This document shows, piece after piece, positions 1 through 64,000 of a stretch of 64,000 nucleotides of DNA; position 1 is the stretch's first letter, and each line of letters begins with the position of its first letter. Source of the DNA: Amoebophrya sp. A120 (Eukaryota; Protista; Dinoflagellata); NCBI GenBank assembly GCA_905178155.1, contig CAJINV010000016.1, positions 1,145,386 through 1,209,385 of the forward strand, in the 5' to 3' direction. The translations under genes were made by a program, and so were the position numbers. Below the pieces are notes generated by a model. That model did not search any database and was not told the origin of the DNA. It saw nothing but the letters and a program-made list of their open reading frames with translations.

Positions 1-248
1 CACAGTCGCAGACTCAAATGCTCTCTAGTGTGTGAGATGAACAAGAAGTGACGAGAGAGAAAGATGTTTTCGATGTTGTTCAACCTCTCCTCGTTCTCCC
101 GACCTAGCGCGACCTGAGCAGTCATCGCCTAGGATGGTAGATCTACGTATTGTACACTCACTGTGAACTTATTTTCGTTCGGCCAGGACGAGAAACGAGA
201 AGTAGTGAGCGTCAATGATGTGGTACTAGAAGTAGAACCAGTACGAGA

Positions 249-1717
249 ATGACAGCACAACAAACGACCACCAGGACGAGCAGGGGAAATGCAGCTGCGC
301 CGACAGTAAAAACATCGGCTCGTCGCGGCCGTTCCGCCCTTTTATTCTCGCGCCTACCCTTGGTGATCAAGAGCAGCTCTTGCATCCTTCTGTTCTCGCC
401 CGGAGGTGTCTCTGGCAACCGTAACGGTCAATCGTCGCAACAAGATAAATCTTCTAGTGCTAGTGGACGACCATTGGCATCAACTTCAGCCGCAGGAGAA
501 GATCATACCGCTCTCTTTAGTACCGGCCTACCGCGATCCGCTTCCGCTGCAACCTCATCAGCAAGAACTGCGGTGTCGTCGGATCATCGCGCTTTTACCA
601 CCGGAAAAGCAGATAGCGTGTTCCTGGACTCTGTTGGCGACGTCGATGAAGATTCTGGTGCTGCGTTACTACTAGATGGAAATGGCTCAGTGTCGGCTAC
701 CACGTCGGGCAGCAAGGAGAGAAACAATGGTAGACTACGACGCAACACGAAAACGAAATCAGGATCAGCTCCAAGAACATCTTCCTCACAGTCGGCTAGT
801 GAACTACAACTGGCTTTGGATCATCCCAGCATGATGCCCCATGATCATGTGCCTGGTCACGACGTGAGCGTCGATTCTGCGCCAGTACAGCGCGTGAGCA
901 AGTCGTCGCCGCTGGAGCTGCACCCCCTCCAAGGAGACAACTCGACTAAGAACAAGAAGTCACCACCTGCTGCCGTGCGCAAAGAAAAAGATGGAAGTTC
1001 TCTGTCTGTTCAGCAAGAAAAACAGCACACAACAAGCAGAACAACTTCGGGAAGAGACGAGTCGTCGAGAATAAACGCAGCAGACGTCTCCTCGAAGCAG
1101 AACAACCCCGGGCAACCTCCGTTCTCCCGTCAGCAACATACTGTTCCGGCGGAAGGAGCAAGCAGCTTCCTGGAACAAGTTTTGCTACGAATCGTCTCCG
1201 TTCCCAAATTTACGAAGCGTCTGCGCCAGAAAGCTTTCGGAAGCAGAACGGAACCTGCGTCAACCGGCAAGAACCTCCTCCTGCAAACCCAGCATCTGAA
1301 GAGCAACCGAGCAAGCGACCACGAGCCCAGTTACCTCATGACGGTGACGGAATATTGTGAAGCGGAGGCATATCGTATGCAAGAGAAAATAACCTGGGTA
1401 CGTTTAAGTCTGTAATGCGATCATGCAACACGAACACTCACAGTTACACTTGTCAACATGCTGGCCAGCCATGGGAAGCTATTTGTTTTTCATCGCGTTT
1501 TGTTTTCAACTACTAACTAGTTGAGCATCACATTAACAGGCTTTCTGTGTGGTCATGCAGAAGAGATTTGTCATGCTGTCTCTCCACGAGACCTACACTA
1601 ACACAGTTTTTCTCTTGGATATATCGGACATGCATACCAAGCTCTACTTTCCTTGATCCATCGGAGATCAAAAGAGTGTCTGTAAGCGGTTCAGGCCGTT
1701 TTTTCACATTGAGATGA
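249..1717 (+). CDS. Hypothetical S/T-rich low-complexity protein; one introner (1376-1621); 3' end uncertain (may extend to ~2005 via a GT-AG intron)
   Basis: 388-aa ORF from 249. Removing 1376-1621 plus one TATCG copy continues the frame (AYR|TCIPSST...) to TGA at 1715-1717. Confidence 0.55.
1376..1621. mobile_element. TAT...ATA introner, family G (246 bp)
   Basis: TATGCAAGAGAAAA...TTTTTCTCTTGGATA; TSD TATCG/TATCG. Confidence 0.85.
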
Positions 1718-2016
1718 TGAAACGCAAACTAGTCCTTGGCGTCATGTACGAATTGTCGTGGCAGTCGCTGTCCTATCTATCATCCATTTTCAGCTTGTAG
1801 CTCAGACGAAGCGCCGTCACAGCATTGGTCTCTTCGAATACGTATCAAGAAGAGTTGTTCTGTGTTTCATACTACAGAGAAGAAGAATGGCGGCGGCGAC
1901 ACGTGTTTTTATGCGTGTAAGGACTACTACTACAAGTGCCACGACCCGCCTCTGCACGTATTTTTGATTTCGATAATAAATAGCTATCTTGGTATGAACT
2001 TCTGATTCTGGTCTGT

Positions 2017-3128
2017 TTCCTACGGGTGCAGCTCCACAATTTTTTTCAGTAAATAATTTTCTCTACTTCCTCGTCCTATCCTACCCAATCCCGATGCGTC
2101 AGCATAGACCATGCGAAGGGCGCAGCCGGACCCCGGGGGCGCCACTTGGAGGCCGCACCAGTACCCCCTTGTTTTGTCCGTAGGTGGCACACTAGGGGGT
2201 GCCAATCATCATCACGGGCAAAGACAGGTAACGATGCAGGATGCACCTGCTGCAGCATCTACATCTGCATTGGCAGGACATCTCCAGCTTGCATGGGCAA
2301 CAGCAACAAGCTTGCATGGTCATCGACATGAAGGGCAGCAACATGGTATATCAGGCAGCAATTTGTCGCGCACGCAAACTCCCACAGGCCACGGGAGCGA
2401 CAGGCTTTTGTCCGTAGGTGGTACACTTGGCATGCGGGATAGGGACCATGACGAGGCAAAAATATACTGCTACAGATGCGTGATAAGTCTCGAGCTCAAC
2501 TCACTATGGCTCTGTGACCTGGATTTTTATTTTGCAATAGAATTTCGCATCGCAAATGGAAGGTGTTCCTTTTCTCAATATGATCGTTCTGCACTCCTTC
2601 GACCTTTCATGGAAGAACACTTGATGGCACAGCAAAGATTTGCCATGCGCAGCTTGACGTCGGAGCTGTGATCTTCTTCCTAGAGTCTGTTTTAGTGCTA
2701 GCGCAGCCATCAAAGAATAGATTGTCACTGTACACGGAGCTCAAATCATACAAGAATATCTTTCAGTCTTCCGAAGCAGCGCATGCAGTGCACAGGGGAG
2801 ATCCAGCTTGAGTTCATGTCCACTGCACTTCAACATTCTAAACCCCGGAGCCGACCTTGACCGAAGGAGCAACTTTTAAAATCAAAAACCGAAATTCTGA
2901 CTACAGCAAGAGGCGCTGGCTGTTCATAGCCTTAGCACCAACTTGGCGCCAGCCTACTAGGCTAAGCAACAACGTCCCAGGCATGGCACTCATGCCGTGC
3001 CGGTAACTGCAACTGTAGTGCTCTACTATCATGCTATTACTGACAGTTTCACGCATTTTTTCAGTATATTCCTAGTACTGACAGTTTCACGCATTCCTAC
3101 GGGTGCAGCTCCACAATTTTTTTCAGTA
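2017..3128. repeat. Dispersed direct repeats: 35-bp TTCCTACGGGTGCAGCTCCACAATTTTTTTCAGTA at 2017-2051 and 3094-3128, plus a near-identical TTTTGTCCGTAGGTGGYACACT pair at ~2172 and ~2406
   Basis: Exact or near-exact repeats read directly from the sequence. Confidence 0.7.
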
Positions 3129-4150
3129 TATAAATTTGTGCGCACAGGTAATCTCAAACTCAAACGCACACTGACGCTTGTGCATGTTTTCATTCGCTTT
3201 ACAGCAACTCTTCATGAATTGTATTGTCATTATGTGACACGTATCCTGTGCAAAAGTATCGTATTCCGTATTCGTATAAATGCAAGTCTTGTTGCATTAC
3301 AAATCTTTTTCTTAAGGAAAATCCGCATTACAAATTTGATTTCTGATGCTGACGAAATTTGTAATGCATTTATACGAGTACGATACTTTTGCAGTTCATA
3401 ATACGACTCCCACAGGGCCCCGACCTTGTGACCAAGGCTGAAGAAGATCAGTGTAGCGACTCCTATCAAATGCAAATGTGTCTGGGTCTGGAAGCAGGTT
3501 GCAACTTGTGATGCTGTATTTGGATACTACAAAAGTCTGCATTGCATGAACAGCACAAGAGGTCCACGGAGAGAGGGCATTTCTCATGCGGTATATGCAT
3601 GAGAAAGCCCTCACAAAATCTGTCATGCTAAAGCATGCATCACAGACGTCAGGAGTCATGCAAGCTGTGCATGACAAACCTTGCATCTTTCCAGATTCAG
3701 ACATATTTGCAATGCATAACTCCTGCTACGACGCAATCGACCACTACGGGCTTTCCTGCCCGAAATCGGAATACGCCAGGGACGGTTCGAAACACGTCAA
3801 GGACGGCTGTACCTGGTTCGCGGATCTCTTTGGCAGCTGTTTTCTCCTCCTCCTGTTCTGCGGCTGCGTGTATGCATTGCAAATAAAGTATCGCTCTAGT
3901 ATAAATTGCATTACAAATTTTTATTTTGGCAAGAAGGTAAAGTGCAAGTGGAATTTGTAATGCTGTCTTTCCTTGAGAAAAAAAAGTCATGCACATTTGC
4001 AATTAGTACGAGTACGATACTTTTGCACAGGATAGCGTGACTGCCACACCCATCTGCTGTGCGTTTTTCTGCATCAACTACGCAACGAACCGGCAGCCTG
4101 TGGTGGTGGTGCAGCAGCCGCATCCAGAAGAAAGCTCAATGTGGCACTGA
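2997..4150 (+). CDS. Small Cys-rich single-pass membrane protein; three introners; start codon uncertain
   Basis: Removing 3242-3400, 3464-3718 and 3871-4034 (each plus one TSD) gives ...YVTRLPQGPDLVTKAEEDQCSDSCYDAIDHYGLSCPK...FGSCFLLLLFCGCVTATPICCAFFCINY...SMWH* (TGA 4148-4150). Confidence 0.6.
3242..3400. mobile_element. TAT...ATA introner, family B
   Basis: TATCCTGTGCAAAAGTATCGTA...TACGATACTTTTGCAGTTCATA; TSD ACACG/ATACG. Confidence 0.88.
3464..3718. mobile_element. TAT...ATA introner, family A
   Basis: TATCAAATGCAAATGTGTCTGGGTCTGGAA...TTCCAGATTCAGACATATTTGCAATGCATA; TSD ACTCC. Confidence 0.92.
3871..4034. mobile_element. TAT...ATA introner, family B
   Basis: Family B TIRs; TSD GCGTG. 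Confidence 0.9.
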
Positions 4151-4937
4151 AATTTAACTCTTCAGGGCATCAACACTGAAGCGAAAGCAAAAAACGGTTG
4201 ATTAAAACGATGCACTTTAGTACACAAAGCAGATACTTAATATTGCAGTAGTGTCTAAATATTGACGCCCTCAGATAAATAAGTGATTCATACGAACAAA
4301 AAGAACTCGTCCTCGACCTCCGCGTCCGTATTGTAAGTTTCACCGAAGCTGCGGTTCCGGATCGGATGAATGTTAATGTATGTGTACGATTGTAGTTTCT
4401 CTTGCTATTTCACCTCCTCCGGCGCTCTCCGAACGTCGTGCGCTTTCCTGAAATACTCTAGCTCCTCTCCCCCACCGCAACAGCTTTGGAAGATAGATAG
4501 AGAGCCCTGTTGTACCAAAAGGGTGTGCGTGTGATGTGTACAATAAACGAACGATGAACGAGCAAATAATTTTGTAGATTGCATATGCTTATGCAAGAAC
4601 AGGGCGCACCAGAAATGTTCGACTTGTTTGCCTGCTGCGCAATCCAGCAATTTCTCCACTATGACAGTGCGCAATAAATGCCGTGGTCAATCGGCAACGT
4701 CAATGCAAGAAGATCATGTTCGAAGTTTGACATTGGGTGCGTCAAACGATAATAATACACGAAGACGAAGAACAAGCTGAAGCAACTACTGCTGCATGAA
4801 CCAGGAGGAGCGCGAACTTAAACTTAGATCCTGTACTAGACATCACATAGTTCTACCTTCTTCCAAGAAAAAAAAAAAGATCTTCCAGCGTCCGCAGTAT
4901 ATAAAAACGAAATAGCGCAACCTCAACCTGCGACGCC

Positions 4938-7158
4938 ATGTCGACCCCGGTTCTTCCACAGGACGAGCCACGCAAGGCGAAAAAAACTTGCACCATCGTC
5001 ATTGTCCGTCATGTATGAAATTCAAAAGCATCGTACTAGTATGAATCGCATGACAAATTTCCTCAGCATGAGAAAGAAAATTTGTAATGCGGATTCGACC
5101 TGAGAAAGAAATTTGTAATGCATGAATGCGATTACTACGAGTGCGATAGTTTTGCACAGGATACCACGGAGAACGGTTAGACTACGAAGATTCCACCTGG
5201 GTGCTGAGCCGCAGCTCCGATCCGTATTGCAAGGAAAAATCCTCTCTTCCCATATCTAGACGAAGCTTCTGATGCCGGATTTCCGTACACAAATGCGCGC
5301 TGTCTTGCAATACGGCATCGCAGCCAGATCCTCAGCCTAGCTTGGGGCGTTTATTGGGTCTAGTTGTTTAGCATTACAAACGGCTTCCCCCTAGGCCGAA
5401 CAGCGTGCCAAATCGCTTCCATAATGGCGCGGAAGCCTCTGCGCTTGTCTTCTTGCAAGACAGGCGTGGTTTGTGGTCTCAAAGCAGCAACGCAAATTTT
5501 CGGAAGCATACCCTTTCGATATGGGGTGGGGGGATTTTTCCTCTGAATAATCCAGAATCCACACCCTATGACCCGCCCTTGACCGATCGCGGGTTTCAAA
5601 TGGCCCGGCAGGCGGGGCGGGAAATTGCGAAGTTGCTTCAGGAAGTGGTGGAGATATCCTATGCAAAAGTATCGTACTCGTACTAATCGCATTCATGCAT
5701 GACAAACGTCCTTCGTAAGGTGAAACAGCATTACAAATTTCATTTGTAATGCTAAGCGAATTTGTAATGCAGTTACTACTAGTACGATACTTTGGCATTT
5801 CATAGGAGAAAAAAACTGACAAAACTTGCGCAGCTCGTCCCCTCCGCATAATCACCTCGCCCCTGTTGCGTTGTGTGCAAACGAGCTGTGGACTGCGGGA
5901 GGGGCTGTTGAACTTGAAGGAGAGAGGACAATTGGGAACAAGGGAAGCTGGCGACGACGTCGGTAACGATAACACCAGAGAGGGAGAAGTTGGGACGCCC
6001 TCCGGCTCTTCTTGTTCTCGTCCTATTCCCTTCCACTGCAGCCTCGCCCTGACGGAAGTTGCAATGGATAAGTGGTATCTCGCGTGGTGTGTCCCAAACC
6101 AATCCGACGGCTCCTGGGGCGGGCCGTACGGGTTCAAGCTGCCCTCTAGTGAGGAGGAGAAGAACGCGCTGAATCTCCACCCCGCGGCGACAGCGCCGAT
6201 CGGGAAATTGCTCCAGAAGTGCGTGAAAGAGAATTTTCTCAGCGCGATCAGGACCGCCGGAGGTCGTGCTGTTGGTGTTGAACAAGGGGAGCAGGCAGGA
6301 GTAGCCTCTGGGAGACATCAAGTAGAAGGTCCACCCGGTCGTCCGTCGAAGTCGAGCTGCTACTGGTTAGACCGAGATGGACCATATCAAGATGTTGACG
6401 CAGCGCTGCCTTCGGACGATTTTCAACGAGTAAACACGTTCACCAAAGACGGGACGAATAACAAGGTGATCTTGACCAGGGAACTCACGGCAGAGTCCCG
6501 GAAAATTTGCAGAGAGCAGATCAGTGAAGGGACGACTGTAGACCACCACATTGGCTGCGAGGAGGGAAAAAAACGCAGCAGGGACGCGGACCTACAAGGA
6601 GCTGCAGTCATGATCCCCTTCGCGTGCCAAAGCAGCTTCGAAGCTGCATACAACCTCTTCAGCCCGGAGACGAGCCGGGAACTGAAGCAGCGCATGAAGA
6701 ACTTTGTCGCGGAGCTTGAAACGCGATTTCCAAACGAAACCCTAATCCTCTGCACCCACGGAGGGCCGACGTCGGCTGCGGTTACGGCATTGAGCGGAGC
6801 GCACGGAGAACAAGGGTACACGAGTATTAACGTTTTGGTGCCGAAGGAAAGAAACGTAAGCGCGTCCTCGCCATCTTCTGCTGGTGACACCGACGGCAAA
6901 GACCATGCGGCCCAACACGCTCCAGCAGATGCTGAAACGACGACGAAAGGGAGCAATCGCGAAAGCTATGCCGAAGATGTAGATTTGTACGACTACGAAA
7001 CGGTCGCTCTTTCACACGACCGCCACCTGCAGTGTGTGTATGATGCGGACATGCAATTGCAGAAAGACCACATGATCGCAGCTGCGAAAAAAGATGCAGC
7101 GGCGGGCCGTGGCGCGGATAGTTGTACTAGGTCTGGTGATGTCAGGAACAATTTGTGA
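4938..7158 (+). CDS. Histidine phosphatase superfamily (phosphoglycerate mutase-like) protein; three introners
   Basis: After removing 5014-5163, 5225-5549 and 5655-5804: MSTPVLPQ...TIVIVRHGERLDYEDSTW...PYDPPLTDRGFQMARQAG...RIITSPLLRCVQT...LILCTHGGP. These are the canonical RHG, SPxxRxxQT and THG motifs. Confidence 0.9.
5014..5163. mobile_element. TAT...ATA introner, family B; splits the catalytic RHG motif
   Basis: Family B TIRs; TSD TCATG/CCACG. Confidence 0.9.
5225..5549. mobile_element. TAT...ATA introner, family E
   Basis: TATTGCAAGGAAAAATCCTCTCTTCCCATATC...GATATGGGGTGGGGGGATTTTTCCTCTGAATA; TSD ATCCG/ATCCA. Confidence 0.88.
5655..5804. mobile_element. TAT...ATA introner, family B
   Basis: Family B TIRs; TSD GGAGA. 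Confidence 0.9.
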
Positions 7159-7982
7159 CGTTATTGATCGCGATACTTCTCTTGAAGGAAGACGAGCCAA
7201 CTTCTTTAATCATGGTATCTATGCGTACAACACAAGGAAGATCTGCTCTCACGACCCATTATTTGCCCAGAAGAGCAAGAGACAAGGAGATGTCCTCCTG
7301 CTGAGGACTCCTCGTAGTTGAGCACGATATAATCGATACGACCTTGCTGCAGGTCAAGTGCTCAGCGGTAGTGAAGCGCAAGCGCCGCAACCTCTCGGGA
7401 CTGTGAGTCTCATTTTTTGTTCGTGCGATTTGCTGTGAACGAAAGAAGTAGAGTTTGTTCATCTAGTAGCTCTTTTTCTACTTCGCCGGCGTCCATGTCG
7501 TGTCACCATACTCAGTATCGTCAGTCGTTGTTCTAAAACGTATGTCGTACTATCCATCGTGCTCGTTCGTGTTTCCAATCCCGTTTTATTTGCGTCCCTG
7601 CAAGAAAACAACTCGTCCTCATGACAACTGTCACCTCGTGCAGCTACCGTCGTCAGTGCTAGCGTTTTTGTTTTGAAGACACTTAAATGGTGAAGAACTG
7701 TATTACTTATTATCGTTCTCACAGTCACACAATAAAAACAAGCAGACTTCTCACATCACAACTGGCTCCAGAGGCAATAAAACCCTCAGGAGTTTTTGGC
7801 ACACAGTTCCTCTCGTAAAAAATTAGTAGGTCACAACTCGCTATGTAGAGTAGTTCATCCTTTTGGTGTTGTGCCACCAAACAAAAACTCCAAAGAAAAT
7901 CTTTACTTCTTTGACGGTTCTAAAAATTTAAATAGTAAAATTCGTCGGCTCTAGCAAAACCCGAATCGGAAGCAACAAGATC

Positions 7983-9651
7983 ATGTCCGACGTTGAGACT
8001 GAGCAGGAACATCATGATCCTCACGTCGATCATGATGACGAACACGAAGAATTTCCCGGAGCCGCGCCTAAGGAGCCCTTGTTCTTCGGGGGCGACCACC
8101 GGTCCAGCAACCACAGCCGGTCCAGCTCCCACGGCTCGCACCACAGTCATCACAGTCACCACAGCAGCCATCACAGCCACTCCTCGCACGGCTCGCATGG
8201 CTCGCATGGAGGCGGAGGCGGTTCGGGCAATCCGATCACGGACATGATCAACAATATGATCTGCTTGCTCTGCGTCCTCCCCTGCATCTGTCTGTTGATC
8301 ATTATTGGGTCGATCGTGTATTGCTGCAGGGCCTGTTACGGGTACGAAGACAAGCACACTTCGTATCAAGTGCAAAAATGTCTGGGTCTGGAAGAGTGTA
8401 TTAAACTTGTCATGCAGATTTTCCATGACCTTGACCCATGAGGTCTGGAATGCGGGACTTAGCATGACAGACTCTACTGCAGCGAGGTCTCCGCCATGCC
8501 TATCCCGCGTGAGAAGGAGCTCCCTTCCAACTCGGACGAAAGTGGGCAGCTTTTGGCACTCATGCATCAACACAGATTTTTTTCATCGCATGCTTCAGAT
8601 TTACAAGGACCATGACAAGTTACCACCTTCCAGACCCACTCATTTTTGCAATCCATACTTCGGAGTGTGTGACAACCGAGGTGAACGGGGTAAAGACGAC
8701 AAAGTGCACCAATTCCACCTCTGGCGCTCCCGACGACTCGGGTGGTTTCCTGTCTAGCTCTAGCCGCCGCCGCGACGCCATTTTTTCCGACAGCCGGCGC
8801 CGGCGCCGCCGCGAGGCCGATCATTTTCTTTCCGCCAGGGTGGAAGACAGCCGGCGGCGTGACAACTCGAGCCGCAGGCGGGACTCCAGCCGCAGGCGGG
8901 ATTCCGGCCGGCGCCGGAGCTCCCATAGCTCGTCTTCGTTTCTGGAAAACCGAGATCAAGATTTGCAACTGCAAGACGCGGAAAGCGAAACCAGCTTTCT
9001 ACAGAAGCTGTACGGCCACTTGTTCAATAACAAAAATGGCCGCGAAGATCATGACAACACCGAACAAGCACAAGCTTCCGATCTCGGCCCTGCGAATTGG
9101 GACGACTACGCCGACACAAGAACTGCGGAGCACCAGGGCGCCAGCACGACTGGCACGACAACTGCTGACCGGTTCCTCGAGAAATTGAAACGGAAAGCGG
9201 GCGAGCTTCGGGCGGACGAAGAAGACCACGAAGACGATGAGACGACCATGCAGTCCTCTGGTGAACAAAACTCCGATCATTTTTCCACGGCTGAGACGGA
9301 AGAAGCCGGCCCGTCTTCGTACCTGGAGAATTGGGAGGAGAAGGCCGACCCGTCTCGTCCCGGGAGGCAGGGTATACTTGTTTTCTCCGTGATGTTTCTT
9401 TCCGTTTCCACAAAAGTGCTGCATCCAAAGAAATTGAAATCCTGTATCAAATAAAATCCAGCGATCAAAAAACAAATTTTGTTCGGATATTCGATCCAAA
9501 AATGTTGATCTCAGGCACCGACCGACTGGGAGAGGACGGGGACGAGGAGGACGACGATCGTGCTTCGTCCGTCGAACCCGCGGAAGATGACGGCAGCTCG
9601 GCCGCCGGGGATGAAGGTGGGGAGAGCGATGGCGCTGCGCATTCAGATTGA
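7983..9651 (+). CDS. Hypothetical membrane protein with His/Ser-rich N-terminus, Cys-rich TM segment, SRRR repeats and acidic tail; introner 8364-8657 and GT-AG intron 9372-9514
   Basis: ORFs 7983.., 8612.. and 9331.. join in frame (KHTS|ECV; RQG|TDRL) to TGA at 9651. Confidence 0.75.
8364..8657. mobile_element. TAT...ATA introner, family A
   Basis: Family A TIRs; TSD CTTCG. Confidence 0.92.
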
Positions 9652-10908
9652 GCTGCTCGGCCGTCGGGAGTTGTGGTGCTGCTGTGCAGATGCAGAAGGA
9701 TAATTTGTTGTTGGTTAAGTATTACTTAAGACCGAACGGTAGCTTTCAAAAGACCTTTCCACCGAATGAATCAATGGAAACAGTCCACCAGAACAAGATC
9801 GACGTGCTCAACCAGCCACTTGCGCTGGCGATTCAGCAGCCCTCCTGACGCAGTTTATACACTCGTTATGCAAAAATTTACCTTTTTTTCATTCCATATC
9901 CATTCGTTAGCATTACTCGTTTCGCACGTTTTTCGATTCTTTTTCTTGAACTCACAACCTGTAATATTTTGTACTCGTTCATCTCCTGATTTCTAGTTGT
10001 ACCCTTAAACAACCCACACCCACCTTAAACAACCCACACTCACGTGTTTCTTTGATTTTCTTTTTTGCTTTCCGTAACGCAACTTTTTCTCTTGAATACG
10101 CTAAGCGTAAGTCCATCTTCTCGACGCTTCCTCCCCCCTAACAAAGGCAGACCTTCCTGCCGTTCCTGATGCGAAGTGTTATTCCGACGAAAAGGGAGCA
10201 ACCACGTTAAAGAATGTAAGTGAGTTGTAAATCGTCCTTTTTTGCTGATGTTCTTGTCCCCCACCTCTATAAGTGCATAATTTGAAACGGAATACTTGCA
10301 TTGTGATGTTGTCGCAGCAGGACTACTTCTAGCGGCGGAGCTACGAAGATGTAGATGTTGTTCGTGGTCGCTCTTTCACGGTGTCTCCGCTAATTTTTTC
10401 GTCGTCCAACTCCAGCATTAGTTGACTCGTTCCCCCTGCACAACGACTCGTGTGATCAGCGAAAATTTAATCGTTTCGCTGAATCAACATTCTACTCGCG
10501 GCTGAGGAAACATAACCACGAGAGAGGGAATTTTAATTTTTCATGAGAGAGGGGCCAGTTAAGTTGAAGCTCGCTGAAGTTGCCTGAGATAATTGTCTTG
10601 TTTTCGTTGTTCTTGTTGTTTTTTCAGATGATTTTTTCGAAATCGAACTAAGACGACAAGACCACCGGCTTGTTTCGTTTGTTTCGAGATTGGTGTAGGA
10701 ATACGAAGATTCGATTGCATCCCTGATCGTGCTGGATAGGTGTAGCCGCCTCGTCAACAACATGAACCTGATTGATAAAGCTACAAAAAGATGAACAATG
10801 CCAAGTAGTCCTGAGAAGTTCGAGAAAGAAATGAAAATCTGGTAAGTACGTCGCATTTTCGGCTTTGTTGCCATTGAGAATTTCCGAGAAATTTGTTTTT
10901 GATTGAAA

Positions 10909-13900
10909 ATGATGAGCGACGACGTCGAGACCACAACGGCAGCCGACTCGAATTCTACACACAGCATGATGAACGAGCGCGAAGTTATTTTTACTAGCAA
11001 CGCCAGTACTTCTTCTGCTGGCAAGAACGTGTCTTGCGCGACCACCGCACCTGCTGGACGAGTCCGCCCACCCACAGCACCACCTGGTGTGCCTGCGCCA
11101 CAGCTTCGCCTGCCGACTGAGGCAAGAACAGCTGCTGCTCCATCTGTATATGTTGCAAATAACGTGGATCCAGATTGCTTATCCGCAGCTGGTGCTCGCG
11201 ACGGAAGTACTAGTCCAGCTCGCGTCGAGGACGGCTCCATGCGACCTGATCACCAGCAGGAGCAGGAGGAGCATGACCTTGACCACGTAGAACAACACAG
11301 AAACCATGATGAAAAAAGCTCCTCGTCCTCCGCCTCCATAGATGAGCATCCAGATCCACCTGATCTTCAAAGCAGCAACAGCAACAATTCTCACGCGCAC
11401 AACGTCAACATGTCCGTGCTTTCCTCCCACACAGAACAAGTACTAGACAACTCCACCCACCATTGCTCCAACAAACACAATCTCTCCGTTTTCTCGACCA
11501 CGAGCACCAGCTCGGTTGGCGCGCATCGGTTGCGGAGCGCGTTGAGCAGGCTCCAGGAACAGGTCATGATGCTGGAGGCGGAGATCGGGGGTTCAGGTTC
11601 TACTGCAAAAGACCCTTCTTTTGTGCCAATTCGCTCGGACGTCAAGCTGGAGAACAGCTCTTCTAGACTCCGATCGTCCACCATCGGTGGCTTTTTTCCA
11701 AGCCGACGGCAAAGGGAACAAGCCAAGGAGCAGCGACGCCGGCGGGACACTAATATCCTTCAGCGGGAGAGTAGTGGCAGTCCAGTGAACAGTGGCAATA
11801 AAGCTGGAACAAATACAAATACGCGGTCGACGAGAAAACAAGGGGCAAACGTCGCTGCAAGTGCAAGTACCAACCAGCGTTGTAGAGGACTTTTGCATGC
11901 CAAGTCTTCTCCTGGGGAAAATAACCGCGCGGCTGGCGCAAGATTGTCGAAAAGTTGTGGCTCATCATCTTCATCGTCTTTCTCTAACGCCAAAGGAAGT
12001 AACAACAACAACGATGGTAATAGGACCGAACAGCGAAAGGAACTGAACCTCGTGTACACCGGTTCGAAACTGTTTCAACAACAAAATTCCGAACATCACA
12101 TCATCCAAACCGCCGTCGTGTATACAGATGCCACTGGGGCACAGTACGTGCCAGCGGATGTTGTGTGTGACGAAGGTGGGCGACTTCGACCAGTTGCTGG
12201 AGATGGTACTACACACCCAATTGACATGGAAAATAACGACACTCCGATTTCCTCCATTGAAGGCCAGAGTTCCTCCGGCTGCAGTGACAGAACCGGCGGC
12301 AGCAGAAACAACGATAGTAGTACGCCCGGAGGAGAAGTTTCGTCTGGTAGTGGTAGACGACCCGCCGGTGCTTTTCACCACCACCGCACAACCGACGAAG
12401 AAACGGATTCCAGACGCAGCAGAAGCTCCACCGAACAGGAAGAGCAGCTGGTCTCCAGTGGGGGTCCCGCGATAGAAGACTCCGCAAGAAGCCGGTCGAG
12501 CACGATTGTCGGAGGACTTGGAACTTCGGGGCGGGGTCTTGGTGCAGTAGTCCCAGGTGCAGGTGGACCACCAGCGAATATTAGAGCCATTACCAGCACG
12601 AGTTCTGCCAGTAGCACTTCCAAAAGCTCCGCAGTAAGCAGCAACTCCTTGTGCTTTTTCAACAAGATTTCCACCTACGAATGCGATTCTCATCATTCCG
12701 GATCGGCGTCAAAGGCCACAACCGTTCCGTCGAGTGCGAATAACAGTGCGACGACCAGTCCCGTCGAATACGGAGTGGTGTATTCGGTTGACGGGAGCAC
12801 ATTGTTACCTGCCGGAACGACTGCGGTTTATCATGCAGGTACTTACTATAGCTATACCACTTTATCAATACACTAGATGTAGATTGATTTCCTCATGCAC
12901 GGACGTCATGCAGAGCGCAAGGAGCGAAATCAATCATGTAAGTAAAATGCTAAGTGTTGCGGCTGGTGTTGTATCTTCGCCACCTTCTTTTTCAAACTTT
13001 TCTTTCAGGAGGTGACCAGCCATCTCTTTCCCTCGTCAGCGTTACCGATTCACAAGTGCAGGCTGTCAGTGCGTTGCATCCGCTAGTACAACCGCCGCAG
13101 GGCCCTCCACCAACGGCGCCACAAGAAGGAAGATTACAAGCACAAGAAGCTGTAGTTGTAGTTGTTCCAGAGCCCGTGCCCGACTGTTTATTTCACAACG
13201 ATGTTCCGAAGAAGGAGACGATTGCTCCGTGTCTCTCGCCGGAGAAGGAAGTGCCAAATGAGGGAGAGCAGTACAACGTCGAGGAGTTGCAATTGTGCGA
13301 CCAGGAGAAGGAACGGTCTCTGTTAGTGAAGGCCGAAGATGAACGACCCGCGCCAGGCCTAGGTCATTGGTCCTCTCCCGACGCGTACCAGCAGTTTGCG
13401 CAAAACGTCGAGACCTGCTTGGTTGAACAGTGCGAGAACATCGGCACTGATACCAGCAAGAGGAGGCGGGAACGGAACGAAGAAAAGAAGAACAGCTCTA
13501 TCCTGTATGTCGGCGATTGTGTCCACGTTTTATCTAACAATAATTCCTCAATCAGTTGTCTCCAGCCAAACATCCTGAACCACGACCAGAGCGGGACGAG
13601 CCTACTCATGGAAAAACACCTCTACGCAGCTGACGGCTGTACTCCTCCTATCAGCGACACCGAGCAGAAAAACAACAACTCGAGTTTGTTTGACCTATCC
13701 GCGGTGGAGAATGTCGGAATGAACGCGACGTCTCTGTCGTGCAACATCGAACTCGAGCCGGTTTTGGAATTCGAAAGTGAGGAAATTTTGCTGGAGCAGT
13801 GTCCAGAAAGCCCAGAACAGCTGGTGATGGGGTCAAAACAAGAAGACATCATCACACGGGACGACGAAGTTCTTGATCACCAGGTGCAGCTAGTTTCGCC

Positions 13901-16900
13901 GCATGTTGAGAAGCGAAACTCGTCGAAGACGAGCACGTCAGCTGCAATAGAAATCGTCGTTGACACGGAGTTGCAGGAAAATATCGTCTTCGAAAACGCA
14001 CCAAAGGGTCAGGAGGCAGAGCAGGTACAACTAAAAACTTCTTTCAGCTTCCAGCCACCGTCGATGGTTTTGAACGCGTCAACTACTTCCGGCGCTGAGG
14101 TGCTGGCGACCTCCCCGGCGGACTTCGGTTCGACGACGACCGGCACTGGCGGCCGTGTAGATCATGAACAGGTTGGTGCAGTGGAGCTGCAACTTCAAGA
14201 GCAGGTCAACAATCCTCGCGACTGTATCGAGAAAGCTAGAAGTTTATCGCCACAGCCAGAAGAAGAAAACAGCGTCCTGTGCGCCCAGCTCGACGAGATG
14301 GTAGCGACCCGCAGCAGCCCTTCGGCGAAGGTAGAAGAAGTTGTTGCGGATGGATTGTTGAACAAAAGCAATGGTGTCGGACTAGAAGAAGAACTTGAAC
14401 AATTGCAGCCAGCGCCAACTTGTTTAGAAGACGTGCACTCGTTCTCGCCGAACTGCTGCTCCGAAGCGGATCATGAACACCCGGAGTACACGAGGAAGCC
14501 GCGTGAGGTTCTGCTGAAAACCAGGAAGCAAACGAAGGAGGTCTTGGTGAAAGAAGGAGCTCGTGTTCTTCCTGTGGATGATGTGGAAAAAGAACGAGTA
14601 GGCACTGCCGATGAAATGGTAATGAAGGAAGTGGAAGACAAAGAACTCCATCTGCAGGACATCCAGGTCTCGTCCAAGCAGACAACCTGTAGTGCGGTTT
14701 CGGACGACAAGAAAGGACACGACGAGGTGGACCACGATAGTTATCTTCTTCACGATGCCACAAAATCCTCGTCCTCTCTCATCACTCTTGTGGACGCGCC
14801 GGACCGCCTAAAGGAACCAGAACCGGAGGCGTGTGTCACGCCCGCAGCGGGGGCTTCCTCTTTTGCATTCCACGTGGACAGCAATCAGAAAGACAGGCGG
14901 AGCACCAGCTTGTGCGAAAACAACTACCTGGTGGACGCGGCTGCGTCGACAGCAGAAGTTGTTTCTCTTGCCACGACGCAGCCTGTAGTGTGTGATGCGA
15001 AAGAACAAGCCAGGACGTGGGACGGCGGAAAACAACCAGCACGACAACATGACAACTACATGCAAGATGAGCTGCAAGACCAGCAACTTCAGTCGGATTC
15101 CCTTCCCCATCCGCGATCCTCTATCCGCACGTTTTTGCAGACCAGTTTGCAGTCACACACGAACAACTCCGGCTTGTTGAACATCAAAGCTGCATCAAAC
15201 CGCTGTACGTATGGCCCCGAGATGTTCCACATTGGCGACGACGTGTCCAGTGATGATGGTGATCAATTTCTGGAGCAAAAGAATAACGCTAACGCTCTCT
15301 ACTTCCCGGGGGCTTCTAGCAAGAACAACCATGTATGAACTGCAAAAGTATCGCACTCGTATAAATGCATTACAAATTTCCTCAGCATGAGTTGGCGAGG
15401 TATTCACCGATGGGCTATTTGAGGTTTATTTCCGACAGACTGCAATTTTTTTTGGCGAAAAAAAAAAATCGCTGGGCTGAAGAGCCCTGATTGCCTTCGC
15501 GCTGGCAATCGGAGTTGTGGCGTTTAGGAGCCTGCGTCGCCTGAGCTTTTAGGCCATTAGCTGTTGACGGACATTGGCCCCCATCGCATTGCTTAATGTT
15601 TTTCCGGGTTGGCCTGTTGCGCTAGACCGGGTCGGGCGGGTCAGGACCTGCGTGGCTTGACGCGCAAGATCGCACGCAGCGCGCAGCGCTTCCAGGCGTC
15701 TTCGTGGCCCCCGTCCTGTGACAGTGGGGCCGCATTGAATTCGGCCTGGCGCACCAGCCACACCGGCGCCCGACAGTCCCGGCCAACAAGACGCCGCGGC
15801 GCGGTGAAGCGCTCTGCGAAAACTTTTTTGCTATGGGCCGGCGGCACAGCTGATGGGTTCGCCTGCTTGCGCGGCCTCCCCCCTGGCTTCGCGATGGCTT
15901 TGGTGGTTGGCCGGCATCGGGCCTCTCCCAAGCAAAGGCTGGGGTCTCGCATTGGCAGCGGTGCTTGAGGAGCAGCACACCACCCGGGGTCCTTAAAAGA
16001 AGAGCAGGCTTGGGCGGCCGGAAGTCTTTGCGGGTCACCGCCATGCCCCTGCGCCCGGGCCCGGCAGGGGCGTTCTTTTTCCGGGCCCCCCGCGCGGAAG
16101 GGGGGGTAAGCAGTTGCCTAAGAAAAATGCCCGGCCGGCCCCTGGATACAAGCGCGCCGGCCAAAGAAGGTGGCGAGCAGGGAAACGCAATGAAAACCGC
16201 CAAGCCCCAGCCTCCCGCGGCGGCTGCTTTTGCCCCCGTGAAAGCCCCCCGAAGCCTGCCCCCCCCTATTCTTAAAGCTTTGCCCGGCGCCTGCCGCGGC
16301 CCGGCCGCGCAAAATGCTGGCGCGCCACAACCGCCCCGGCGCGCCTTCCTGCTCTCAGGAGGCGCCATCGGCTGCCGGGCAAAAAGAAAAGGCCGCCGGC
16401 GGGGGGGCCAGCAGGATGCGCGACTAGCTCGGCCCCGCCCGCGCAGGTGCTTAGGCTGGGGCTTGGGGCCCGGGAAAGGTGTCGCGCGGCAGCGGGGGCA
16501 GCTTTATGGGCAAAAAAAGACCGCCCCCGCGCCCCGCGAATGGGGCGCAGCCCCGGGGACAAGAAAGGAAGCGACGCAACCCTTTGCATTTTCCCCAGCT
16601 ATCGCGGCTTGGCGCCGTTGTTGCCAAGCCGCCCGTGGGCTGAGGGCCAGCGGCCTGCGCCCAGGGGCGGTCCTCTTCGGGCAGGACTGCTCACGGGCGG
16701 CGACCGCTTGTTCGCATGCCCCCGGGCCTGCCGCGCCCCCCGGGCGACCCCGTCCGGGGGGGTAGTTGGAGGTAAATTTCTTACCGGGCGAAATTTGCGA
16801 AATATTTAGGTTCGTCTGCCCCTGATATTTACAAAATATTTAGCTCGAAACGCGACCACAGTGTTTTCCCATTGAAATCATTAAGGAGCCGAATCCGGCC

Positions 16901-19900
16901 GCGTTTCGAGCTAAATATTTTGTAAATATCAGAAGCGTTCCGAGCTAAATTTTCGCAGTGTTCCGGCAGCCGGGCCGCGGACCGGATTGGCGCTTCGCGA
17001 GGGCTTCCGGGGCCCCGGTGGTGCCTCTCCGACGCAGGCAGCAGGGCGACGGGCCCCAAGCCCCCGCCCGGGGAATGCAGGGCGGGCCCGGGGAAGAACT
17101 CGGGGGCAACGTGAAAAAGGCCGCAAAGGCTCCGCCGGCAAGGCCGGCGTCAGCGATGTCCGCTTGGGGGCTCTTCCGCTGCCCGGCCGGCCGCCCAGAG
17201 GATGTGGATGGGCGGCCCCTTGGCTTCGGGGAAGGCCCCTGCAGTGGGAGAGGGTTCGCGCAAGCTACCTGGCGCGCGCGTCCGCGGAACACCCGGGGCC
17301 CCCCGTCGCAGACCTTAGCCCGCCGGATGGCGCCGCCGCCTTCCGAGCCACTATCGCGCCCTTGTGCCCGGGCCCGGCCACAGCGCCTTTTTGGGATTTG
17401 CCCTCTGCCCGGCGGCACGCGAGGAAACCACGCAAAAGGCCCAAACCCCCGGCAGGCCGCGGCCGGAAAAAAGACCGGGCCGCGGGGCGGGCTTACCTGG
17501 AGACGCGTTGGCAGCCGGCCGCGTTGTTTTTCTGCCGGGCGCGTGTGCATGTTTCTGAAGTTCCCCAGCACCGGCCTGGCTTTTTGCAAAAATCCCCCCG
17601 CTTGTATTGCGCAAATCGGCCGAACAAAGCCGGCGCGCAGCGGGTGGCCCGGCGCTTCCTTTACCATGCCGCGGCCCCGACGCTCCGTTGGGGCATCCTG
17701 GCAAGCAGCCTCGAAGGACACGGAGCAGGGGCACGCGCAGCCGGGCAGCGGCCACACGGGGGGGCCGCGGCGTAAAGGGAGGTGGCAGGGGCCAAGCGAA
17801 AACAGGCAGGGCGCGAAGGAGGGTGGGAGGCCATGCGGCAATTGCCTGCTAGTGTGGGGCCCGCAAAAACGCAGCGGGGCGAAACCACACCACGGGCCGC
17901 GACGCGGTCTCGCCGCTGATGGCCGTTCCCCAGTCTTGGGTCGCTTCGAAAAAGTAGGCGCGCCAGGAGGCGCCCCGGCCTTTCCTTGAGATAGGCCGCC
18001 TAGCGGTTTCGGCAATGGGCCTTGCGGCAGTGCACGAAGCCCGTGCTGCTGCGGTAAGTATGGTTTTGGGGGGTGCGGAGGAGTTCCGGGTGGTGTACCT
18101 TGCGGTGTGGCGTGTCGCTCGGGAAAATCATCCGTGCGATTAGCCCGCAGCGTCATCTCCTTGCCGCCCTCATGGGGGTGAGTGTGTGTCGTGCCCCGTG
18201 CCGTGCAGCTGACAGCCATAAAGGAGAGGCCATGCTCAGGGGCCCCCATATCAACTCACGACTGGCCGCGGCTTGGCAAAAATGGATTTTGCATCCGAAA
18301 AATGTCGGAAATTTCGCCTGCAATACCCAAATCCGCACTACAAATTTTATTTCTCATGATGAGAAATAAAATTTGTAGTGCGGATTTGCCTCAAGAAAAA
18401 GATTTGTAATGCAAGACTTGCATTCGTACGAATGCGATACTTTTGCACAGGATACCACGACACCCCGGGCAAGATCGCACAGCAAAACATGGACAAGGCG
18501 TATCAAATGTAAAAATGTCTGGGTCTGGAAGAATGCAAGTTTGTCATGCTTGTCTGGCATGACTCCTAAAAAATCTGTCCTGCGCATTACCAAAGAGCCC
18601 CACTTTTCTGTCATGCAGAAACGTAGTTTGTCATGCAGAATAGGCAACACCTAGAAGCTCAGAAACTTGTCATGCTGAGCCAGCAAGTGTGGCCTCCTCA
18701 TGATACGCCACACAGCATCACAAGTTTCCAGACCCAGACATTTTTACATTTGATAAGGCGTTTGAGCAGGCAACACTGCTCTCGCAGTCCTTCACGTCGC
18801 CGTCGGTGGTAGTGAACGGTCTGATGGATGAGGAACTTCTCGTCGGCGCACAGCAAGTAGACAGTAACCACGAGGACAGTGATGGCGCAGCTGCTCTCCA
18901 GAATATTAGCGTCATCCGCGAGAAGCTGTTTGCTGATCTGAAATTTGGGTTTGGCGGGAAGGAAATCAAGAAGATGCGGGACGACGACGGGTACACGACC
19001 AAGAGCCGTGACTTTGCCATGCAGGAGAACAATTGCCGGGAAGACGACCGATATAAACATCCTTCGAACAATTACGCTGATGACCTCTCGGGGTTCATTG
19101 ACGAGCAAGAGGAGATTGATTTTGAAGATGCAGGGCCGTACAACACCAGCGGCCACCGAGGAGGAATTGGTGCCCAGTTTGATCATGCGCAACATACTGA
19201 TACTCGGGACCACGACTGGCGCGTAGAGCAAGCTGATGGCGATGGGGATCATTGTTTCGCCGAGTCCTTTATCAAATGCAAAGATGTCTGGGTCTGGAAG
19301 GGTGTAACTTGTGATGCACATTTCAGAACACAGAAAAATCTGTCATGCATAGCTAGCAAAAGCTGCCCAGTTTCTGTCACCAAACTGGGGGATTTGTCAT
19401 GCGGATTTGGCATTGCGGAAGCTTCTCGAAACCTGTGATGCTAGAGCTTCCATGCCCGACCTTCTCTGTCATGCAAAAATAGCATGACTCTTCCAGACAC
19501 AGACATTTTTGCATTTGATATCCTTCACCGCTGCGAAGAAGCGCAGGGTGGACGAAGAGGAGCACAATAAATTCGAAGACATCTACCTCTCACCGAATGA
19601 AGTTGTAAAGAACTCCTGTCGTGCGCTATGAGTGTGCACAACTCCACCCCCTCCCCCTCATTTGTAATGCAAAATACCAAATCCACATCTTGCCTTGAGC
19701 CACTGCCTGCATGGCAAATTTATTTGGAAGCTCAAACAGTACGACAACCCGTGTTCAGGTTTGTCATGCGGAAGCGACATATCTGCCGTTGTTTGTGTTG
19801 CTGTTCATGCCACACAAATGAAGGGCGGGAGGGGGAGTTGCGCGCTGTCATATGCGCCGTGGGACAGCGACAGAATGCGGTCGACGTTTTGGAAGGGCGA

Positions 19901-21302
19901 GGAACCAGGGGCCGGGGGGTTAGGAGGACTTTTGGTACACACACTCGCTGCTTTTCTTACCATGTGAATCTGATGCGATGATCATTTATTATGCCTAGAA
20001 GTACTCGAAGTATGCCTTTCCGGACGTTAATAGCGCGACACGAATACACAGCAACTTGAACGCAACAAGAAAAAAACGTAGGTCTTCGACGAGCCTGTGG
20101 TGCTTCATTTCGACCAAGAACCGAGGCACGACACGTCAGTTTCTCATCCAGTCGCTCCGGGAAAGAATAAAGGAAAGGCAAAGCGAAAAGGAAAGAAGCA
20201 TGGAACAAATGACCCAGCTCCTCAAGGTCGTTCTTGTGTTCCTTCGCGCGACAAGAAGCAGCTGCACGTTCGAGTGGTGACACCTGCCGAGGAGGACGAA
20301 ATTCAGTTTCGACGGGCTGGTACTGATTTATTCACTGACTTTGTCATGCAAATTCAGATTCTTTATGCGTGACACCTGCAGCGACGACGTTAGATTCCTG
20401 GAAAGCTGCCTCAAATTACGCCGAAAAATCGCCAATATCAAACCAGGCACAGCAGGAGCTGCCTCCAGCGACTTGAAGCTGCGGGTCGTGACCGCGAAGC
20501 CCGTGATGAAGAATGTCGGCGCCAGCAGGGTATGAATTGCAAAAGCATCGTACTCGTGTAGATGCATTTACAAATTTCCGCAGCATGTTTAGAAACAAAA
20601 TTTGCAATGCGGAACTACCTTAAGATAAAAACTTGTAATGCATGACTGCAATTACTACGAGTGCGATACTTCTGCAGTTCATACAGGGAAGACAACCACA
20701 ATTTCATCGACGAGCGAGATCTGGAAAACCCACAAACGAAGGAAGACTTGATCGCAGTGGATGAGAACGACGAGGAACAGCAGAAGCTCCTTCCTTCCAC
20801 CATAGTACAATCGGACGATGACGAAGAAGAAGACGAAGCTTCTTCTATCATGATTCTCTCCAGACTGCAGCACCACTGCGAAACCTTCGCGGAGACGGTA
20901 AGTAGTTGGTTTACAAGGAAACCGACGGAGCTTCTGAGTAGTAGAAGTGCTTCTTGCAGCAGCTCCACCGCGACGACCCAGAATGTTGGTTCTTCGGCTG
21001 CACCTCCAGGCGGTTCTTTGTCGCGACGGAACGACCAGATGAACAACTACGGCTCATCTTCTGACCACAGTGCGGCGGTCCAAGGAGCCTCGAGTAAAGA
21101 GCAGATCATCATCGCAGAGGATTTCCGCTTTGCAGTCATCATGTTGCTGTTTTTAACTTCAGTCCTGTACCTGTCAACGGTGGAGCACAACTTTCTGCAG
21201 GATTTTGTTCACGCCGTCCGGAAATATGTTCGCGTGAAATTCGGGCCGGGTCTGCACATCGGCGCGCCGGAAGCTGGCGTGGGGGATGTTCCGCATTCAT
21301 AA
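10909..21302 (+). CDS. Large low-complexity (S/E/Q-rich) hypothetical protein with a probable C-terminal TM segment; GT-AG intron 12839-13008, five introners; junctions in ~19935-20380 unresolved (could be two genes)
   Basis: ORFs 10903.. and 12954.. join via a GT-AG intron. The frame continues across 15334-18454 (NNH|DTPG), 18501-18755, 19270-19520, 19627-19852 and 20531-20693 (ASR|EDNH) to TAA at 21302. Confidence 0.6.
15392..18358. mobile_element. Unclassified GC-rich degenerate insertion nested in an introner
   Basis: Interrupts a family B element at ATGAG, which is repeated at 15387-15391 and 18359-18363. Strongly GC-rich, with a central 33-bp perfect inverted repeat and no recognisable protein. 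Confidence 0.7.
16822..16932. repeat. Perfect 33-bp inverted repeat with 45-bp spacer
   Basis: CTGATATTTACAAAATATTTAGCTCGAAACGCG at 16822-16854 and its reverse complement at 16900-16932; imperfect extension to ~16796-16957. Confidence 0.9.
18328..18388. repeat. Perfect 30-bp palindromic (inverted) duplication at the insert junction
   Basis: CAAATCCGCACTACAAATTTTATTTCTCAT-G-ATGAGAAATAAAATTTGTAGTGCGGATTTG. Confidence 0.9.
18501..18755. mobile_element. TAT...ATA introner, family A
   Basis: Family A TIRs; TSD AGGCG. Confidence 0.92.
19270..19520. mobile_element. TAT...ATA introner, family A
   Basis: Family A TIRs; TSD TCCTT. Confidence 0.92.
19627..19852. mobile_element. TAT...ATA introner, family D
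   Basis: TATGAGTGTGCACAACTCCACCCCCTCC...GGAGGGGGAGTTGCGCGCTGTCATA; TSD TGCGC. Confidence 0.88.
20531..20693. mobile_element. TAT...ATA introner, family B
   Basis: Family B TIRs; TSD CAGGG. Confidence 0.9.
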
Positions 21303-21738
21303 TGAATTCTGTGCGACGTTTCAATAGTAGAAAAGGGGTGAACAAAATAAATGCAGCAAGCTGTACAAGTCATCCGATAGTACAGGATGCAAGTTTAAAT
21401 TAATGCACAAAAGTTCTTATTAGCACGTCGGGGGCTGCTCGGTTGTTAGAGCGGCGGCACGCCAAGTTTCAAATTTAGTTCTTGAGGTAGTTTTCAGAAT
21501 CAGTACATCTTGAAAGAAGATGTCTATGCCAGTAGAAAAACTTTGACAAACAGCGTAAAAAAAATTCACAGAAGGCAATCGCAATAAACAGTTGACAAAA
21601 AAATTATATCATCTCAGCAGCTTGGCCTCCAATCGTTGATTCATTGTTGCAAATTTGACAGAAATACACCCAGATAGAAACCAACTTCAAACTCGAGAAT
21701 AAACCGTAGTTTTTTACTTGTATGTAAACCATCTTCAA

Positions 21739-22045
21739 TATGGTAGTGTCAGGTTTGAAATGGTCAAAGTTGAAATAATTTGTAATGCATAAAATGCATG
21801 GCCCGAAGTACGTGCGTTGCAGAGCGGGAAAGTGAGGCCGATTGTAAGCCTGTTTGGGGTTACAGCTCGAGCTGCTAAAGTAGCTTGAGAAAACCACCCT
21901 TCTTTGCCTAAACAGCATGACAGACTGGATTTAGGGACCGCCGAAATTTGTCATGCGCCAATTGGAAACTGGGTTCCAACTGGCATCCATTTTATGCATG
22001 ACAAATCATTTCAACTTTGTCGATTTCGATTCTGACAGTTCCATA
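21739..22045. mobile_element. TAT...ATA element, family C, outside any detected CDS
   Basis: TATGGTAGTGTCAGGTTTGAAAT...ATTTCGATTCTGACAGTTCCATA; TSD TTCAA. Confidence 0.88.
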
Positions 22046-22858
22046 TTCAATGTAACCTGTACAAATTCATCCCGTTCGTATTATCTATGAAACTTCTTGT
22101 ACAAGAAAAACTCCCATGTAGAATATTTCCGCTCACTCTAATTTAATAGCTACTAGTTATCTTACACCCAACAACTCTATATCTAGCTTGAACCAAGAAT
22201 CTTTATTCTGCCGCTGTATTTACGAAACCAACGAAACCAAGATACGCCACAGGATGGTAAAAATGCGGAGGAGATGTCCTTGGATGGGTTTGAGCAATGC
22301 ATTTGTACCAATATTAAGAGGAAAAAATGAAGAACAAGCAAAAATCTCGCGCATCTTTTCCGGCTGGTGTTGGTGAATAGGCAAGATGCTCCTGCAGGAG
22401 GGGTTTGCCGGCTGCGTTGTCGGTAAATTTAGTCTTTTCTCTAGCGCTTGGGGAAAGAGGTTGTATCCGTACGAGAGACTGTGTGTGTGATTGAGACGCA
22501 GGACAACTCTTCTACTAGGGGAGCTGTGGAGGTCGCGAAGGCAAATTTTTGACGAGTCTTGAGGGAGTTTCGTAGGTTTCTTGTACTACCATTGCGGTTG
22601 TTCTTCTCGTCGTCTGCAGTCAGGCCTCATTTACCACCACGCCGACCGTTTTGGACGAAATTCCAATTGGTCACGGGAAGGAAAAACGGAGTAAACAGAG
22701 CAGAAAATCTGGTACGTTGAAAATGAAATTACTAGAGACGCGCGGCCGAAGACCACATTTTCATATTTTCAAACCGAAATGAAATGGGAAAAGGATCGAT
22801 GAGTTCCTCTAATTCACACAAGATCAAGATGTTGATGTAGTTAATCAAAGCGAAAGCG

Positions 22859-23907
22859 ATGTCATTGCAGTTTTTCTTCCGGCGTTGTCGCCTGCGCCAG
22901 CAGGCCGCCGGCGGTCGAGCTCCTGCTGTCAGTCCAGGGACTTCTAAGTACGGCTCCGCGTTGCTGTCCACGGCGACGTTTGGCGCGGCAGGGATGTTGT
23001 TTCATCTCAGTCCTGGTATAGTGGTTCTTTTGCTAGAAACATAGATGGGGAAGAAACATATTTTATATTTTCTTGTTAATTTCAAATCTTCTTCATTGCT
23101 CAACAACGTCGAGGACGTGGAGTATGGGCAAGAATATTGATAATTCTCCCATCATTTTTCAACATCAACTGAAAACAAGGTATCGCGAATGGATTAGTCC
23201 CTGCAGCTACAGAGGACGATCCTTCGGCTTCGAATGGCCCCACGAAGACTTCTAACATGCAGGACATCGTCTTGGACGACAAGGGTGGGCAAGAATTCAC
23301 GGAGGTGGAGATCGAAGAAGATACGGAAATAAGCGAAGATGCTGTCGCAAGCCAGGAGCAGGAGGGCCTGTTCTTCGAAATGCGAGCCGGTGACGTCCCA
23401 GTGGTTGTCGTGGAGATGCGGCGCCCTGAATCTCTTTTCCTCACACCAGGAGATGACACAGGTGCAGCGCGTGAGGCGGCCTTCGGCTTCGGGCTGGGAA
23501 AAACTAAAACAATTTCTGATAACAAGAAGATCCCGGCTGAACCAGCCAGAGTTTTTTCCTATTCGCAGTTGACAGCACAGATTAAAGATGAAGGTAAGAA
23601 ATATCAGAATGTGCCAGAGAGTGACCAGCGTGACAGTCGCACTTTCGGCGTGAATGGGAGCAATGTACTAGTTTATCAGCAGATTGGCATGCCAGAGGAT
23701 GACTCTCAGAAGCCTATTGTTGTTATTGAGCACAAAGGCTTGCAGTATATGTTTCAGAAAGATGATCAAGGCACTTCTTTTCACATTGTGCCACTTGATA
23801 TTTTAGAATCTTCACAAGGAGAAAAGGATGAACAAAAAACGAGCAGCCGGAAAAGTAGCAGAAGAAGTAGCAGAAAAAGTATGAGGAGCTTGAGGGGAGG
23901 ACAGTAG
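22859..23907 (+). CDS. Hypothetical protein with an Arg-rich, mitochondrial-transit-like N-terminus; GT-AG intron 23016-23206
   Basis: MSLQFFFRRCRLRQQ...HLSP joined in phase 1 to ATEDDPS...MQDIVLDD (ORF 23257..23907). Confidence 0.6.
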
Positions 23908-24658
23908 GAGGTGCAACCCTGAAGCTACAGCGCCCTCCCTAGCTTCACTCCAGAACTAAAAAGAATTCCACTTCTATTTTCACCCTGTATTGGCACCGGG
24001 TAGCATCATCATCTCGTCCATCGTCGGTACAGAGCATCATTTTTGTCATTGTGATAATCACAAATGCTGGAACAAACTCAGAGAGTACGACTTGATAGAA
24101 GAAGATTTCTCAAAGAACTCGACGAGATACCCAACATTTTTTTAACGCCCTGACTCACCCTGTTGAGTTATCCTTGTCGCAGCAGCTTCATGGTTCGCCA
24201 TTCATGTGTTCGCGTTTGAGTTATAATTTCGTCGAGCGTCGGCATTATGTTCATCGGTTGTGTTTGTTTGATGTTTATCCCCTTTGTGGCCGGACGAAAC
24301 TTTTTGTTTTTCTTTTTTTGTGTTTTTCTTTCATTCATCAGCAATCTACCAGACCTAGCCGCAAGAACGCGAGGACGAGCGTGACTTGGTTTTCTTTCCT
24401 CCGCATTCGGCATCGGTGTGAGTTTCCATTTACGTCCTCATTCAGATTCCCTTTATTCTTGTTTTTGACAGGTGAAGATTTGGTGTCGGTTCAGTGCTCA
24501 ACATCACACGCTTTTGCACGCTCCTACTGAGGCATTACGATCTTGGAAGAAGTTTAAGTTACAATTTCACCTCGTATTAGGGTACCTGGTGTCGTCGAAA
24601 TACAGCATTTAAATCTATCCGCACGCACGACCACGACACGAGCGCGAAATCAAAATAA

Positions 24659-26647
24659 ATGGCCGACCAGCCCAAGAACGAAACTCCGCCGACATCGGCC
24701 TCTGACGCGGCGGCCACTCCTGTTTCCAGAACAGATTCTGAAAAAGCAGCACCGACTCTACTCGAGGCCTCACAGAAAGTACCTGCGGGAGCGACTACAG
24801 GGGCCGCTGCGCAAGGAGGCGATGACGTCGGGAAGACAAGTAGTGTGTCAGGTAATAATATTTCCGGACCTCTATGATTTGAAAGTTGTGAGTGCATCTT
24901 GCTGCAGTCCTGGTTGTTGCGGTGCTGACGTAGTTATAACTTCACACTCACGTTGACGTTCACCTTCTTGAGGTTCACGTTCACGTTCACCTTGACGGTT
25001 CCGTATCAATGGATTGATGCGCAAAATAAAATTACTAGCTGCAGCTTGCATTGTTCTTGACCCTCAACCTAGTCAAACTCAATCTTAATCCACTCCAACT
25101 GCAGGGAAGCAAGAGTCCAGCAGTGCCTCCGCCGCGGTAACCAAATCCCAAGAATCGGAGCAGGGCGGAGCTACTGCAGATGAAAGGCAGGAGCCGGAAA
25201 CCGCCGATAGTACCGCACCGAAAAAAGTGACGGTTGTTCTTGTCGCAGACAGCTCTGCAGAAGTAGGCGGTGAACAACCGACAGCGGCTGAAGGAGACGG
25301 CGATACAGAAGTAGGTGTTGAAAACACGACGACACCATCAGGAGCAAAAGACCAGGAGAACGGGGACGAAGGTCAAGATGAAGAAACCCAGGAATCATTC
25401 GCCCTCAGGACGAAATCCTCGTACGAAAGGGAGCTTCTCGGCGACAAGTCCCTGGTACGCTACGATGTGATATGCATTGCAAACGTTGAAGTATCGTGCA
25501 GCTCGTCGTGAAAGTCACTGCAATTTGGCATGACAGATCTACTTTCTACTTGACTCAATTTGCATGAGAATAAATTTGGTTTTTTTCATCTGAAAAAATT
25601 CCCACTTTTTACCACGATGCTACTTTGCAATGCATACGTGAGCAACACCTACGACTTCGCCCCGTTCGAGATCGCGGACTTTGCCCGGGGGTACCACTTA
25701 GTCGATGTTCTTGGGGACGAAATTCTGGGGGAGCGGGGCATCATTAGAGTGCTGGAGATCATTGGGCAACAGGGTACTATAAAGTTTTGTTGTTGTTGTA
25801 AATCTCCATGCATGACGATGTTGGTCCATGACAAAATCGAATCGTGTTTCACGTCATGCAAATGACAAACTTGTGTGAGAAGATTTTTATCAAAAGAACC
25901 AAAACAGCCGAATCCGAGTTCGTTTTCCAGACGGCACTGAACAAGACCGACCCAGAGGGCAAGGGTATTTGGAACTTCCAGAGCTTCGTCGACATTATGG
26001 CGCTTTTCCGGAAACCGCCGTTGACGGAAACGGATCTGCGGGAAACGTTCGATCTGATGGACCGGGATAAGGGCGGAACCATCTCCGCGGGAGAATTAAG
26101 AACCATGATGACGTGTGTCGGGGAATCGCTGACCACGGAGGAATATCAAATGCAAAAATATCTGGGTCTGGAAGAATGCAAGTTTGTCATGCTTGTTTGG
26201 CATGACTCGAGAATCTGTGTTGTTCGGGCACGAAAAGGCCCTCTTCCCTGTCATGCCAAAACGCATTTTGCCATGCGGAATAAGTAAGACATGGCAGCCA
26301 AAAAATTTGTCATGAATAGCTGCGTATTGTAGTGCGTCTATCATTCACTTTTAGCATTACAAGTTTCCAGACCCAGACATATTTGCAATCCATAAGGAAG
26401 CGGAAGACATGGTGGCCTTGGCGGATGCGGACTGCATATCCCGTGCAAAAGTATCGTACTCGTAGTAATTGCAAATATGCATGACAAATCTTCTTCCCGA
26501 GCTAAAACAGCATTACAAATTTTCTTTCTCATGCTAAGCAAATTTGTCATGCGATTTATACTAGTACGATGCTTTTGCATTGCATACTGCAGTGGGGAAA
26601 TCGATTTCCAGGAATTCCGGTCCTTTGTCCTCTCGGGGGCGGTGTGA
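24659..26647 (+). CDS. Calmodulin/centrin-like EF-hand protein with a long acidic N-terminal extension; GT-AG introns 24852-25104 and 25774-25907; three introners
   Basis: Spliced product contains LRETFDLMDRDKGGTISAGELRTMMTCVGESLTTEE|AEDMVALADADC|SGEIDFQEF, i.e. two canonical C-terminal EF-hands. Confidence 0.88.
25471..25636. mobile_element. TAT...ATA introner, family B-like (diverged)
   Basis: TATGCATTGCAAA...TTTGCAATGCATA; TSD TGTGA/CGTGA. Confidence 0.85.
26144..26394. mobile_element. TAT...ATA introner, family A
   Basis: Family A TIRs; TSD AGGAA. Confidence 0.92.
26437..26586. mobile_element. TAT...ATA introner, family B; splits an EF-hand loop
   Basis: Family B TIRs; TSD CTGCA. Confidence 0.92.
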
Positions 26648-27843
26648 GGAAGTGGACAATGGTCGTTGATGGGGAAGCGACTTGATTTCGAAATTTTGCG
26701 ATTCAGATTCTTGCGTGTAGTACTAGCTTAAGTGGACTACTTTATTTGTGATCTTCTGCTACAGTGAACCAATCGCTGAGAGACAGAAAGTGTAAGATTG
26801 ATTCAGAGGTGCCGGGTCGTGCACGATGTCATTTATATCGAAAATTAATGACCACATTTTTGAGTTTGTTGAGTGAGTGAGCCGTGAGAGAAGGAGTGAC
26901 CACCGACCTCCAGACTAGTCAACTACAGTAGAGGACAGAAGTTGATTACACAAGATAGTTTTCAATGATTTAGATTTTGCATTGTCACAGAATTGAACAT
27001 CATGACGCAGTAAAACATTATCCTGTACAATTACATTTGGAAATCATGGAGTTGTGAGCGAATGCCAAGAACATGTAGTAGAATACAACCACAACGACTA
27101 CATATTGAGAAGAATGCGAATGGAGAAGTGGCAATCGCAATGGTCCGCTCTGCCTAGTTCCCAGTTGGCTTAGTACCTGGTACTCGGTAGCCACGTCCGT
27201 GTTGCAGTTGTTCTGGTCTCGCAAAGTCTTTATGGCTGATAGATGTGTTTTGCTGCGTCGTTTCCTCTGACTGTTTTGATTGACACTAATGTTTTGAGTT
27301 TGCATTTATTTCTTTTACAAAGTTCTTCTTGGTCCAGGCACCCTCACTTAATTTACCCACGGCCACGCCATTTTTTCTCCGACTGACGATCCCACATTTT
27401 TTTTTCTCTATTCTTTTTCTTGCAGGTTGCATTCATAATTTTTCGTCGCTCACTTCTTTGTTTTTCTGCAATCTAAACTACCTCGCAGCTTTCTGTTGAC
27501 CAACGTAACTGCATAGATACCCTAGTTTGACCTTGACGATCCTGCTGTGATGGAGAGTAGATCCCTAGGTTGACGCTCCAGCTTTTGTTCTTTTCAAGAA
27601 CAAATTAAAATTCACAAAACGGTTGAAACAAGGAGGATCCGGAAGATCCCGCCGGCTTCATACGACAGTAAGTAGCGACGCGACAACGCTTAAGTAATCA
27701 AAGAGACACTGGTGGTGCTGCCACCGAAATAAAGTCTACTTACTGTGACTTGTCTTGCTTCCAGCAGAAATCAGCAGGAGTAGCGTTTCCTGTTTTATTT
27801 CTTTTTCCTTGCCGTTGTACTTCCAAAAACCTCTCGTTGCACC

Positions 27844-30800
27844 ATGGCAACACCTACTTGTTCCGGAATGGGGACGGTGCTGTCCTTTGACAGCAGTTCT
27901 TGCGCCCCGACTGGCTCAACGTCGCAGAGCTCGAGGTCGTCAGCTGCAGAACGGACTGCAACTGCTTCGAGTCGCCCTTCGAGGAGGACGAAAAATAGAC
28001 AAGCAGCAACCACGACCTGTCTCCTCGCCGTTTCCGCTTTGCACATCAACTCCAGCGTTCTATCATGTTCATGCTCCGCCCAAGACATGTTCGGCGCCTC
28101 AGGGGAACTCGCGGGAGCCCCGGCCGCGATTATTCCTCCGCTCGACGTGCTTCGCGCCACGGATAAAGGGTTTCAATACCGCGAAATTGAGTCCCACATG
28201 ATAGGCAAAGCCACACCACTAGACCCGGACGCCTGTCACGCCAAATGTGAGGAACTGGAGGAGTGCGTCGCGTGGGAGGTGTGCGCCCCGCTTGGGAACG
28301 GGTGCGACGGGTGCTACCACGTGAGGATGCGGCCGGAAATTGTGGATCACCCTGGGTGGACCATGGGCTTTGTGAAGGAACGAGCGGAAAAGCTGCCGAT
28401 TGGACCGCCACCAGTGGTCAGACCGGACAGTGCGAAGGGCTGCAAGGAGTTCATTTTGAAGGTATAGAGATCGTGGAGACGAGTAGTTGCACATGATGCA
28501 ACCACCTGCTCTGTCGAAATTGATTCCTCATCGTGTCGCCCATGGATGGCCATGCTCATCGTCATGAATGACAGCATTACCATTACATCGCGTTCTCGCT
28601 GTATATCTCTTCTGGACCTACTAGACAAAACATTTTTTTTCTCGTTTCAGGCCAATGGGGGCGATCCGAACAGCGAATTTCACAAACCGGCAAATATGGA
28701 CATTTACAACTGGTGCGGAGAGCAGCTTTTGACCGGCAAACTCGCTGCAGAACCACATCCGAAGGTATAGGGTATGTCAAGCATACAGTGACTGCATCTT
28801 TTGAGGTGCGAAGGATGGATTTGGATTTCCAACCTCCTTACATATCCTTTCTCAAGCCAAAGCCAAAGCTCGGAACTCCATCAGGAAAAAAAGAATCTTC
28901 CAAATCACTGTATTAAAACTCGCAGGACATCGACGTTCTCGGACAGCACTACCCAGTGTCGCTGATCACCAACTTCCGCGACCCGATCCCGCAGATCCCG
29001 GAGGACGTCGAGAGGGAGCTGCGTGGCGGCGAGGCGACCCCCGAGTCCGCGTACTACAACCCAAACGGGCCGGGCACGGTAACGGGCGAGCTACACGCGT
29101 CGGTCGGGACGTACGTTTTGCCCCGGGCGCGGAATCACGCCTTCATTCTCCCGTTCTACGACACGAACATCGGGTATGGATGTGTCAGGTTTGAAATCGT
29201 CAGAGTTGAAATAGTTTGTCATGCATAAAATGGATGAAATTTGTAACCCAGTTTCCAAGTGGCGCATGACAAATTTTGGCGGTGCCTGAACCGAGTTTGT
29301 AATGCTGTTTGGGTAAGGAAGACGCCTTTCTTCATGCTACTTTAGCAGCTCTATTGCTACCCCTCAACAGGCTTGCAATCTGCCTCCCTTGCCTACTCTG
29401 CAAGACAGGCACTCTGTGGGTTGCATTTTATGCATCACAATTTATTTCAACTTTGACGATTTCAACCCTGACGCTTCCATATCGGGCACTGGATCAAGGA
29501 GTTCGGGTCCATGAACGTGCTGCAGTCGTATGATATCCCACGAAAAAAGTGTTACAGTTCCACCTTTGTAGTGAATTCAGCAACGCAAATATCTCTGCAT
29601 GAGCGAGAAAAACTTGTAATGCAGAAATCCTACGGGAAAACACCTATGAAACGAGGCTCCTATGCATATCCGGCATGACAGAGCTTGTCATTGTCTGTCT
29701 TGCGTGGCCTGCAGCACAATGTGTAACTGTAACGCCTTTTTCTTGCGATATATGAAATGCAGAGTCTACTGCGACCCGGCGACGTGGTGGTGGACGTCGG
29801 CGCGAATCTGGGGAGTTACACGATCTATGCAATGCAAAAGCATCGTACTAAGTAGTATAAATTGCAATACAAATTGGCTCAGGATTACATATTAAATTTG
29901 TAATGCGGATTCGCCTTAAGAAAGAGATTTGTAATGCATAGACGCAATTTTTAGTACGAGTGCGATACTTTTGCAATGCATACGATCCCGTTTGCGGAGA
30001 GGGTACTACTGTAACTGGTGTCGCACATCACTTGAGCTCTTTCTATCGCCTCAACATCTGGAAGAATGAATTGCAGCTTCACCGCAGATTGTCATTGTTC
30101 ATCATCATCGTGAAGGAGTAGATCCTGTATATGCGTCACCACGTTTTTGATAGAAATAGAATCGATGTCAAAGGAGCATCAACGCGAGGACAATGTAGTT
30201 CTTGTAGTTGCTCTATCATTGCATTTTTTTTTTTTCATCAGGTCGGCCGCCAGGGCAAGGTGCTCGCCTTCGAACCGTTCCGTATGAACTGCAAAAGTAT
30301 CGTCCTCGTATAAATGCATTACAAATTTCCTCAGCATGAGAAATATAATTTGTAATGCGGATTCACCTTAACAAAAGGATTTGTAATGCATGACTGCAAT
30401 ACGAGTGCGATACTTTTGCACAGGATATTCCGCTGGATCCACCAACTCCTGACCGCCAACGTAGCATTGAACGGGCTTTTATGCATTGCAAATTATGTCC
30501 CTGCATGTCTGGAAGGATGCAACTTGTGATGCTGCATTTGGATTCTACAAAAATCTGTATTGCATGAACAGCAAAAGAGGTCCAGTCTTTGCCACGGCGA
30601 GCGGGTAATATTTCTCATGCGGTATGGGCAACATCGGGAAGCCCCCCTCGCGACATCTGTGACGCTAGGGCATGCATCACAGACATCAGGAGTCATGCAA
30701 AATGTGCATGGCAAACCTTTGTTTCCTTCCAGACCCGCCAGACACATTTGCATTTGATAGCTTTCCAACGTTTACACGTACAACATGGGTCTCGGCGAGG

Positions 30801-32753
30801 CCATATCCTGTGCAAAAGTATCGTACTTGTAGTAATTATCGCAATCATGCATTACAAATCTCCCTCCTAACCTAAATCCGCATTACAAATTCCATTTTTC
30901 ATGCTGTTGAGGGAATTTGTCATGCGATTACTATATATTATATTCATGCGAAAAAAGAGGTAGACAGAGGGTAAACAAGAGGTGGCCGAGAGGTCAAAAA
31001 GAGGTCAAAAGAGGTAAAAAAGAGGTCGACAGAGGTGGAGAGGTGGCGCGGGACCCCATTCGAGAGGGTCGGCGAGAGGGTGCGCGAGTATAGCCCGCCG
31101 AAGCGCTCACCCTAAAGTGCCGCCTAAGTGCCTGAGAGGGTGCAGAGAGGTCAAAAAGAGGGGGCGCGAGAGGTCGACAGAGGTGGAGAGAGGTGACGCG
31201 AATAAGGGGCGACCTCTCGCGGACCCTCTTGGCCACCTCTCGGCCACCTCTGTCGACCTCTACCCATGAGTATAGCCGGATTATTAGCGGGGACCCCCAA
31301 AAGAGGTCAAAAAGAGGGTCTGCGGGAGGTCTGCGAGAGGGTAAAAGCACACCCAAGCGGGCGCGAATCCCCATGGCGCTCCCCATATTTGGCATTGCAG
31401 GCCATTCGCGGACTTGTTTTGTTCGGCGCCTTTCCGCGCCACCCTCTCGCGCACCCTCTCGCGCCAGCCTCTCGCGCACCCTCTCGCGCCACCCTCTCGC
31501 GCAACCCTCTCGCGCCACCCTCCCGCGCCACCCTCTCGCGCTACCCACCCTCTCGCGCTACCCTCTCGCGCCGGGCGGCTTCTGTTCGCCCCCGGTGTTC
31601 TTTGCAGCTGCTCCCTGCGCAGAGCGCCCACAGGCGCGGGAAGCGCGCAAGTGGTCCTGTGGGTTGGCGCGGCGCAAGCTCCAGTGTGTTTCGTTGTGCA
31701 GGACTCCAGTATCTTTCGCTGTGCACAGGCGCGTGGCGTTGTGGTCCGATCGGCAAACTGTCTTGCCCCGGCCCAACAGCCTTGCGCTCCGGCGGCAGGC
31801 CAGCCGGAGCATGGCTGGTTTATACTAGTGCGATGCTTTTGCATTTCATAGGCCATGGGAAGCTTCGAATCGCGGCCCCCGCAGTTACGGTTTTTCAGCT
31901 CGCCCGGAGGGGTGAAGCTCAAGGAGCAAGACGCGAACATGAAACAGGATATGCATTGCAAATATGTCTGGGTCTGGAAGGGTGCAACTTGTGATGCTGT
32001 TTATGGATTCCAAAAACATCTGTATTGCAGGACCAGCAAGTAGAGGAGTCCAGTTTGTGCTACGCGGGGAGGGCATTTGTTATGCGGAATAGGCATCAGG
32101 AAACCCTCTCAAAATCTGTGACACTAGCTCATGCATTACAGGCATCGTGGGCCATCGCCATGCAAAATATGCATGACAAACTATGCTCTCTTCCAGACCC
32201 AGACACATTTGCAAGTGATACAGGAGCAAGCGATGCAACTCTACGACTACGAAATGGAACCGGAAACGGTGATGCAAGCGTCTCTGGATGAGCTGCTCAG
32301 CCAGAAGAGCATCCGAATGCCCGACGTGCAAAATTTGAGGTGATAAAAAATATAAAAAAACTACTCCTTTTCTTCGTCATAATGCGAAATTTGCAGGAGT
32401 AGAAGGAACTAGCTCAAGCTGTGCACTGTGCCTGGGTCGACGCTAGGTTCATGTCGTTATATCGATTTTTTTAACCCACACAGCAACTGCCTGATGATGC
32501 AAAAAGATTAAACTACAGGCTCATCAAGATTGACGTCGAGGGGATGGAAAACCAAGTGATTATGGGCGCGCAGAGAGCCATCATGCACTTCAAGCCCATC
32601 ATTTGGACGGAGAATGTGTCCTACTTCGAGTCCAATGACACGGGCCTACTGGCGATCATGGACCAGCTGAATTACGCCTGCGGGAAGGCACAAAACGCAC
32701 CCAACGACTTGATTTGCACGGACAAGAGCGGACAGGGCAATCAGATCATGTGA
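27844..32753 (+). CDS. FkbM-family SAM-dependent methyltransferase with an N-terminal Cys-rich (PAN/apple-like) segment; four GT-AG introns (28462-28650, 28765-28925, 30003-30241, 32340-32518) and seven introners
   Basis: Spliced product: ...LLRPGDVVVDVGANLGSYTIPFAERVGRQGKVLAFEPFRWIHQLLTANVALNGLSNVYTYNMGLGEA...RLIKIDVEGMENQVIMGA..., matching FkbM motifs D(V/I)GAN(L/I)G, AFEP and KIDVEG. Confidence 0.92.
29175..29481. mobile_element. TAT...ATA introner, family C
   Basis: Family C TIRs; TSD TCGGG. Confidence 0.9.
29534..29750. mobile_element. TAT...ATA introner, family G-like
   Basis: TATCCCACGAAAAAAGTGTTACAGTT...AACTGTAACGCCTTTTTCTTGCGATA; TSD TATGA. Confidence 0.88.
29826..29982. mobile_element. 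TAT...ATA introner, family B
   Basis: Family B TIRs; TSD CGATC. Confidence 0.92.
30283..30427. mobile_element. TAT...ATA introner, family B
   Basis: Family B TIRs; TSD TTCCG. Confidence 0.92.
30480..30759. mobile_element. TAT...ATA introner, family A (diverged TIRs)
   Basis: TATGCATTGCAAAT...TCTGGAAGG / CCTTCCAGACC...ATTTGCATTTGATA; TSD GCTTT. Confidence 0.88.
30804..31850. mobile_element. Family B introner carrying a nested Helitron-like element
   Basis: Family B TIRs; TSD GGCCA; frame restored GLGEA|MGSF. Confidence 0.88.
30928..31818 (+). mobile_element. Non-autonomous Helitron-like element (891 bp)
   Basis: Inserted between A and T of the family B consensus GCGA|TTTATAC with no TSD. 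5' end TTACTATATA. 3' GC hairpin GCTCCGGC-9nt-GCCGGAGC (31786-31810) followed by terminal CTGG (CTRR). Internal AGAGG and CCCTCTCGCG arrays. Confidence 0.75.
31950..32220. mobile_element. TAT...ATA introner, family A
   Basis: Family A TIRs; TSD CAGGA. Confidence 0.92.
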
Positions 32754-35700
32754 CGGAGTCGTCGTGTCGACACCACCTACGTTCCGAATTATGATCTTCT
32801 ATCTTCGAGCACTATAATTAAAGATTTTTTGTAGCATCCAAAAGCGCGTTGGAAGGTTGTACCTCCTGCGAGGACATCGAATGAATCTTTTTGTGTAGCT
32901 AATTTGCATGCAGTAGTTTTCGTCTCTTTTACATTGGCACACGAAGATAGACTTTCATCCGAGTCAGTGGTCGCATCAGTGCCGCGCGTAGTAGTTCTTT
33001 TGTTCGATCATGTAGATGTAGTACTAAAAACGTAGTTCTTGGATATTTTATCAATGACAATGAACACCAGCAGCACCGCACGTCGTGCTAAATCAGTATC
33101 ACAACTACAACGGAGCTCCTATTTGATGTCCTCGACAAGGACAAGAACAAAGAGAAATCGAAATACGACAAAGCTTCTCTACCGACGAAAAAGGAAAGTG
33201 TGATGAATGAACCGCGAAATAATCAACAAAGCGACAATTAATTTTAACTCGCTCAGATTTTTCGTCCAGCGAGTGTCTTTCTTCTACTTGAAATTGCCGT
33301 CTCTGCGGTCACCAGGAACTTCACGGCCTGTCCTCAAAATGAGTTCTCTTGTTCCAATCACGGTTGATCTCTTCTCAGTATGTATGACGAAGACGACACG
33401 CATAGTTCTTGTACGCATTTCAATTTTTCGTTCCGAAGTTCTTGGACGACTACACGCATCATGTGGAGAAATATGCTCATCTTGATATTACCCCTGTGTA
33501 TGATGTTAGTTTGGCTCTGTTTCTGTTCGATCTGACGTCGAGAAGCAACTTCTAGTGGTCCGCAGCTCTTTATTTCTCCTGGCATGTATTTCATCTGGCG
33601 GACAGAATGATAGAGTTATGTCTCGACCGTGACCCATTTTATTATTATTGTCTCCGATCGTGTTCTCCTTCTCTTTTTGTTTTTTCACCGAGCAAGATGA
33701 CCGGTTTCTGATGATCCGCACAAAGAACAACTCTAGTAAGAACTAGAAAAATATTAGGTCCCCGTCGCCGTCCTGCCTGGTAGATCCCAAAGAACTTGTA
33801 GACGTGCACTTGCGGGCTAGCTGGATCTACTCCTACGTTAGAAATCGTGATCGCGTGATCTACATACCGCCGCGCTCGATAAACAAGAAGAAGGCTCTAA
33901 TATATGTACGGAACTGGAATCTAGAATATAGATGAGGTGGTTTTATATAGCAGGCAAACTAGAACAAGCACAAGCAGCAGCGTGATCTGAAAAACGTTGA
34001 GATCCGTTGCGATTGATTTAGACGATAGATACACGACTACATCTACAACCACATCATCCGTGTCGCCGCTGTAATGTAGTTCCTTCGCGGTCCCTAAAAT
34101 TTTGCAGGAAAGGTTGTGCCGCAAGAAGCTTTCCTCGCAACAAGCACCCATGCCCAGTTTCCATATTCATTTTTTTTTCCTCCAGGTTTTCCAGATTTGA
34201 GGGAGTGTACTACTTTACTCAGTTGGAATCGATTCTGTTTACGATTTTCGTATTTTCAATCACAAACCGAAAAGACTTGAGCCTGTCGTAAAAATTTCTA
34301 CATCTAAAATAAATTTCTGGAGGCTCGTACCACATCACACGATTTCGACTTATAATCACACGTCCCAGCACCGCATTATTTCGTTTTCGATCAGACCTTG
34401 ACCTTCCTCATCCTCATCGAGAGGTTGGTGGACATTCTCTCCTCTTGTACCCATGTTGATATAATCCGATTGTCTGTGTTGATATACAGTAGTTACTTGT
34501 ATCACACAAAGAACCAAAGAAATAAGCACTCGGCCATCGTAAGCGTTGTAAAAATACTCTTGATATTCTTCATGATTATTTTTAGTACCGTTTATTCCAA
34601 GCTATTAAGAGTTGCGACTCATTCTATTCATCTGTTGGGTGTGGTCATAAATACGCTGTAATTTTGACGCACCAAGCCTTCGTCTCTTGTTTTTGAAAAC
34701 TTCCAATACGCGGAACGAGTCATGCCAACATATCGATACGAAAATAAGGCACAATCAGTCTTCATGATCTTGCTTTAAGTTTAATTTTAGTTGGTCCACG
34801 CTAATATTTAGGACGAGATTCAGTTTGATGCTGTATTAGTTTTAGAGAGGCGTAGAAGTTGTTGATGTAAAAAGCGAGGATATTCTTTGTAGTTGCCACC
34901 CATACGTTGTTTTTTCTTTTCGAGCTTCATGCTCAATAGGCGCTTTCTAAAAAGTAAAGACTCTTGTGTGACACTAGAAATAGTATTAACTTGTACTAGA
35001 GAGGCGTGAATAGTACTAGAAAAATTTTTGAGGTTTTTACTACACGATCGATATTGTTGTGAAACCTTCCATCGCTCGCCCTTCTTCATACCCACCATGG
35101 TCCGGGCACATTAAGCAAGAGATAAAGAACTACCTGAAAGAAAACATTCCTCGTGGATAGAAATAAGTCCAATTTATTTCGACTAAAAAATCTATTTAGG
35201 CACTGAAGAGAAAAGCAAGTCAGTACAGATACATACTTTTCCTCTTTAAAATTATAAAGATATATTTACACACGCACTAAATTCGTTGGGAAGAATTTCT
35301 TGGCTCTTTTCCCGGGCGGTATAATCATAATTTGTGCAGTTGCAGGCACAGGGTGTTGCTATACGTTTTTTGTCTGCTACTTGTTCTTAATCATAATCCC
35401 TTTCGGCGTAGACAAAATACTGTAAATAGTCTACCAGCTCGTGGTCCTGCAGGAGCGTCTAGCAATTTCACTCGCTCACTTAGGCTTATCGCTTCATATT
35501 AAACGTAAACATATCTAAGTGTGTACAAAGCAAGACGCCACGGTGTGGCGCATGTGCGTTTTTATCCAGCATATCTCAAGCTTTGGTTTGCGGTGCAAAT
35601 AAATTGAAACTTTCAAGCTCGCGCTAAAGAAAACCAAGACTACGCATCTCTCACAACTGATAGATTTCCACCGGTTGTACCAGCTGCCTGTATTAGATAG

Positions 35701-36107
35701 AAGTTTGTAGTCTTTGGATTTGGACAAATAAATAAAACGAAGAGAGTTCTTGCCAACCGACCCCGCTGATCTCTTCCACCTCTCGTCCTATAGCCTGCAG
35801 TACAACTCCCCCAGACGACTGGTTTTTGGAACAACTACTACGACGAACGAACAACCTGACGGGCGGACGAGCCATTCATTATAATCTAAATCTCTGTCTT
35901 CTTCGACAACATCTTTTAACGGGCGCGACGGAATAAAATCACCAACGGACCGGCTTTTACGAAGAAGAAAATAAAACTGATTGAACAAGTTCTTTGGCAG
36001 CGAGCTGTAATAGTATCGAGGACGCCGAAAAATAGAGAAATAGCTGCTCTTCATGCACATCTGTGGCGGCGAAGCGGATTCTTGATGAATACGAGCAGCG
36101 TTGCTTT

Positions 36108-36415
36108 TATGGAAGCGTCAGGTTTGAAATCGACAGAGTTGAAATGATTTGCCATGCATAAAATGCAAGGCGCTTAGTGCTTGTCTTGCCGAGATGGCAA
36201 GCGAGGCCGATTGTGAGCCTGTTTAGGGATTGAAATAGAGCTGCTAAAGTAGCATGACAAAAGCAGTCTTCTGTGCCCAAACAGCATGGCAAATCGGATT
36301 CCGGTGCCCGGAAAATTTGTCATGCGCCGCTTGATAAGTAGGCTTCCGACTGGTATCGCTTTTATGCATGACAAACTATTTCAGCTTTGACGATTTCAAT
36401 CCTGACACGCCCATA
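36108..36415. mobile_element. TAT...ATA element, family C, outside any detected CDS (intergenic or 5' UTR)
   Basis: Family C TIRs; TSD GCTTT/GTTTT. Confidence 0.88.
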
Positions 36416-36987
36416 GTTTTTCTTTATTCGGGGACGGTGGACTACTTATTTGTAATTCCAATTGCGCCTTCAGCTAGTACGGAGGTACCGAAGCGAGGAA
36501 TTATACACGTAGTTACACTTAATACATCTTCTGGGCTTCGACACAACGATTTTTATTGCCTGGAACTTTCAAGAAGTCAACAAACTCCTGTTAATACGAC
36601 GACCCGCCGGGCTTCTACTTCTTCACGACGACATTGTCGAGGACACCTGCAGCACGCGCGGCGCCAGTTGTAAAGCTAAAACCGCGGAAGAACAAGAAGA
36701 TATCACTTTTACCAAGAAATAAAAAATATTGATTTTATCCCCACGAGACCTTTTGCTTTCTTCTCCGATCTTCAGATCTACTCAGAAAGAAGTAGAGCGT
36801 GAAGCACATATATCATAAGCACCAAAGAACTGGAGGACACCAAAACGGAGCACGAGCTGAAGCACAAGAAAGACAAAAACCCTGCGAAGATTTATTTTTT
36901 ATCCTCGCTCCTGCGTTTAGAAGTAAAAGTAAAAATTGGTGCCAATCTTCAAGAAAACCATCAACACGATCTGCATCTTCTAGAAAG

Positions 36988-39900
36988 ATGCAGTACAACC
37001 AAGCGCAGCAAAGCCAACACCCCCAAAACGGAAGCAAAGGTGGAGTGTTGATGAACTATCAGCAATCTACCTCTGCTTTCCCAGGCGGAGGCGGGAAACC
37101 GCAGCAGCAACTGGGTAAGACGAAAGGAGGTCCAGGCCCGGGTCCGCCGCAACAGCAGCAGCAGCAGCAGCAGCGTAAAGGAGGCGCTGGAACGAACGAC
37201 AAGAACGTGGCCGTTTTTGCAACTTCAGGAGCTGACTCCTCCCAAGGTCAAGGACAAGGACAACATCAAGCGCAGCACCAGACGAAGCAAGAGCATCAGC
37301 AGCACGAAGTATCAAAAGTAAAAATGTCTGGGTCTGGAAACTTGTGATGCTGGGTGGCGTCTCATGATGAGGCTACGACTACTGGCTCAGCATGACAAGT
37401 TTCTGAGCTCCTAGGTGTTGTCTATTCAGCATGACAAACTGCGGCTCTGCATCACAGAAAAACGGAGCTCTTGGGTAACGTGCATGACAGATTTAAGAGT
37501 CATGCCAGACAAGCATGACAAACATGAATTCTTCCAGACCCAGACATTTTTACAGTTGATACGGAGATTTTCTGTACAATGTGAACCGCGGCGGGACGCC
37601 TGGAGGAGGGGGAGGCACTGCTGCGCGGCCCGGTGTTGATCAAAATTCTACTGCTTCTGCAGTATCACAAGGAAAAATCCCCCCTCCCCATATCAAAACA
37701 GAACTCTGTGATGCGGGATTTGCGTACACAAATCCAATCTGTCTTGCAGTAGAAGACTGCAGGCAGATACAAAGCCAGAGTAGGGGCGTTTTGGCGTAGG
37801 CGCCTAGCAAGGCAGGCATATCCTCCTTAGGCCATGCAGCGTTACAAATTTCCTGCGGAAAGCGGTGGGGTTTTTGGGTTTGTCTTCTTGCAATACAGAG
37901 ACGATTTGAGGTCTCAAATCAGCATCACAAATTTTCAGAAGTATCCCGCTTTGGTATGGGGAGGGGGGGTTTTTCCTCTCAATATGCAGAACAGGATCAC
38001 CAGTATCAACCGCAGCATCTTCAGAGCGGGGGTCAACAGCAGCACTCTAGTACTGTCGGTGGACACATGATGTGGAACCAAAATCGTGGGGGAACTACAA
38101 ACAACGCCAGTCCGCACAACCACAAGGGCGGAGCAGGAGTCGTGGGGAAGATGATGAACAAGCAGCACGGTGGTCCAGGCAAGGGCGGGGGAATGAAAGC
38201 AGGTCAACAACATCTGGCGCTCGGAGCAGGGTTCTTCCCCTTTACAGGACATGGTGAGGAAGCTCAGTACGACCAGCACCATCTAACCCAGTTCAACAAC
38301 GTGTCGAATATCGGCAACGCGACTCCTCGTGGGGGTAATTATCTTAATGCCCCCGGAGGTGGGAAAGCCTCTAACCCCCAGGGAAGTGCCGGCACTGGTC
38401 CCCCCGCGGCTGGTGGACAGCTGCACTCGCAGCAGCACATGAAGGGTCATCAATATCAGCCCCAATTTTTCAACCCGAACATGATAGAAAATTTTCCTGA
38501 CCCGAGGTTGAATCCATGGTCCGGGCCGCCCCGCGGAGGTCGCGGGGGCGCGGGTGGTGGTACACCGCAGAACCTCCTCCAAGGTGGACAAGAACTACAC
38601 CAGCAACACTTCCGTCCACGTTCGCGCGTGCAATCCCATTCCCAGCACGATGTGAATATGATGAACAAAGGCGGTGGTAATTATACTAACTACACCGGAG
38701 GGCCCGCCGGACTTGATGTTGGTGGAGGTCAGAACACCAATTTTCCGACGGGTGGTCAACAGCAACAGCAGCACGGTGCTCCGGTCAAATTTCAGCCGGG
38801 GCACAAGGGAAAGGCCATGCAGCAGCAATTGCAAATGCAGTCGACGCACGGATTTCCGTTTCCACCCGAAGGAGGACCACCAGGAGGAGCTGCGGGCGGC
38901 GGGCATCAAACGCAACACCAACAGATGTTGGTGAACAATCTCGTCCTGCAGCATGAAGAACACGCAGCTATTCTTGTGAACAATAACAACCCCAACTCGT
39001 CCGGAGGCGGTGCCGGTGGTCCGCAGTCACACCAAAAAGGAGGTAAGAACAAGAGCAACCTCTCTTCGGGCCAATCGTCCTCCAAAACGCAAGGTGGACT
39101 ACCTTCGCAGCCGCACATTGTCACCAAAGGTGGTGGTCCAGTTGTACCTCCAGCAGGGGGGCAGCAGCACAACCAAAACGAGGAAAACGAAGGTGATCAC
39201 GACGACCACCGGGAAGCGCGAGTAGAACAAGGAGCGGGGGCAGAGCCTGTTCGTGCACAGGGTGGACAACATGAACAACATCCGAATCAGCAACAGGACC
39301 GTCGTATGCACTGCAAATGTGTAATCTGGGTCTGGAAAGTTTGAACTTGTAATGCAGGAGGTCTTGTTGCATATGCATCCCTGTGAGGAGATCTGTGTAA
39401 TTGCATGACCAACAAAATAACTCGCAGCCTCTTTTGTCAGGTAAGTAAGAACGCAGTTTCTCATGCGGGCTTCCTATGAAGAGATGGAAGCCGCGTTCTG
39501 CAATTGCAAAGTTGTCATTCCTGGCTGCGTTCGGAGGTGTTGCCCTCATCTCATTTTCACATCACAAGATTCCAGAGGACCTCCCAGACAAATAATAATG
39601 GTAAGAGAGGGAATCAGACTTAGTAAACGGAATCAGACTAATGGAATCAGACTACAAGCGGAATCAGTATAGTAGAATCAGAATAATGAGCAGAATCAAG
39701 ATACTAGAATCAAGCTTATGGATAGAATCAGGAGAAGCGGACTCTGAGTACGTCGACGAATGTGGTGGCCGCGCATTCTCTATCGTGCGTATGCATTCGA
39801 AACGCCCTCTCCCTGCAGGCATCGCTTTGGTCCATCATGTTTTGCAGCTCCACCTGGTCGCGTTGGTCTCCTCGCAACTTCGCCCGCAGTTCTTGAATGC

Positions 39901-42900
39901 TGTGCGTTGCGATTCTACTTGGGGACTTAGTTTGCATGTTGGGCATGTATGTCTGCTTAGCTGTTTCAGTTCGCTCCTCAGCGCACTTCATGCGCGACCA
40001 CTTTAAAACACGCGCCAGGAGTTTGCTAGTGGCGATCCCGGTTGACAAGGTGAAACAAATGAAAATCTGAAGTATCCGAAAAAACCTTAAAGGTGGAAAA
40101 ATAAGCGCCAACCATAGAAGAGAGAAACTAGAAGAACTACTTCTATCCATTGCGCTCCCTCGGTCTATTGCTTCTCTGTGCTCCTACTTTCTTCGCTGCG
40201 TTGCTTCTAGATTGCATCGAAAAAGCGCGCAAAAGTGCGATGCTCTGTGGGAGCGGAATTTCCGGACTTAGCCGCAAGACAGCTCTTTTTTGCGATTTTT
40301 GTTGGAAAATAAGGGGGGAACTCTCGCAAATTTTTAAAAATCGGCCTCGTTTTCCGTGTTTTTACTTAGCGAAACCCGGTCGAGACAGGCCGAGGGGGAT
40401 GATAGGCGCTGCCTCACAGCAGCGCAGGCGTGTGCCGCGCGTGCTCGCAGAAAGCTCTGCCGGCCATTCGTTCTGGCGCTTCTGTCAGCCCCTTGCTCTG
40501 TACGCGCAGAAGCGCGGCGCTATATATGTGCCGCGGCCGCCGCGTGCGATGCTCTCCATCCCGCCCTGCCTGTCCTGGTCTGTCCCCCCGCGCCCCGCCC
40601 CGGCTGCGTTGGAGCTGCGCTCCAGGCCTTGCGCACCGACTGACCGACGGACCAGGCGGCCCCCCCGCCCGTTCGGTGGGCCGCCTAGAAAGTTGCTCAG
40701 GTTGGTACATCGCCGCACGGGCCGGGGCCGTGCGTCGGTGCTTCGAGTCGATTTTTGGGTGGGGCGACTCCACTCGCATTGCAAGTGGTCGGGGCCGCAG
40801 TGGCGCAGATGTGTCGGTTGGGACTGCCCTGCTCCCCCAGGCGCCGCCCTCCGACCTAGGGGAAGCCACCTTCCCGAGGGCGCAGCCATCTGTATGTCGC
40901 AGCACGGCGGCTCTCGTAGGCTAGCGACCTGGCACCACCGGCGTATAGAGGTGGGCCGTGCCGGCGGCGAGGCAGGCTGTCTTCCCGGTCCTTGTGCGCC
41001 TGTGCGCAGCGCCTCCCGGCACGCACGGGCGGCGGCGCCTCGCACTGCCCAGATTGTTTGACTATCGGAGGCGCCCACCCTCCCCTTTCTCATACTCACG
41101 CAGGGGAGTATGAAAGGTGTCGAGGTGCGTGGGGGGGGGGGAACGAAGACACGCCCCAGCAAATGGCGGGCGTGGGGCTTGTCGGGTGGGTGTTTAGCAT
41201 GTGCACGCATGTTGGCCGTTTTTCCGTGGCTCTGCGTTTTCCCAGCAGCCGACCGTGCGCGGGCGCAAGCAACGCACGGACTGGATAGCGCAGCACTAGT
41301 TTGATTCCACTAGTCTGATTCCATTGGTAAAGCTGATTGCATTAGCCTGATTCCATGAATAAGTCTGATTCCGTAAATACTTTAGCCTGATACCATCGAC
41401 GACCAATAATAATTTGCAATGGATACTTTGTCACCCGTACTCGTCGGCGCGCTGGAACCCGCAGAACATTCAGGATCTTGACCGCCGGGTATTAACTGTA
41501 AAAATGTCTGGGTCTGGAAGATTGCAACTACTTGTGATGCTGTCTCTGCATTAATATACAAAAATCTGTATTGCATGACCAGCAAGAGGGCTCCAGTTTG
41601 TGCTACATGGAGAGGGTATTTATCATGCGGGATAGGCATCAGAGAGCCCGCTAAAAAAAAAATCTGTGATGCCAGGTTATGCATTCTAGACGTCATGCGT
41701 CATGTAAAATCTGCATGACATCCAGACGCAGACATTTTTACATTTGATAGCAGGACAAGATCCACAGCCGCCTCTGGGACGTGGCGGGCCCGCCCGTGAA
41801 TACCCCGCCCGGGTCCTCCTCCTTCGGTGGTTCCTACCCAGCCGCGCCAAAAAGCGGGCGCAGTATCGTATTGGAAAACATCCCCACGACCCCATAGTTG
41901 TAATGCAAATCTGCACGATGAGAATGTTTCTCATGCGGAGCCCCATGACAAGCGTTTTCTATTGGTGTTTCGAAGTTTGTCATGCTCCAATCAGCATGGT
42001 ATACTGGATCTGTGATGCTGCTGAACTACCTTAAACACCACTACACTATGTGAGTCCAAATTTGTCATGCAAAACAGCCAAGACTTGTGGATTCATTTGT
42101 GTTTGTCTAGCCGATTACACATCTTGACTATGGGGTGGGGACGTTTTTACTCAGGATATGCAGCGGTGATGGGTCATCTAGCGGCAAGAATTCGCAGAAG
42201 GGAGGTATCAAGTGCAAAAATGTCTGGGTCTGGAAGAATGCAAGTTTGTCATGCTTGTCTCGCATGACTCTTGAATTTGTCATGCACATTACCCAAGAGC
42301 CCCATTTTTCTGTCATGCAGAAACGCAGTTTGTCATGCAGAATAGGCAACACCTAGAAGCTCAGAAACTTGCCATGCTGAGCCAGCACTTGTGGCCTCCT
42401 CATGATACGGCACCCAGCATCACAAGTTTCCAGACCCAGACACTTTGGCATTTGATAGGAGGTGGTAGTGAACAACGTCAAAGACCCGGGAGCAGTAGTA
42501 TCTCCGGCTCCTCGCCGACTGGAGGTGGGGATGGAACTTATCAAATGCGAAAATGTCTGGGTCTGGAAACTTGTGATGCATGTCACTGAATAATAACCAC
42601 ACTGTAATGCACCGCCAAGCATGACAGATTTCCTCGCGGCTCTGTGGTGCGTATTCCGCATGAGAAACATCGTCTTTGCATGACAGACAAGAGGAGGTCT
42701 ACTTCGTGGCCACGCAATACAGAGTTCAGAGTCATGCCAAACTAGCATGAGAAGTCTCGCAATCTTCCAGACCCAGACATATTTGCAATGCATAGAACTA
42801 CAGGAGCTACAACTGCTGGCCTTCCTGCGCGTGGTACTGGCAAGAGCTACAAAGGCATTGCTCCGGCTCCCTTTGTCGAAGACGCCAATGCCGGTAAGGG

Positions 42901-45900
42901 CCGCCAGGATCATTCTGGCAGCGTTGGTGTGCTCGAACAAGGAAAAGGCTCGTCTTCGAAGACTGGCGTGCCCCCGCGCCCCGCGGGCAATCCGCCCCCG
43001 AACCCGCGCTCGGGAGGAGCGGTTGGTGGTGGACCACCCCCGCAAATTCCGCCCATCCACGGGATGAACATGCAGGCGATGCGTAGTCAACACGTTTCCA
43101 CGCCAACGGATCAACATGTTAAAAATCTTAATCTCGAGGAGAATCAACAACATCTCCGTGTTGGTGCAGCTGAAGATACGAGCAGTGTCATTTGGCAGGA
43201 GCAACACGGTGGTCAAGATGAACATCTACCACGAGAAACCACCACTTCCGAGATGGACAATTCGCACTCTTCGTACCAAGATCTGGTGGGCAGCATGACA
43301 GAAGCCGAAGGTGGAGGTGGACAACTGGATCATGTTCTTGGCAATCAGCAGCAGCAGCAAGGCGGTAAGGTCGTGGAGCAGACGACCGAAGCGTGGCTGC
43401 GAAGCCAGTTGGAGCAACACCTTTTGCAGCGGGGCAGAGAGCAGCAGGCGGGGGTGGAGGAGCAACAGCAACTTTTGCCGATTCCGCAGCTGCGTCGGGA
43501 CGATGTTTGTTCCCACAGCAATGTAGTTGACCAGCAAAGTCATGCGCGGCAACATGCCAGCACCAACACAACTTCTGGTGGTGCCCCTCCTCCGCAGCAG
43601 CAGCAGCAGCAACAGCCCTTTCAGCAACAGGCGTCGCCCGAGGAAGCCAGTCTTGCGACGAACTCGGCCCGGTCTGCGATATCGTACGTGATCAATGCAT
43701 ATCAAATGTAAAAATGTCTGGGTCTGGAAGAATGCAACCTGTCATGCTAATTCTGAAGCATGCAAAAATCTGTGTTGCGTGATTACCAAAAGTCGTCCAG
43801 TTTTGACCAAGTCGCGAGGGAGTTTCTCATGCAGGATAGGCATGAGAGAGATCACACAGAATCTGTTATGCTAGGTCCTGCATTCCAGACCTCATGGGTC
43901 ATGGAAAAGCGGCATGACAAATCGCGCACTCTTCCAGATCCAGACATTTCTACATTTGATAATGCATTGGAGGGCGTCATGGGTCGCGAGGAGGTGGCGG
44001 CCTTGCTGTCCAACGAGGTGCGGAAACTTGTCACCCCCGGCGATGAGCACATCGTGGCCACACGATTGATGCAGCAGCAGCAAGGAGGACTAGGAGTAGG
44101 CTCACAACTACATGGTGGTCTCGGTCAACTACATCAAGTTGGGAACAATGACGGTCCTCGTGGGCAGCTCCTGCAACACAACACCAACCAACTTCCGCAG
44201 CAACAACTACACGGCTCGCTGGTTCAACATCCGTCCACTTCCCCCACCCGTGCGCCGGCGTTCGGTTCGAGCGATCGTGACCGCGAGGACAGCTTGATGG
44301 AGCACTACGGACCCCGTGCTGGTGCAGGGCCCCCGCTGCACCAGCACCTCCAGGGAAGTCCCCGTAGCAGCATGATGTTTCATCAACAAGCATCGCAGCA
44401 TCCTCGTGGTCAGCACCTACAGCATCCGGTGGATCATGGTCGTGAAGATGATCATGACCGCGTTGCGCGAGACGACTTGCGCCGGCAGTTACGCGATTTA
44501 GAGCACCAGTACCATGAGCAAAGGGCGCGGAACAATCGTCAGCAGGACCTGAGCCAGCATTTTGGCAGCAGCGGCGGGCCGCACCAGCAGTATCCGAACA
44601 TTAGGCCTGGGGGCCCAGGCGAGGGCGGCGCGGGGAGTAGCCGCGACGTCATGTTGCTGGATCAGGGACGCCGGGGATTCGTCCCCCACAGGAACGACAA
44701 TGACAGTCGCAATTTCTACGATGAGGATGACCTCGCGAGTAGCAGCTACAATGGCAGTAATGCGCCGCGGATCGGTGCCACGACCAACACGTCTGGGTTG
44801 CGGCGCCCGAATAACATGATGCATCAAGAACGTCACAGTTTTCAGGACCAAGAACCTCTTTCTCAAGCTCACCAACGGAGCAAATATCGAAACTACATTC
44901 TCGATGGCGAAGACATGGAGGAGCGTAATTTATCGTTTCAGCAAGAGCAGCACCAGAATATGCAGGCGCAACACGACGAACCTCATCAGGTAGTGCACGA
45001 CAAAAACTCCTCCCGATCCGCGACCTCCCGCGAAACCACGAAGCGACAGCACGAACTGGCGCTGTGTACCAAGATGCAGGAGGAAATGGAAATGCGGATT
45101 CGCCTTGACGAGCAGGAGCGGACCACGACGAGAGTTGGGGGCAACAACTACATGGATAATTCGTCTCGCAGTGCTGGTAACTATCCACCACCTTCCGGAT
45201 CTACTTCGGGTGCAATTCTTGATCCCCGAGCAGACGCAGACAATAATTACGAGTACGAAGACAGCCTGGACCGCGAGATGCGGGACCGCGACGAGCGCGT
45301 GCGCCGGATGGAGATGGAGCGTCGGCAGAAGGAGTTGCGCGCGCAGATGCAGCGCGATCTTCGAGATCGCGAGAGCGGGCGGATCGACTACACGGTGAGT
45401 GCGCGGGAGCGCGAACAACTGATGATGATGCACCAGCACCAGCAGAACCGCGGTAGGTTCGGAGGCGGTGGAGGTGCAGCATCTGGTGGGTTTTTTTACA
45501 ACCATGATCAGCACTACATGGACAAGCGCCGGTATGGAAGCGCCAGGTTTGAAATCGACAAAGTTGAAATGATTTCTCATGCATAAAATGCAAGGCATGA
45601 ACTGCCTGTCTTGCCGGGATGGCAAGTGAGGCCGACTCTCAGCCTGTTTAGGGTTTGGAGTAGAGCTGCTAAAGTAGCATGACAAAAGCAGTCGTCTCTG
45701 CCCAAACAGCATGACAAATTGGATTCCGGTGCTCGGAAAATTTGTCATGCACCGCTTGAAAATTGGGCTTCCAACTGGTATCGATTTTATGCATTACAAG
45801 TTATTTCAACTTTGACGATTTCAATCCTGACGCTTCCATAGCAGGGACAGTATGCACGGACGAGGTCAACATGGTCATCTGCACGAGCAGCAGCAACATC

Positions 45901-48900
45901 ACCGCGGTCAAGAGCAGCAGCAGCAACATGACGATCTTCGTGGAGGAGGACGAGGTGGTGACTACAACAACACTTCTCACTACCAGCAGCAACTTCGCGG
46001 AGGCAATCAGAAGGAGCAAGAACTACAGGGAAATCAGAACCTCCGCAGTGGTCCGCCGCCGCCTCGCGAGCAAAATAAATACAACCACAATAATTATCCC
46101 TCGAACTATCCGCAGCAGCACCCGGGAGGAGCAGGTGGACCACCCGCGGCCCATCAGGGTGAACAGCAGCAACACCGTCCGGGTTCGGGGGGCGCAGGCG
46201 CACACCCGGGCGGCGACCAGCAAGCGAATTCGTTCAAGGAGAACAACAAGCAGCAGAAGCAGCAAAACAAAAACAACAACCGCGATTATCAGCAGGAGCC
46301 GCAGAGTACGCCCGCAGTGGCGCCGCGAACGGTCGGGGGGGAGTTTCAGAAGAACCGCGATAATCCCTTCCGCGATTTTCACGCCACGCACGGGGGCACG
46401 AGCGTGATGGAACGCGAGTGCCAGATGCGCCACCTCCTCGTGTCCACGAACAGCAGCCGGTTAGTGGGGCATTTTCAATCCAAGGAGTTTCACGAACAAA
46501 AGTCGGACCGCGGCTCGACGCGGAAAGGGAAAAAGAGGAACAACGGGGCCAGCACCGCGGACGGAAAGAGCTCGATCGCCAGCTCGGAAAACACGAAAAT
46601 ATCAAATGTAAAAATATATGGGTCTGGAAGAGTCCGAACTTGTGATGCTGCATTTGGATTCCAAAAAAATCTGTATTGCATGACCAGCAAAGGGAATGCA
46701 ATTTTGGCTACGCGGAGAAGGCATTTGTCATGCGGAATAGGTATCACGAAGCCCTGAAAAAGTCTGTGATGCTAGGGCATGCATCACAGACATCGTGGCC
46801 CATGCAAAACGTGCATGACAAGTCTCAGAATCTTCCAGACCCAGACATTTTTACATTTGATAGAAAAGCAGAAAGCGCAAGACTGGCGGTAGCTCTGCTG
46901 GTGATAGAGGTTCTTCCTGCGCCGACAGTTACTCGGCCCCGGCGCTGCAGAAGCAGGCCGAAATTATCCTGCGCAAAAGCATCGCTGCACTCGTGGAAAT
47001 CGTTGCATGAACAAGTCTAAGTCATGCGGCGTTTGACCAATATCTTTCCCAAACTCCTAAACCATCATTACATAGAAACTCAGCTTTTCTTCTTGCCAAT
47101 AAACAGAAAATATTTTTTGTGATGCTAGAATTCGAAAAATTCTCCCACCAGTACGAAGATCCTTTTGCCATGCATGCACATGATGCAGCAGCAATTGGAA
47201 CAGATGCACAAAACGTCTGCCGCTGGAGATGATCCCGGGACCACGATGAAAGACTTGATTAATTCTGAGCTGCTGTCCTCGACTGCGAGCAGTTCCGGAA
47301 ACGACGAGTCTTGCGATGCCCGGGACCGGTACTCGACTTATCAAGTGTAAAAATGTCTGGGTTTGGAAGATTCATGCTGTTTTTGCATGACACAGAATGT
47401 CTGGCATGGAAGCTCTAGCATGACAGGTTTCGAGAAGCTTCCGCAATGCCGAACCCGCATGAGAAATCCCCCATTTTGGTGACAGAAAGTGGGCAGCTTT
47501 TGCTACCTATGCATGAGAGATTTTTCTGTGTTCGAAAATTCGCATCACAAGTTCGGATCCTTCCAGACCCAGACACTTTTGCATTTGATACGACTTTGGA
47601 CCAGTCGATTTTGGAATACATGGAACGGCATGCGCGGATCCAATCGGCGAAGCAGGGAACGAGCAACTCGGTGGAGAGCGACATCTACAAGAAGATCGAG
47701 AACACCTTGAAACAGCAACGGCTGATGGAGGAGCAGGTGCAGACCGACGGGACCAAGACGCGCGGAAAGCTGACCAGCATGATGCTGGAACAGGTCCCGG
47801 AAATGCGCACGTTGCGGGTCTTCTTGTTGGAGAATCACACTTTGGTTGGCGGTGGTCAACATCATCTACCCATTGCGTTACAACCTCCGACTGGTGCCGT
47901 GCCGGTCGCGGGGAACAAGATGAAGACCAAGCTGGCTTTGGAAAATAAAAGCGGTGCTGCGCAGCTGACGACTTCATCTCCGTTGAAGGACGCGAATATT
48001 AAACCTCTGGAGCCGGATATGAGAGCGTCAGGTCGTTATTTTGCTTTTACTTTCAAAATTTTTTTTTGGTGCAGGAGGTCGCTCTAGGTGTGTTTACAAG
48101 CGGCCAGATAACTCGACACTTAGTGGAGCTACTACAGGAATATCCGACAAACGAGACTAATAGCTTTCTAGGGACAAAAGTGCCACCCTCGATCACCGGA
48201 TCACCGCGACCGGCATGGCATTGAAATCCCCTGACCCGAGTTTGAGCGGCGCCTGGCGTGGGGCGTCGTCCCGGGACGTGTTCCCCTGTGTGTGGCATGC
48301 GTGTTGCAACGCAGCCGCGCCGGATAAGGCCAGTCAGACCCATGAGCCAATGCCCAAAAATTTGCAACGCTTTCGGGGGAAAACCAGGGCTGCCAGAAGG
48401 ACCTACTCGGCTGCGAAGCCCGCGCGAAATAAGTGGCGCGCTGTGCGAATAAAGTCACGTGGTGGCCGTTGCAAAGCCACAGTGAGCAGGAAGGCCGCAG
48501 CACCGCCCCCGCGCCTGACTAGGGGCGCCTTCGCATGCCAAGCGCGGAGCTGGCCACCTCCGCTCTTCGGGTGGTGTTTGATGCGCTTGCGGCGCAGTCT
48601 CCCGGCCGTTGCCCACTTGCGAACGCATCGGCCCCTTCTGCATTTCTGCATGGGCGCGCCTCGGGCGTAATGGTGCCCTGGCAGCGGCGCTGCAAGATGG
48701 CTGGCCGGGTAAAGGCAAGCCTCCTGCTGGACAGGTGCACGACTTCGGCCGGCCGCTGTGTTTGGCGCCCGAAGTCCGCCCCATGTCCTGAGTGCAACAA
48801 TTCGAACTCTCATTCATGAGGCGCCTTCGAGACGAGTACCTTTCACCCCCCTCCGGCACCCCTCTCGGCTGCCTCTAAGTAGTTGAGAAAAAAATCGCCA

Positions 48901-51900
48901 TAGCATGCGGCCTGGAGTCATTTGGGGGGTCGTTCGGCTGCCCCTAGTCCTCAACTACTTAGAGGGTGCCCGAAGAGGGTCCAGAAGGGGTCGCCCTTCT
49001 TGGGAAAATGAAATATCTGGCCAGAGGGCCCCCTCTCGCCAACTCATCGGGCAAGAGTGCCTGCTGCCTATGCCGCCCTAGTCAGCAACCCCCACTGCGC
49101 CTGCCGGCGGCCCGAAGACTGGGGATGCTGGGCCTCTACATCACGCGCTGGCGCCACTGCGTTGCGATTTGCGTTCCTCTCCTGCACATGTTATGATGGC
49201 CCATTTGGGCAGCTACGCGATGGGCCGAATCCACTTGACGGCAAATTCAAGGAAACACGTCAGCCCGACTCTCCGAGACTATTCGCGCCCCCATGCGAGA
49301 GCGATGGTAGGCAATTTATTCTACCGAGACCCTTGGCCCGGTGTGATGCTACTCTTCTCTGTCTGACCTTGGTAGTGCGACGTCGCCACACCGTGCCAAG
49401 AAGACTCATGCGCAGCCGCGCGGAGTTTTCCCCCTCTTTGGTGTGTTTGATGCAGGCGCGTCAGCCATTTCGATATATTTGCGAGCGTGCAAGCGGCTGC
49501 CCATCGGCGCGGGGGCAACTCCTTTCCGTATGTTGACTTTCCGCTTGCCCCTACCTGAAAGCCCCACAAACACGGCACCCCAGGAAAGGGCTGTCTTGCG
49601 GTCCCAGATTGTGCGTGCCAGCAGGACAGAGGCCTGCAGGCTTTAAGCGTCTTGGTGCGCAGAACGGACGAGCACAGGCCGCGTCGGTGCGCGCGCTCTG
49701 CAAGCAAGAAGCAAAAACATGAGACAATGCCCCTCCAAGCACCAAAGAAAAATTTTGAAAGTAGTTGAAGAATAAGCACCTGACGCTCTCATACCGGAGA
49801 CGAAAGCGATGCTGTCAAAGAAGCACAGCGGAGTACAAGAACAGCACGGAGATGAGGCTCCTGCACAAAAGCTGACTGCCGACGGGGGTGCGGTCTCTAT
49901 TACAACACCGGGCGGAGGAGCGAAAACCGCGGTGCTGTCGACCACCGCTGGCGCGTCTAGCACCTCCTACGCTTTGGGATCCGGATCTACCGTTTTCACG
50001 GGAGATGGGACCACTACGATCGCCGGTGTGACGACGAGCCCCTTGGTTGTGAACGATGAAACTGATGGCATTGGAGGTTGTTCTGGTGCTGCGGAAGTAG
50101 GGGGAAACAAAAAACTCCTGCCAAAGCTGACTTGCTCTGGCGATGTTGATCTTAAGAACTCCGATGGCGCGACGAAGATGTTGATTCCTTTGAAAGATGG
50201 CCCTGATGATACTCTCGTCCTCCCCGCACAGAACCAGCAAAACCAGACGGGGATCATTTCTACTACTTCCCGAAGCGGCGAGCAACAAGCTGGCTTGACG
50301 CAAAACGTTAACCAGCAAAAAGACAACGAAGACGCGCAGTCGCAGAACAACCTTCCGCCGGAGGGGTCGATTTCGTCCAGTAATCGCTCGGGGTCCCATG
50401 CGACGTCCTCTAAAAACAGCAAGCAACTGAAGCCGGCCTTGCTCAACATGCGCGCCGCGTTTCAGTGGCTAGACGTTGGGTTCCAAGCGGCCCCGGGGGC
50501 GGGGGCGCAGGATATTGCAGGTGGAAATAAAGCAGGAGCAACCTCGAACAACAATTTCGATCTTCAGTCGCGCTCCGGCGCTTCCTCGGAGCAGGTGGGT
50601 GGGACAAACGAGAATAATAGCAGTAACGTCGACGCCCTCACAAGTTCCGACAAGACGAGCAACGATCTGACTTCCGGCTCCCGCATGGAGGCTGCAGGAG
50701 GACCAGGCGCTCCTTCTTCTGTCTGCTCCGACGACCTGTTTATTTCGAACCAGAGCACCAGCAGCCGCGGACTCACCGGCACGAACAAGGTTTCAGGCAC
50801 CTACGGAGACCTGGACAGTTGCGAGAACATGAGTTCGATTTCCAGCAGCTATGCGCGCAGTTCCGACTTCGGCACCGACGCGGCTACTTCCAGAGGTGCA
50901 GGACCTCGCGGCAAAAATAAAGATCAGCCTTCGCCAAACAACTACGGGGACCACCGGGTGGGACATCTACAAGGCAGCGGCGCAGGACTTTCTTTCCTCT
51001 ATCCGCCCTCGTCGGCCTTTCCGTCGCCGAGCCGGGCCTTCTCGCCGCAGCTGATGCTCCAGAATCTGCCGCGGAACCTGACGCGCGAAGATCTGCGCCG
51101 CCTGGTCCGGTACTTCAACCTCTGCCGCGTGGAGAAGGTCGAGCGCGTCGGCAACGGCCACCACGGCAAGGATCAGAAGGGCACCGGGAAGATGGGCAAC
51201 GGCGCCGGCTTCTACGGCAAGGACAACACCTTCTGTGGGCCCTGTCCCACCGTGGAACAATCCTCGCAGCAGCAGCAGACGTATCCCATGTGCAAAAGCA
51301 TCGTACTCGACGTCGTCCTAATCGCTATCGCAATCATGCAAGATGACAAGCCATCTTGTCGACCTAAATCAGCATGGCAAATTTCATTTGTCATCATGCT
51401 GGGCGAATTTGTATTTGTATCTATAGCGATTACTTCTACGTACTACCGTGACATCAAAGAACCTTTTGCATTGCATAAGATGCACAAGACGCAGGTCCTG
51501 ATCACGCACGAGGAAGCGCGGCTGGAAGCCACGGACCGCGAGATCGCCGAAGTGCAGCCGTTGCAGACCGGCTCCTTATATCAAATCCAAAAATGTCTGG
51601 GTCTTGAAACTTGTGATGCTGGGTGGCGTCTCATGATGAGGCCACAAGTGCTGGCTCAGCATGGCAAGTTTCTGAGCCTCTAGGTGTTGCTTATTCTGCA
51701 TGACAAACTGCGTTTCTGCATCACAGAAAAATGAAGCTGTTGGGTAACGTGCATGACAGATTTAAGAGTCATGCCAGACAAGCATCACAAACATGCATTC
51801 TTCCAGACCCAGACATGTTTGCATTTGATACCTTACCGGTCTTAACCCTGGTGATCACGTCCGGGGGCGGCGCGAACCTGCAGGACGGAGGCTCCTCTGG

Positions 51901-54900
51901 CCACCCCCGCGGGGCGGGCACGCGCGCGGCCTTCATCCAGCGCTGCTTTTGCGGGAAGCACACGGAACTCGACGACGTTTTCTGCGTGGAGCGCGTGCCC
52001 TACAGCCTGCAGAAGGCGCTGCCGGGGACCGCGAAGCACGGCGCCTTCTTGCGGATGATGCGCCGCAACCTGTCCAAGATGGTGGCCCGCGAGTCGTTCG
52101 AACTCCGATTGCTGGAAGATTTGCGGTTGCGGTTCGCGAACGAGGTACCCTATGTAAAAACGTCCCCACTCCATATTTGTAGTGCAAATGTGCAACGACT
52201 GTAACATTTGTAATGCGCATCTGCATGAGAGGCATTTCCAATCGTGTTTTGGACTTTGTAATGCTGTAAACAGGATGACAAGCTGGCTTTCTCGTCATGC
52301 GGCTGCCTTTGCCAACCAGCACTACACTGCCGATGGGAACTTGTCATGCACAGCGCCCAAATCTTGGAGATTTGTGTTGCAGATAGACCAACTTGACTAT
52401 CGGGCGGGGACGTTTTTGCTCAGGATACGAGGCGAAATCGCGCGCGGGGCAAATGAACTTCTGCCGGGACATCACCTTCTGCTTCGACCTGCACGAAGAC
52501 AAACACTGCCGCATCCAAATGGCTACGCAGGTATGATGTTGGGGTCGAAAGAGCTTTTGCTTTTCACATTCAATAGTCCTGTCTGCGTTAGTGTGATTGT
52601 GATACTTATTAATTTCAATTTCCACCTCCGATTTTTTTACTGATTCTGTACCTGTACGTCTTTCTCATCATGATCATAGTCATTTCATCTGAAAGCATTG
52701 TGATTGGCTCCGGATGAACAGGATCATGATCGTCCAGTCTTCCTAAAACCTATCTCCCCAACCCCGACATCAGGGTCCTCCTGGGTGAAGATCAACATTA
52801 TGTTGTTGTTGGTGATCTCGATATATAACATCAACACTTTTATCGGCATAATTTAAGTAAGTAGTACGTACAACAAACACCTCAGGTTCTCCTCTGGTTG
52901 TGGCGTTATTCGCAGAACCTGTCCACCTCCAAGTCCGCGATGTTGCAATTTGTCGGGCGGTATCAAATGTAAAAATGTCTGGGTCTGGAAGAGTGCAAGA
53001 TTTGTGATGCAGGTTTTCCATGACCCACGAGGTCTGCAATGCGAGACCCAGCATGACAGATTCTTTGACGTCTCTATCATGCCTTTCCTGCATGAGAATC
53101 TCCCTCTCAACTTGGTCAAAAGCGGACAGCTTTTGACACTTACGCAACACAGATTTTTGCATCATTGAGATTTAGCATGACAAGTTCCATTCTTCCAGAC
53201 CCAGACACTTTTACACTTGATAGGCGGAAAGAGGGCAACAACGGGGGCTTAAACCCGACCTTCCGCGTCCGCCATGTGTACGACCGCACGGACCTGATGA
53301 TGGACGAGGAGGTCCGAGACTACGTGCAACACCAATCCACCTGGGACCTGTTTAAGTTGGACCCCAGCTATGAACTGCAAAAGTATCGTACTAGTAGTAA
53401 TTGCAGTCATGCATGACAAAACTGGTTCCTTAGCTTATTCGGCATTACAAATTCCATTTTTCTTTCTGGAGAAATTTGTAATGCTATTTCTACTAGTACG
53501 ATGCCTTTGCAATGCATACCTCCATGTGCTGGTCGATTCGGAACATCTCGCCGCCCGCTTTGGAAACGTACACCGAGGTATCAAATATAAAAGTGTCTGG
53601 GTCTGGAAGATTGCCAGGGTTGTCATGCACATTTTGCATGACTACTGATGTCTGTGATGCATGCCCTAGCATCACAGATTTTGTGAGGGCTTCCTGATAC
53701 CTATACCGCATGACAAATGCTCTTTCCGTGTAGCAAAACTTGGGCTCTCCTTGCTGCTCATGCAATACAGATTTTTTTGGAATCCAAAATCAGCATGACA
53801 ATTGGGATTCTTCCAGACCCAGACACTTTTGCATTTGATACGAGGCCGAACTCGCCCGCCGGCGCGCGCGGAGGCAAGTGCGCATGAAGGCGGCGCAGCT
53901 GCGGAAGCAGCAGCGAGCAAACAACAAGGGACAAGCTGCGAAGAAAGGTGTGGCAGGAGAGCTCGACCGAAATAACACCAGTAAATCTTCGGACGGCACA
54001 GAAGTTGTGAACGCGAACAGTGTTGAACATGGTGAGCTGTTGGAAAGAACTGCCGACGACAAAGCTCCTTTGGAACAAGGTGAGCAAGAACCTGGCAATG
54101 TGGATCATTTGTCCGATGACGACGACGATCACGCCGACGACATTGACTTTACGAAACCGATCGAAGGGCAGCAGAAGATGAAACAAAAAGCCACGATTGC
54201 TGGTCATCTTCAAAGCAAGGCCGCTTTGAAAACGGGTAGTTCCTCCTCGGCGGAACAAGATTGCGATCATTTGTTGAATAAGCATCGCAAAAGTATCGTA
54301 CTAGTACAAATTGCATTGCAAATTTTTTGTGAAACAAAAATGCAGTTTGTCATGCGGATTTCGGTAAAAAAGCGAATCTGTCATGCGTCGTTGCATTTGC
54401 AATTAATACGTATACGAGTGCGATACTTTTGCAATGCATATTGAATTCCTCTTCGAAAGGTACATCCGACCAAGACCTCCTGCAAGACGCGGCACTGCTA
54501 CAAGATCCCTCGCAGGCCGCCTTGGAGCCGGTTCCCATCCCGCCCTCTCTTCTGAATTCGAACCGTTGTATGAAAGTGCACAACTCCCCCTCCCCCTCAT
54601 TTGTCATGCAAAATTCCAAATCCACCCTTTGCCTGTTAGTACGGTTTGCATGACAGATTCCGGAATCCGAAACAGCACTACAATCTCCTAGAAGGAATTT
54701 GTCATGCAAAAGCTGCATCTTTGCCAGCGCATGTGTTGCTGTTCATGCAATACAAATGAGGGGGAGGGGGAGTTGTGCACTGTCATACGTTGTCGCCCGT
54801 GGCTGGAATGCACCTACATCTGCGGCACTAGGATGAAGCTCAGCTTTCGGAAAGGTATATATCATGTAGAAGAGCTCTCTAGAAGAAGAAGCATGTGGTC

Positions 54901-57900
54901 TTGTAGTGGATGCCATCGCGGCTTGGACAGTGCTGCTTCGGCAGCCTTGCTTTCTTTCAAAATTATTTTTACAGCAATGTCGTTAACTGCTAATAAATAC
55001 ACCGATCATCATGTCGGTTGTTTTTGCATCGATGTCTATCACGATAGAACAGCACACAAATCGATTCATCAAATTCTCAAATAATCCAGACCTTGCCATC
55101 CAAAACTCCGTGATTGCGTATTGCGAAGCGAACCAGATCAAGGTCGAGAATGTCGGGCCGGTGGCGCCACTGTCTTACGTATCAACTGCAAAAATGTCTG
55201 GGTCTGGAAGAGTGCCAGACTTGTCATGCAGGTTTTCCATGACCCATGAGGTCTGGCATGAAGGACATAGCATGACAGATTCTGTGAGGGTTCTATAATG
55301 CCTATCCTGCATGAGAATCTGCCTCTCGATTAGGTCAAAAGTGGGCAGCTTTTGGTAATCACGCAACACAGATTTTTACATGATTCCAATTTAGCATGAC
55401 AAGTTGGAATCTTCCAGACGCAGATCCAGACATTTTTATATTTGATAGCACGCCGACTTGGACAACTACAAGATGCTGGTGGACAAGAAACAGTGCCAGG
55501 GTATGCGGACTGTCATGGAGGAAGAAACAGCTGGCGAAAATAACGGAGCTGCAGGAAACAATCAGCACTCGGGCACCACAACTTCCAACGGCAACGGGAA
55601 CAACAACAATTACACTACAAGCAGTGGCACTCTGTTCGGCAGCAGCACTTCGCCTGATGATCCTTCCGCCATTGCTTTGGCTCAGAATGGAAACGGGTTT
55701 GCGATCGCTCCGTTCAACACGAAGAACAACGGTGAAGTAGATCCGACGGCAAACAACACTGGTTTGGGTGGATCCCAAGAACTTCTTCGCAAACTGGACT
55801 CCGAGACGGAGTTCGAAACGCAGGAAGAGATGATGCGCAAGGCGTTTCAAAACGTGTTCGACGAGGCGAAGCGGGATGTCATTCTGGAGCGGTTGATGGG
55901 CCTCAAATTGACCGTGGCTTCCACGCTGAACTCCACCGCGCTGCCCTCGCACATCGGCTACCACATCTGTTCCAACGGCATGGCGAGTTGGTTCTACTCG
56001 CAGCTCGGGATGTGTTATGCATTGCAAATATGTCTGGGTCTGGAAGGTTGTAACTTGTGATGCTACCTTTGGACTCTAAAAAAATCTGTATTGCATGACC
56101 AGCAAAAGGAGTAGAGTTTGTGCTACGCGGGGAGGGCATTTGTCATGCGGAATAGGCATCGCGAAGGTCTCTAAAAATCTGTGATGCTACGTCGTGCATT
56201 ACAGACATCCTGAGTCAGGGAAAATATGCATGACAAACCTGGCAACCTTCCAGACCCAGACATATTTGCATTTGATATGTGTGTGAAATTCAACATTGGG
56301 TACTTGGAAGCGACGCAGCTCTGGGTGGAGGGGAAAGAATTACGGGCTTTGATGCTCCGGAATCAGGCCCCCGGCTCTGGCGGAACAGGATTATTATCCA
56401 GCGGTCTTCTTGACAAAAAAACTCTCTCGTTACGATCTACGCACGCCGGTGCAGGAGCAGGCGACGAGAATATTAACGTCTACCACACCACCCAGCAGCT
56501 TTACGGCCCCCGCAGCACGTTGTACAAAGATACGCATTACCGGGAACAGGTGCGGGCGATTGGAGGAAATATGGTACCTATCCAAGAAAAAGTCTGTGTT
56601 AGTGTAAGTCTTTTGGGAAAACAGCATCACAAGTTTGTCTGCCGTGACAGGAAAAGCTTGTAATGCCCAGATAGGAAGGGAAAACACATAGGAAGCCAGC
56701 CGATCACGCATGTGGTCGAGCATGACAAGTCTAACTGTTTTGCACTTTCTGCATCACAGATTTACACTATACACAGTTTTTTTCTTGCATAGTACCCGCT
56801 CGGGATGCGGAGTTTCACAGCATCGAGGATTTGAATTCCCTGGATGATGAGGAAAACTTACATTTGCACTCTTTCGAAGTAGAGAACAACTTGAATTTCC
56901 AGTGGTTGGACCACCGCAACAGCAAACACAACGCTACCGCGGCTCCGAAGTTTGAGAACGAAGACTGCGAGGTGCAGAATCAGTACCACGTGGATTGGTT
57001 ATGCGTTGCAAATATGTCTGGGTCTGGAAAGGTGGAACTTGTAATGCGCGTCATGCATTCCTGCAAAATCTGTGCTGCATGAACAGCAAGTGGGCAGCTT
57101 TCCTTGTCATGCAGCACTACCACAGTTTATAATTATCCGTCTTAGGTATCAGAAAGTGTTCCGAAAGCTTGTCATGCTGAGCTGCCATTGCAAGCGTTAC
57201 AATCATGCGCAATTCAGCATCGCAGATTTCCAGACCCAGACATATTTGCAGTTGATATTGGTGCATGGTCGACCATGCGCATTGGCGGGACCGCGACGCG
57301 CGCTATGAAATGTAAAAATGTCTGGGTCTGGAAGAGTGTAGACTTGTCATGCAGATTTTCCATGACCCATGAGGTCTGGAATGCGGGACTTAGCATGACA
57401 GACTCTGCGAGGCCTCTGCCATGCCTATTCTGCATGAGAAACTCTGTTCCAACTTGGTCCAAAGTGGACAGCTTTTGACACTCATGCAACACAGATTTTT
57501 GCATGCTTCAGATTTACCATGACAAGTTGCAATCTCCCAGACCCAGACACTTTTGCAATTCATACACGCCGGAGTCAGTCGAAATTCAAGGAATTTTTGC
57601 GGTCCGAAGAGCAGCAAGAAGAGATGAAATTCTCCGGGTATAATGCTGGAGATAAAAGCAACGGGTTGTTCTGCTCTGTGAACAGGGATGTGGATCCGAC
57701 CAAGTTTTCCTGTAAGTTTAACAAGTATAACATGTGGATCAACACCGGTTTCCGCGAGGTTCGTGCCTTCCCGATCTACCGCGTGGCGACCAACTACGAG
57801 GAATACGTCCGCTACATCAACGGCTTTCTGCATGTCTTTTACGTCAGCAGCTCCGTCGACTCCGGGCTTTATAAGGACTTGTGGTACAAAAATCTACAAC

Positions 57901-59546
57901 ATGTGCATCAACTCTTCCTGACTTGTTTTCTGACTGCATGACGTTGGTTATACTTCCTTGGACGATGATGCATCAGATTGATCATGAGCTAAAAGTAAAA
58001 ACCGCGGCTCCTTCGATAAGGTTGTTCCAATCTTGAAATAAACAATCAGGTACGACAAGGAGACTCTGCGCGATCTGTTGATTCACAAGGATGAGTTAGC
58101 GGCGAAGATGAATAACACGAGCACCCGAGGAGCCAGCTCTTCTGGAGCAGGTGCAGCAACTTCTGCGACCACCACGACTGAAGAAAAGAATAACGCCGTC
58201 GACCACATGGAGCGCACGCAATCCGATTCCAGCACGGAAACTACAGCGTCTACTGGCGGGAGTACTGCTGACAAGAAAAGCGTGGGGAAAAAAATCATCC
58301 GCGAGGAAACCACGGGCGTTTCGAAGAAGAAGGTAGCGGCAAAAACCTCCAGTCGCTCGACCAACAAGTACCGGAACTATGGGGTGCCGTTGTCCGATCT
58401 GGTGTGGGATCCGGATATTCACGTGTTTGACTGCTTTTGCATCACGCACCCGATGTTTGTGAACCTGAAGTTGCAGAAAGCCTACGTGATTTGGCCACGG
58501 TCGAGGTCGGAGCTGCTCGAGGTCTACGACAACATCGATGTTGCGGAGAATGTGTTGACAAAGAAAGATGACAAGAACGAAGATGGTGCTACCGGCAAGG
58601 ACGAGGATGGCAATACTACCGGAACCGGCGCAAAGGTACAAAGAGAACTAGTAGAGCTGCTCTGCAAGAAATGTACACTACTCTCAGCTCTTACTAGCGC
58701 TTCATTTTTGATACTTAAATAAACATGATACACCTGCTTCATACCTCTTCTTGAAAATCAGATCGGTTTTTTCTTTTTTTCTCCCTCCACCTTTTTGTTT
58801 CACCTCTACTTAATTTTTTTGTTTCTTTTCAGGCTCCCGGCTCTTTCGGAGATGTAGTAGCTGAAGAAGAAAGTGTTGCTTCTCGTGACGACGGTGATGT
58901 TCTTCCTGAGCTGCAAAATAAGACTGCCATCTGTGACTCTTCTGAGAGTGAAGAGCACACGACTCATGATTTTTCCCGTACCACACCGCGCGCTCGAACT
59001 CCCAGCTATTTAAAACAGAAGGACAAGCGGACCCGGCTGGTACAGGAGGACATCGAAAACGGTCGGGTGCACCGATTTCCGCAGTCCTGGAAGCTCCACG
59101 AGCTGCCGCTGCACTCGGTGGTTGCGTTGCGAAACCGGGAAGAGGTGTTGAGCACGATCACGCGATTATCCTGAGCAAAAATGTCCCCAACCCAGAGTTG
59201 TCATGCAAATCTGCATGCCAGAAAAGCAAAAGTTTCTCATGCGGAGCCGCCTGAGAGCCATTTTCGACATCAGGTTTTGGAATTTGTGATGCTAGAATCA
59301 GCAAGCATGATGTGCTAGATCTATGATGCTTCGGAACTAGCTAAACAGGATTACACTCTACAACGAGGACAAACTTGTCATGCGAAACAACCAAAGCTGG
59401 TTGATTTGTCTAGCAGATTTCCCATCTTGGCTCAGATGTGGGAACATTTTTACTCAGGATAGCGATTTGACCTGATTTTGTCGGGAGAAAACCTGCGCGG
59501 TTTCAGCCCAGAGGAGCTGGCGGGGTTGACTTCGGTGGACGAGTGA
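36988..59546 (+). CDS. Giant (~3,755 aa) hypothetical protein: Q/G/H/N-rich low-complexity N-terminal two-thirds, an RRM-like segment and globular C-terminal regions; 27 introners and 4 GT-AG introns (52531-52915, 54855-55089, 57884-58049, 58636-58832)
   Basis: Each of the 31 junctions was checked by hand and keeps the frame from ATG 36988 (MQYNQAQQ) to TGA 59544-59546. Summed exon length 11,268 nt is divisible by 3. RRM-like motif LMLQNLPRNLTREDLRRLV near 51050. Confidence 0.75.
37310..37561. mobile_element. TAT...ATA introner, family A
   Basis: Family A TIRs; TSD CGAAG/CGGAG. Confidence 0.9.
37663..37984. mobile_element. TAT...ATA introner, family E
   Basis: TATCACAAGGAAAAATCCCCCCTCCCCATA...TATGGGGAGGGGGGGTTTTTCCTCTCAATA; TSD TGCAG. 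Confidence 0.9.
39305..41425. mobile_element. Diverged family A introner with a MULE-like element inserted in its right TIR (2,121 bp in total)
   Basis: TATGCACTGCAAATGTGTAATCTGGGTCTGGAA...CCAGACA[insert]...TTTGCAATGGATA; TSD CGTCG/CTTTG; frame restored. Confidence 0.8.
39600..41404. mobile_element. Non-autonomous Mutator (MULE)/Foldback-like transposon, 1,805 bp
   Basis: 9-bp TSD AATAATAAT (39591-39599 and 41405-41413); GG...CC termini; modular TIRs of ~8 RGAATCA units (39600-39731) and ~6 inverted TGATTCC-like units (41300-41404). Confidence 0.82.
41490..41749. mobile_element. TAT...ATA introner, family A
   Basis: Family A TIRs; TSD CCGGG/GCAGG. Confidence 0.87.
41864..42158. mobile_element. 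TAT...ATA introner, family F
   Basis: TATCGTATTGGAAAACATCCCCAC...GTGGGGACGTTTTTACTCAGGATA; TSD CGCAG/TGCAG. Confidence 0.86.
42206..42457. mobile_element. TAT...ATA introner, family A
   Basis: Family A TIRs; TSD GGAGG. Confidence 0.92.
42539..42794. mobile_element. TAT...ATA introner, family A
   Basis: Family A TIRs; TSD GAACT. Confidence 0.92.
43700..43961. mobile_element. TAT...ATA introner, family A
   Basis: Family A TIRs; TSD ATGCA. Confidence 0.92.
45533..45840. mobile_element. TAT...ATA introner, family C
   Basis: Family C TIRs; TSD GCCGG/GCAGG. Confidence 0.9.
46600..46862. mobile_element. TAT...ATA introner, family A
   Basis: Family A TIRs; TSD GAAAA. Confidence 0.92.
46965..47176. 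mobile_element. Degenerate family B-like introner (ends ATG rather than ATA)
   Basis: TATCCTGCGCAAAAGCATCG...CTTTTGCCATGCATG; TSD GAAAT/CACAT; frame restored QAE|MMQQ. Confidence 0.7.
47339..47590. mobile_element. TAT...ATA introner, family A
   Basis: Family A TIRs; TSD CGACT. Confidence 0.92.
48018..49793. mobile_element. Long (1,776 bp) TAT...ATA element with ~62-bp TIRs; candidate decayed master or deletion derivative of the introner transposon
   Basis: TIRs 48018-48078 and 49732-49793 (first 16 nt TATGAGAGCGTCAGGT perfect); perfect TSD CCGGA; removal restores LEP|ETKAMLSKK. Confidence 0.88.
48845..48991. repeat. Central inverted repeat of the long element
   Basis: Perfect 16-bp core CCTCTAAGTAGTTGAG (48872-48887) / CTCAACTACTTAGAGG (48950-48965), within imperfect ~42-bp arms. 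Confidence 0.85.
51282..51477. mobile_element. Degenerate family B introner, stop-free and frame-preserving
   Basis: TATCCCATGTGCAAAAGCATCG...CTTTTGCATTGCATA; TSD AGACG/AGATG; 196+5=201 nt. Confidence 0.8.
51579..51830. mobile_element. TAT...ATA introner, family A
   Basis: Family A TIRs; TSD CCTTA. Confidence 0.92.
52146..52427. mobile_element. TAC...ATA introner, family F
   Basis: TACCCTATGTAAAAACGTCCCC...GGGGACGTTTTTGCTCAGGATA; TSD CGAGG. Confidence 0.88.
52961..53222. mobile_element. TAT...ATA introner, family A
   Basis: Family A TIRs; TSD GGCGG. Confidence 0.92.
53369..53518. mobile_element. TAT...ATA introner, family B
   Basis: Family B TIRs; TSD CCAGC/CCTCC. Confidence 0.88.
53579..53840. 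mobile_element. TAT...ATA introner, family A
   Basis: Family A TIRs; TSD CGAGG. Confidence 0.92.
54279..54440. mobile_element. TAA...ATA introner, family B
   Basis: TAAGCATCGCAAAAGTATCG...CGATACTTTTGCAATGCATA; TSD TTGAA. Confidence 0.88.
54569..54787. mobile_element. TAT...ATA introner, family D
   Basis: ~36-bp near-perfect TIR TATGAAAGTGCACAACTCCCCCTCCCCCTCATTTGT; TSD CGTTG. Confidence 0.92.
55180..55447. mobile_element. TAT...ATA introner, family A
   Basis: Family A TIRs; TSD TTACG/GCACG. Confidence 0.88.
56016..56277. mobile_element. TAT...ATA introner, family A
   Basis: Family A TIRs; TSD TGTGT. Confidence 0.92.
56579..56791. mobile_element. TAT...ATA introner, family G
   Basis: TATCCAAGAAAAAGTCTGTGTTAGTGTAA...TTACACTATACACAGTTTTTTTCTTGCATA; TSD GTACC. 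Confidence 0.9.
57000..57257. mobile_element. TAT...ATA introner, family A
   Basis: Family A TIRs; TSD TTGGT. Confidence 0.9.
57304..57564. mobile_element. TAT...ATA introner, family A
   Basis: Family A TIRs; TSD CGCGC/CACGC. Confidence 0.9.
59167..59461. mobile_element. TAT...ATA introner, family F
   Basis: TATCCTGAGCAAAAATGTCCCCA...TGGGAACATTTTTACTCAGGATA; TSD GCGAT. Confidence 0.9.
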
Positions 59547-62500
59547 AGATTAACAAAGCACTGAAAATTCAAATTGATGCGAAATCTAGTCGTATGATTA
59601 TATTTTCGACGTCGAAAAGGTTACTTAAAAATTCTTTGCTCTTGTACACAGGATCATCCTTGCAATGATCTCTGCGCATTGTCCTTTTAAAAGACTTTGT
59701 AGTCGTGCTCCACTTCTCCACTTGAATCCCAGCCTGGATTGATGCGAGCGTGACACCACGCTGGATTCGATGAGAAGTAACCTTCGGATGATGTCTTCAG
59801 GCCTTTTATTTTGAAATTCTTGTCCCTTGTTGGTTTCAACATTCAAAAACCGCTGCTGGGACATCTTCGTTCACGACAACAGCAGCGCCAGTCATTTCTG
59901 ATGTACAGTACCCTATGCAGGTGGTGGTTGGGATTGCTGCAGCATGCACCTCCATTAAGAGAGAGGTCATGCTTGCAGTATGTAGTTCATTCAGGTACTG
60001 TAGGTAGCACGCACCGCTAACGTTGTTTCTTCCACCGCGGCGGGATTCTTTTCAAAGACGGGGAACAACCTACTTACTTAGTTGTGCGCAAGAACTCTGC
60101 ATACAACTACTCTGGCACTTTCGTACGTCGTCTTCATCTTGCATGAAAATAATCTTTTTCAACAGGCCTGTTTTTCTGGCACTGAAAACTGATTTTTTTA
60201 TGTATGTTTGTTATAACAACCAAAGAGTTTTTTGTTTCTCGAAGACCATGCTCTTCGCTACTCGTCCCATCATAGAAACTTGGGAGCATGTCTCGTCAGG
60301 AGGTGAGTCATCTGAGGCGTCTTCGCGTTGTATTATATTTAGTTTTCAATTGGAGATAGTCATTTGGATAATGTGGAAAGGTGGCGAGGACTTGTTGCGA
60401 TTGATTGGGCTCTTACCACGATTTTGGTGTGCTCGATGGTGGAACGCGCAGTTTTCGAGACCTTTCTGATTCTGATTCTGATGCTGTTAGTTGTAGCTCC
60501 TGTTGACTCTCCACAGTGAATCAACCCCAGCAATGAATCAGATGCAATTGGCCGCAGTCACTTTCCGCATTCCGAAAATACTTCTTCGCTTCAGGATGCA
60601 CAAGCATTCGGATGACAGATTTTTTTCTGATAATTTGTTGCACATCAACTAAGTATAGTCATAGCTGCAATAGATGAAAAAAAACTGCAACTGTATCATT
60701 GATTTTTACATCGTTCTTTTTTCTTTTGGTCTTGTAGTCACTATAGATGGTTCTTCAGTAGTTGAAAACTAAAACTTATTTGAGAATTTTTTTGCATCCT
60801 CGCGAAGCTCGATTGAGAAGTCAAATTACATACATGCGAAATGAAATTATGTTGCAGGTGAGATATTGCATCAAATAATAACCTTTGATTTTCACTTCAT
60901 CGCAAAAACGAAATAGCAGCGCCCGCTTTGTACTAGCCGCCTCGCGTTTACTTATGATCCATTCGCGTAAGACTAAGAAAAAAGAAACATTCTTCTTGTG
61001 AGATGATAATATTAGTACCCCACCTGCCCCTAGGACATACCCACACTCAATTTTTCTGAGATTGCGGAACAATCGAAAACCTACGCCAGGAGATGAGGGC
61101 AAAGGCAGGCAGCTTGTGGCACGCCTCACGCTCCGCACGGAGGCAAGATGCAAAAATCCGTATTGCGTTTTGTTTTCGAGACAGGAGATGATGAACGAAG
61201 GCCGTTGTTTGCTCTAGAAGTGCACTCCGGCTTTCTTAACATGTTAATATTTTCTTTTTTTTCATTTCGATTTCGAAACACAAGCACCCCGCCCGCAACA
61301 ACAAAGACAAATCCCTCCACTCTAACCTTCTCCTTCTGACACTCAGATCCTGTTGTGTCGGCCTGGCTGAAATTATTGTAAATGGCTACTGGTACAACGA
61401 CCCCATTCGCTGGACTTTATAGATAGCACACCGCCGCTCGTCCATGATCGAGTGGCCAGGGCAAAGGGCAGGCTTGCCTACTAAAATCACAACGGGGCTG
61501 TATTTTTACCGCACGATTTGCAACTCTCGTCGAGCTGGCACCTCCACGTCCACAGGTTTTTCTATTTCTTCATGAAGAACAAATCCTTCTACAACCACAT
61601 TGTCCCCTTTTTTCTAAAAAAATGTATCATGAGGAGTTTTTTCTTCACAATCGTTTTCGTTTCACCATCAGCAGCTACAGCTAGTTCAAGAACTTCTTAC
61701 CAGAAGCGAAAGGCTAAGCGAGCCTTTGACTTCACTCCCACTTAGTAGTACTAGTTGTAGTGTCGAGCAGTGTTTACTACTACAAAATGAACTTATTTTG
61801 ACCACCAGATCTTCTGCGCCGGCGGAGATGGCACGCGTGACACCTCCGTTTGCGTGCGTGTAGTACTGCGGATCATGAATGATATTCCAGCAATAATGTG
61901 ATAAATACTTGCTATCTGTACAACTTGCAAAGCATAAGAAATACAAATGGTTCTTGAGGCGACGACAATTTTGATTTTTATTATGCCATCAAACGGTGCG
62001 GATGAAAGAAAAACCAGACGCGCCGATATGAAAAGTAAATATCATGAAAGGAAGCTGCTGCGTCGGAAGAATTAACGAACTGAAATCTTCACTGCGGATT
62101 CTGATTCAATATTGACATGATTCGAATGCGCAGCAGCAGGTGCTGAACTTTGCGAGGAAGAGGAACAATATGTACTTCTGCTGATCCATGATTTTACTGG
62201 CCCACTTCCACGCCTACTCTGAAGACAGACTTAGACTTTGTTTCATCGGCATTATAATCACAGAAGCAAGAGGACTATACCGAATTTTTCTTTGTCCACT
62301 CGCTGAATGTGAATGATAAAACAAGCAACAGACTCGTCCACTATTACTTATTTTCATCGATGGAGCTTTTGAGTATCGAAGCTTCACTCGATGAGTGCCG
62401 AAGTTGTTGTTCAACACCTTCCTTCGTGGTTCCTTCGTTGTTGCAAGATCGTGCAACCTCCTGTTACGTAATGAGGAACCGACCCTGCTGGTGGCCCCTT

Positions 62501-62783
62501 GGTTCACCACCAACGTAAGCATGTGCATTCATTCATTGTACTCAGCTGGATCTGGAATACGCTAATGCACAATTCTACCTTGTACTTGGACAGGAAATTG
62601 GAAAAAGTAAACGTAAAGATTTACGTTTGCAGTTGCTACTTGATCGTGCTTGTGCTCGTTGTAACCTCAACAAAAGAAATACAAAAATAGAAAACATAGT
62701 GTGCGCAGCCGGAACAAGGTCTTCTTCTCTTCTGTTATTCGATTTTCTTGAAATTGTCCTCTTGCAGGTGGAAGATCAACAAG

Positions 62784-64000
62784 ATGAGCATGAGCCCCAT
62801 CAATGTTCTGGGACCTAGTGGGTCCGCCGAGTTGCTGGCTGCAGGTGGTTCTGGGCGCGGCCGGGGAGCGGCGGCTACTACGGCGGGAGAAGTGCAGCTG
62901 GAGATCGATGGTAGTGATAATATCAAATGTAAAAGTGTCTGGGTCTGGAAGAATCCGAACTTGTGATGCTGCATTTGGATTCCAAAAAAATCTGTATTGC
63001 ATGAGTACCAAAGGGAATGCAATTTTTGCTGCGCTGAGAAGGCATTTGTCATGCGGAATAGGCATCAAGAAGCCCTCAAAAAATCTGTATTGCTAGGGTA
63101 TGCATCACAGACATCATGGCTCATGCAAAACGTGCATGACAAGTGTCAGAATCTTCCAGACCCAGACATTTTTGCAGTTGATAGATAACTATGCGTCGCA
63201 AAATGATGAAGACGAGCAAGAAGAAGTCGAGCGGTTATGAAATGCAAAAGCATCGTACTAGTATGAATCGCATTACAAATTTGCTCAGCATGAAAAATTT
63301 AGTTTGTCATGCTGTTTTACCTTGGGATGGAGATTTGTGATGCATGGCTGCGATTATAATGCACGAGTGCGATACTTTTGCACAGAATAGCGGTTTCAGT
63401 GCAGCAAGTTTGTGAAAATCCTTGGGCTATGGATTGCAAATATGTCTGGGTCTGGATCTGGAAGAAGACAAACTTGTGATGCGCATTTTAGAACACCGAA
63501 AAATCTCTCATGCATAGGTAGCAAAAGCTGCCCACTTTCTGTCACCAAAATGTGGGATTTATCATGCGGATTCGGCATTGCGGAAGCTTCTCGAAACCTG
63601 CGATGCTAGAGCTTCCATGCCAGACCTTCTGCGTCATGCAAAGACAGCATGTCGCTTCCAGACCCAGACACTTTTACACTTGATATGGGCCGGGCATCAT
63701 GGTTTGCCTCGCGGACACCGACGGCCCTTGTCTGGTCACGGCTGGAGAGAGCGGATCGCTGTATGGGTATTCCCTTGTGTCCTGCCAAATTTTGTTAATC
63801 CCCATCCTCTTCGCCGCACAGGAGCTCACGGTGCGACTCTCGCTTTTGACCAACAAGGGGCTCACGGAGCTGATTCGCATCCACTTCGGGGTGTTCTGGG
63901 CCCGGCTCGCGTGCGCCGTGCTCGTGATTACCTATGGTTTGCAAAAGCATTGTAGTTGTACTAGTATAAATTGCATTACCAAGCATTACAAATTAAATTT
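62784..64000 (+). CDS. NRAMP/SLC11 (MntH-related) divalent metal transporter, 5' part, truncated by the window end; four introners
   Basis: Spliced product ...FVKILGPGIMVCLADTDGPCLVTAGESGSLYGYSLVSCQILLIPILFAAQELTVRLSLLTNKGLTELIRIHFG... fits the NRAMP TM1-TM3 pattern GPG...D...YGY.L...QE...RL...T.KGL..LIR..FG. Confidence 0.85.
62921..63183. mobile_element. TAT...ATA introner, family A
   Basis: Family A TIRs; TSD GATAA. Confidence 0.92.
63236..63389. mobile_element. TAT...ATA introner, family B
   Basis: Family B TIRs; TSD GCGGT. Confidence 0.92.
63428..63685. mobile_element. TAT...ATA introner, family A
   Basis: Family A TIRs; TSD TGGGC. Confidence 0.92.
63933..64000. mobile_element. Family B introner, truncated by the window end
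   Basis: TATGGTTTGCAAAAGCATTG... left TIR only. Confidence 0.75.

What the first reader, a model, noticed from the sequence alone, without database searches (positions are those of the whole stretch)
1376..64000. TAT...ATA / 5-bp-TSD transposon introns removed precisely without GT-AG signals
Seen: 56 elements in at least 7 TIR families (A 24, B 17, C 4, D 2, E 2, F 3, G 3, plus 1 long). Nearly all are bounded by TAT...ATA with a 5-bp direct repeat; 39 of the 55 complete ones have a perfect repeat. 54 lie in coding sequence, and deleting element plus one repeat restores the frame wherever both ends are visible. This includes the RHG catalytic motif, an EF-hand loop, FkbM motifs and NRAMP TM1. 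The repeats have arbitrary sequence, and sliding the junction within them usually cannot produce GT...AG (e.g. CTGCA at 26437, CCTTA at 51579). Established: such IR+DR non-canonical introners were reported in Amoebophrya, with the excision machinery unresolved. Inference: a structure-directed, probably non-spliceosomal excision system coexists with normal GT-AG introns in the same genes.
Basis: partly seen in the sequence, partly recalled or inferred. Interest (0 to 1): 0.85.

Follow-up and report, generated by a model that had tools for sequence, protein, structure and literature searches.

The report
Amoebophrya transposon introns, fixed offset cut
This is DNA of the marine parasite Amoebophrya A120, whose genes hold already-described small transposons that are missing, together with one 5-base duplication, from spliced transcript contigs although most have no GT-AG ends; three informative junctions suggest a fixed cut one base before and four bases after the element's predicted hairpin, and the machinery is still untested.

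Summary
In detail: 56 elements (55 complete, 39 with a perfect 5-bp repeat, 52 TAT…ATA, 53 complete ones in reading frames). The window is Amoebophrya sp. A120 (100% protein match), and these introners were published in 2021 (PMC7789003), so the phenomenon is known. Added here: (1) putative RNA contigs from two samples skip element + 5 nt at all 6 elements in the tested stretch, beside 2 GT-AG introns; (2) three imperfect repeats agree on one cut register only, after base 4 of the duplication, so the intron would be N·TAT…ATA·NNNN; (3) a sister genome shows 4 empty sites with a single 5-mer; (4) in 215 oriented copies the first and last intron bases show no selection for GT, AG or G-G/A-C terminal pairs. 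'Non-spliceosomal' is not shown: the register puts T and A at intron positions 2 and 3, as in the host's GTA donors. I rate a remodelled spliceosome 0.5, a separate nuclease/ligase 0.4. Lariat versus circle sequencing would decide.

The parts
1376..1621 (+). introner family F, DR TATCG/TATCG
3242..3400 (+). introner B, DR ACACG/ATACG
3464..3718 (+). introner A, DR ACTCC
3871..4034 (+). introner B, DR GCGTG
4938..7158 (+). host gene: histidine phosphatase superfamily protein (A120 protein P0001), 3 introners
5014..5163 (+). introner B in the RHG motif, DR TCATG/CCACG; contig joint 5012>5168, cut after repeat base 4 or 5
5225..5549 (+). introner G, DR ATCCG/ATCCA; joint 5219>5550, cut after repeat base 0-4
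5655..5804 (+). introner B (opposite orientation to 5014), DR GGAGA; skipped in contigs
8364..8657 (+). introner A, DR CTTCG; skipped in contigs of X1 and X3
9372..9514 (+). canonical GT-AG intron, spliced in the same contig as 8364
12839..13008 (+). canonical GT-AG intron, spliced in the same contig as 15334 and 18501
15334..18454 (+). 3.1-kb B-ended introner with GC-rich cargo, DR CCATG/CCACG; joint 15332>18459, cut after repeat base 4 or 5
18501..18755 (+). introner A, DR AGGCG; skipped in contigs
19270..19520 (+). introner A, DR TCCTT
19627..19852 (+). introner E, DR TGCGC
20531..20683 (+). introner B, DR CAGGG
21739..22045 (.). element C outside a long reading frame, DR TTCAA
25471..25636 (+). 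introner B, DR TGTGA/CGTGA
26144..26394 (+). introner A in EF-hand gene, DR AGGAA
26437..26586 (+). introner B in the EF-hand loop DADCSGEID, DR CTGCA, no GT-AG option
29175..29481 (+). introner C in FkbM gene, DR TCGGG
29534..29750 (+). introner F, DR TATGA
29826..29982 (+). introner B, DR CGATC
30283..30427 (+). introner B after AFEPFR, DR TTCCG
30480..30759 (+). introner A, DR GCTTT
30804..31850 (+). 1-kb B-ended introner with cargo, DR GGCCA
31950..32220 (+). introner A, DR CAGGA
36108..36415 (.). element C treated as non-coding, DR GCTTT/GTTTT
37310..37561 (+). introner A, DR CGAAG/CGGAG
37663..37984 (+). introner G, DR TGCAG
39305..41425 (+). 2.1-kb degenerate A-ended introner, DR CGTCG/CTTTG; removal joins two ORFs in frame
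41490..41749 (+). introner A, DR CCGGG/GCAGG; reads GT…CAG in the base-4 register
41864..42158 (+). introner D, DR CGCAG/TGCAG
42206..42457 (+). introner A, DR GGAGG (GT-AG possible)
42539..42794 (+). introner A, DR GAACT
43700..43961 (+). introner A, DR ATGCA
45533..45840 (+). introner C, DR GCCGG/GCAGG; reads GT…CAG in the base-4 register
46600..46862 (+). introner A, DR GAAAA
46965..47176 (+). degenerate introner B ending ATG, DR GAAAT/CACAT; removal joins two ORFs in frame
47339..47590 (+). introner A, DR CGACT
48018..49793 (+). 1.8-kb TIR element, DR CCGGA, no long reading frame (longest 174 aa)
51282..51477 (+). introner B, DR AGACG/AGATG
51579..51830 (+). introner A, DR CCTTA, no GT-AG option on the coding strand
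52146..52427 (+). introner D starting TAC, DR CGAGG (GT-AG possible)
52961..53222 (+). introner A, DR GGCGG
53369..53518 (+). introner B, DR CCAGC/CCTCC (Ser in both copies)
53579..53840 (+). introner A, DR CGAGG (GT-AG possible)
54279..54440 (+). introner B starting TAA, DR TTGAA
54569..54787 (+). introner E, DR CGTTG
55180..55447 (+). introner A, DR TTACG/GCACG
56016..56277 (+). introner A, DR TGTGT
56579..56791 (+). introner F, DR GTACC
57000..57257 (+). introner A, DR TTGGT
57304..57564 (+). introner A, DR CGCGC/CACGC
59167..59461 (+). introner D, DR GCGAT
62921..63183 (+). introner A in NRAMP gene, DR GATAA; absent (single GATAA) in sister genome locus L053
63236..63389 (+). introner B in NRAMP gene, DR GCGGT; shared with L053
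63428..63685 (+). introner A in NRAMP gene, DR TGGGC; shared with L053
63933..64000 (+). introner B cut by the window end; absent in L053

Best explanation
These are non-autonomous TIR DNA transposons of Amoebophrya A120 that insert with a 5-bp target duplication and are missing, with one duplicate, from spliced transcript contigs; they are likely cut one base before and four bases after the predicted TIR hairpin, most likely by a remodelled spliceosome that reads N-U-A at the 5' end and would use the hairpin, not AG, to place the 3' cut. Shown: TIR/5-bp anatomy, insertion at empty sites, both orientations, removal of element + 5 nt from putative RNA contigs, presence in the DNA-like run, and no sequence constraint on first or last intron bases. 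Inferred from 3 junctions: one constant register (N5·TAT…ATA·N1N2N3N4). Because 1 + 4 equals the duplication length, every insertion would be scar-free in the mRNA, so the elements can pile up in exons (31.6% of the window). Inferred and untested: that the spliceosome does the chemistry, that the hairpin acts as ruler, and that an unseen transposase binding the shared internal motif moves all families.
For: Removal: joints skip exactly element + 5 at 6 of 6 elements in 4800-19200 (5 in X1, X3 and X4; 8364 in X1 and X3), in contigs that also lack 2 GT-AG introns. DNA-like run X5 has 0-difference pieces running from exon into element ends. Register: allowed cuts {4,5}, {0-4}, {4,5}, intersection 4. 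Transposition: 4 empty sites with a single 5-mer, 2 each way, against sister locus L053; 208 of 259 sister copies have a perfect 5-bp repeat; orientations 36/48, 24/15, 16/12, 7/7 in the four largest clusters. For a spliceosome-derived machine: the register gives +2 T, +3 A, as in 11 of 12 curated canonical donors of the window (GTA); only 1 of 6 possible registers does so. Published Table S4 has T at +2 in all 9 top A120 sites and TT in all 9 top A25 sites, whose IRs start TTA. Two copies (41490, 45533) have drifted to GT…CAG in this same register. A120 keeps 83 of 89 spliceosomal proteins, with U1 snRNA not found. Fritillaria MITE-derived non-canonical introns are spliceosomal (review passage).
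Against: No constraint where a normal spliceosome needs it: G-G plus A-C terminal pairs 42 vs 35.2 expected, whole table p = 0.66; GT-AG possible in 12 of 215 vs 9.5 ± 3.0 by chance; AG at the last two bases in 18 of 215. PMC13326754 section 30 states that splicing depends on such terminal pairs. TAT may sit at +2..+4 only because the transposase needs it. The register rests on 3 junctions, all with G as left repeat base 5, so 'cut at the nearest GT' fits them equally. All 6 verified elements keep a GT or an AG in this register; the 28 of 53 with neither have no RNA joint here. Runs X1, X3 and X4 are guessed to be RNA and are contigs, which drop rare forms. Stem selection was not seen (G·U 102 vs A·C 154). 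Table S4 sites depend on aligner placement. No transposase ORF was found in the long copies.
Confidence: 0.5

Rival explanations
1. A separate, non-spliceosomal endonuclease/ligase recognises the TIR hairpin or its conserved sequence, cuts with a 1-nt/4-nt stagger and joins the exons, as proposed for euglenid nonconventional introns.
For: First, last and second-last intron bases are unconstrained in 215 copies. Removal is orientation-independent (5014 and 5655 are opposite, both skipped) and works over 150-3121 nt. Strong predicted stems (median z -6.7). Families C and E lack a 3' U tract (consensus ends). Euglena precedent with fixed spacers N3…N5-6 and circular excised RNA (review). U1 snRNA not found in A120 or A25, but found in a strain with canonical introns.
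Against: The register coincides with the canonical +2 T/+3 A. Copies that read GT…AG in that register exist (8 of 215), and 15% of canonical A120 introns carry DR+IR. The TIR is palindromic, so orientation independence does not exclude a spliceosome. No candidate enzyme was identified. No G·U enrichment.
Confidence: 0.4
2. The junctions are reverse-transcriptase template-switch artefacts across a hairpin between direct repeats; the elements stay in mRNA and are bypassed otherwise (for example by ribosome hopping).
For: Hairpin plus direct repeat is the classic setting for RT skipping (recalled, no call). 24 of 44 differences between repeat copies were synonymous in the first count. All RNA evidence here is cDNA-derived contigs.
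Against: An RT jump copies the downstream repeat first and would keep its letters, but at 5014 and 15334 the contigs carry upstream-copy letters up to base 4. Single contigs of 2.8-6.6 kb run through several joints, one over 3.1 kb. The synonymous excess falls to 24 of 48, P 0.08-0.30, when two old elements are added.
Confidence: 0.04
3. Removal happens in DNA (stage-specific excision or element-free alleles), not in RNA.
For: The elements are DNA transposons and element-free alleles exist in a sister genome. The RNA status of X1, X3 and X4 is a guess.
Against: The same contigs lack canonical GT-AG introns and have little or no depth between genes. X5 carries exon-element borders without differences, though its joint table was swamped by repeats, so rare empty alleles are not excluded.
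Confidence: 0.03
4. An ordinary spliceosome uses nearby cryptic GT-AG sites.
For: 5 of 53 coding elements can be read GT-AG.
Against: The six observed joints skip exactly element + 5; none can be GT-AG (options: one GC-AG, one GA-AG). The A120 protein annotation agrees.
Confidence: 0.02

Closest known systems
Amoebophrya A120 introner elements (Farhat et al. 2021, PMC7789003)
   Same: Same organism; IR starting TAT, then about seven variable bases, then an A run; 3-5-nt direct repeats; about 240 nt; non-canonical ends; mixed with GT-AG introns; RNA-seq-supported.
   Different: Nothing in kind. The paper calls splice sites 'variable' relative to the hairpin, the border 'unknown', with no clear dinucleotide signature. 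Here the repeat is uniformly 5 bp and three junctions point to one register.
A120 TIR-DNA introner families of Gozashti et al. 2025 (PMC12130899)
   Same: 58 families; most of the 21 rows seen are TIR DNA of unknown superfamily, with about half non-canonical sites in the large families, and lengths near 150, 250-260 and 305 bp that match B, A and C here.
   Different: Their automated TSD calls run from 2 to 5 and the inferred mechanisms differ between families. The ORF-bearing family 38 (Copia/Gypsy-like) was not recognised in this window.
Euglenid nonconventional introns (Nomura et al. 2025, PMC12501133; review PMC11282704)
   Same: TIR stem, TSD-like repeats, fixed spacers between cut and stem, coexistence with GT-AG introns.
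   Different: Code N3CDG…CH'GN5-6|R, excised as circles, hybrids rare. Here the spacers are 1 and 4, the motif is TAT…ATA, the excised form is unknown, and GT-AG hybrids occur at chance rate.
Fritillaria borealis non-canonical MITE-derived introns (PMC13326754; review PMC11282704)
   Same: Transposon-derived, non-GT-AG, handled by a modified spliceosome.
   Different: They keep preferred ends (AG-AC, AG-AT), U1 snRNA and, for about half, compatible terminal pairs; no such preference was found here.
Micromonas/Aureococcus introners (review PMC11282704)
   Same: Non-autonomous TIR transposons with TSD, scar-free in mRNA.
   Different: They carry or co-opt real GT/GC and AG sites, so only fitting target sites survive; here the target sequence looks unfiltered.

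Membership tests
Amoebophrya A120 introner elements | Occurs in the A120 genome | tested here: met
   Window exon is 100% identical to A120 protein P0001
Amoebophrya A120 introner elements | Terminal IR starting TAT with an A run after about 7 bases | tested here: met
   52 of 55 TAT…ATA; arm profiles
Amoebophrya A120 introner elements | 3-5-nt direct repeat at the exon border | tested here: met
   5 bp, perfect in 39 of 55
Amoebophrya A120 introner elements | Repeated in families | tested here: met
Amoebophrya A120 introner elements | Absent from mature transcripts, non-canonical ends | tested here: met
   6 of 6 in putative RNA contigs; the other 50 not tested with RNA
Non-autonomous TIR DNA transposon (MITE) | TIR, constant-length TSD, empty sites with one copy | tested here: met
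   4 empty sites; 208 of 259 perfect 5-bp repeats in the sister genome
Non-autonomous TIR DNA transposon (MITE) | Cognate transposase in the genome, superfamily assignable | not testable with these tools
   No whole genome held; six-frame reading of long copies shows only GC-rich open frames, which were not scanned against Pfam
U2-type spliceosomal intron | GT/GC at 5' end and AG at 3' end | tested here: not met
   5 of 53 GT-AG, 8 GT/GC-AG; chance level in 215
U2-type spliceosomal intron | Compatible first/last base pair (G-G, A-C) | tested here: not met
   42 vs 35.2 expected, p = 0.66
U2-type spliceosomal intron | T at +2 and A at +3 of the donor | tested here: inconclusive
   Met if the base-4 register is general; the register rests on 3 junctions
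U2-type spliceosomal intron | Branch point and lariat intermediate | not testable with these tools
   Only contigs available; no strand-specific branch motif stood out in arm comparison
Euglenid-type nonconventional intron | N3CDG…CH'GN5-6|R code | tested here: not met
   Ends are N·TAT…ATA·N4; code from abstract
Euglenid-type nonconventional intron | Terminal stem at fixed distance from both cuts | tested here: inconclusive
   Stem predicted; fixed 1/4 offsets from 3 junctions; no wobble enrichment
Euglenid-type nonconventional intron | Excised as full-length circle | not testable with these tools
   Needs raw or RNase R reads; raw runs X8 and X9 gave 40 and 0 reads
Self-splicing or other curated RNA family | Rfam match | tested here: not met
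   0 matches at gathering threshold in 64 kb

The most novel reading that the evidence does not exclude
Amoebophrya A120 has a second, spliceosome-independent mRNA splicing system that cuts at a fixed 1-nt/4-nt stagger around any TAT…ATA hairpin, blind to the bases at the cut, so that the offsets equal the transposase's 5-bp duplication and every insertion of any family, up to 3 kb, is erased from the mRNA: a programmable, scar-free RNA excision code that arose independently of the euglenid one.
Probability: 0.4. Interest if true: 0.85.

Novelty: already known. Interest (0 to 1): 0.5.

Why it matters
How Amoebophrya removes more than 60% of its introns without GT-AG signals has been open since 2021. 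A fixed register turns 'variable, unknown borders' into a defined substrate (N·UAU…AUA·NNNN) for lariat/circle sequencing, mutagenesis and re-annotation of about 30,000 A120 introns. If the spliceosome does it, it would tolerate any first and last base, which goes beyond Fritillaria. If another enzyme does it, it would be a new mRNA splicing chemistry. Either way it would explain how transposons can fill exons without being filtered by target sequence.

Tried and rejected
No whole genome was held. No listed holder is on record as RNA. The lay of 40.5-60 kb gave no usable joint: the gene there has little or no depth in X1 and X4, and repeat contigs of X5 filled the table. Viral contigs: 0 matches to the TIR. 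Two protein searches meant to read non-synonymous repeat differences from annotated proteins of the 37-59.5 kb gene failed (none; a 399-aa single-exon call). The representative search was still queued and gave nothing. Synonymous excess between repeat copies (both copies translated): 24 of 44, 7 of 8 at base 5, falling to 24 of 48 and P 0.08-0.30 with two old elements; not accepted. G·U enrichment as a sign of RNA stem selection: not found (66 vs 89, 102 vs 154, 171 vs 182 for 12, 20 and 30 pairs). Enrichment of G at +1 or AG at the end: the window alone has G at repeat base 5 in 23 of 51, but the sister set has 53 of 164, near background. Excess of one codon phase (81 vs 52 and 51) may reflect target preference and was not used. 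Changes of the terminal T/A pair: 2 clear cases, both at the 3' end, 2 of unclear strand; too few. One of 13 donor coordinates was my slip and was dropped. Rfam: nothing. Earlier-finding searches on Amoebophrya words and on the sequence: nothing.

Full report
Identity. An exon of the histidine phosphatase gene is 100% identical to an annotated protein of Amoebophrya sp. A120, and its only other hit is the A25 ortholog. The A120 protein reads exactly as predicted when the three elements and one repeat each are removed, and the A25 protein has an uninterrupted RHGERLDY motif. Farhat et al. 2021 (PMC7789003; I saw the abstract, the last part of Results, section 16, passages, supplement part 3 and supplement legends, not the figures) describe these introners: IRs starting TAT in A120, 3-5-nt direct repeats, 29,850 repeated introns, U1 snRNA not found, mechanism open. 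The finding is therefore a rediscovery in the published genome.

Observation. Repeat positions match in 48-52 of 53, flanking positions in 8-16 of 53, and no other repeat length fits more than 2. All host frames are on the + strand. Retention gives a stop in 50 of 51 tested. The frame test is partly circular and cannot separate +2, +5 and +8; RNA joints and the annotated protein settle it for the tested cases. GT-AG is reachable in 5 of 53 coding elements. All families share an internal motif TGTVATGC or its complement: 161 hits in 53 elements (17,870 nt) against 3 in 43,725 nt outside.

Transposition. A scan of metagenome contigs returned 135 loci (400,523 nt) of a sister genome. Locus L053 is orthologous to window 60.5-64 kb (about 89% upstream, 92-99% in exons; 6 of 6 codon differences in 240 nt synonymous). 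Two window elements are absent there, leaving one copy of the 5-mer; two L053 elements are absent from the window; two are shared. Of 259 distinct sister copies, found with TAT/ATA required but no repeat required, 208 have a perfect 5-bp repeat. These are target-site duplications of elements that moved after the two genomes split. Copies lie in both orientations (36/48, 24/15, 16/12, 7/7; smaller clusters 7/4, 2/7, 7/2, 6/1).

Removal. In window 4800-19200, contigs of runs X1 and X3 (one sample) and X4 (a second sample), guessed to be RNA, skip 155, 330, 155, 299, 3126 and 260 nt at the six elements, each equal to element + 5 (8364 only in X1 and X3), and skip two GT-AG introns in the same contigs. 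Three other listed joints lie between element interiors and look repeat-derived. The DNA-like run X5 holds exon-element borders with 0 differences. The raw RNA runs gave no test. So removal is precise and at transcript level for 6 of 6 tested; 50 elements were not tested.

Register. Where the two repeat copies differ, the contig letters bracket the cut. 5014 (TCATG/CCACG) and 15334 (CCATG/CCACG) allow a cut after base 4 or 5; 5225 (ATCCG/ATCCA) allows 0-4. If the register is constant it is 4: intron = N5·TAT…ATA·N1-N4. This also argues against RT template switching, which would keep downstream-copy letters. Limits: n = 3, all with G at upstream base 5; contigs hide minority junctions; all six verified introns keep a GT or an AG in this register, while 28 of 53 have neither. 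Outside support: in published Table S4 all nine top A120 non-canonical sites have T at +2 (GT, CT, AT, TT), and all nine A25 sites start TT, though these depend on the aligner. The paper itself calls the sites variable and the border unknown. I did not find a fixed register in six searches, nor in 21 of 58 A120 rows of the Gozashti 2025 dataset (passages and those rows only). Farhat's Figs 3 and S19-S25, which I could not see, may bear on it.

Signals. I oriented 168 of 259 sister copies with a codon model (strand right in 34 of 36 window elements passing the same filter), kept the 164 with at most 2 repeat mismatches and added 51 window elements. In these 215, G at +1 is 35% and AG at the end 18 of 215, both near exon background. 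G-G plus A-C terminal pairs are 42 against 35.2 expected (table p = 0.66), and GT-AG is reachable in 12 against 9.5 ± 3.0. So insertions are not filtered for splice signals, unlike Micromonas introners. The elements fold strongly (median z -6.7, 48 elements, 12 shuffles each), but G·U pairs are not favoured over A·C on the sense strand. One family-A column out of 60 tracks transcription direction rather than element orientation (position 15: 31 vs 9, p = 0.0007); this is unexplained.

Mechanism. Two readings remain close. For a remodelled spliceosome: the mapped register gives N-T-A-T, and 11 of 12 curated canonical donors in the window start GTA (5 GTAT; 2 RNA-verified); A25 would give T-T-A; two copies have drifted to GT…CAG in that register; nearly all spliceosomal proteins are kept; Fritillaria is a precedent (review section; abstract and section 30 of PMC13326754). 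For a separate nuclease/ligase: free first and last bases contradict the terminal-pair requirement stated in PMC13326754; size and orientation do not matter; Euglena has a fixed-spacer stem code with circular products (abstract and Discussion of PMC12501133; review). I put 0.5 on the spliceosome and 0.4 on a separate system. A strain with canonical introns has U1 (passages of PMC12005148), so the loss or divergence of U1 goes with the introners; that fits either reading. PMC12787238 (passages) added nothing.

Verdict. Real, precisely as described, and already known as a phenomenon. The new, testable element is the candidate 1/4 register together with the lack of end constraints. Interest 0.5.

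Noticed in passing
family A TIR position 15, window and loci L001-L135: The A/G variant tracks transcription direction, not element orientation: A on the 5' arm with C on the 3' arm 31 times, G with T 9 times (p = 0.0007, 1 of 60 columns). A·C is favoured over G·U; unexplained.
   Followed up: partly
all element families, window: Shared internal motif TGTVATGC/GCATBACA, 161 hits inside against 3 outside; likely a common transposase-binding site, so one mobiliser may serve all families.
   Followed up: partly
window 53363-53523 and other imperfect repeats: The two repeat copies at 53369 read AGC and TCC, both serine; 7 of 8 differences at repeat base 5 are synonymous. Overall excess not significant.
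   Followed up: yes
window 16826-16928: About 103-nt palindrome with 25-nt perfect arms inside the GC-rich cargo of the 3.1-kb element; parts of the cargo have divergent copies in the putative RNA contigs.
   Followed up: no
window 48059-49026: A 972-nt contig of run X1 matches the long element with 35 differences at depth about 70: another copy is present in that run; no long ORF here.
   Followed up: partly
window 36988-59543: With the two degenerate elements removed, the frames from about 37 kb onward join, suggesting one very long gene with 27 elements, with little depth in the runs laid.
   Followed up: partly
window 39600-39740 and 41290-41400: Short GGAATCAG/CTGATTCC tandem repeats at both inner ends of the 2.1-kb element, in inverted arrangement, suggesting a second element nested inside.
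   Followed up: no
window 25774-25930 and 20320-20450: Presumed GT-AG introns that contain CATGAC/TTGTCATGC-like motifs; possibly old introners turned canonical.
   Followed up: no
window 2095-2470: GC-richer stretch with an internal repeat (TTTTGTCCGTAGGTGG twice) and no match elsewhere in the window or loci.
   Followed up: partly
L053 1-6031: The sister genome's NRAMP gene carries its own set of elements (2 shared, at least 2 not in the window), showing ongoing lineage-specific insertion.
   Followed up: yes

What the first reader, a model, noticed from the sequence alone, without database searches (positions are those of the whole stretch)
48018..49793. 1,776-bp introner with 62-bp TIRs: candidate master element that still acts as an intron
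Seen: the same TAT...ATA ends and a perfect CCGGA TSD as the 145-325-bp elements, but 5-12 times longer. Its TIR tip TATGAGAGCGTCAGGT matches family C (TATGGAAGCGTCAGGT) at 14/16. The interior is GC-rich and looks like decayed coding sequence, arranged around a central inverted repeat. It does not appear to be a short introner plus a nested insert. Removal fuses two long ORFs in frame. A GT(48032)-AG(49776) splice inside the TIRs would also be in frame (+12 aa). Inference: a decayed autonomous element or large deletion derivative, and the best lead here to the unknown introner transposase. TAY...RTA termini recall IS3EU-type DDE elements, but from memory those make 6-bp TSDs, so the superfamily is open. 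I could not recognise a transposase motif.
Basis: partly seen in the sequence, partly recalled or inferred. Interest (0 to 1): 0.85.

Follow-up and report, generated by a model that had tools for sequence, protein, structure and literature searches.

The report
Long non-coding transposon spliced as intron
A 1.8-kb piece of mobile DNA with three to four copies sits in a coding exon of a parasitic dinoflagellate and is cleanly missing from a contig of a likely RNA run, but it shows no sign of encoding the enzyme that would move it, so it is likely a long passenger element of an already described class and not the sought master copy.

Summary
The element is real: 1,776 bp, CCGGA duplicated on both sides, 55-nt TIRs (85%). 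An upstream exon matches an NCBI protein labelled Amoebophrya sp. A120 at 100%. DNA contigs show about 3-4 copies with different flanks, and a 93%-identical partial copy with its own 5-bp flank lies in another assembly. One contig of a likely-RNA run removes 1,781 nt: the element plus one TSD, with no GT-AG reading possible. The in-frame GT48032-AG49776 splice was not seen. The 'master element' idea is not supported. The interior has no coding signal, substitutions between copies fall 26/26/24 on the three codon positions, and Pfam, NCBIfam and PHROGs find no transposase. Family C shares only the 16-nt tip. Long, low-copy TIR introners are already listed for A120 (PMC12130899, Dataset S2). What is left of value is a test case in which TIR/TSD-defined removal wins over an available GT-AG pair, and a midpoint hairpin also seen in a second long element in the window. 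Verdict: new member of a known kind; interest 0.38.

The parts
48013..48017 (.). left target-site duplication CCGGA
48018..48072 (+). left TIR (55 nt ungapped; to about 48079 with one gap); first 16 nt resemble the family C tip
48073..49738 (.). non-coding interior, 60% GC, shared with the other copies
48502..49026 (.). core that is identical in all copies of run X1 (one unitig, depth 146 vs 41-44 for flanks); likely homogenised by gene conversion
48847..48887 (+). left arm of midpoint inverted repeat; carries a 10-mer also present in the right TIR (48877 and 49759)
48950..48990 (-). right arm of midpoint inverted repeat (centre 48918.5; element midpoint 48905.5)
49739..49793 (-). right TIR
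49794..49798 (.). right target-site duplication CCGGA
48013..49793 (+). the 1,781 nt missing from the likely-RNA contig (element plus one TSD; the cut may slide up to 5 nt; none of the six registers reads GT..AG)
48032..49776 (+). in-frame GT...AG interval inside the TIRs (1,745 nt); not seen as a joint
47591..48012 (+). host exon upstream; its first part matches NCBI partial protein P0001 (labelled Amoebophrya sp. A120) at 100%
49794..51280 (+). host exon downstream; part of a frame open for 1,212 codons across nine joints (45841-53370); no Pfam family

Best explanation
It is a low-copy, non-coding TIR element of the Amoebophrya TAT...ATA introner class that sits in a coding exon and is removed together with one copy of its 5-bp duplication in a likely-RNA contig; it was likely inserted by a transposase encoded elsewhere, and its removal is likely guided by pairing of its two ends in the pre-mRNA rather than by GT-AG signals. 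Shown: ends, TSD, several copies with different flanks, the joint, the restored frame, and no detectable coding capacity. Inferred: (1) a trans-acting enzyme making a 5-nt staggered cut, most likely of the DDE/integrase kind (the termini fit IS3EU/GingerRoot, the TSD length does not); (2) the TIRs form a roughly 55-bp stem that sets the two TSD copies side by side, and the host splicing machinery cuts within that register; (3) gene conversion between copies has homogenised the core.
For: Mobility: flank depth 41.4 and 44.4 vs 146 in the core; three right flanks and two left flanks among the 15 loose ends shown (2 more hidden). L001 holds 48608-49793 at 93% identity with right flank TCGTG, the same 5-mer as the other left flank in X3/X4/X5; that right flank is open for 100 codons from the TSD. 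Splicing: X3 record 9 (330 nt, depth 4.2, 162 and 168 nt on the two sides, no differences) skips 48013-49793; DNA runs X1 and X4 show no such joint. In 6 of 6 TAT...ATA elements with a joint shown in 45000-53400, exactly element+5 nt is removed, and only 1 of the 6 can be read GT..AG. Nine joints give one open frame of 1,212 codons. The minimum-energy fold pairs the TIRs from 48018/49793 inward. Non-coding.
Against: The joint rests on one contig in 1 of 2 likely-RNA contig runs from one sample; the run type is the tool's guess. Raw-read RNA runs X9 and X10 do not cover the exons. Contigs drop rare isoforms, so minor GT-AG use is not excluded. No transposase was found, so the enzyme class is unshown. 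G-U-compatible TIR mismatches are not clearly strand-biased over 39 elements (44 vs 33), so selection for RNA pairing is not shown. The tip lacks the AAA run described for most A120 motifs.
Confidence: 0.75

Rival explanations
1. Decayed autonomous element or large deletion derivative: the interior is a remnant of the transposase gene and the element is the parent of family C.
For: Long TIRs and a tip shared with family C beyond chance. A 198-codon open frame in the L001 copy. Published A120 family 38 has TIRs, a '5-bp TSD, TA/TA termini' note and weak Copia/Gypsy-like similarity.
Against: No stop depletion, periodicity or codon bias. Substitutions 26/26/24 by position; synonymous 18 of 57 in the longest frame. 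No family hit in 6 frames (Pfam, PHROGs) or 12 frames (NCBIfam) apart from one domain of unknown function at E 0.18. The 198-aa frame finds nothing among 4,538 candidates or in plasmids. Positions 17-60 match family C at 9-17 of 44 and the interiors align no better than shuffles. No joint shows a longer colinear copy. These tests cannot see very old decay, and the full HMMER search never ran.
Confidence: 0.1
2. Origin by capture: a short introner with these TIRs took up about 1.5 kb of unrelated GC-rich DNA, and the enlarged unit was then copied. This concerns origin and is compatible with the best explanation.
For: The neighbour 15334-18454 is exactly this: a 145-bp-family element split in its middle by about 2.97 kb of GC-rich DNA. 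One X1 contig shares only the last 46 nt of the right TIR and then differs; others leave the match at 48473 and 49059. GC rises from 0.42-0.51 in the first 200 nt to 0.55-0.70 further in.
Against: No internal TSD/TIR pair. No short family with these TIRs among the 37 short elements of the window. No donor locus in the window, plasmids or phages. The contigs that leave the match may be truncated copies, as L001 is.
Confidence: 0.3
3. The joint is a DNA empty site (insertion-free allele or precise excision), not RNA splicing.
For: X3 is only guessed to be RNA; record 9 spans this one joint alone; precise removal equals the pre-insertion sequence.
Against: X3 contigs also skip other introns of the gene, two on one record, and a GT..AG intron without TAT...ATA ends (52527-52883). 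X3 has no cover across the interior beyond its first 130 nt; DNA runs X1 and X4 have no joint.
Confidence: 0.06
4. The element is mainly removed as a canonical GT48032-AG49776 intron that adds 12 residues.
For: Both dinucleotides exist and the frame holds.
Against: The only joint listed on 47750-50060 is the 1,781-nt one; both dinucleotides lie in or at the predicted TIR stem.
Confidence: 0.05

Closest known systems
Amoebophrya introner elements (Farhat et al. 2021, PMC7789003; passages and sections 10-11 read)
   Same: Repeated non-canonical intron with terminal inverted repeats and a 3-5-nt direct repeat; starts with TAT as in A120; no internal transposase. The paper found two putative transposases in A25 and none in A120.
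   Different: 1,776 bp, outside the 40-1,000 bp window that paper analysed; TIR 55-62 nt vs 8-20; tip has TCAG where most A120 motifs have an A run.
Long low-copy A120 TIR introner families in Gozashti et al. 2025 (PMC12130899; passages read, all 58 A120 rows of Dataset S2 seen)
   Same: Long TIR introners already listed: fam38 (5 copies, about 808 bp, TIR 49-53, noted '5-bp TSD, TA/TA termini'), fam196 (4, 811 bp), fam86 (4, 1,619 bp), fam103 (27, about 1,190 bp), fam135 (4, 1,180 bp).
   Different: No row gives a length near 1,776 bp with a 55-62-nt TIR. The rows hold no sequences, so identity could not be tested. No Copia/Gypsy-like hit was found here, unlike fam38 (Repbase not available).
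IS3EU/GingerRoot DDE transposons (PMC10045372, passages read)
   Same: TA..TA termini.
   Different: TSD usually 6 bp there, 5 bp here; no DDE ORF here.
Ginger1 and Ginger2/TDD (PMC2836005, passages read)
   Same: TIRs of 40-270 bp; TDD-4 and TDD-5 make 5-bp TSDs.
   Different: Ginger termini are TGTNR; most make 4-bp TSDs; no integrase-like ORF here.
MITEs and other non-autonomous TIR elements (general knowledge, recalled)
   Same: TIRs, TSD, no coding capacity, moved in trans.
   Different: Longer and far fewer copies than a typical MITE; tolerated in exons because it is removed from the transcript.

Membership tests
Amoebophrya introner element (IE) | inverted repeats at both ends of the intron | tested here: met
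   55 nt at 85%
Amoebophrya introner element (IE) | 3-5-nt direct repeat at the exon/intron boundaries | tested here: met
   CCGGA twice; TCGTG as left flank in runs and right flank in L001 for a second copy
Amoebophrya introner element (IE) | repeated in the genome | tested here: met
   core depth about 3.4 times the flanks; several flanks; L001
Amoebophrya introner element (IE) | removed from the transcript at non-canonical boundaries | tested here: met
   one likely-RNA contig, 1,781 nt, no GT..AG register; a single contig
Majority A120 IR motif (TAT, 7 nt, AAA) | run of at least three A after position 10 | tested here: not met
   positions 11-14 read TCAG, as in family C; not filed under this motif class
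Autonomous TIR transposon / master element | transposase ORF, intact or recognisably decayed | tested here: not met
   profile-profile and full HMMER searches not run
Parent of family C | subterminal or interior sequence shared with the short derivative | tested here: not met
   9-17 of 44 at positions 17-60; local scores 19-25 vs shuffle maxima 23-26, 4 of 4 copies
IS3EU/GingerRoot | TA..TA termini | tested here: met
   definition
IS3EU/GingerRoot | TSD usually 6 bp | tested here: not met
   longest flanking direct repeat is 5 bp
IS3EU/GingerRoot | IS3-like DDE transposase in the family's autonomous member | not testable with these tools
   no whole genome held; no autonomous partner found
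Ginger1 / Ginger2 | TGTNR termini | tested here: not met
   termini are TAT (definition)
Fold-back (decayed long palindrome) element | arms similar to each other between TIR and centre | tested here: inconclusive
   global and banded arm alignments no better than shuffles (z -0.9 to 0.4; z -1.5); short stems slightly enriched on the midpoint diagonal (p 0.03-0.05; 7 in the central 14-nt bin vs at most 3 in 29 others)

The most novel reading that the evidence does not exclude
Long TAT...ATA introners form a fold-back class built as TIR, arm, conserved midpoint hairpin, arm, TIR. The hairpin is a functional cis site (for transposition or for folding the pre-mRNA), and end-pairing over 1.8-3.1 kb overrides GT-AG signals, which would point to a structure-guided splicing route and an enzyme outside the known TIR superfamilies.
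Probability: 0.13. Interest if true: 0.75.

Novelty: new member of a known kind. Interest (0 to 1): 0.38.

Why it matters
How Amoebophrya removes its non-canonical introns, and what moves them, are open questions; PMC7789003 reports no U1 snRNA and no transposase in A120. This locus does not deliver the transposase. It does give a natural competition test: an in-frame GT-AG pair and a TIR/TSD-defined joint lie on one 1.8-kb intron, and the TIR/TSD joint is the one seen. If raw reads confirm it, end-pairing defines the intron over about seven times the usual length. The public protein record found for this gene is partial and ends before the element, which suggests long introners break gene models.

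Tried and rejected
No whole genome was held and L001's record could not be searched further, so the genome-wide TIR search was not run. No RNA holder was listed on record. Rfam: three hits at E 3.3-4.7, all far under gathering. Viral contigs: no match to the TIR. Plasmids and phages by blastn: no match. Host gene: no Pfam family in four exons, no longer homologue of the downstream exon among 7,985 scored candidates, one weak PDB hit to ELAV-like protein 1 at E 0.88; an RRM-like motif is my reading by eye only. The HMMER search of representatives never ran and the ESM Atlas gave no answer, so remote homology is less tested than planned. Decayed-palindrome idea: not supported by arm alignments. 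Midpoint apex in short elements: 25 of 37 vs 54% in shuffles with ends kept, so not distinctive. Strand bias of G-U pairs: 44 vs 33, not convincing. Supplement file 3 of PMC12130899 turned out to be Dataset S10, so the empty searches there carry no information. The 3242-5163 row was dropped as a cross-pairing of two short elements. Earlier scan findings: none. Literature searches were made; Roy et al. 2023 (Curr Biol) was seen only as a reference; figures S9-S10 of PMC12130899 (legends only seen) and the supplement of PMC7789003 (not opened) may bear on novelty.
Full report
Observation. The sequence is as described: 48018-49793, 1,776 bp, TAT...ATA ends, CCGGA on both sides. The TIR is 55 nt at 85% without gaps and about 61-62 nt with one gap. 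A scan for TAY...RTA ends with a 5-bp direct repeat gave 40 rows: 37 short elements of 145-325 bp, this one, a 3,121-bp element, and one cross-pairing that I dropped. The host is labelled by a protein hit: an upstream exon matches NCBI partial protein P0001, Amoebophrya sp. A120, at 100% over 41% of the query; that record ends before the element. No whole genome was available.

It is mobile. In DNA run X1, which may be the source of the window and so is not independent, the flanks have depth 41.4 and 44.4 and both junctions are intact. The core unitig 48502-49026 has depth 146, about 3.4 times the flanks. Among the 15 loose ends shown (2 hidden) there are two other right flanks and one other left flank, ending TCGTG. 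A scan of metagenome contigs for the TIR found one contig, L001, holding 48608-49793 at 93% identity with right flank TCGTG. It carries 17 of the 18 listed alleles of the divergent X1 copy, and its flank is open for 100 codons from the duplication. I read this as a second exon insertion with its own 5-bp TSD; left and right flanks come from different data sets, so linkage is inferred. L001 differs from the window at 14 positions plus one indel in 48608-49026, where X1 copies are identical (P about 2e-8 at the L001 rate), which suggests gene conversion among copies.

It behaves as an intron, and not through GT-AG. X3 record 9 (330 nt, depth 4.2, no differences) joins 48012 to 49794, removing 1,781 nt; DNA runs X1 and X4 lack the joint; it is the only joint listed on 47750-50060. 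None of the six possible registers reads GT..AG. Seven TAT...ATA elements lie in 45000-53400; six have a joint shown, all six remove element+5 nt, and one can be read GT..AG. Nine joints give one frame open for 1,212 codons. Limits: one contig, in one of two likely-RNA runs of one sample; run type guessed by the tool; raw RNA runs X9 and X10 do not cover the exons; contigs hide minor isoforms.

It is not a recognisable master element. Stop counts, longest open run, period-3 signal and codon score equal shuffled sequence. The 76 substitutions against L001 fall 26/26/24 on codon positions, and no frame shows a synonymous excess. Pfam on six frames gave one hit to a domain of unknown function at E 0.18; NCBIfam on twelve frames and PHROGs on six gave none. 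The longest frame (198 aa in L001) found nothing among 4,538 longer candidates or in plasmids. Family C shares the 16-nt tip beyond chance but nothing further in 4 of 4 copies, so the two may use the same enzyme but family C is not a deletion product of this element. No joint points to a longer colinear copy, though a partner sharing only the tips would escape this test, and one contig shares just the last 46 nt of the right TIR. The full HMMER search did not run.

The midpoint hairpin. The inverted repeat at 48847-48990 is above chance (0 of 150 shuffles) and centred 13 nt from the midpoint. Against L001 its arms have 1 substitution in 82 nt and its loop 8 in 62 (Fisher p 0.005, chosen after seeing the data); arms against the rest give p 0.054. 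The unrelated 3,121-bp element at 15334-18454 has a stronger hairpin 17 nt from its midpoint and an excess of short stems on the midpoint diagonal. For the 1,776-bp element that excess is borderline and arm-to-arm alignments are at chance. This stays a hint.

Mechanism. Shown: ends, TSD, copies, joint, frame. Inferred: insertion by a trans-acting transposase with a 5-nt staggered cut, most likely DDE/integrase-like; removal guided by the TIR stem, which the minimum-energy fold predicts from 48018/49793 inward, setting the two TSD copies side by side. Which enzyme cuts the RNA is unknown; a modified spliceosome is my guess, given that PMC7789003 found most spliceosomal proteins but no U1.

Known context. 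PMC7789003 (passages, sections 10 and 11) describes A120 introners with TAT-starting inverted repeats, 3-5-nt direct repeats and no transposase in A120, analysing introns of 40-1,000 bp. PMC12130899 (passages; 58 of 58 A120 rows of Dataset S2) lists long low-copy TIR families, including fam38 with '5-bp TSD, TA/TA termini' and fam86 at 1,619 bp; no row matches 1,776 bp, and rows carry no sequence. IS3EU/GingerRoot have TA..TA ends but usually 6-bp TSDs (PMC10045372, passages); Ginger ends are TGTNR (PMC2836005, passages). The superfamily stays open.

Verdict. A new, long member of a known introner class. The master-element reading fails the tests I could run. Interest 0.38, for the GT-AG versus TIR competition and the unexplained midpoint hairpin.

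Noticed in passing
window 15334-18454: A 145-bp-family introner split in its middle by about 2.97 kb of 65-70% GC DNA, in an exon whose frame reopens when element plus one repeat is removed. AT-rich hairpin with 57-nt arms at 16801-16953 near the midpoint; perfect 30-nt fold-back at 18328-18388; no Pfam hit of note, no period-3 signal.
   Followed up: partly
window 48502-49026: All copies in run X1 are identical over 525 bp while the neighbouring parts differ by up to 10%; the L001 copy differs there at 14 positions. Likely gene conversion between copies.
   Followed up: partly
window 49748-49793: One X1 contig matches only these 46 nt of the right TIR and then differs: a possible sister family with the same ends, the best remaining lead to a partner element.
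   Followed up: no
window 48018-48148: Likely-RNA runs X3 and X5 hold the first 120-130 nt of the divergent copy (6-nt deletion) joined to its own left flank. In X5 the piece is followed by that flank again plus two letters that match the L001 right flank, a weak hint that this copy is also removed precisely.
   Followed up: no
L001 1558-2478 and 3842-4709: The element copy is cut off at window position 48608 and joined to the start of a duplicated gene segment (30-nt exact repeat, 81% over 711 nt): a deletion or a misassembly.
   Followed up: no
window 46963-47179 and 51281-51481: Two introns removed in likely-RNA contigs that start like TAT introners but lack a clean ATA end and 5-bp repeat: worn introners that still splice.
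   Followed up: no
window 45841-53370: Host gene of at least 1,212 codons with nine introns in this stretch, no Pfam family in the four exons scanned; the one public protein found covers 259 residues only.
   Followed up: partly
window, 39 TAT...ATA elements: The last base of the TSD is G or A in 28 of 39 elements, which would give GT or AT as a 5' boundary if the cut falls one base before TAT; not tested against background.
   Followed up: no
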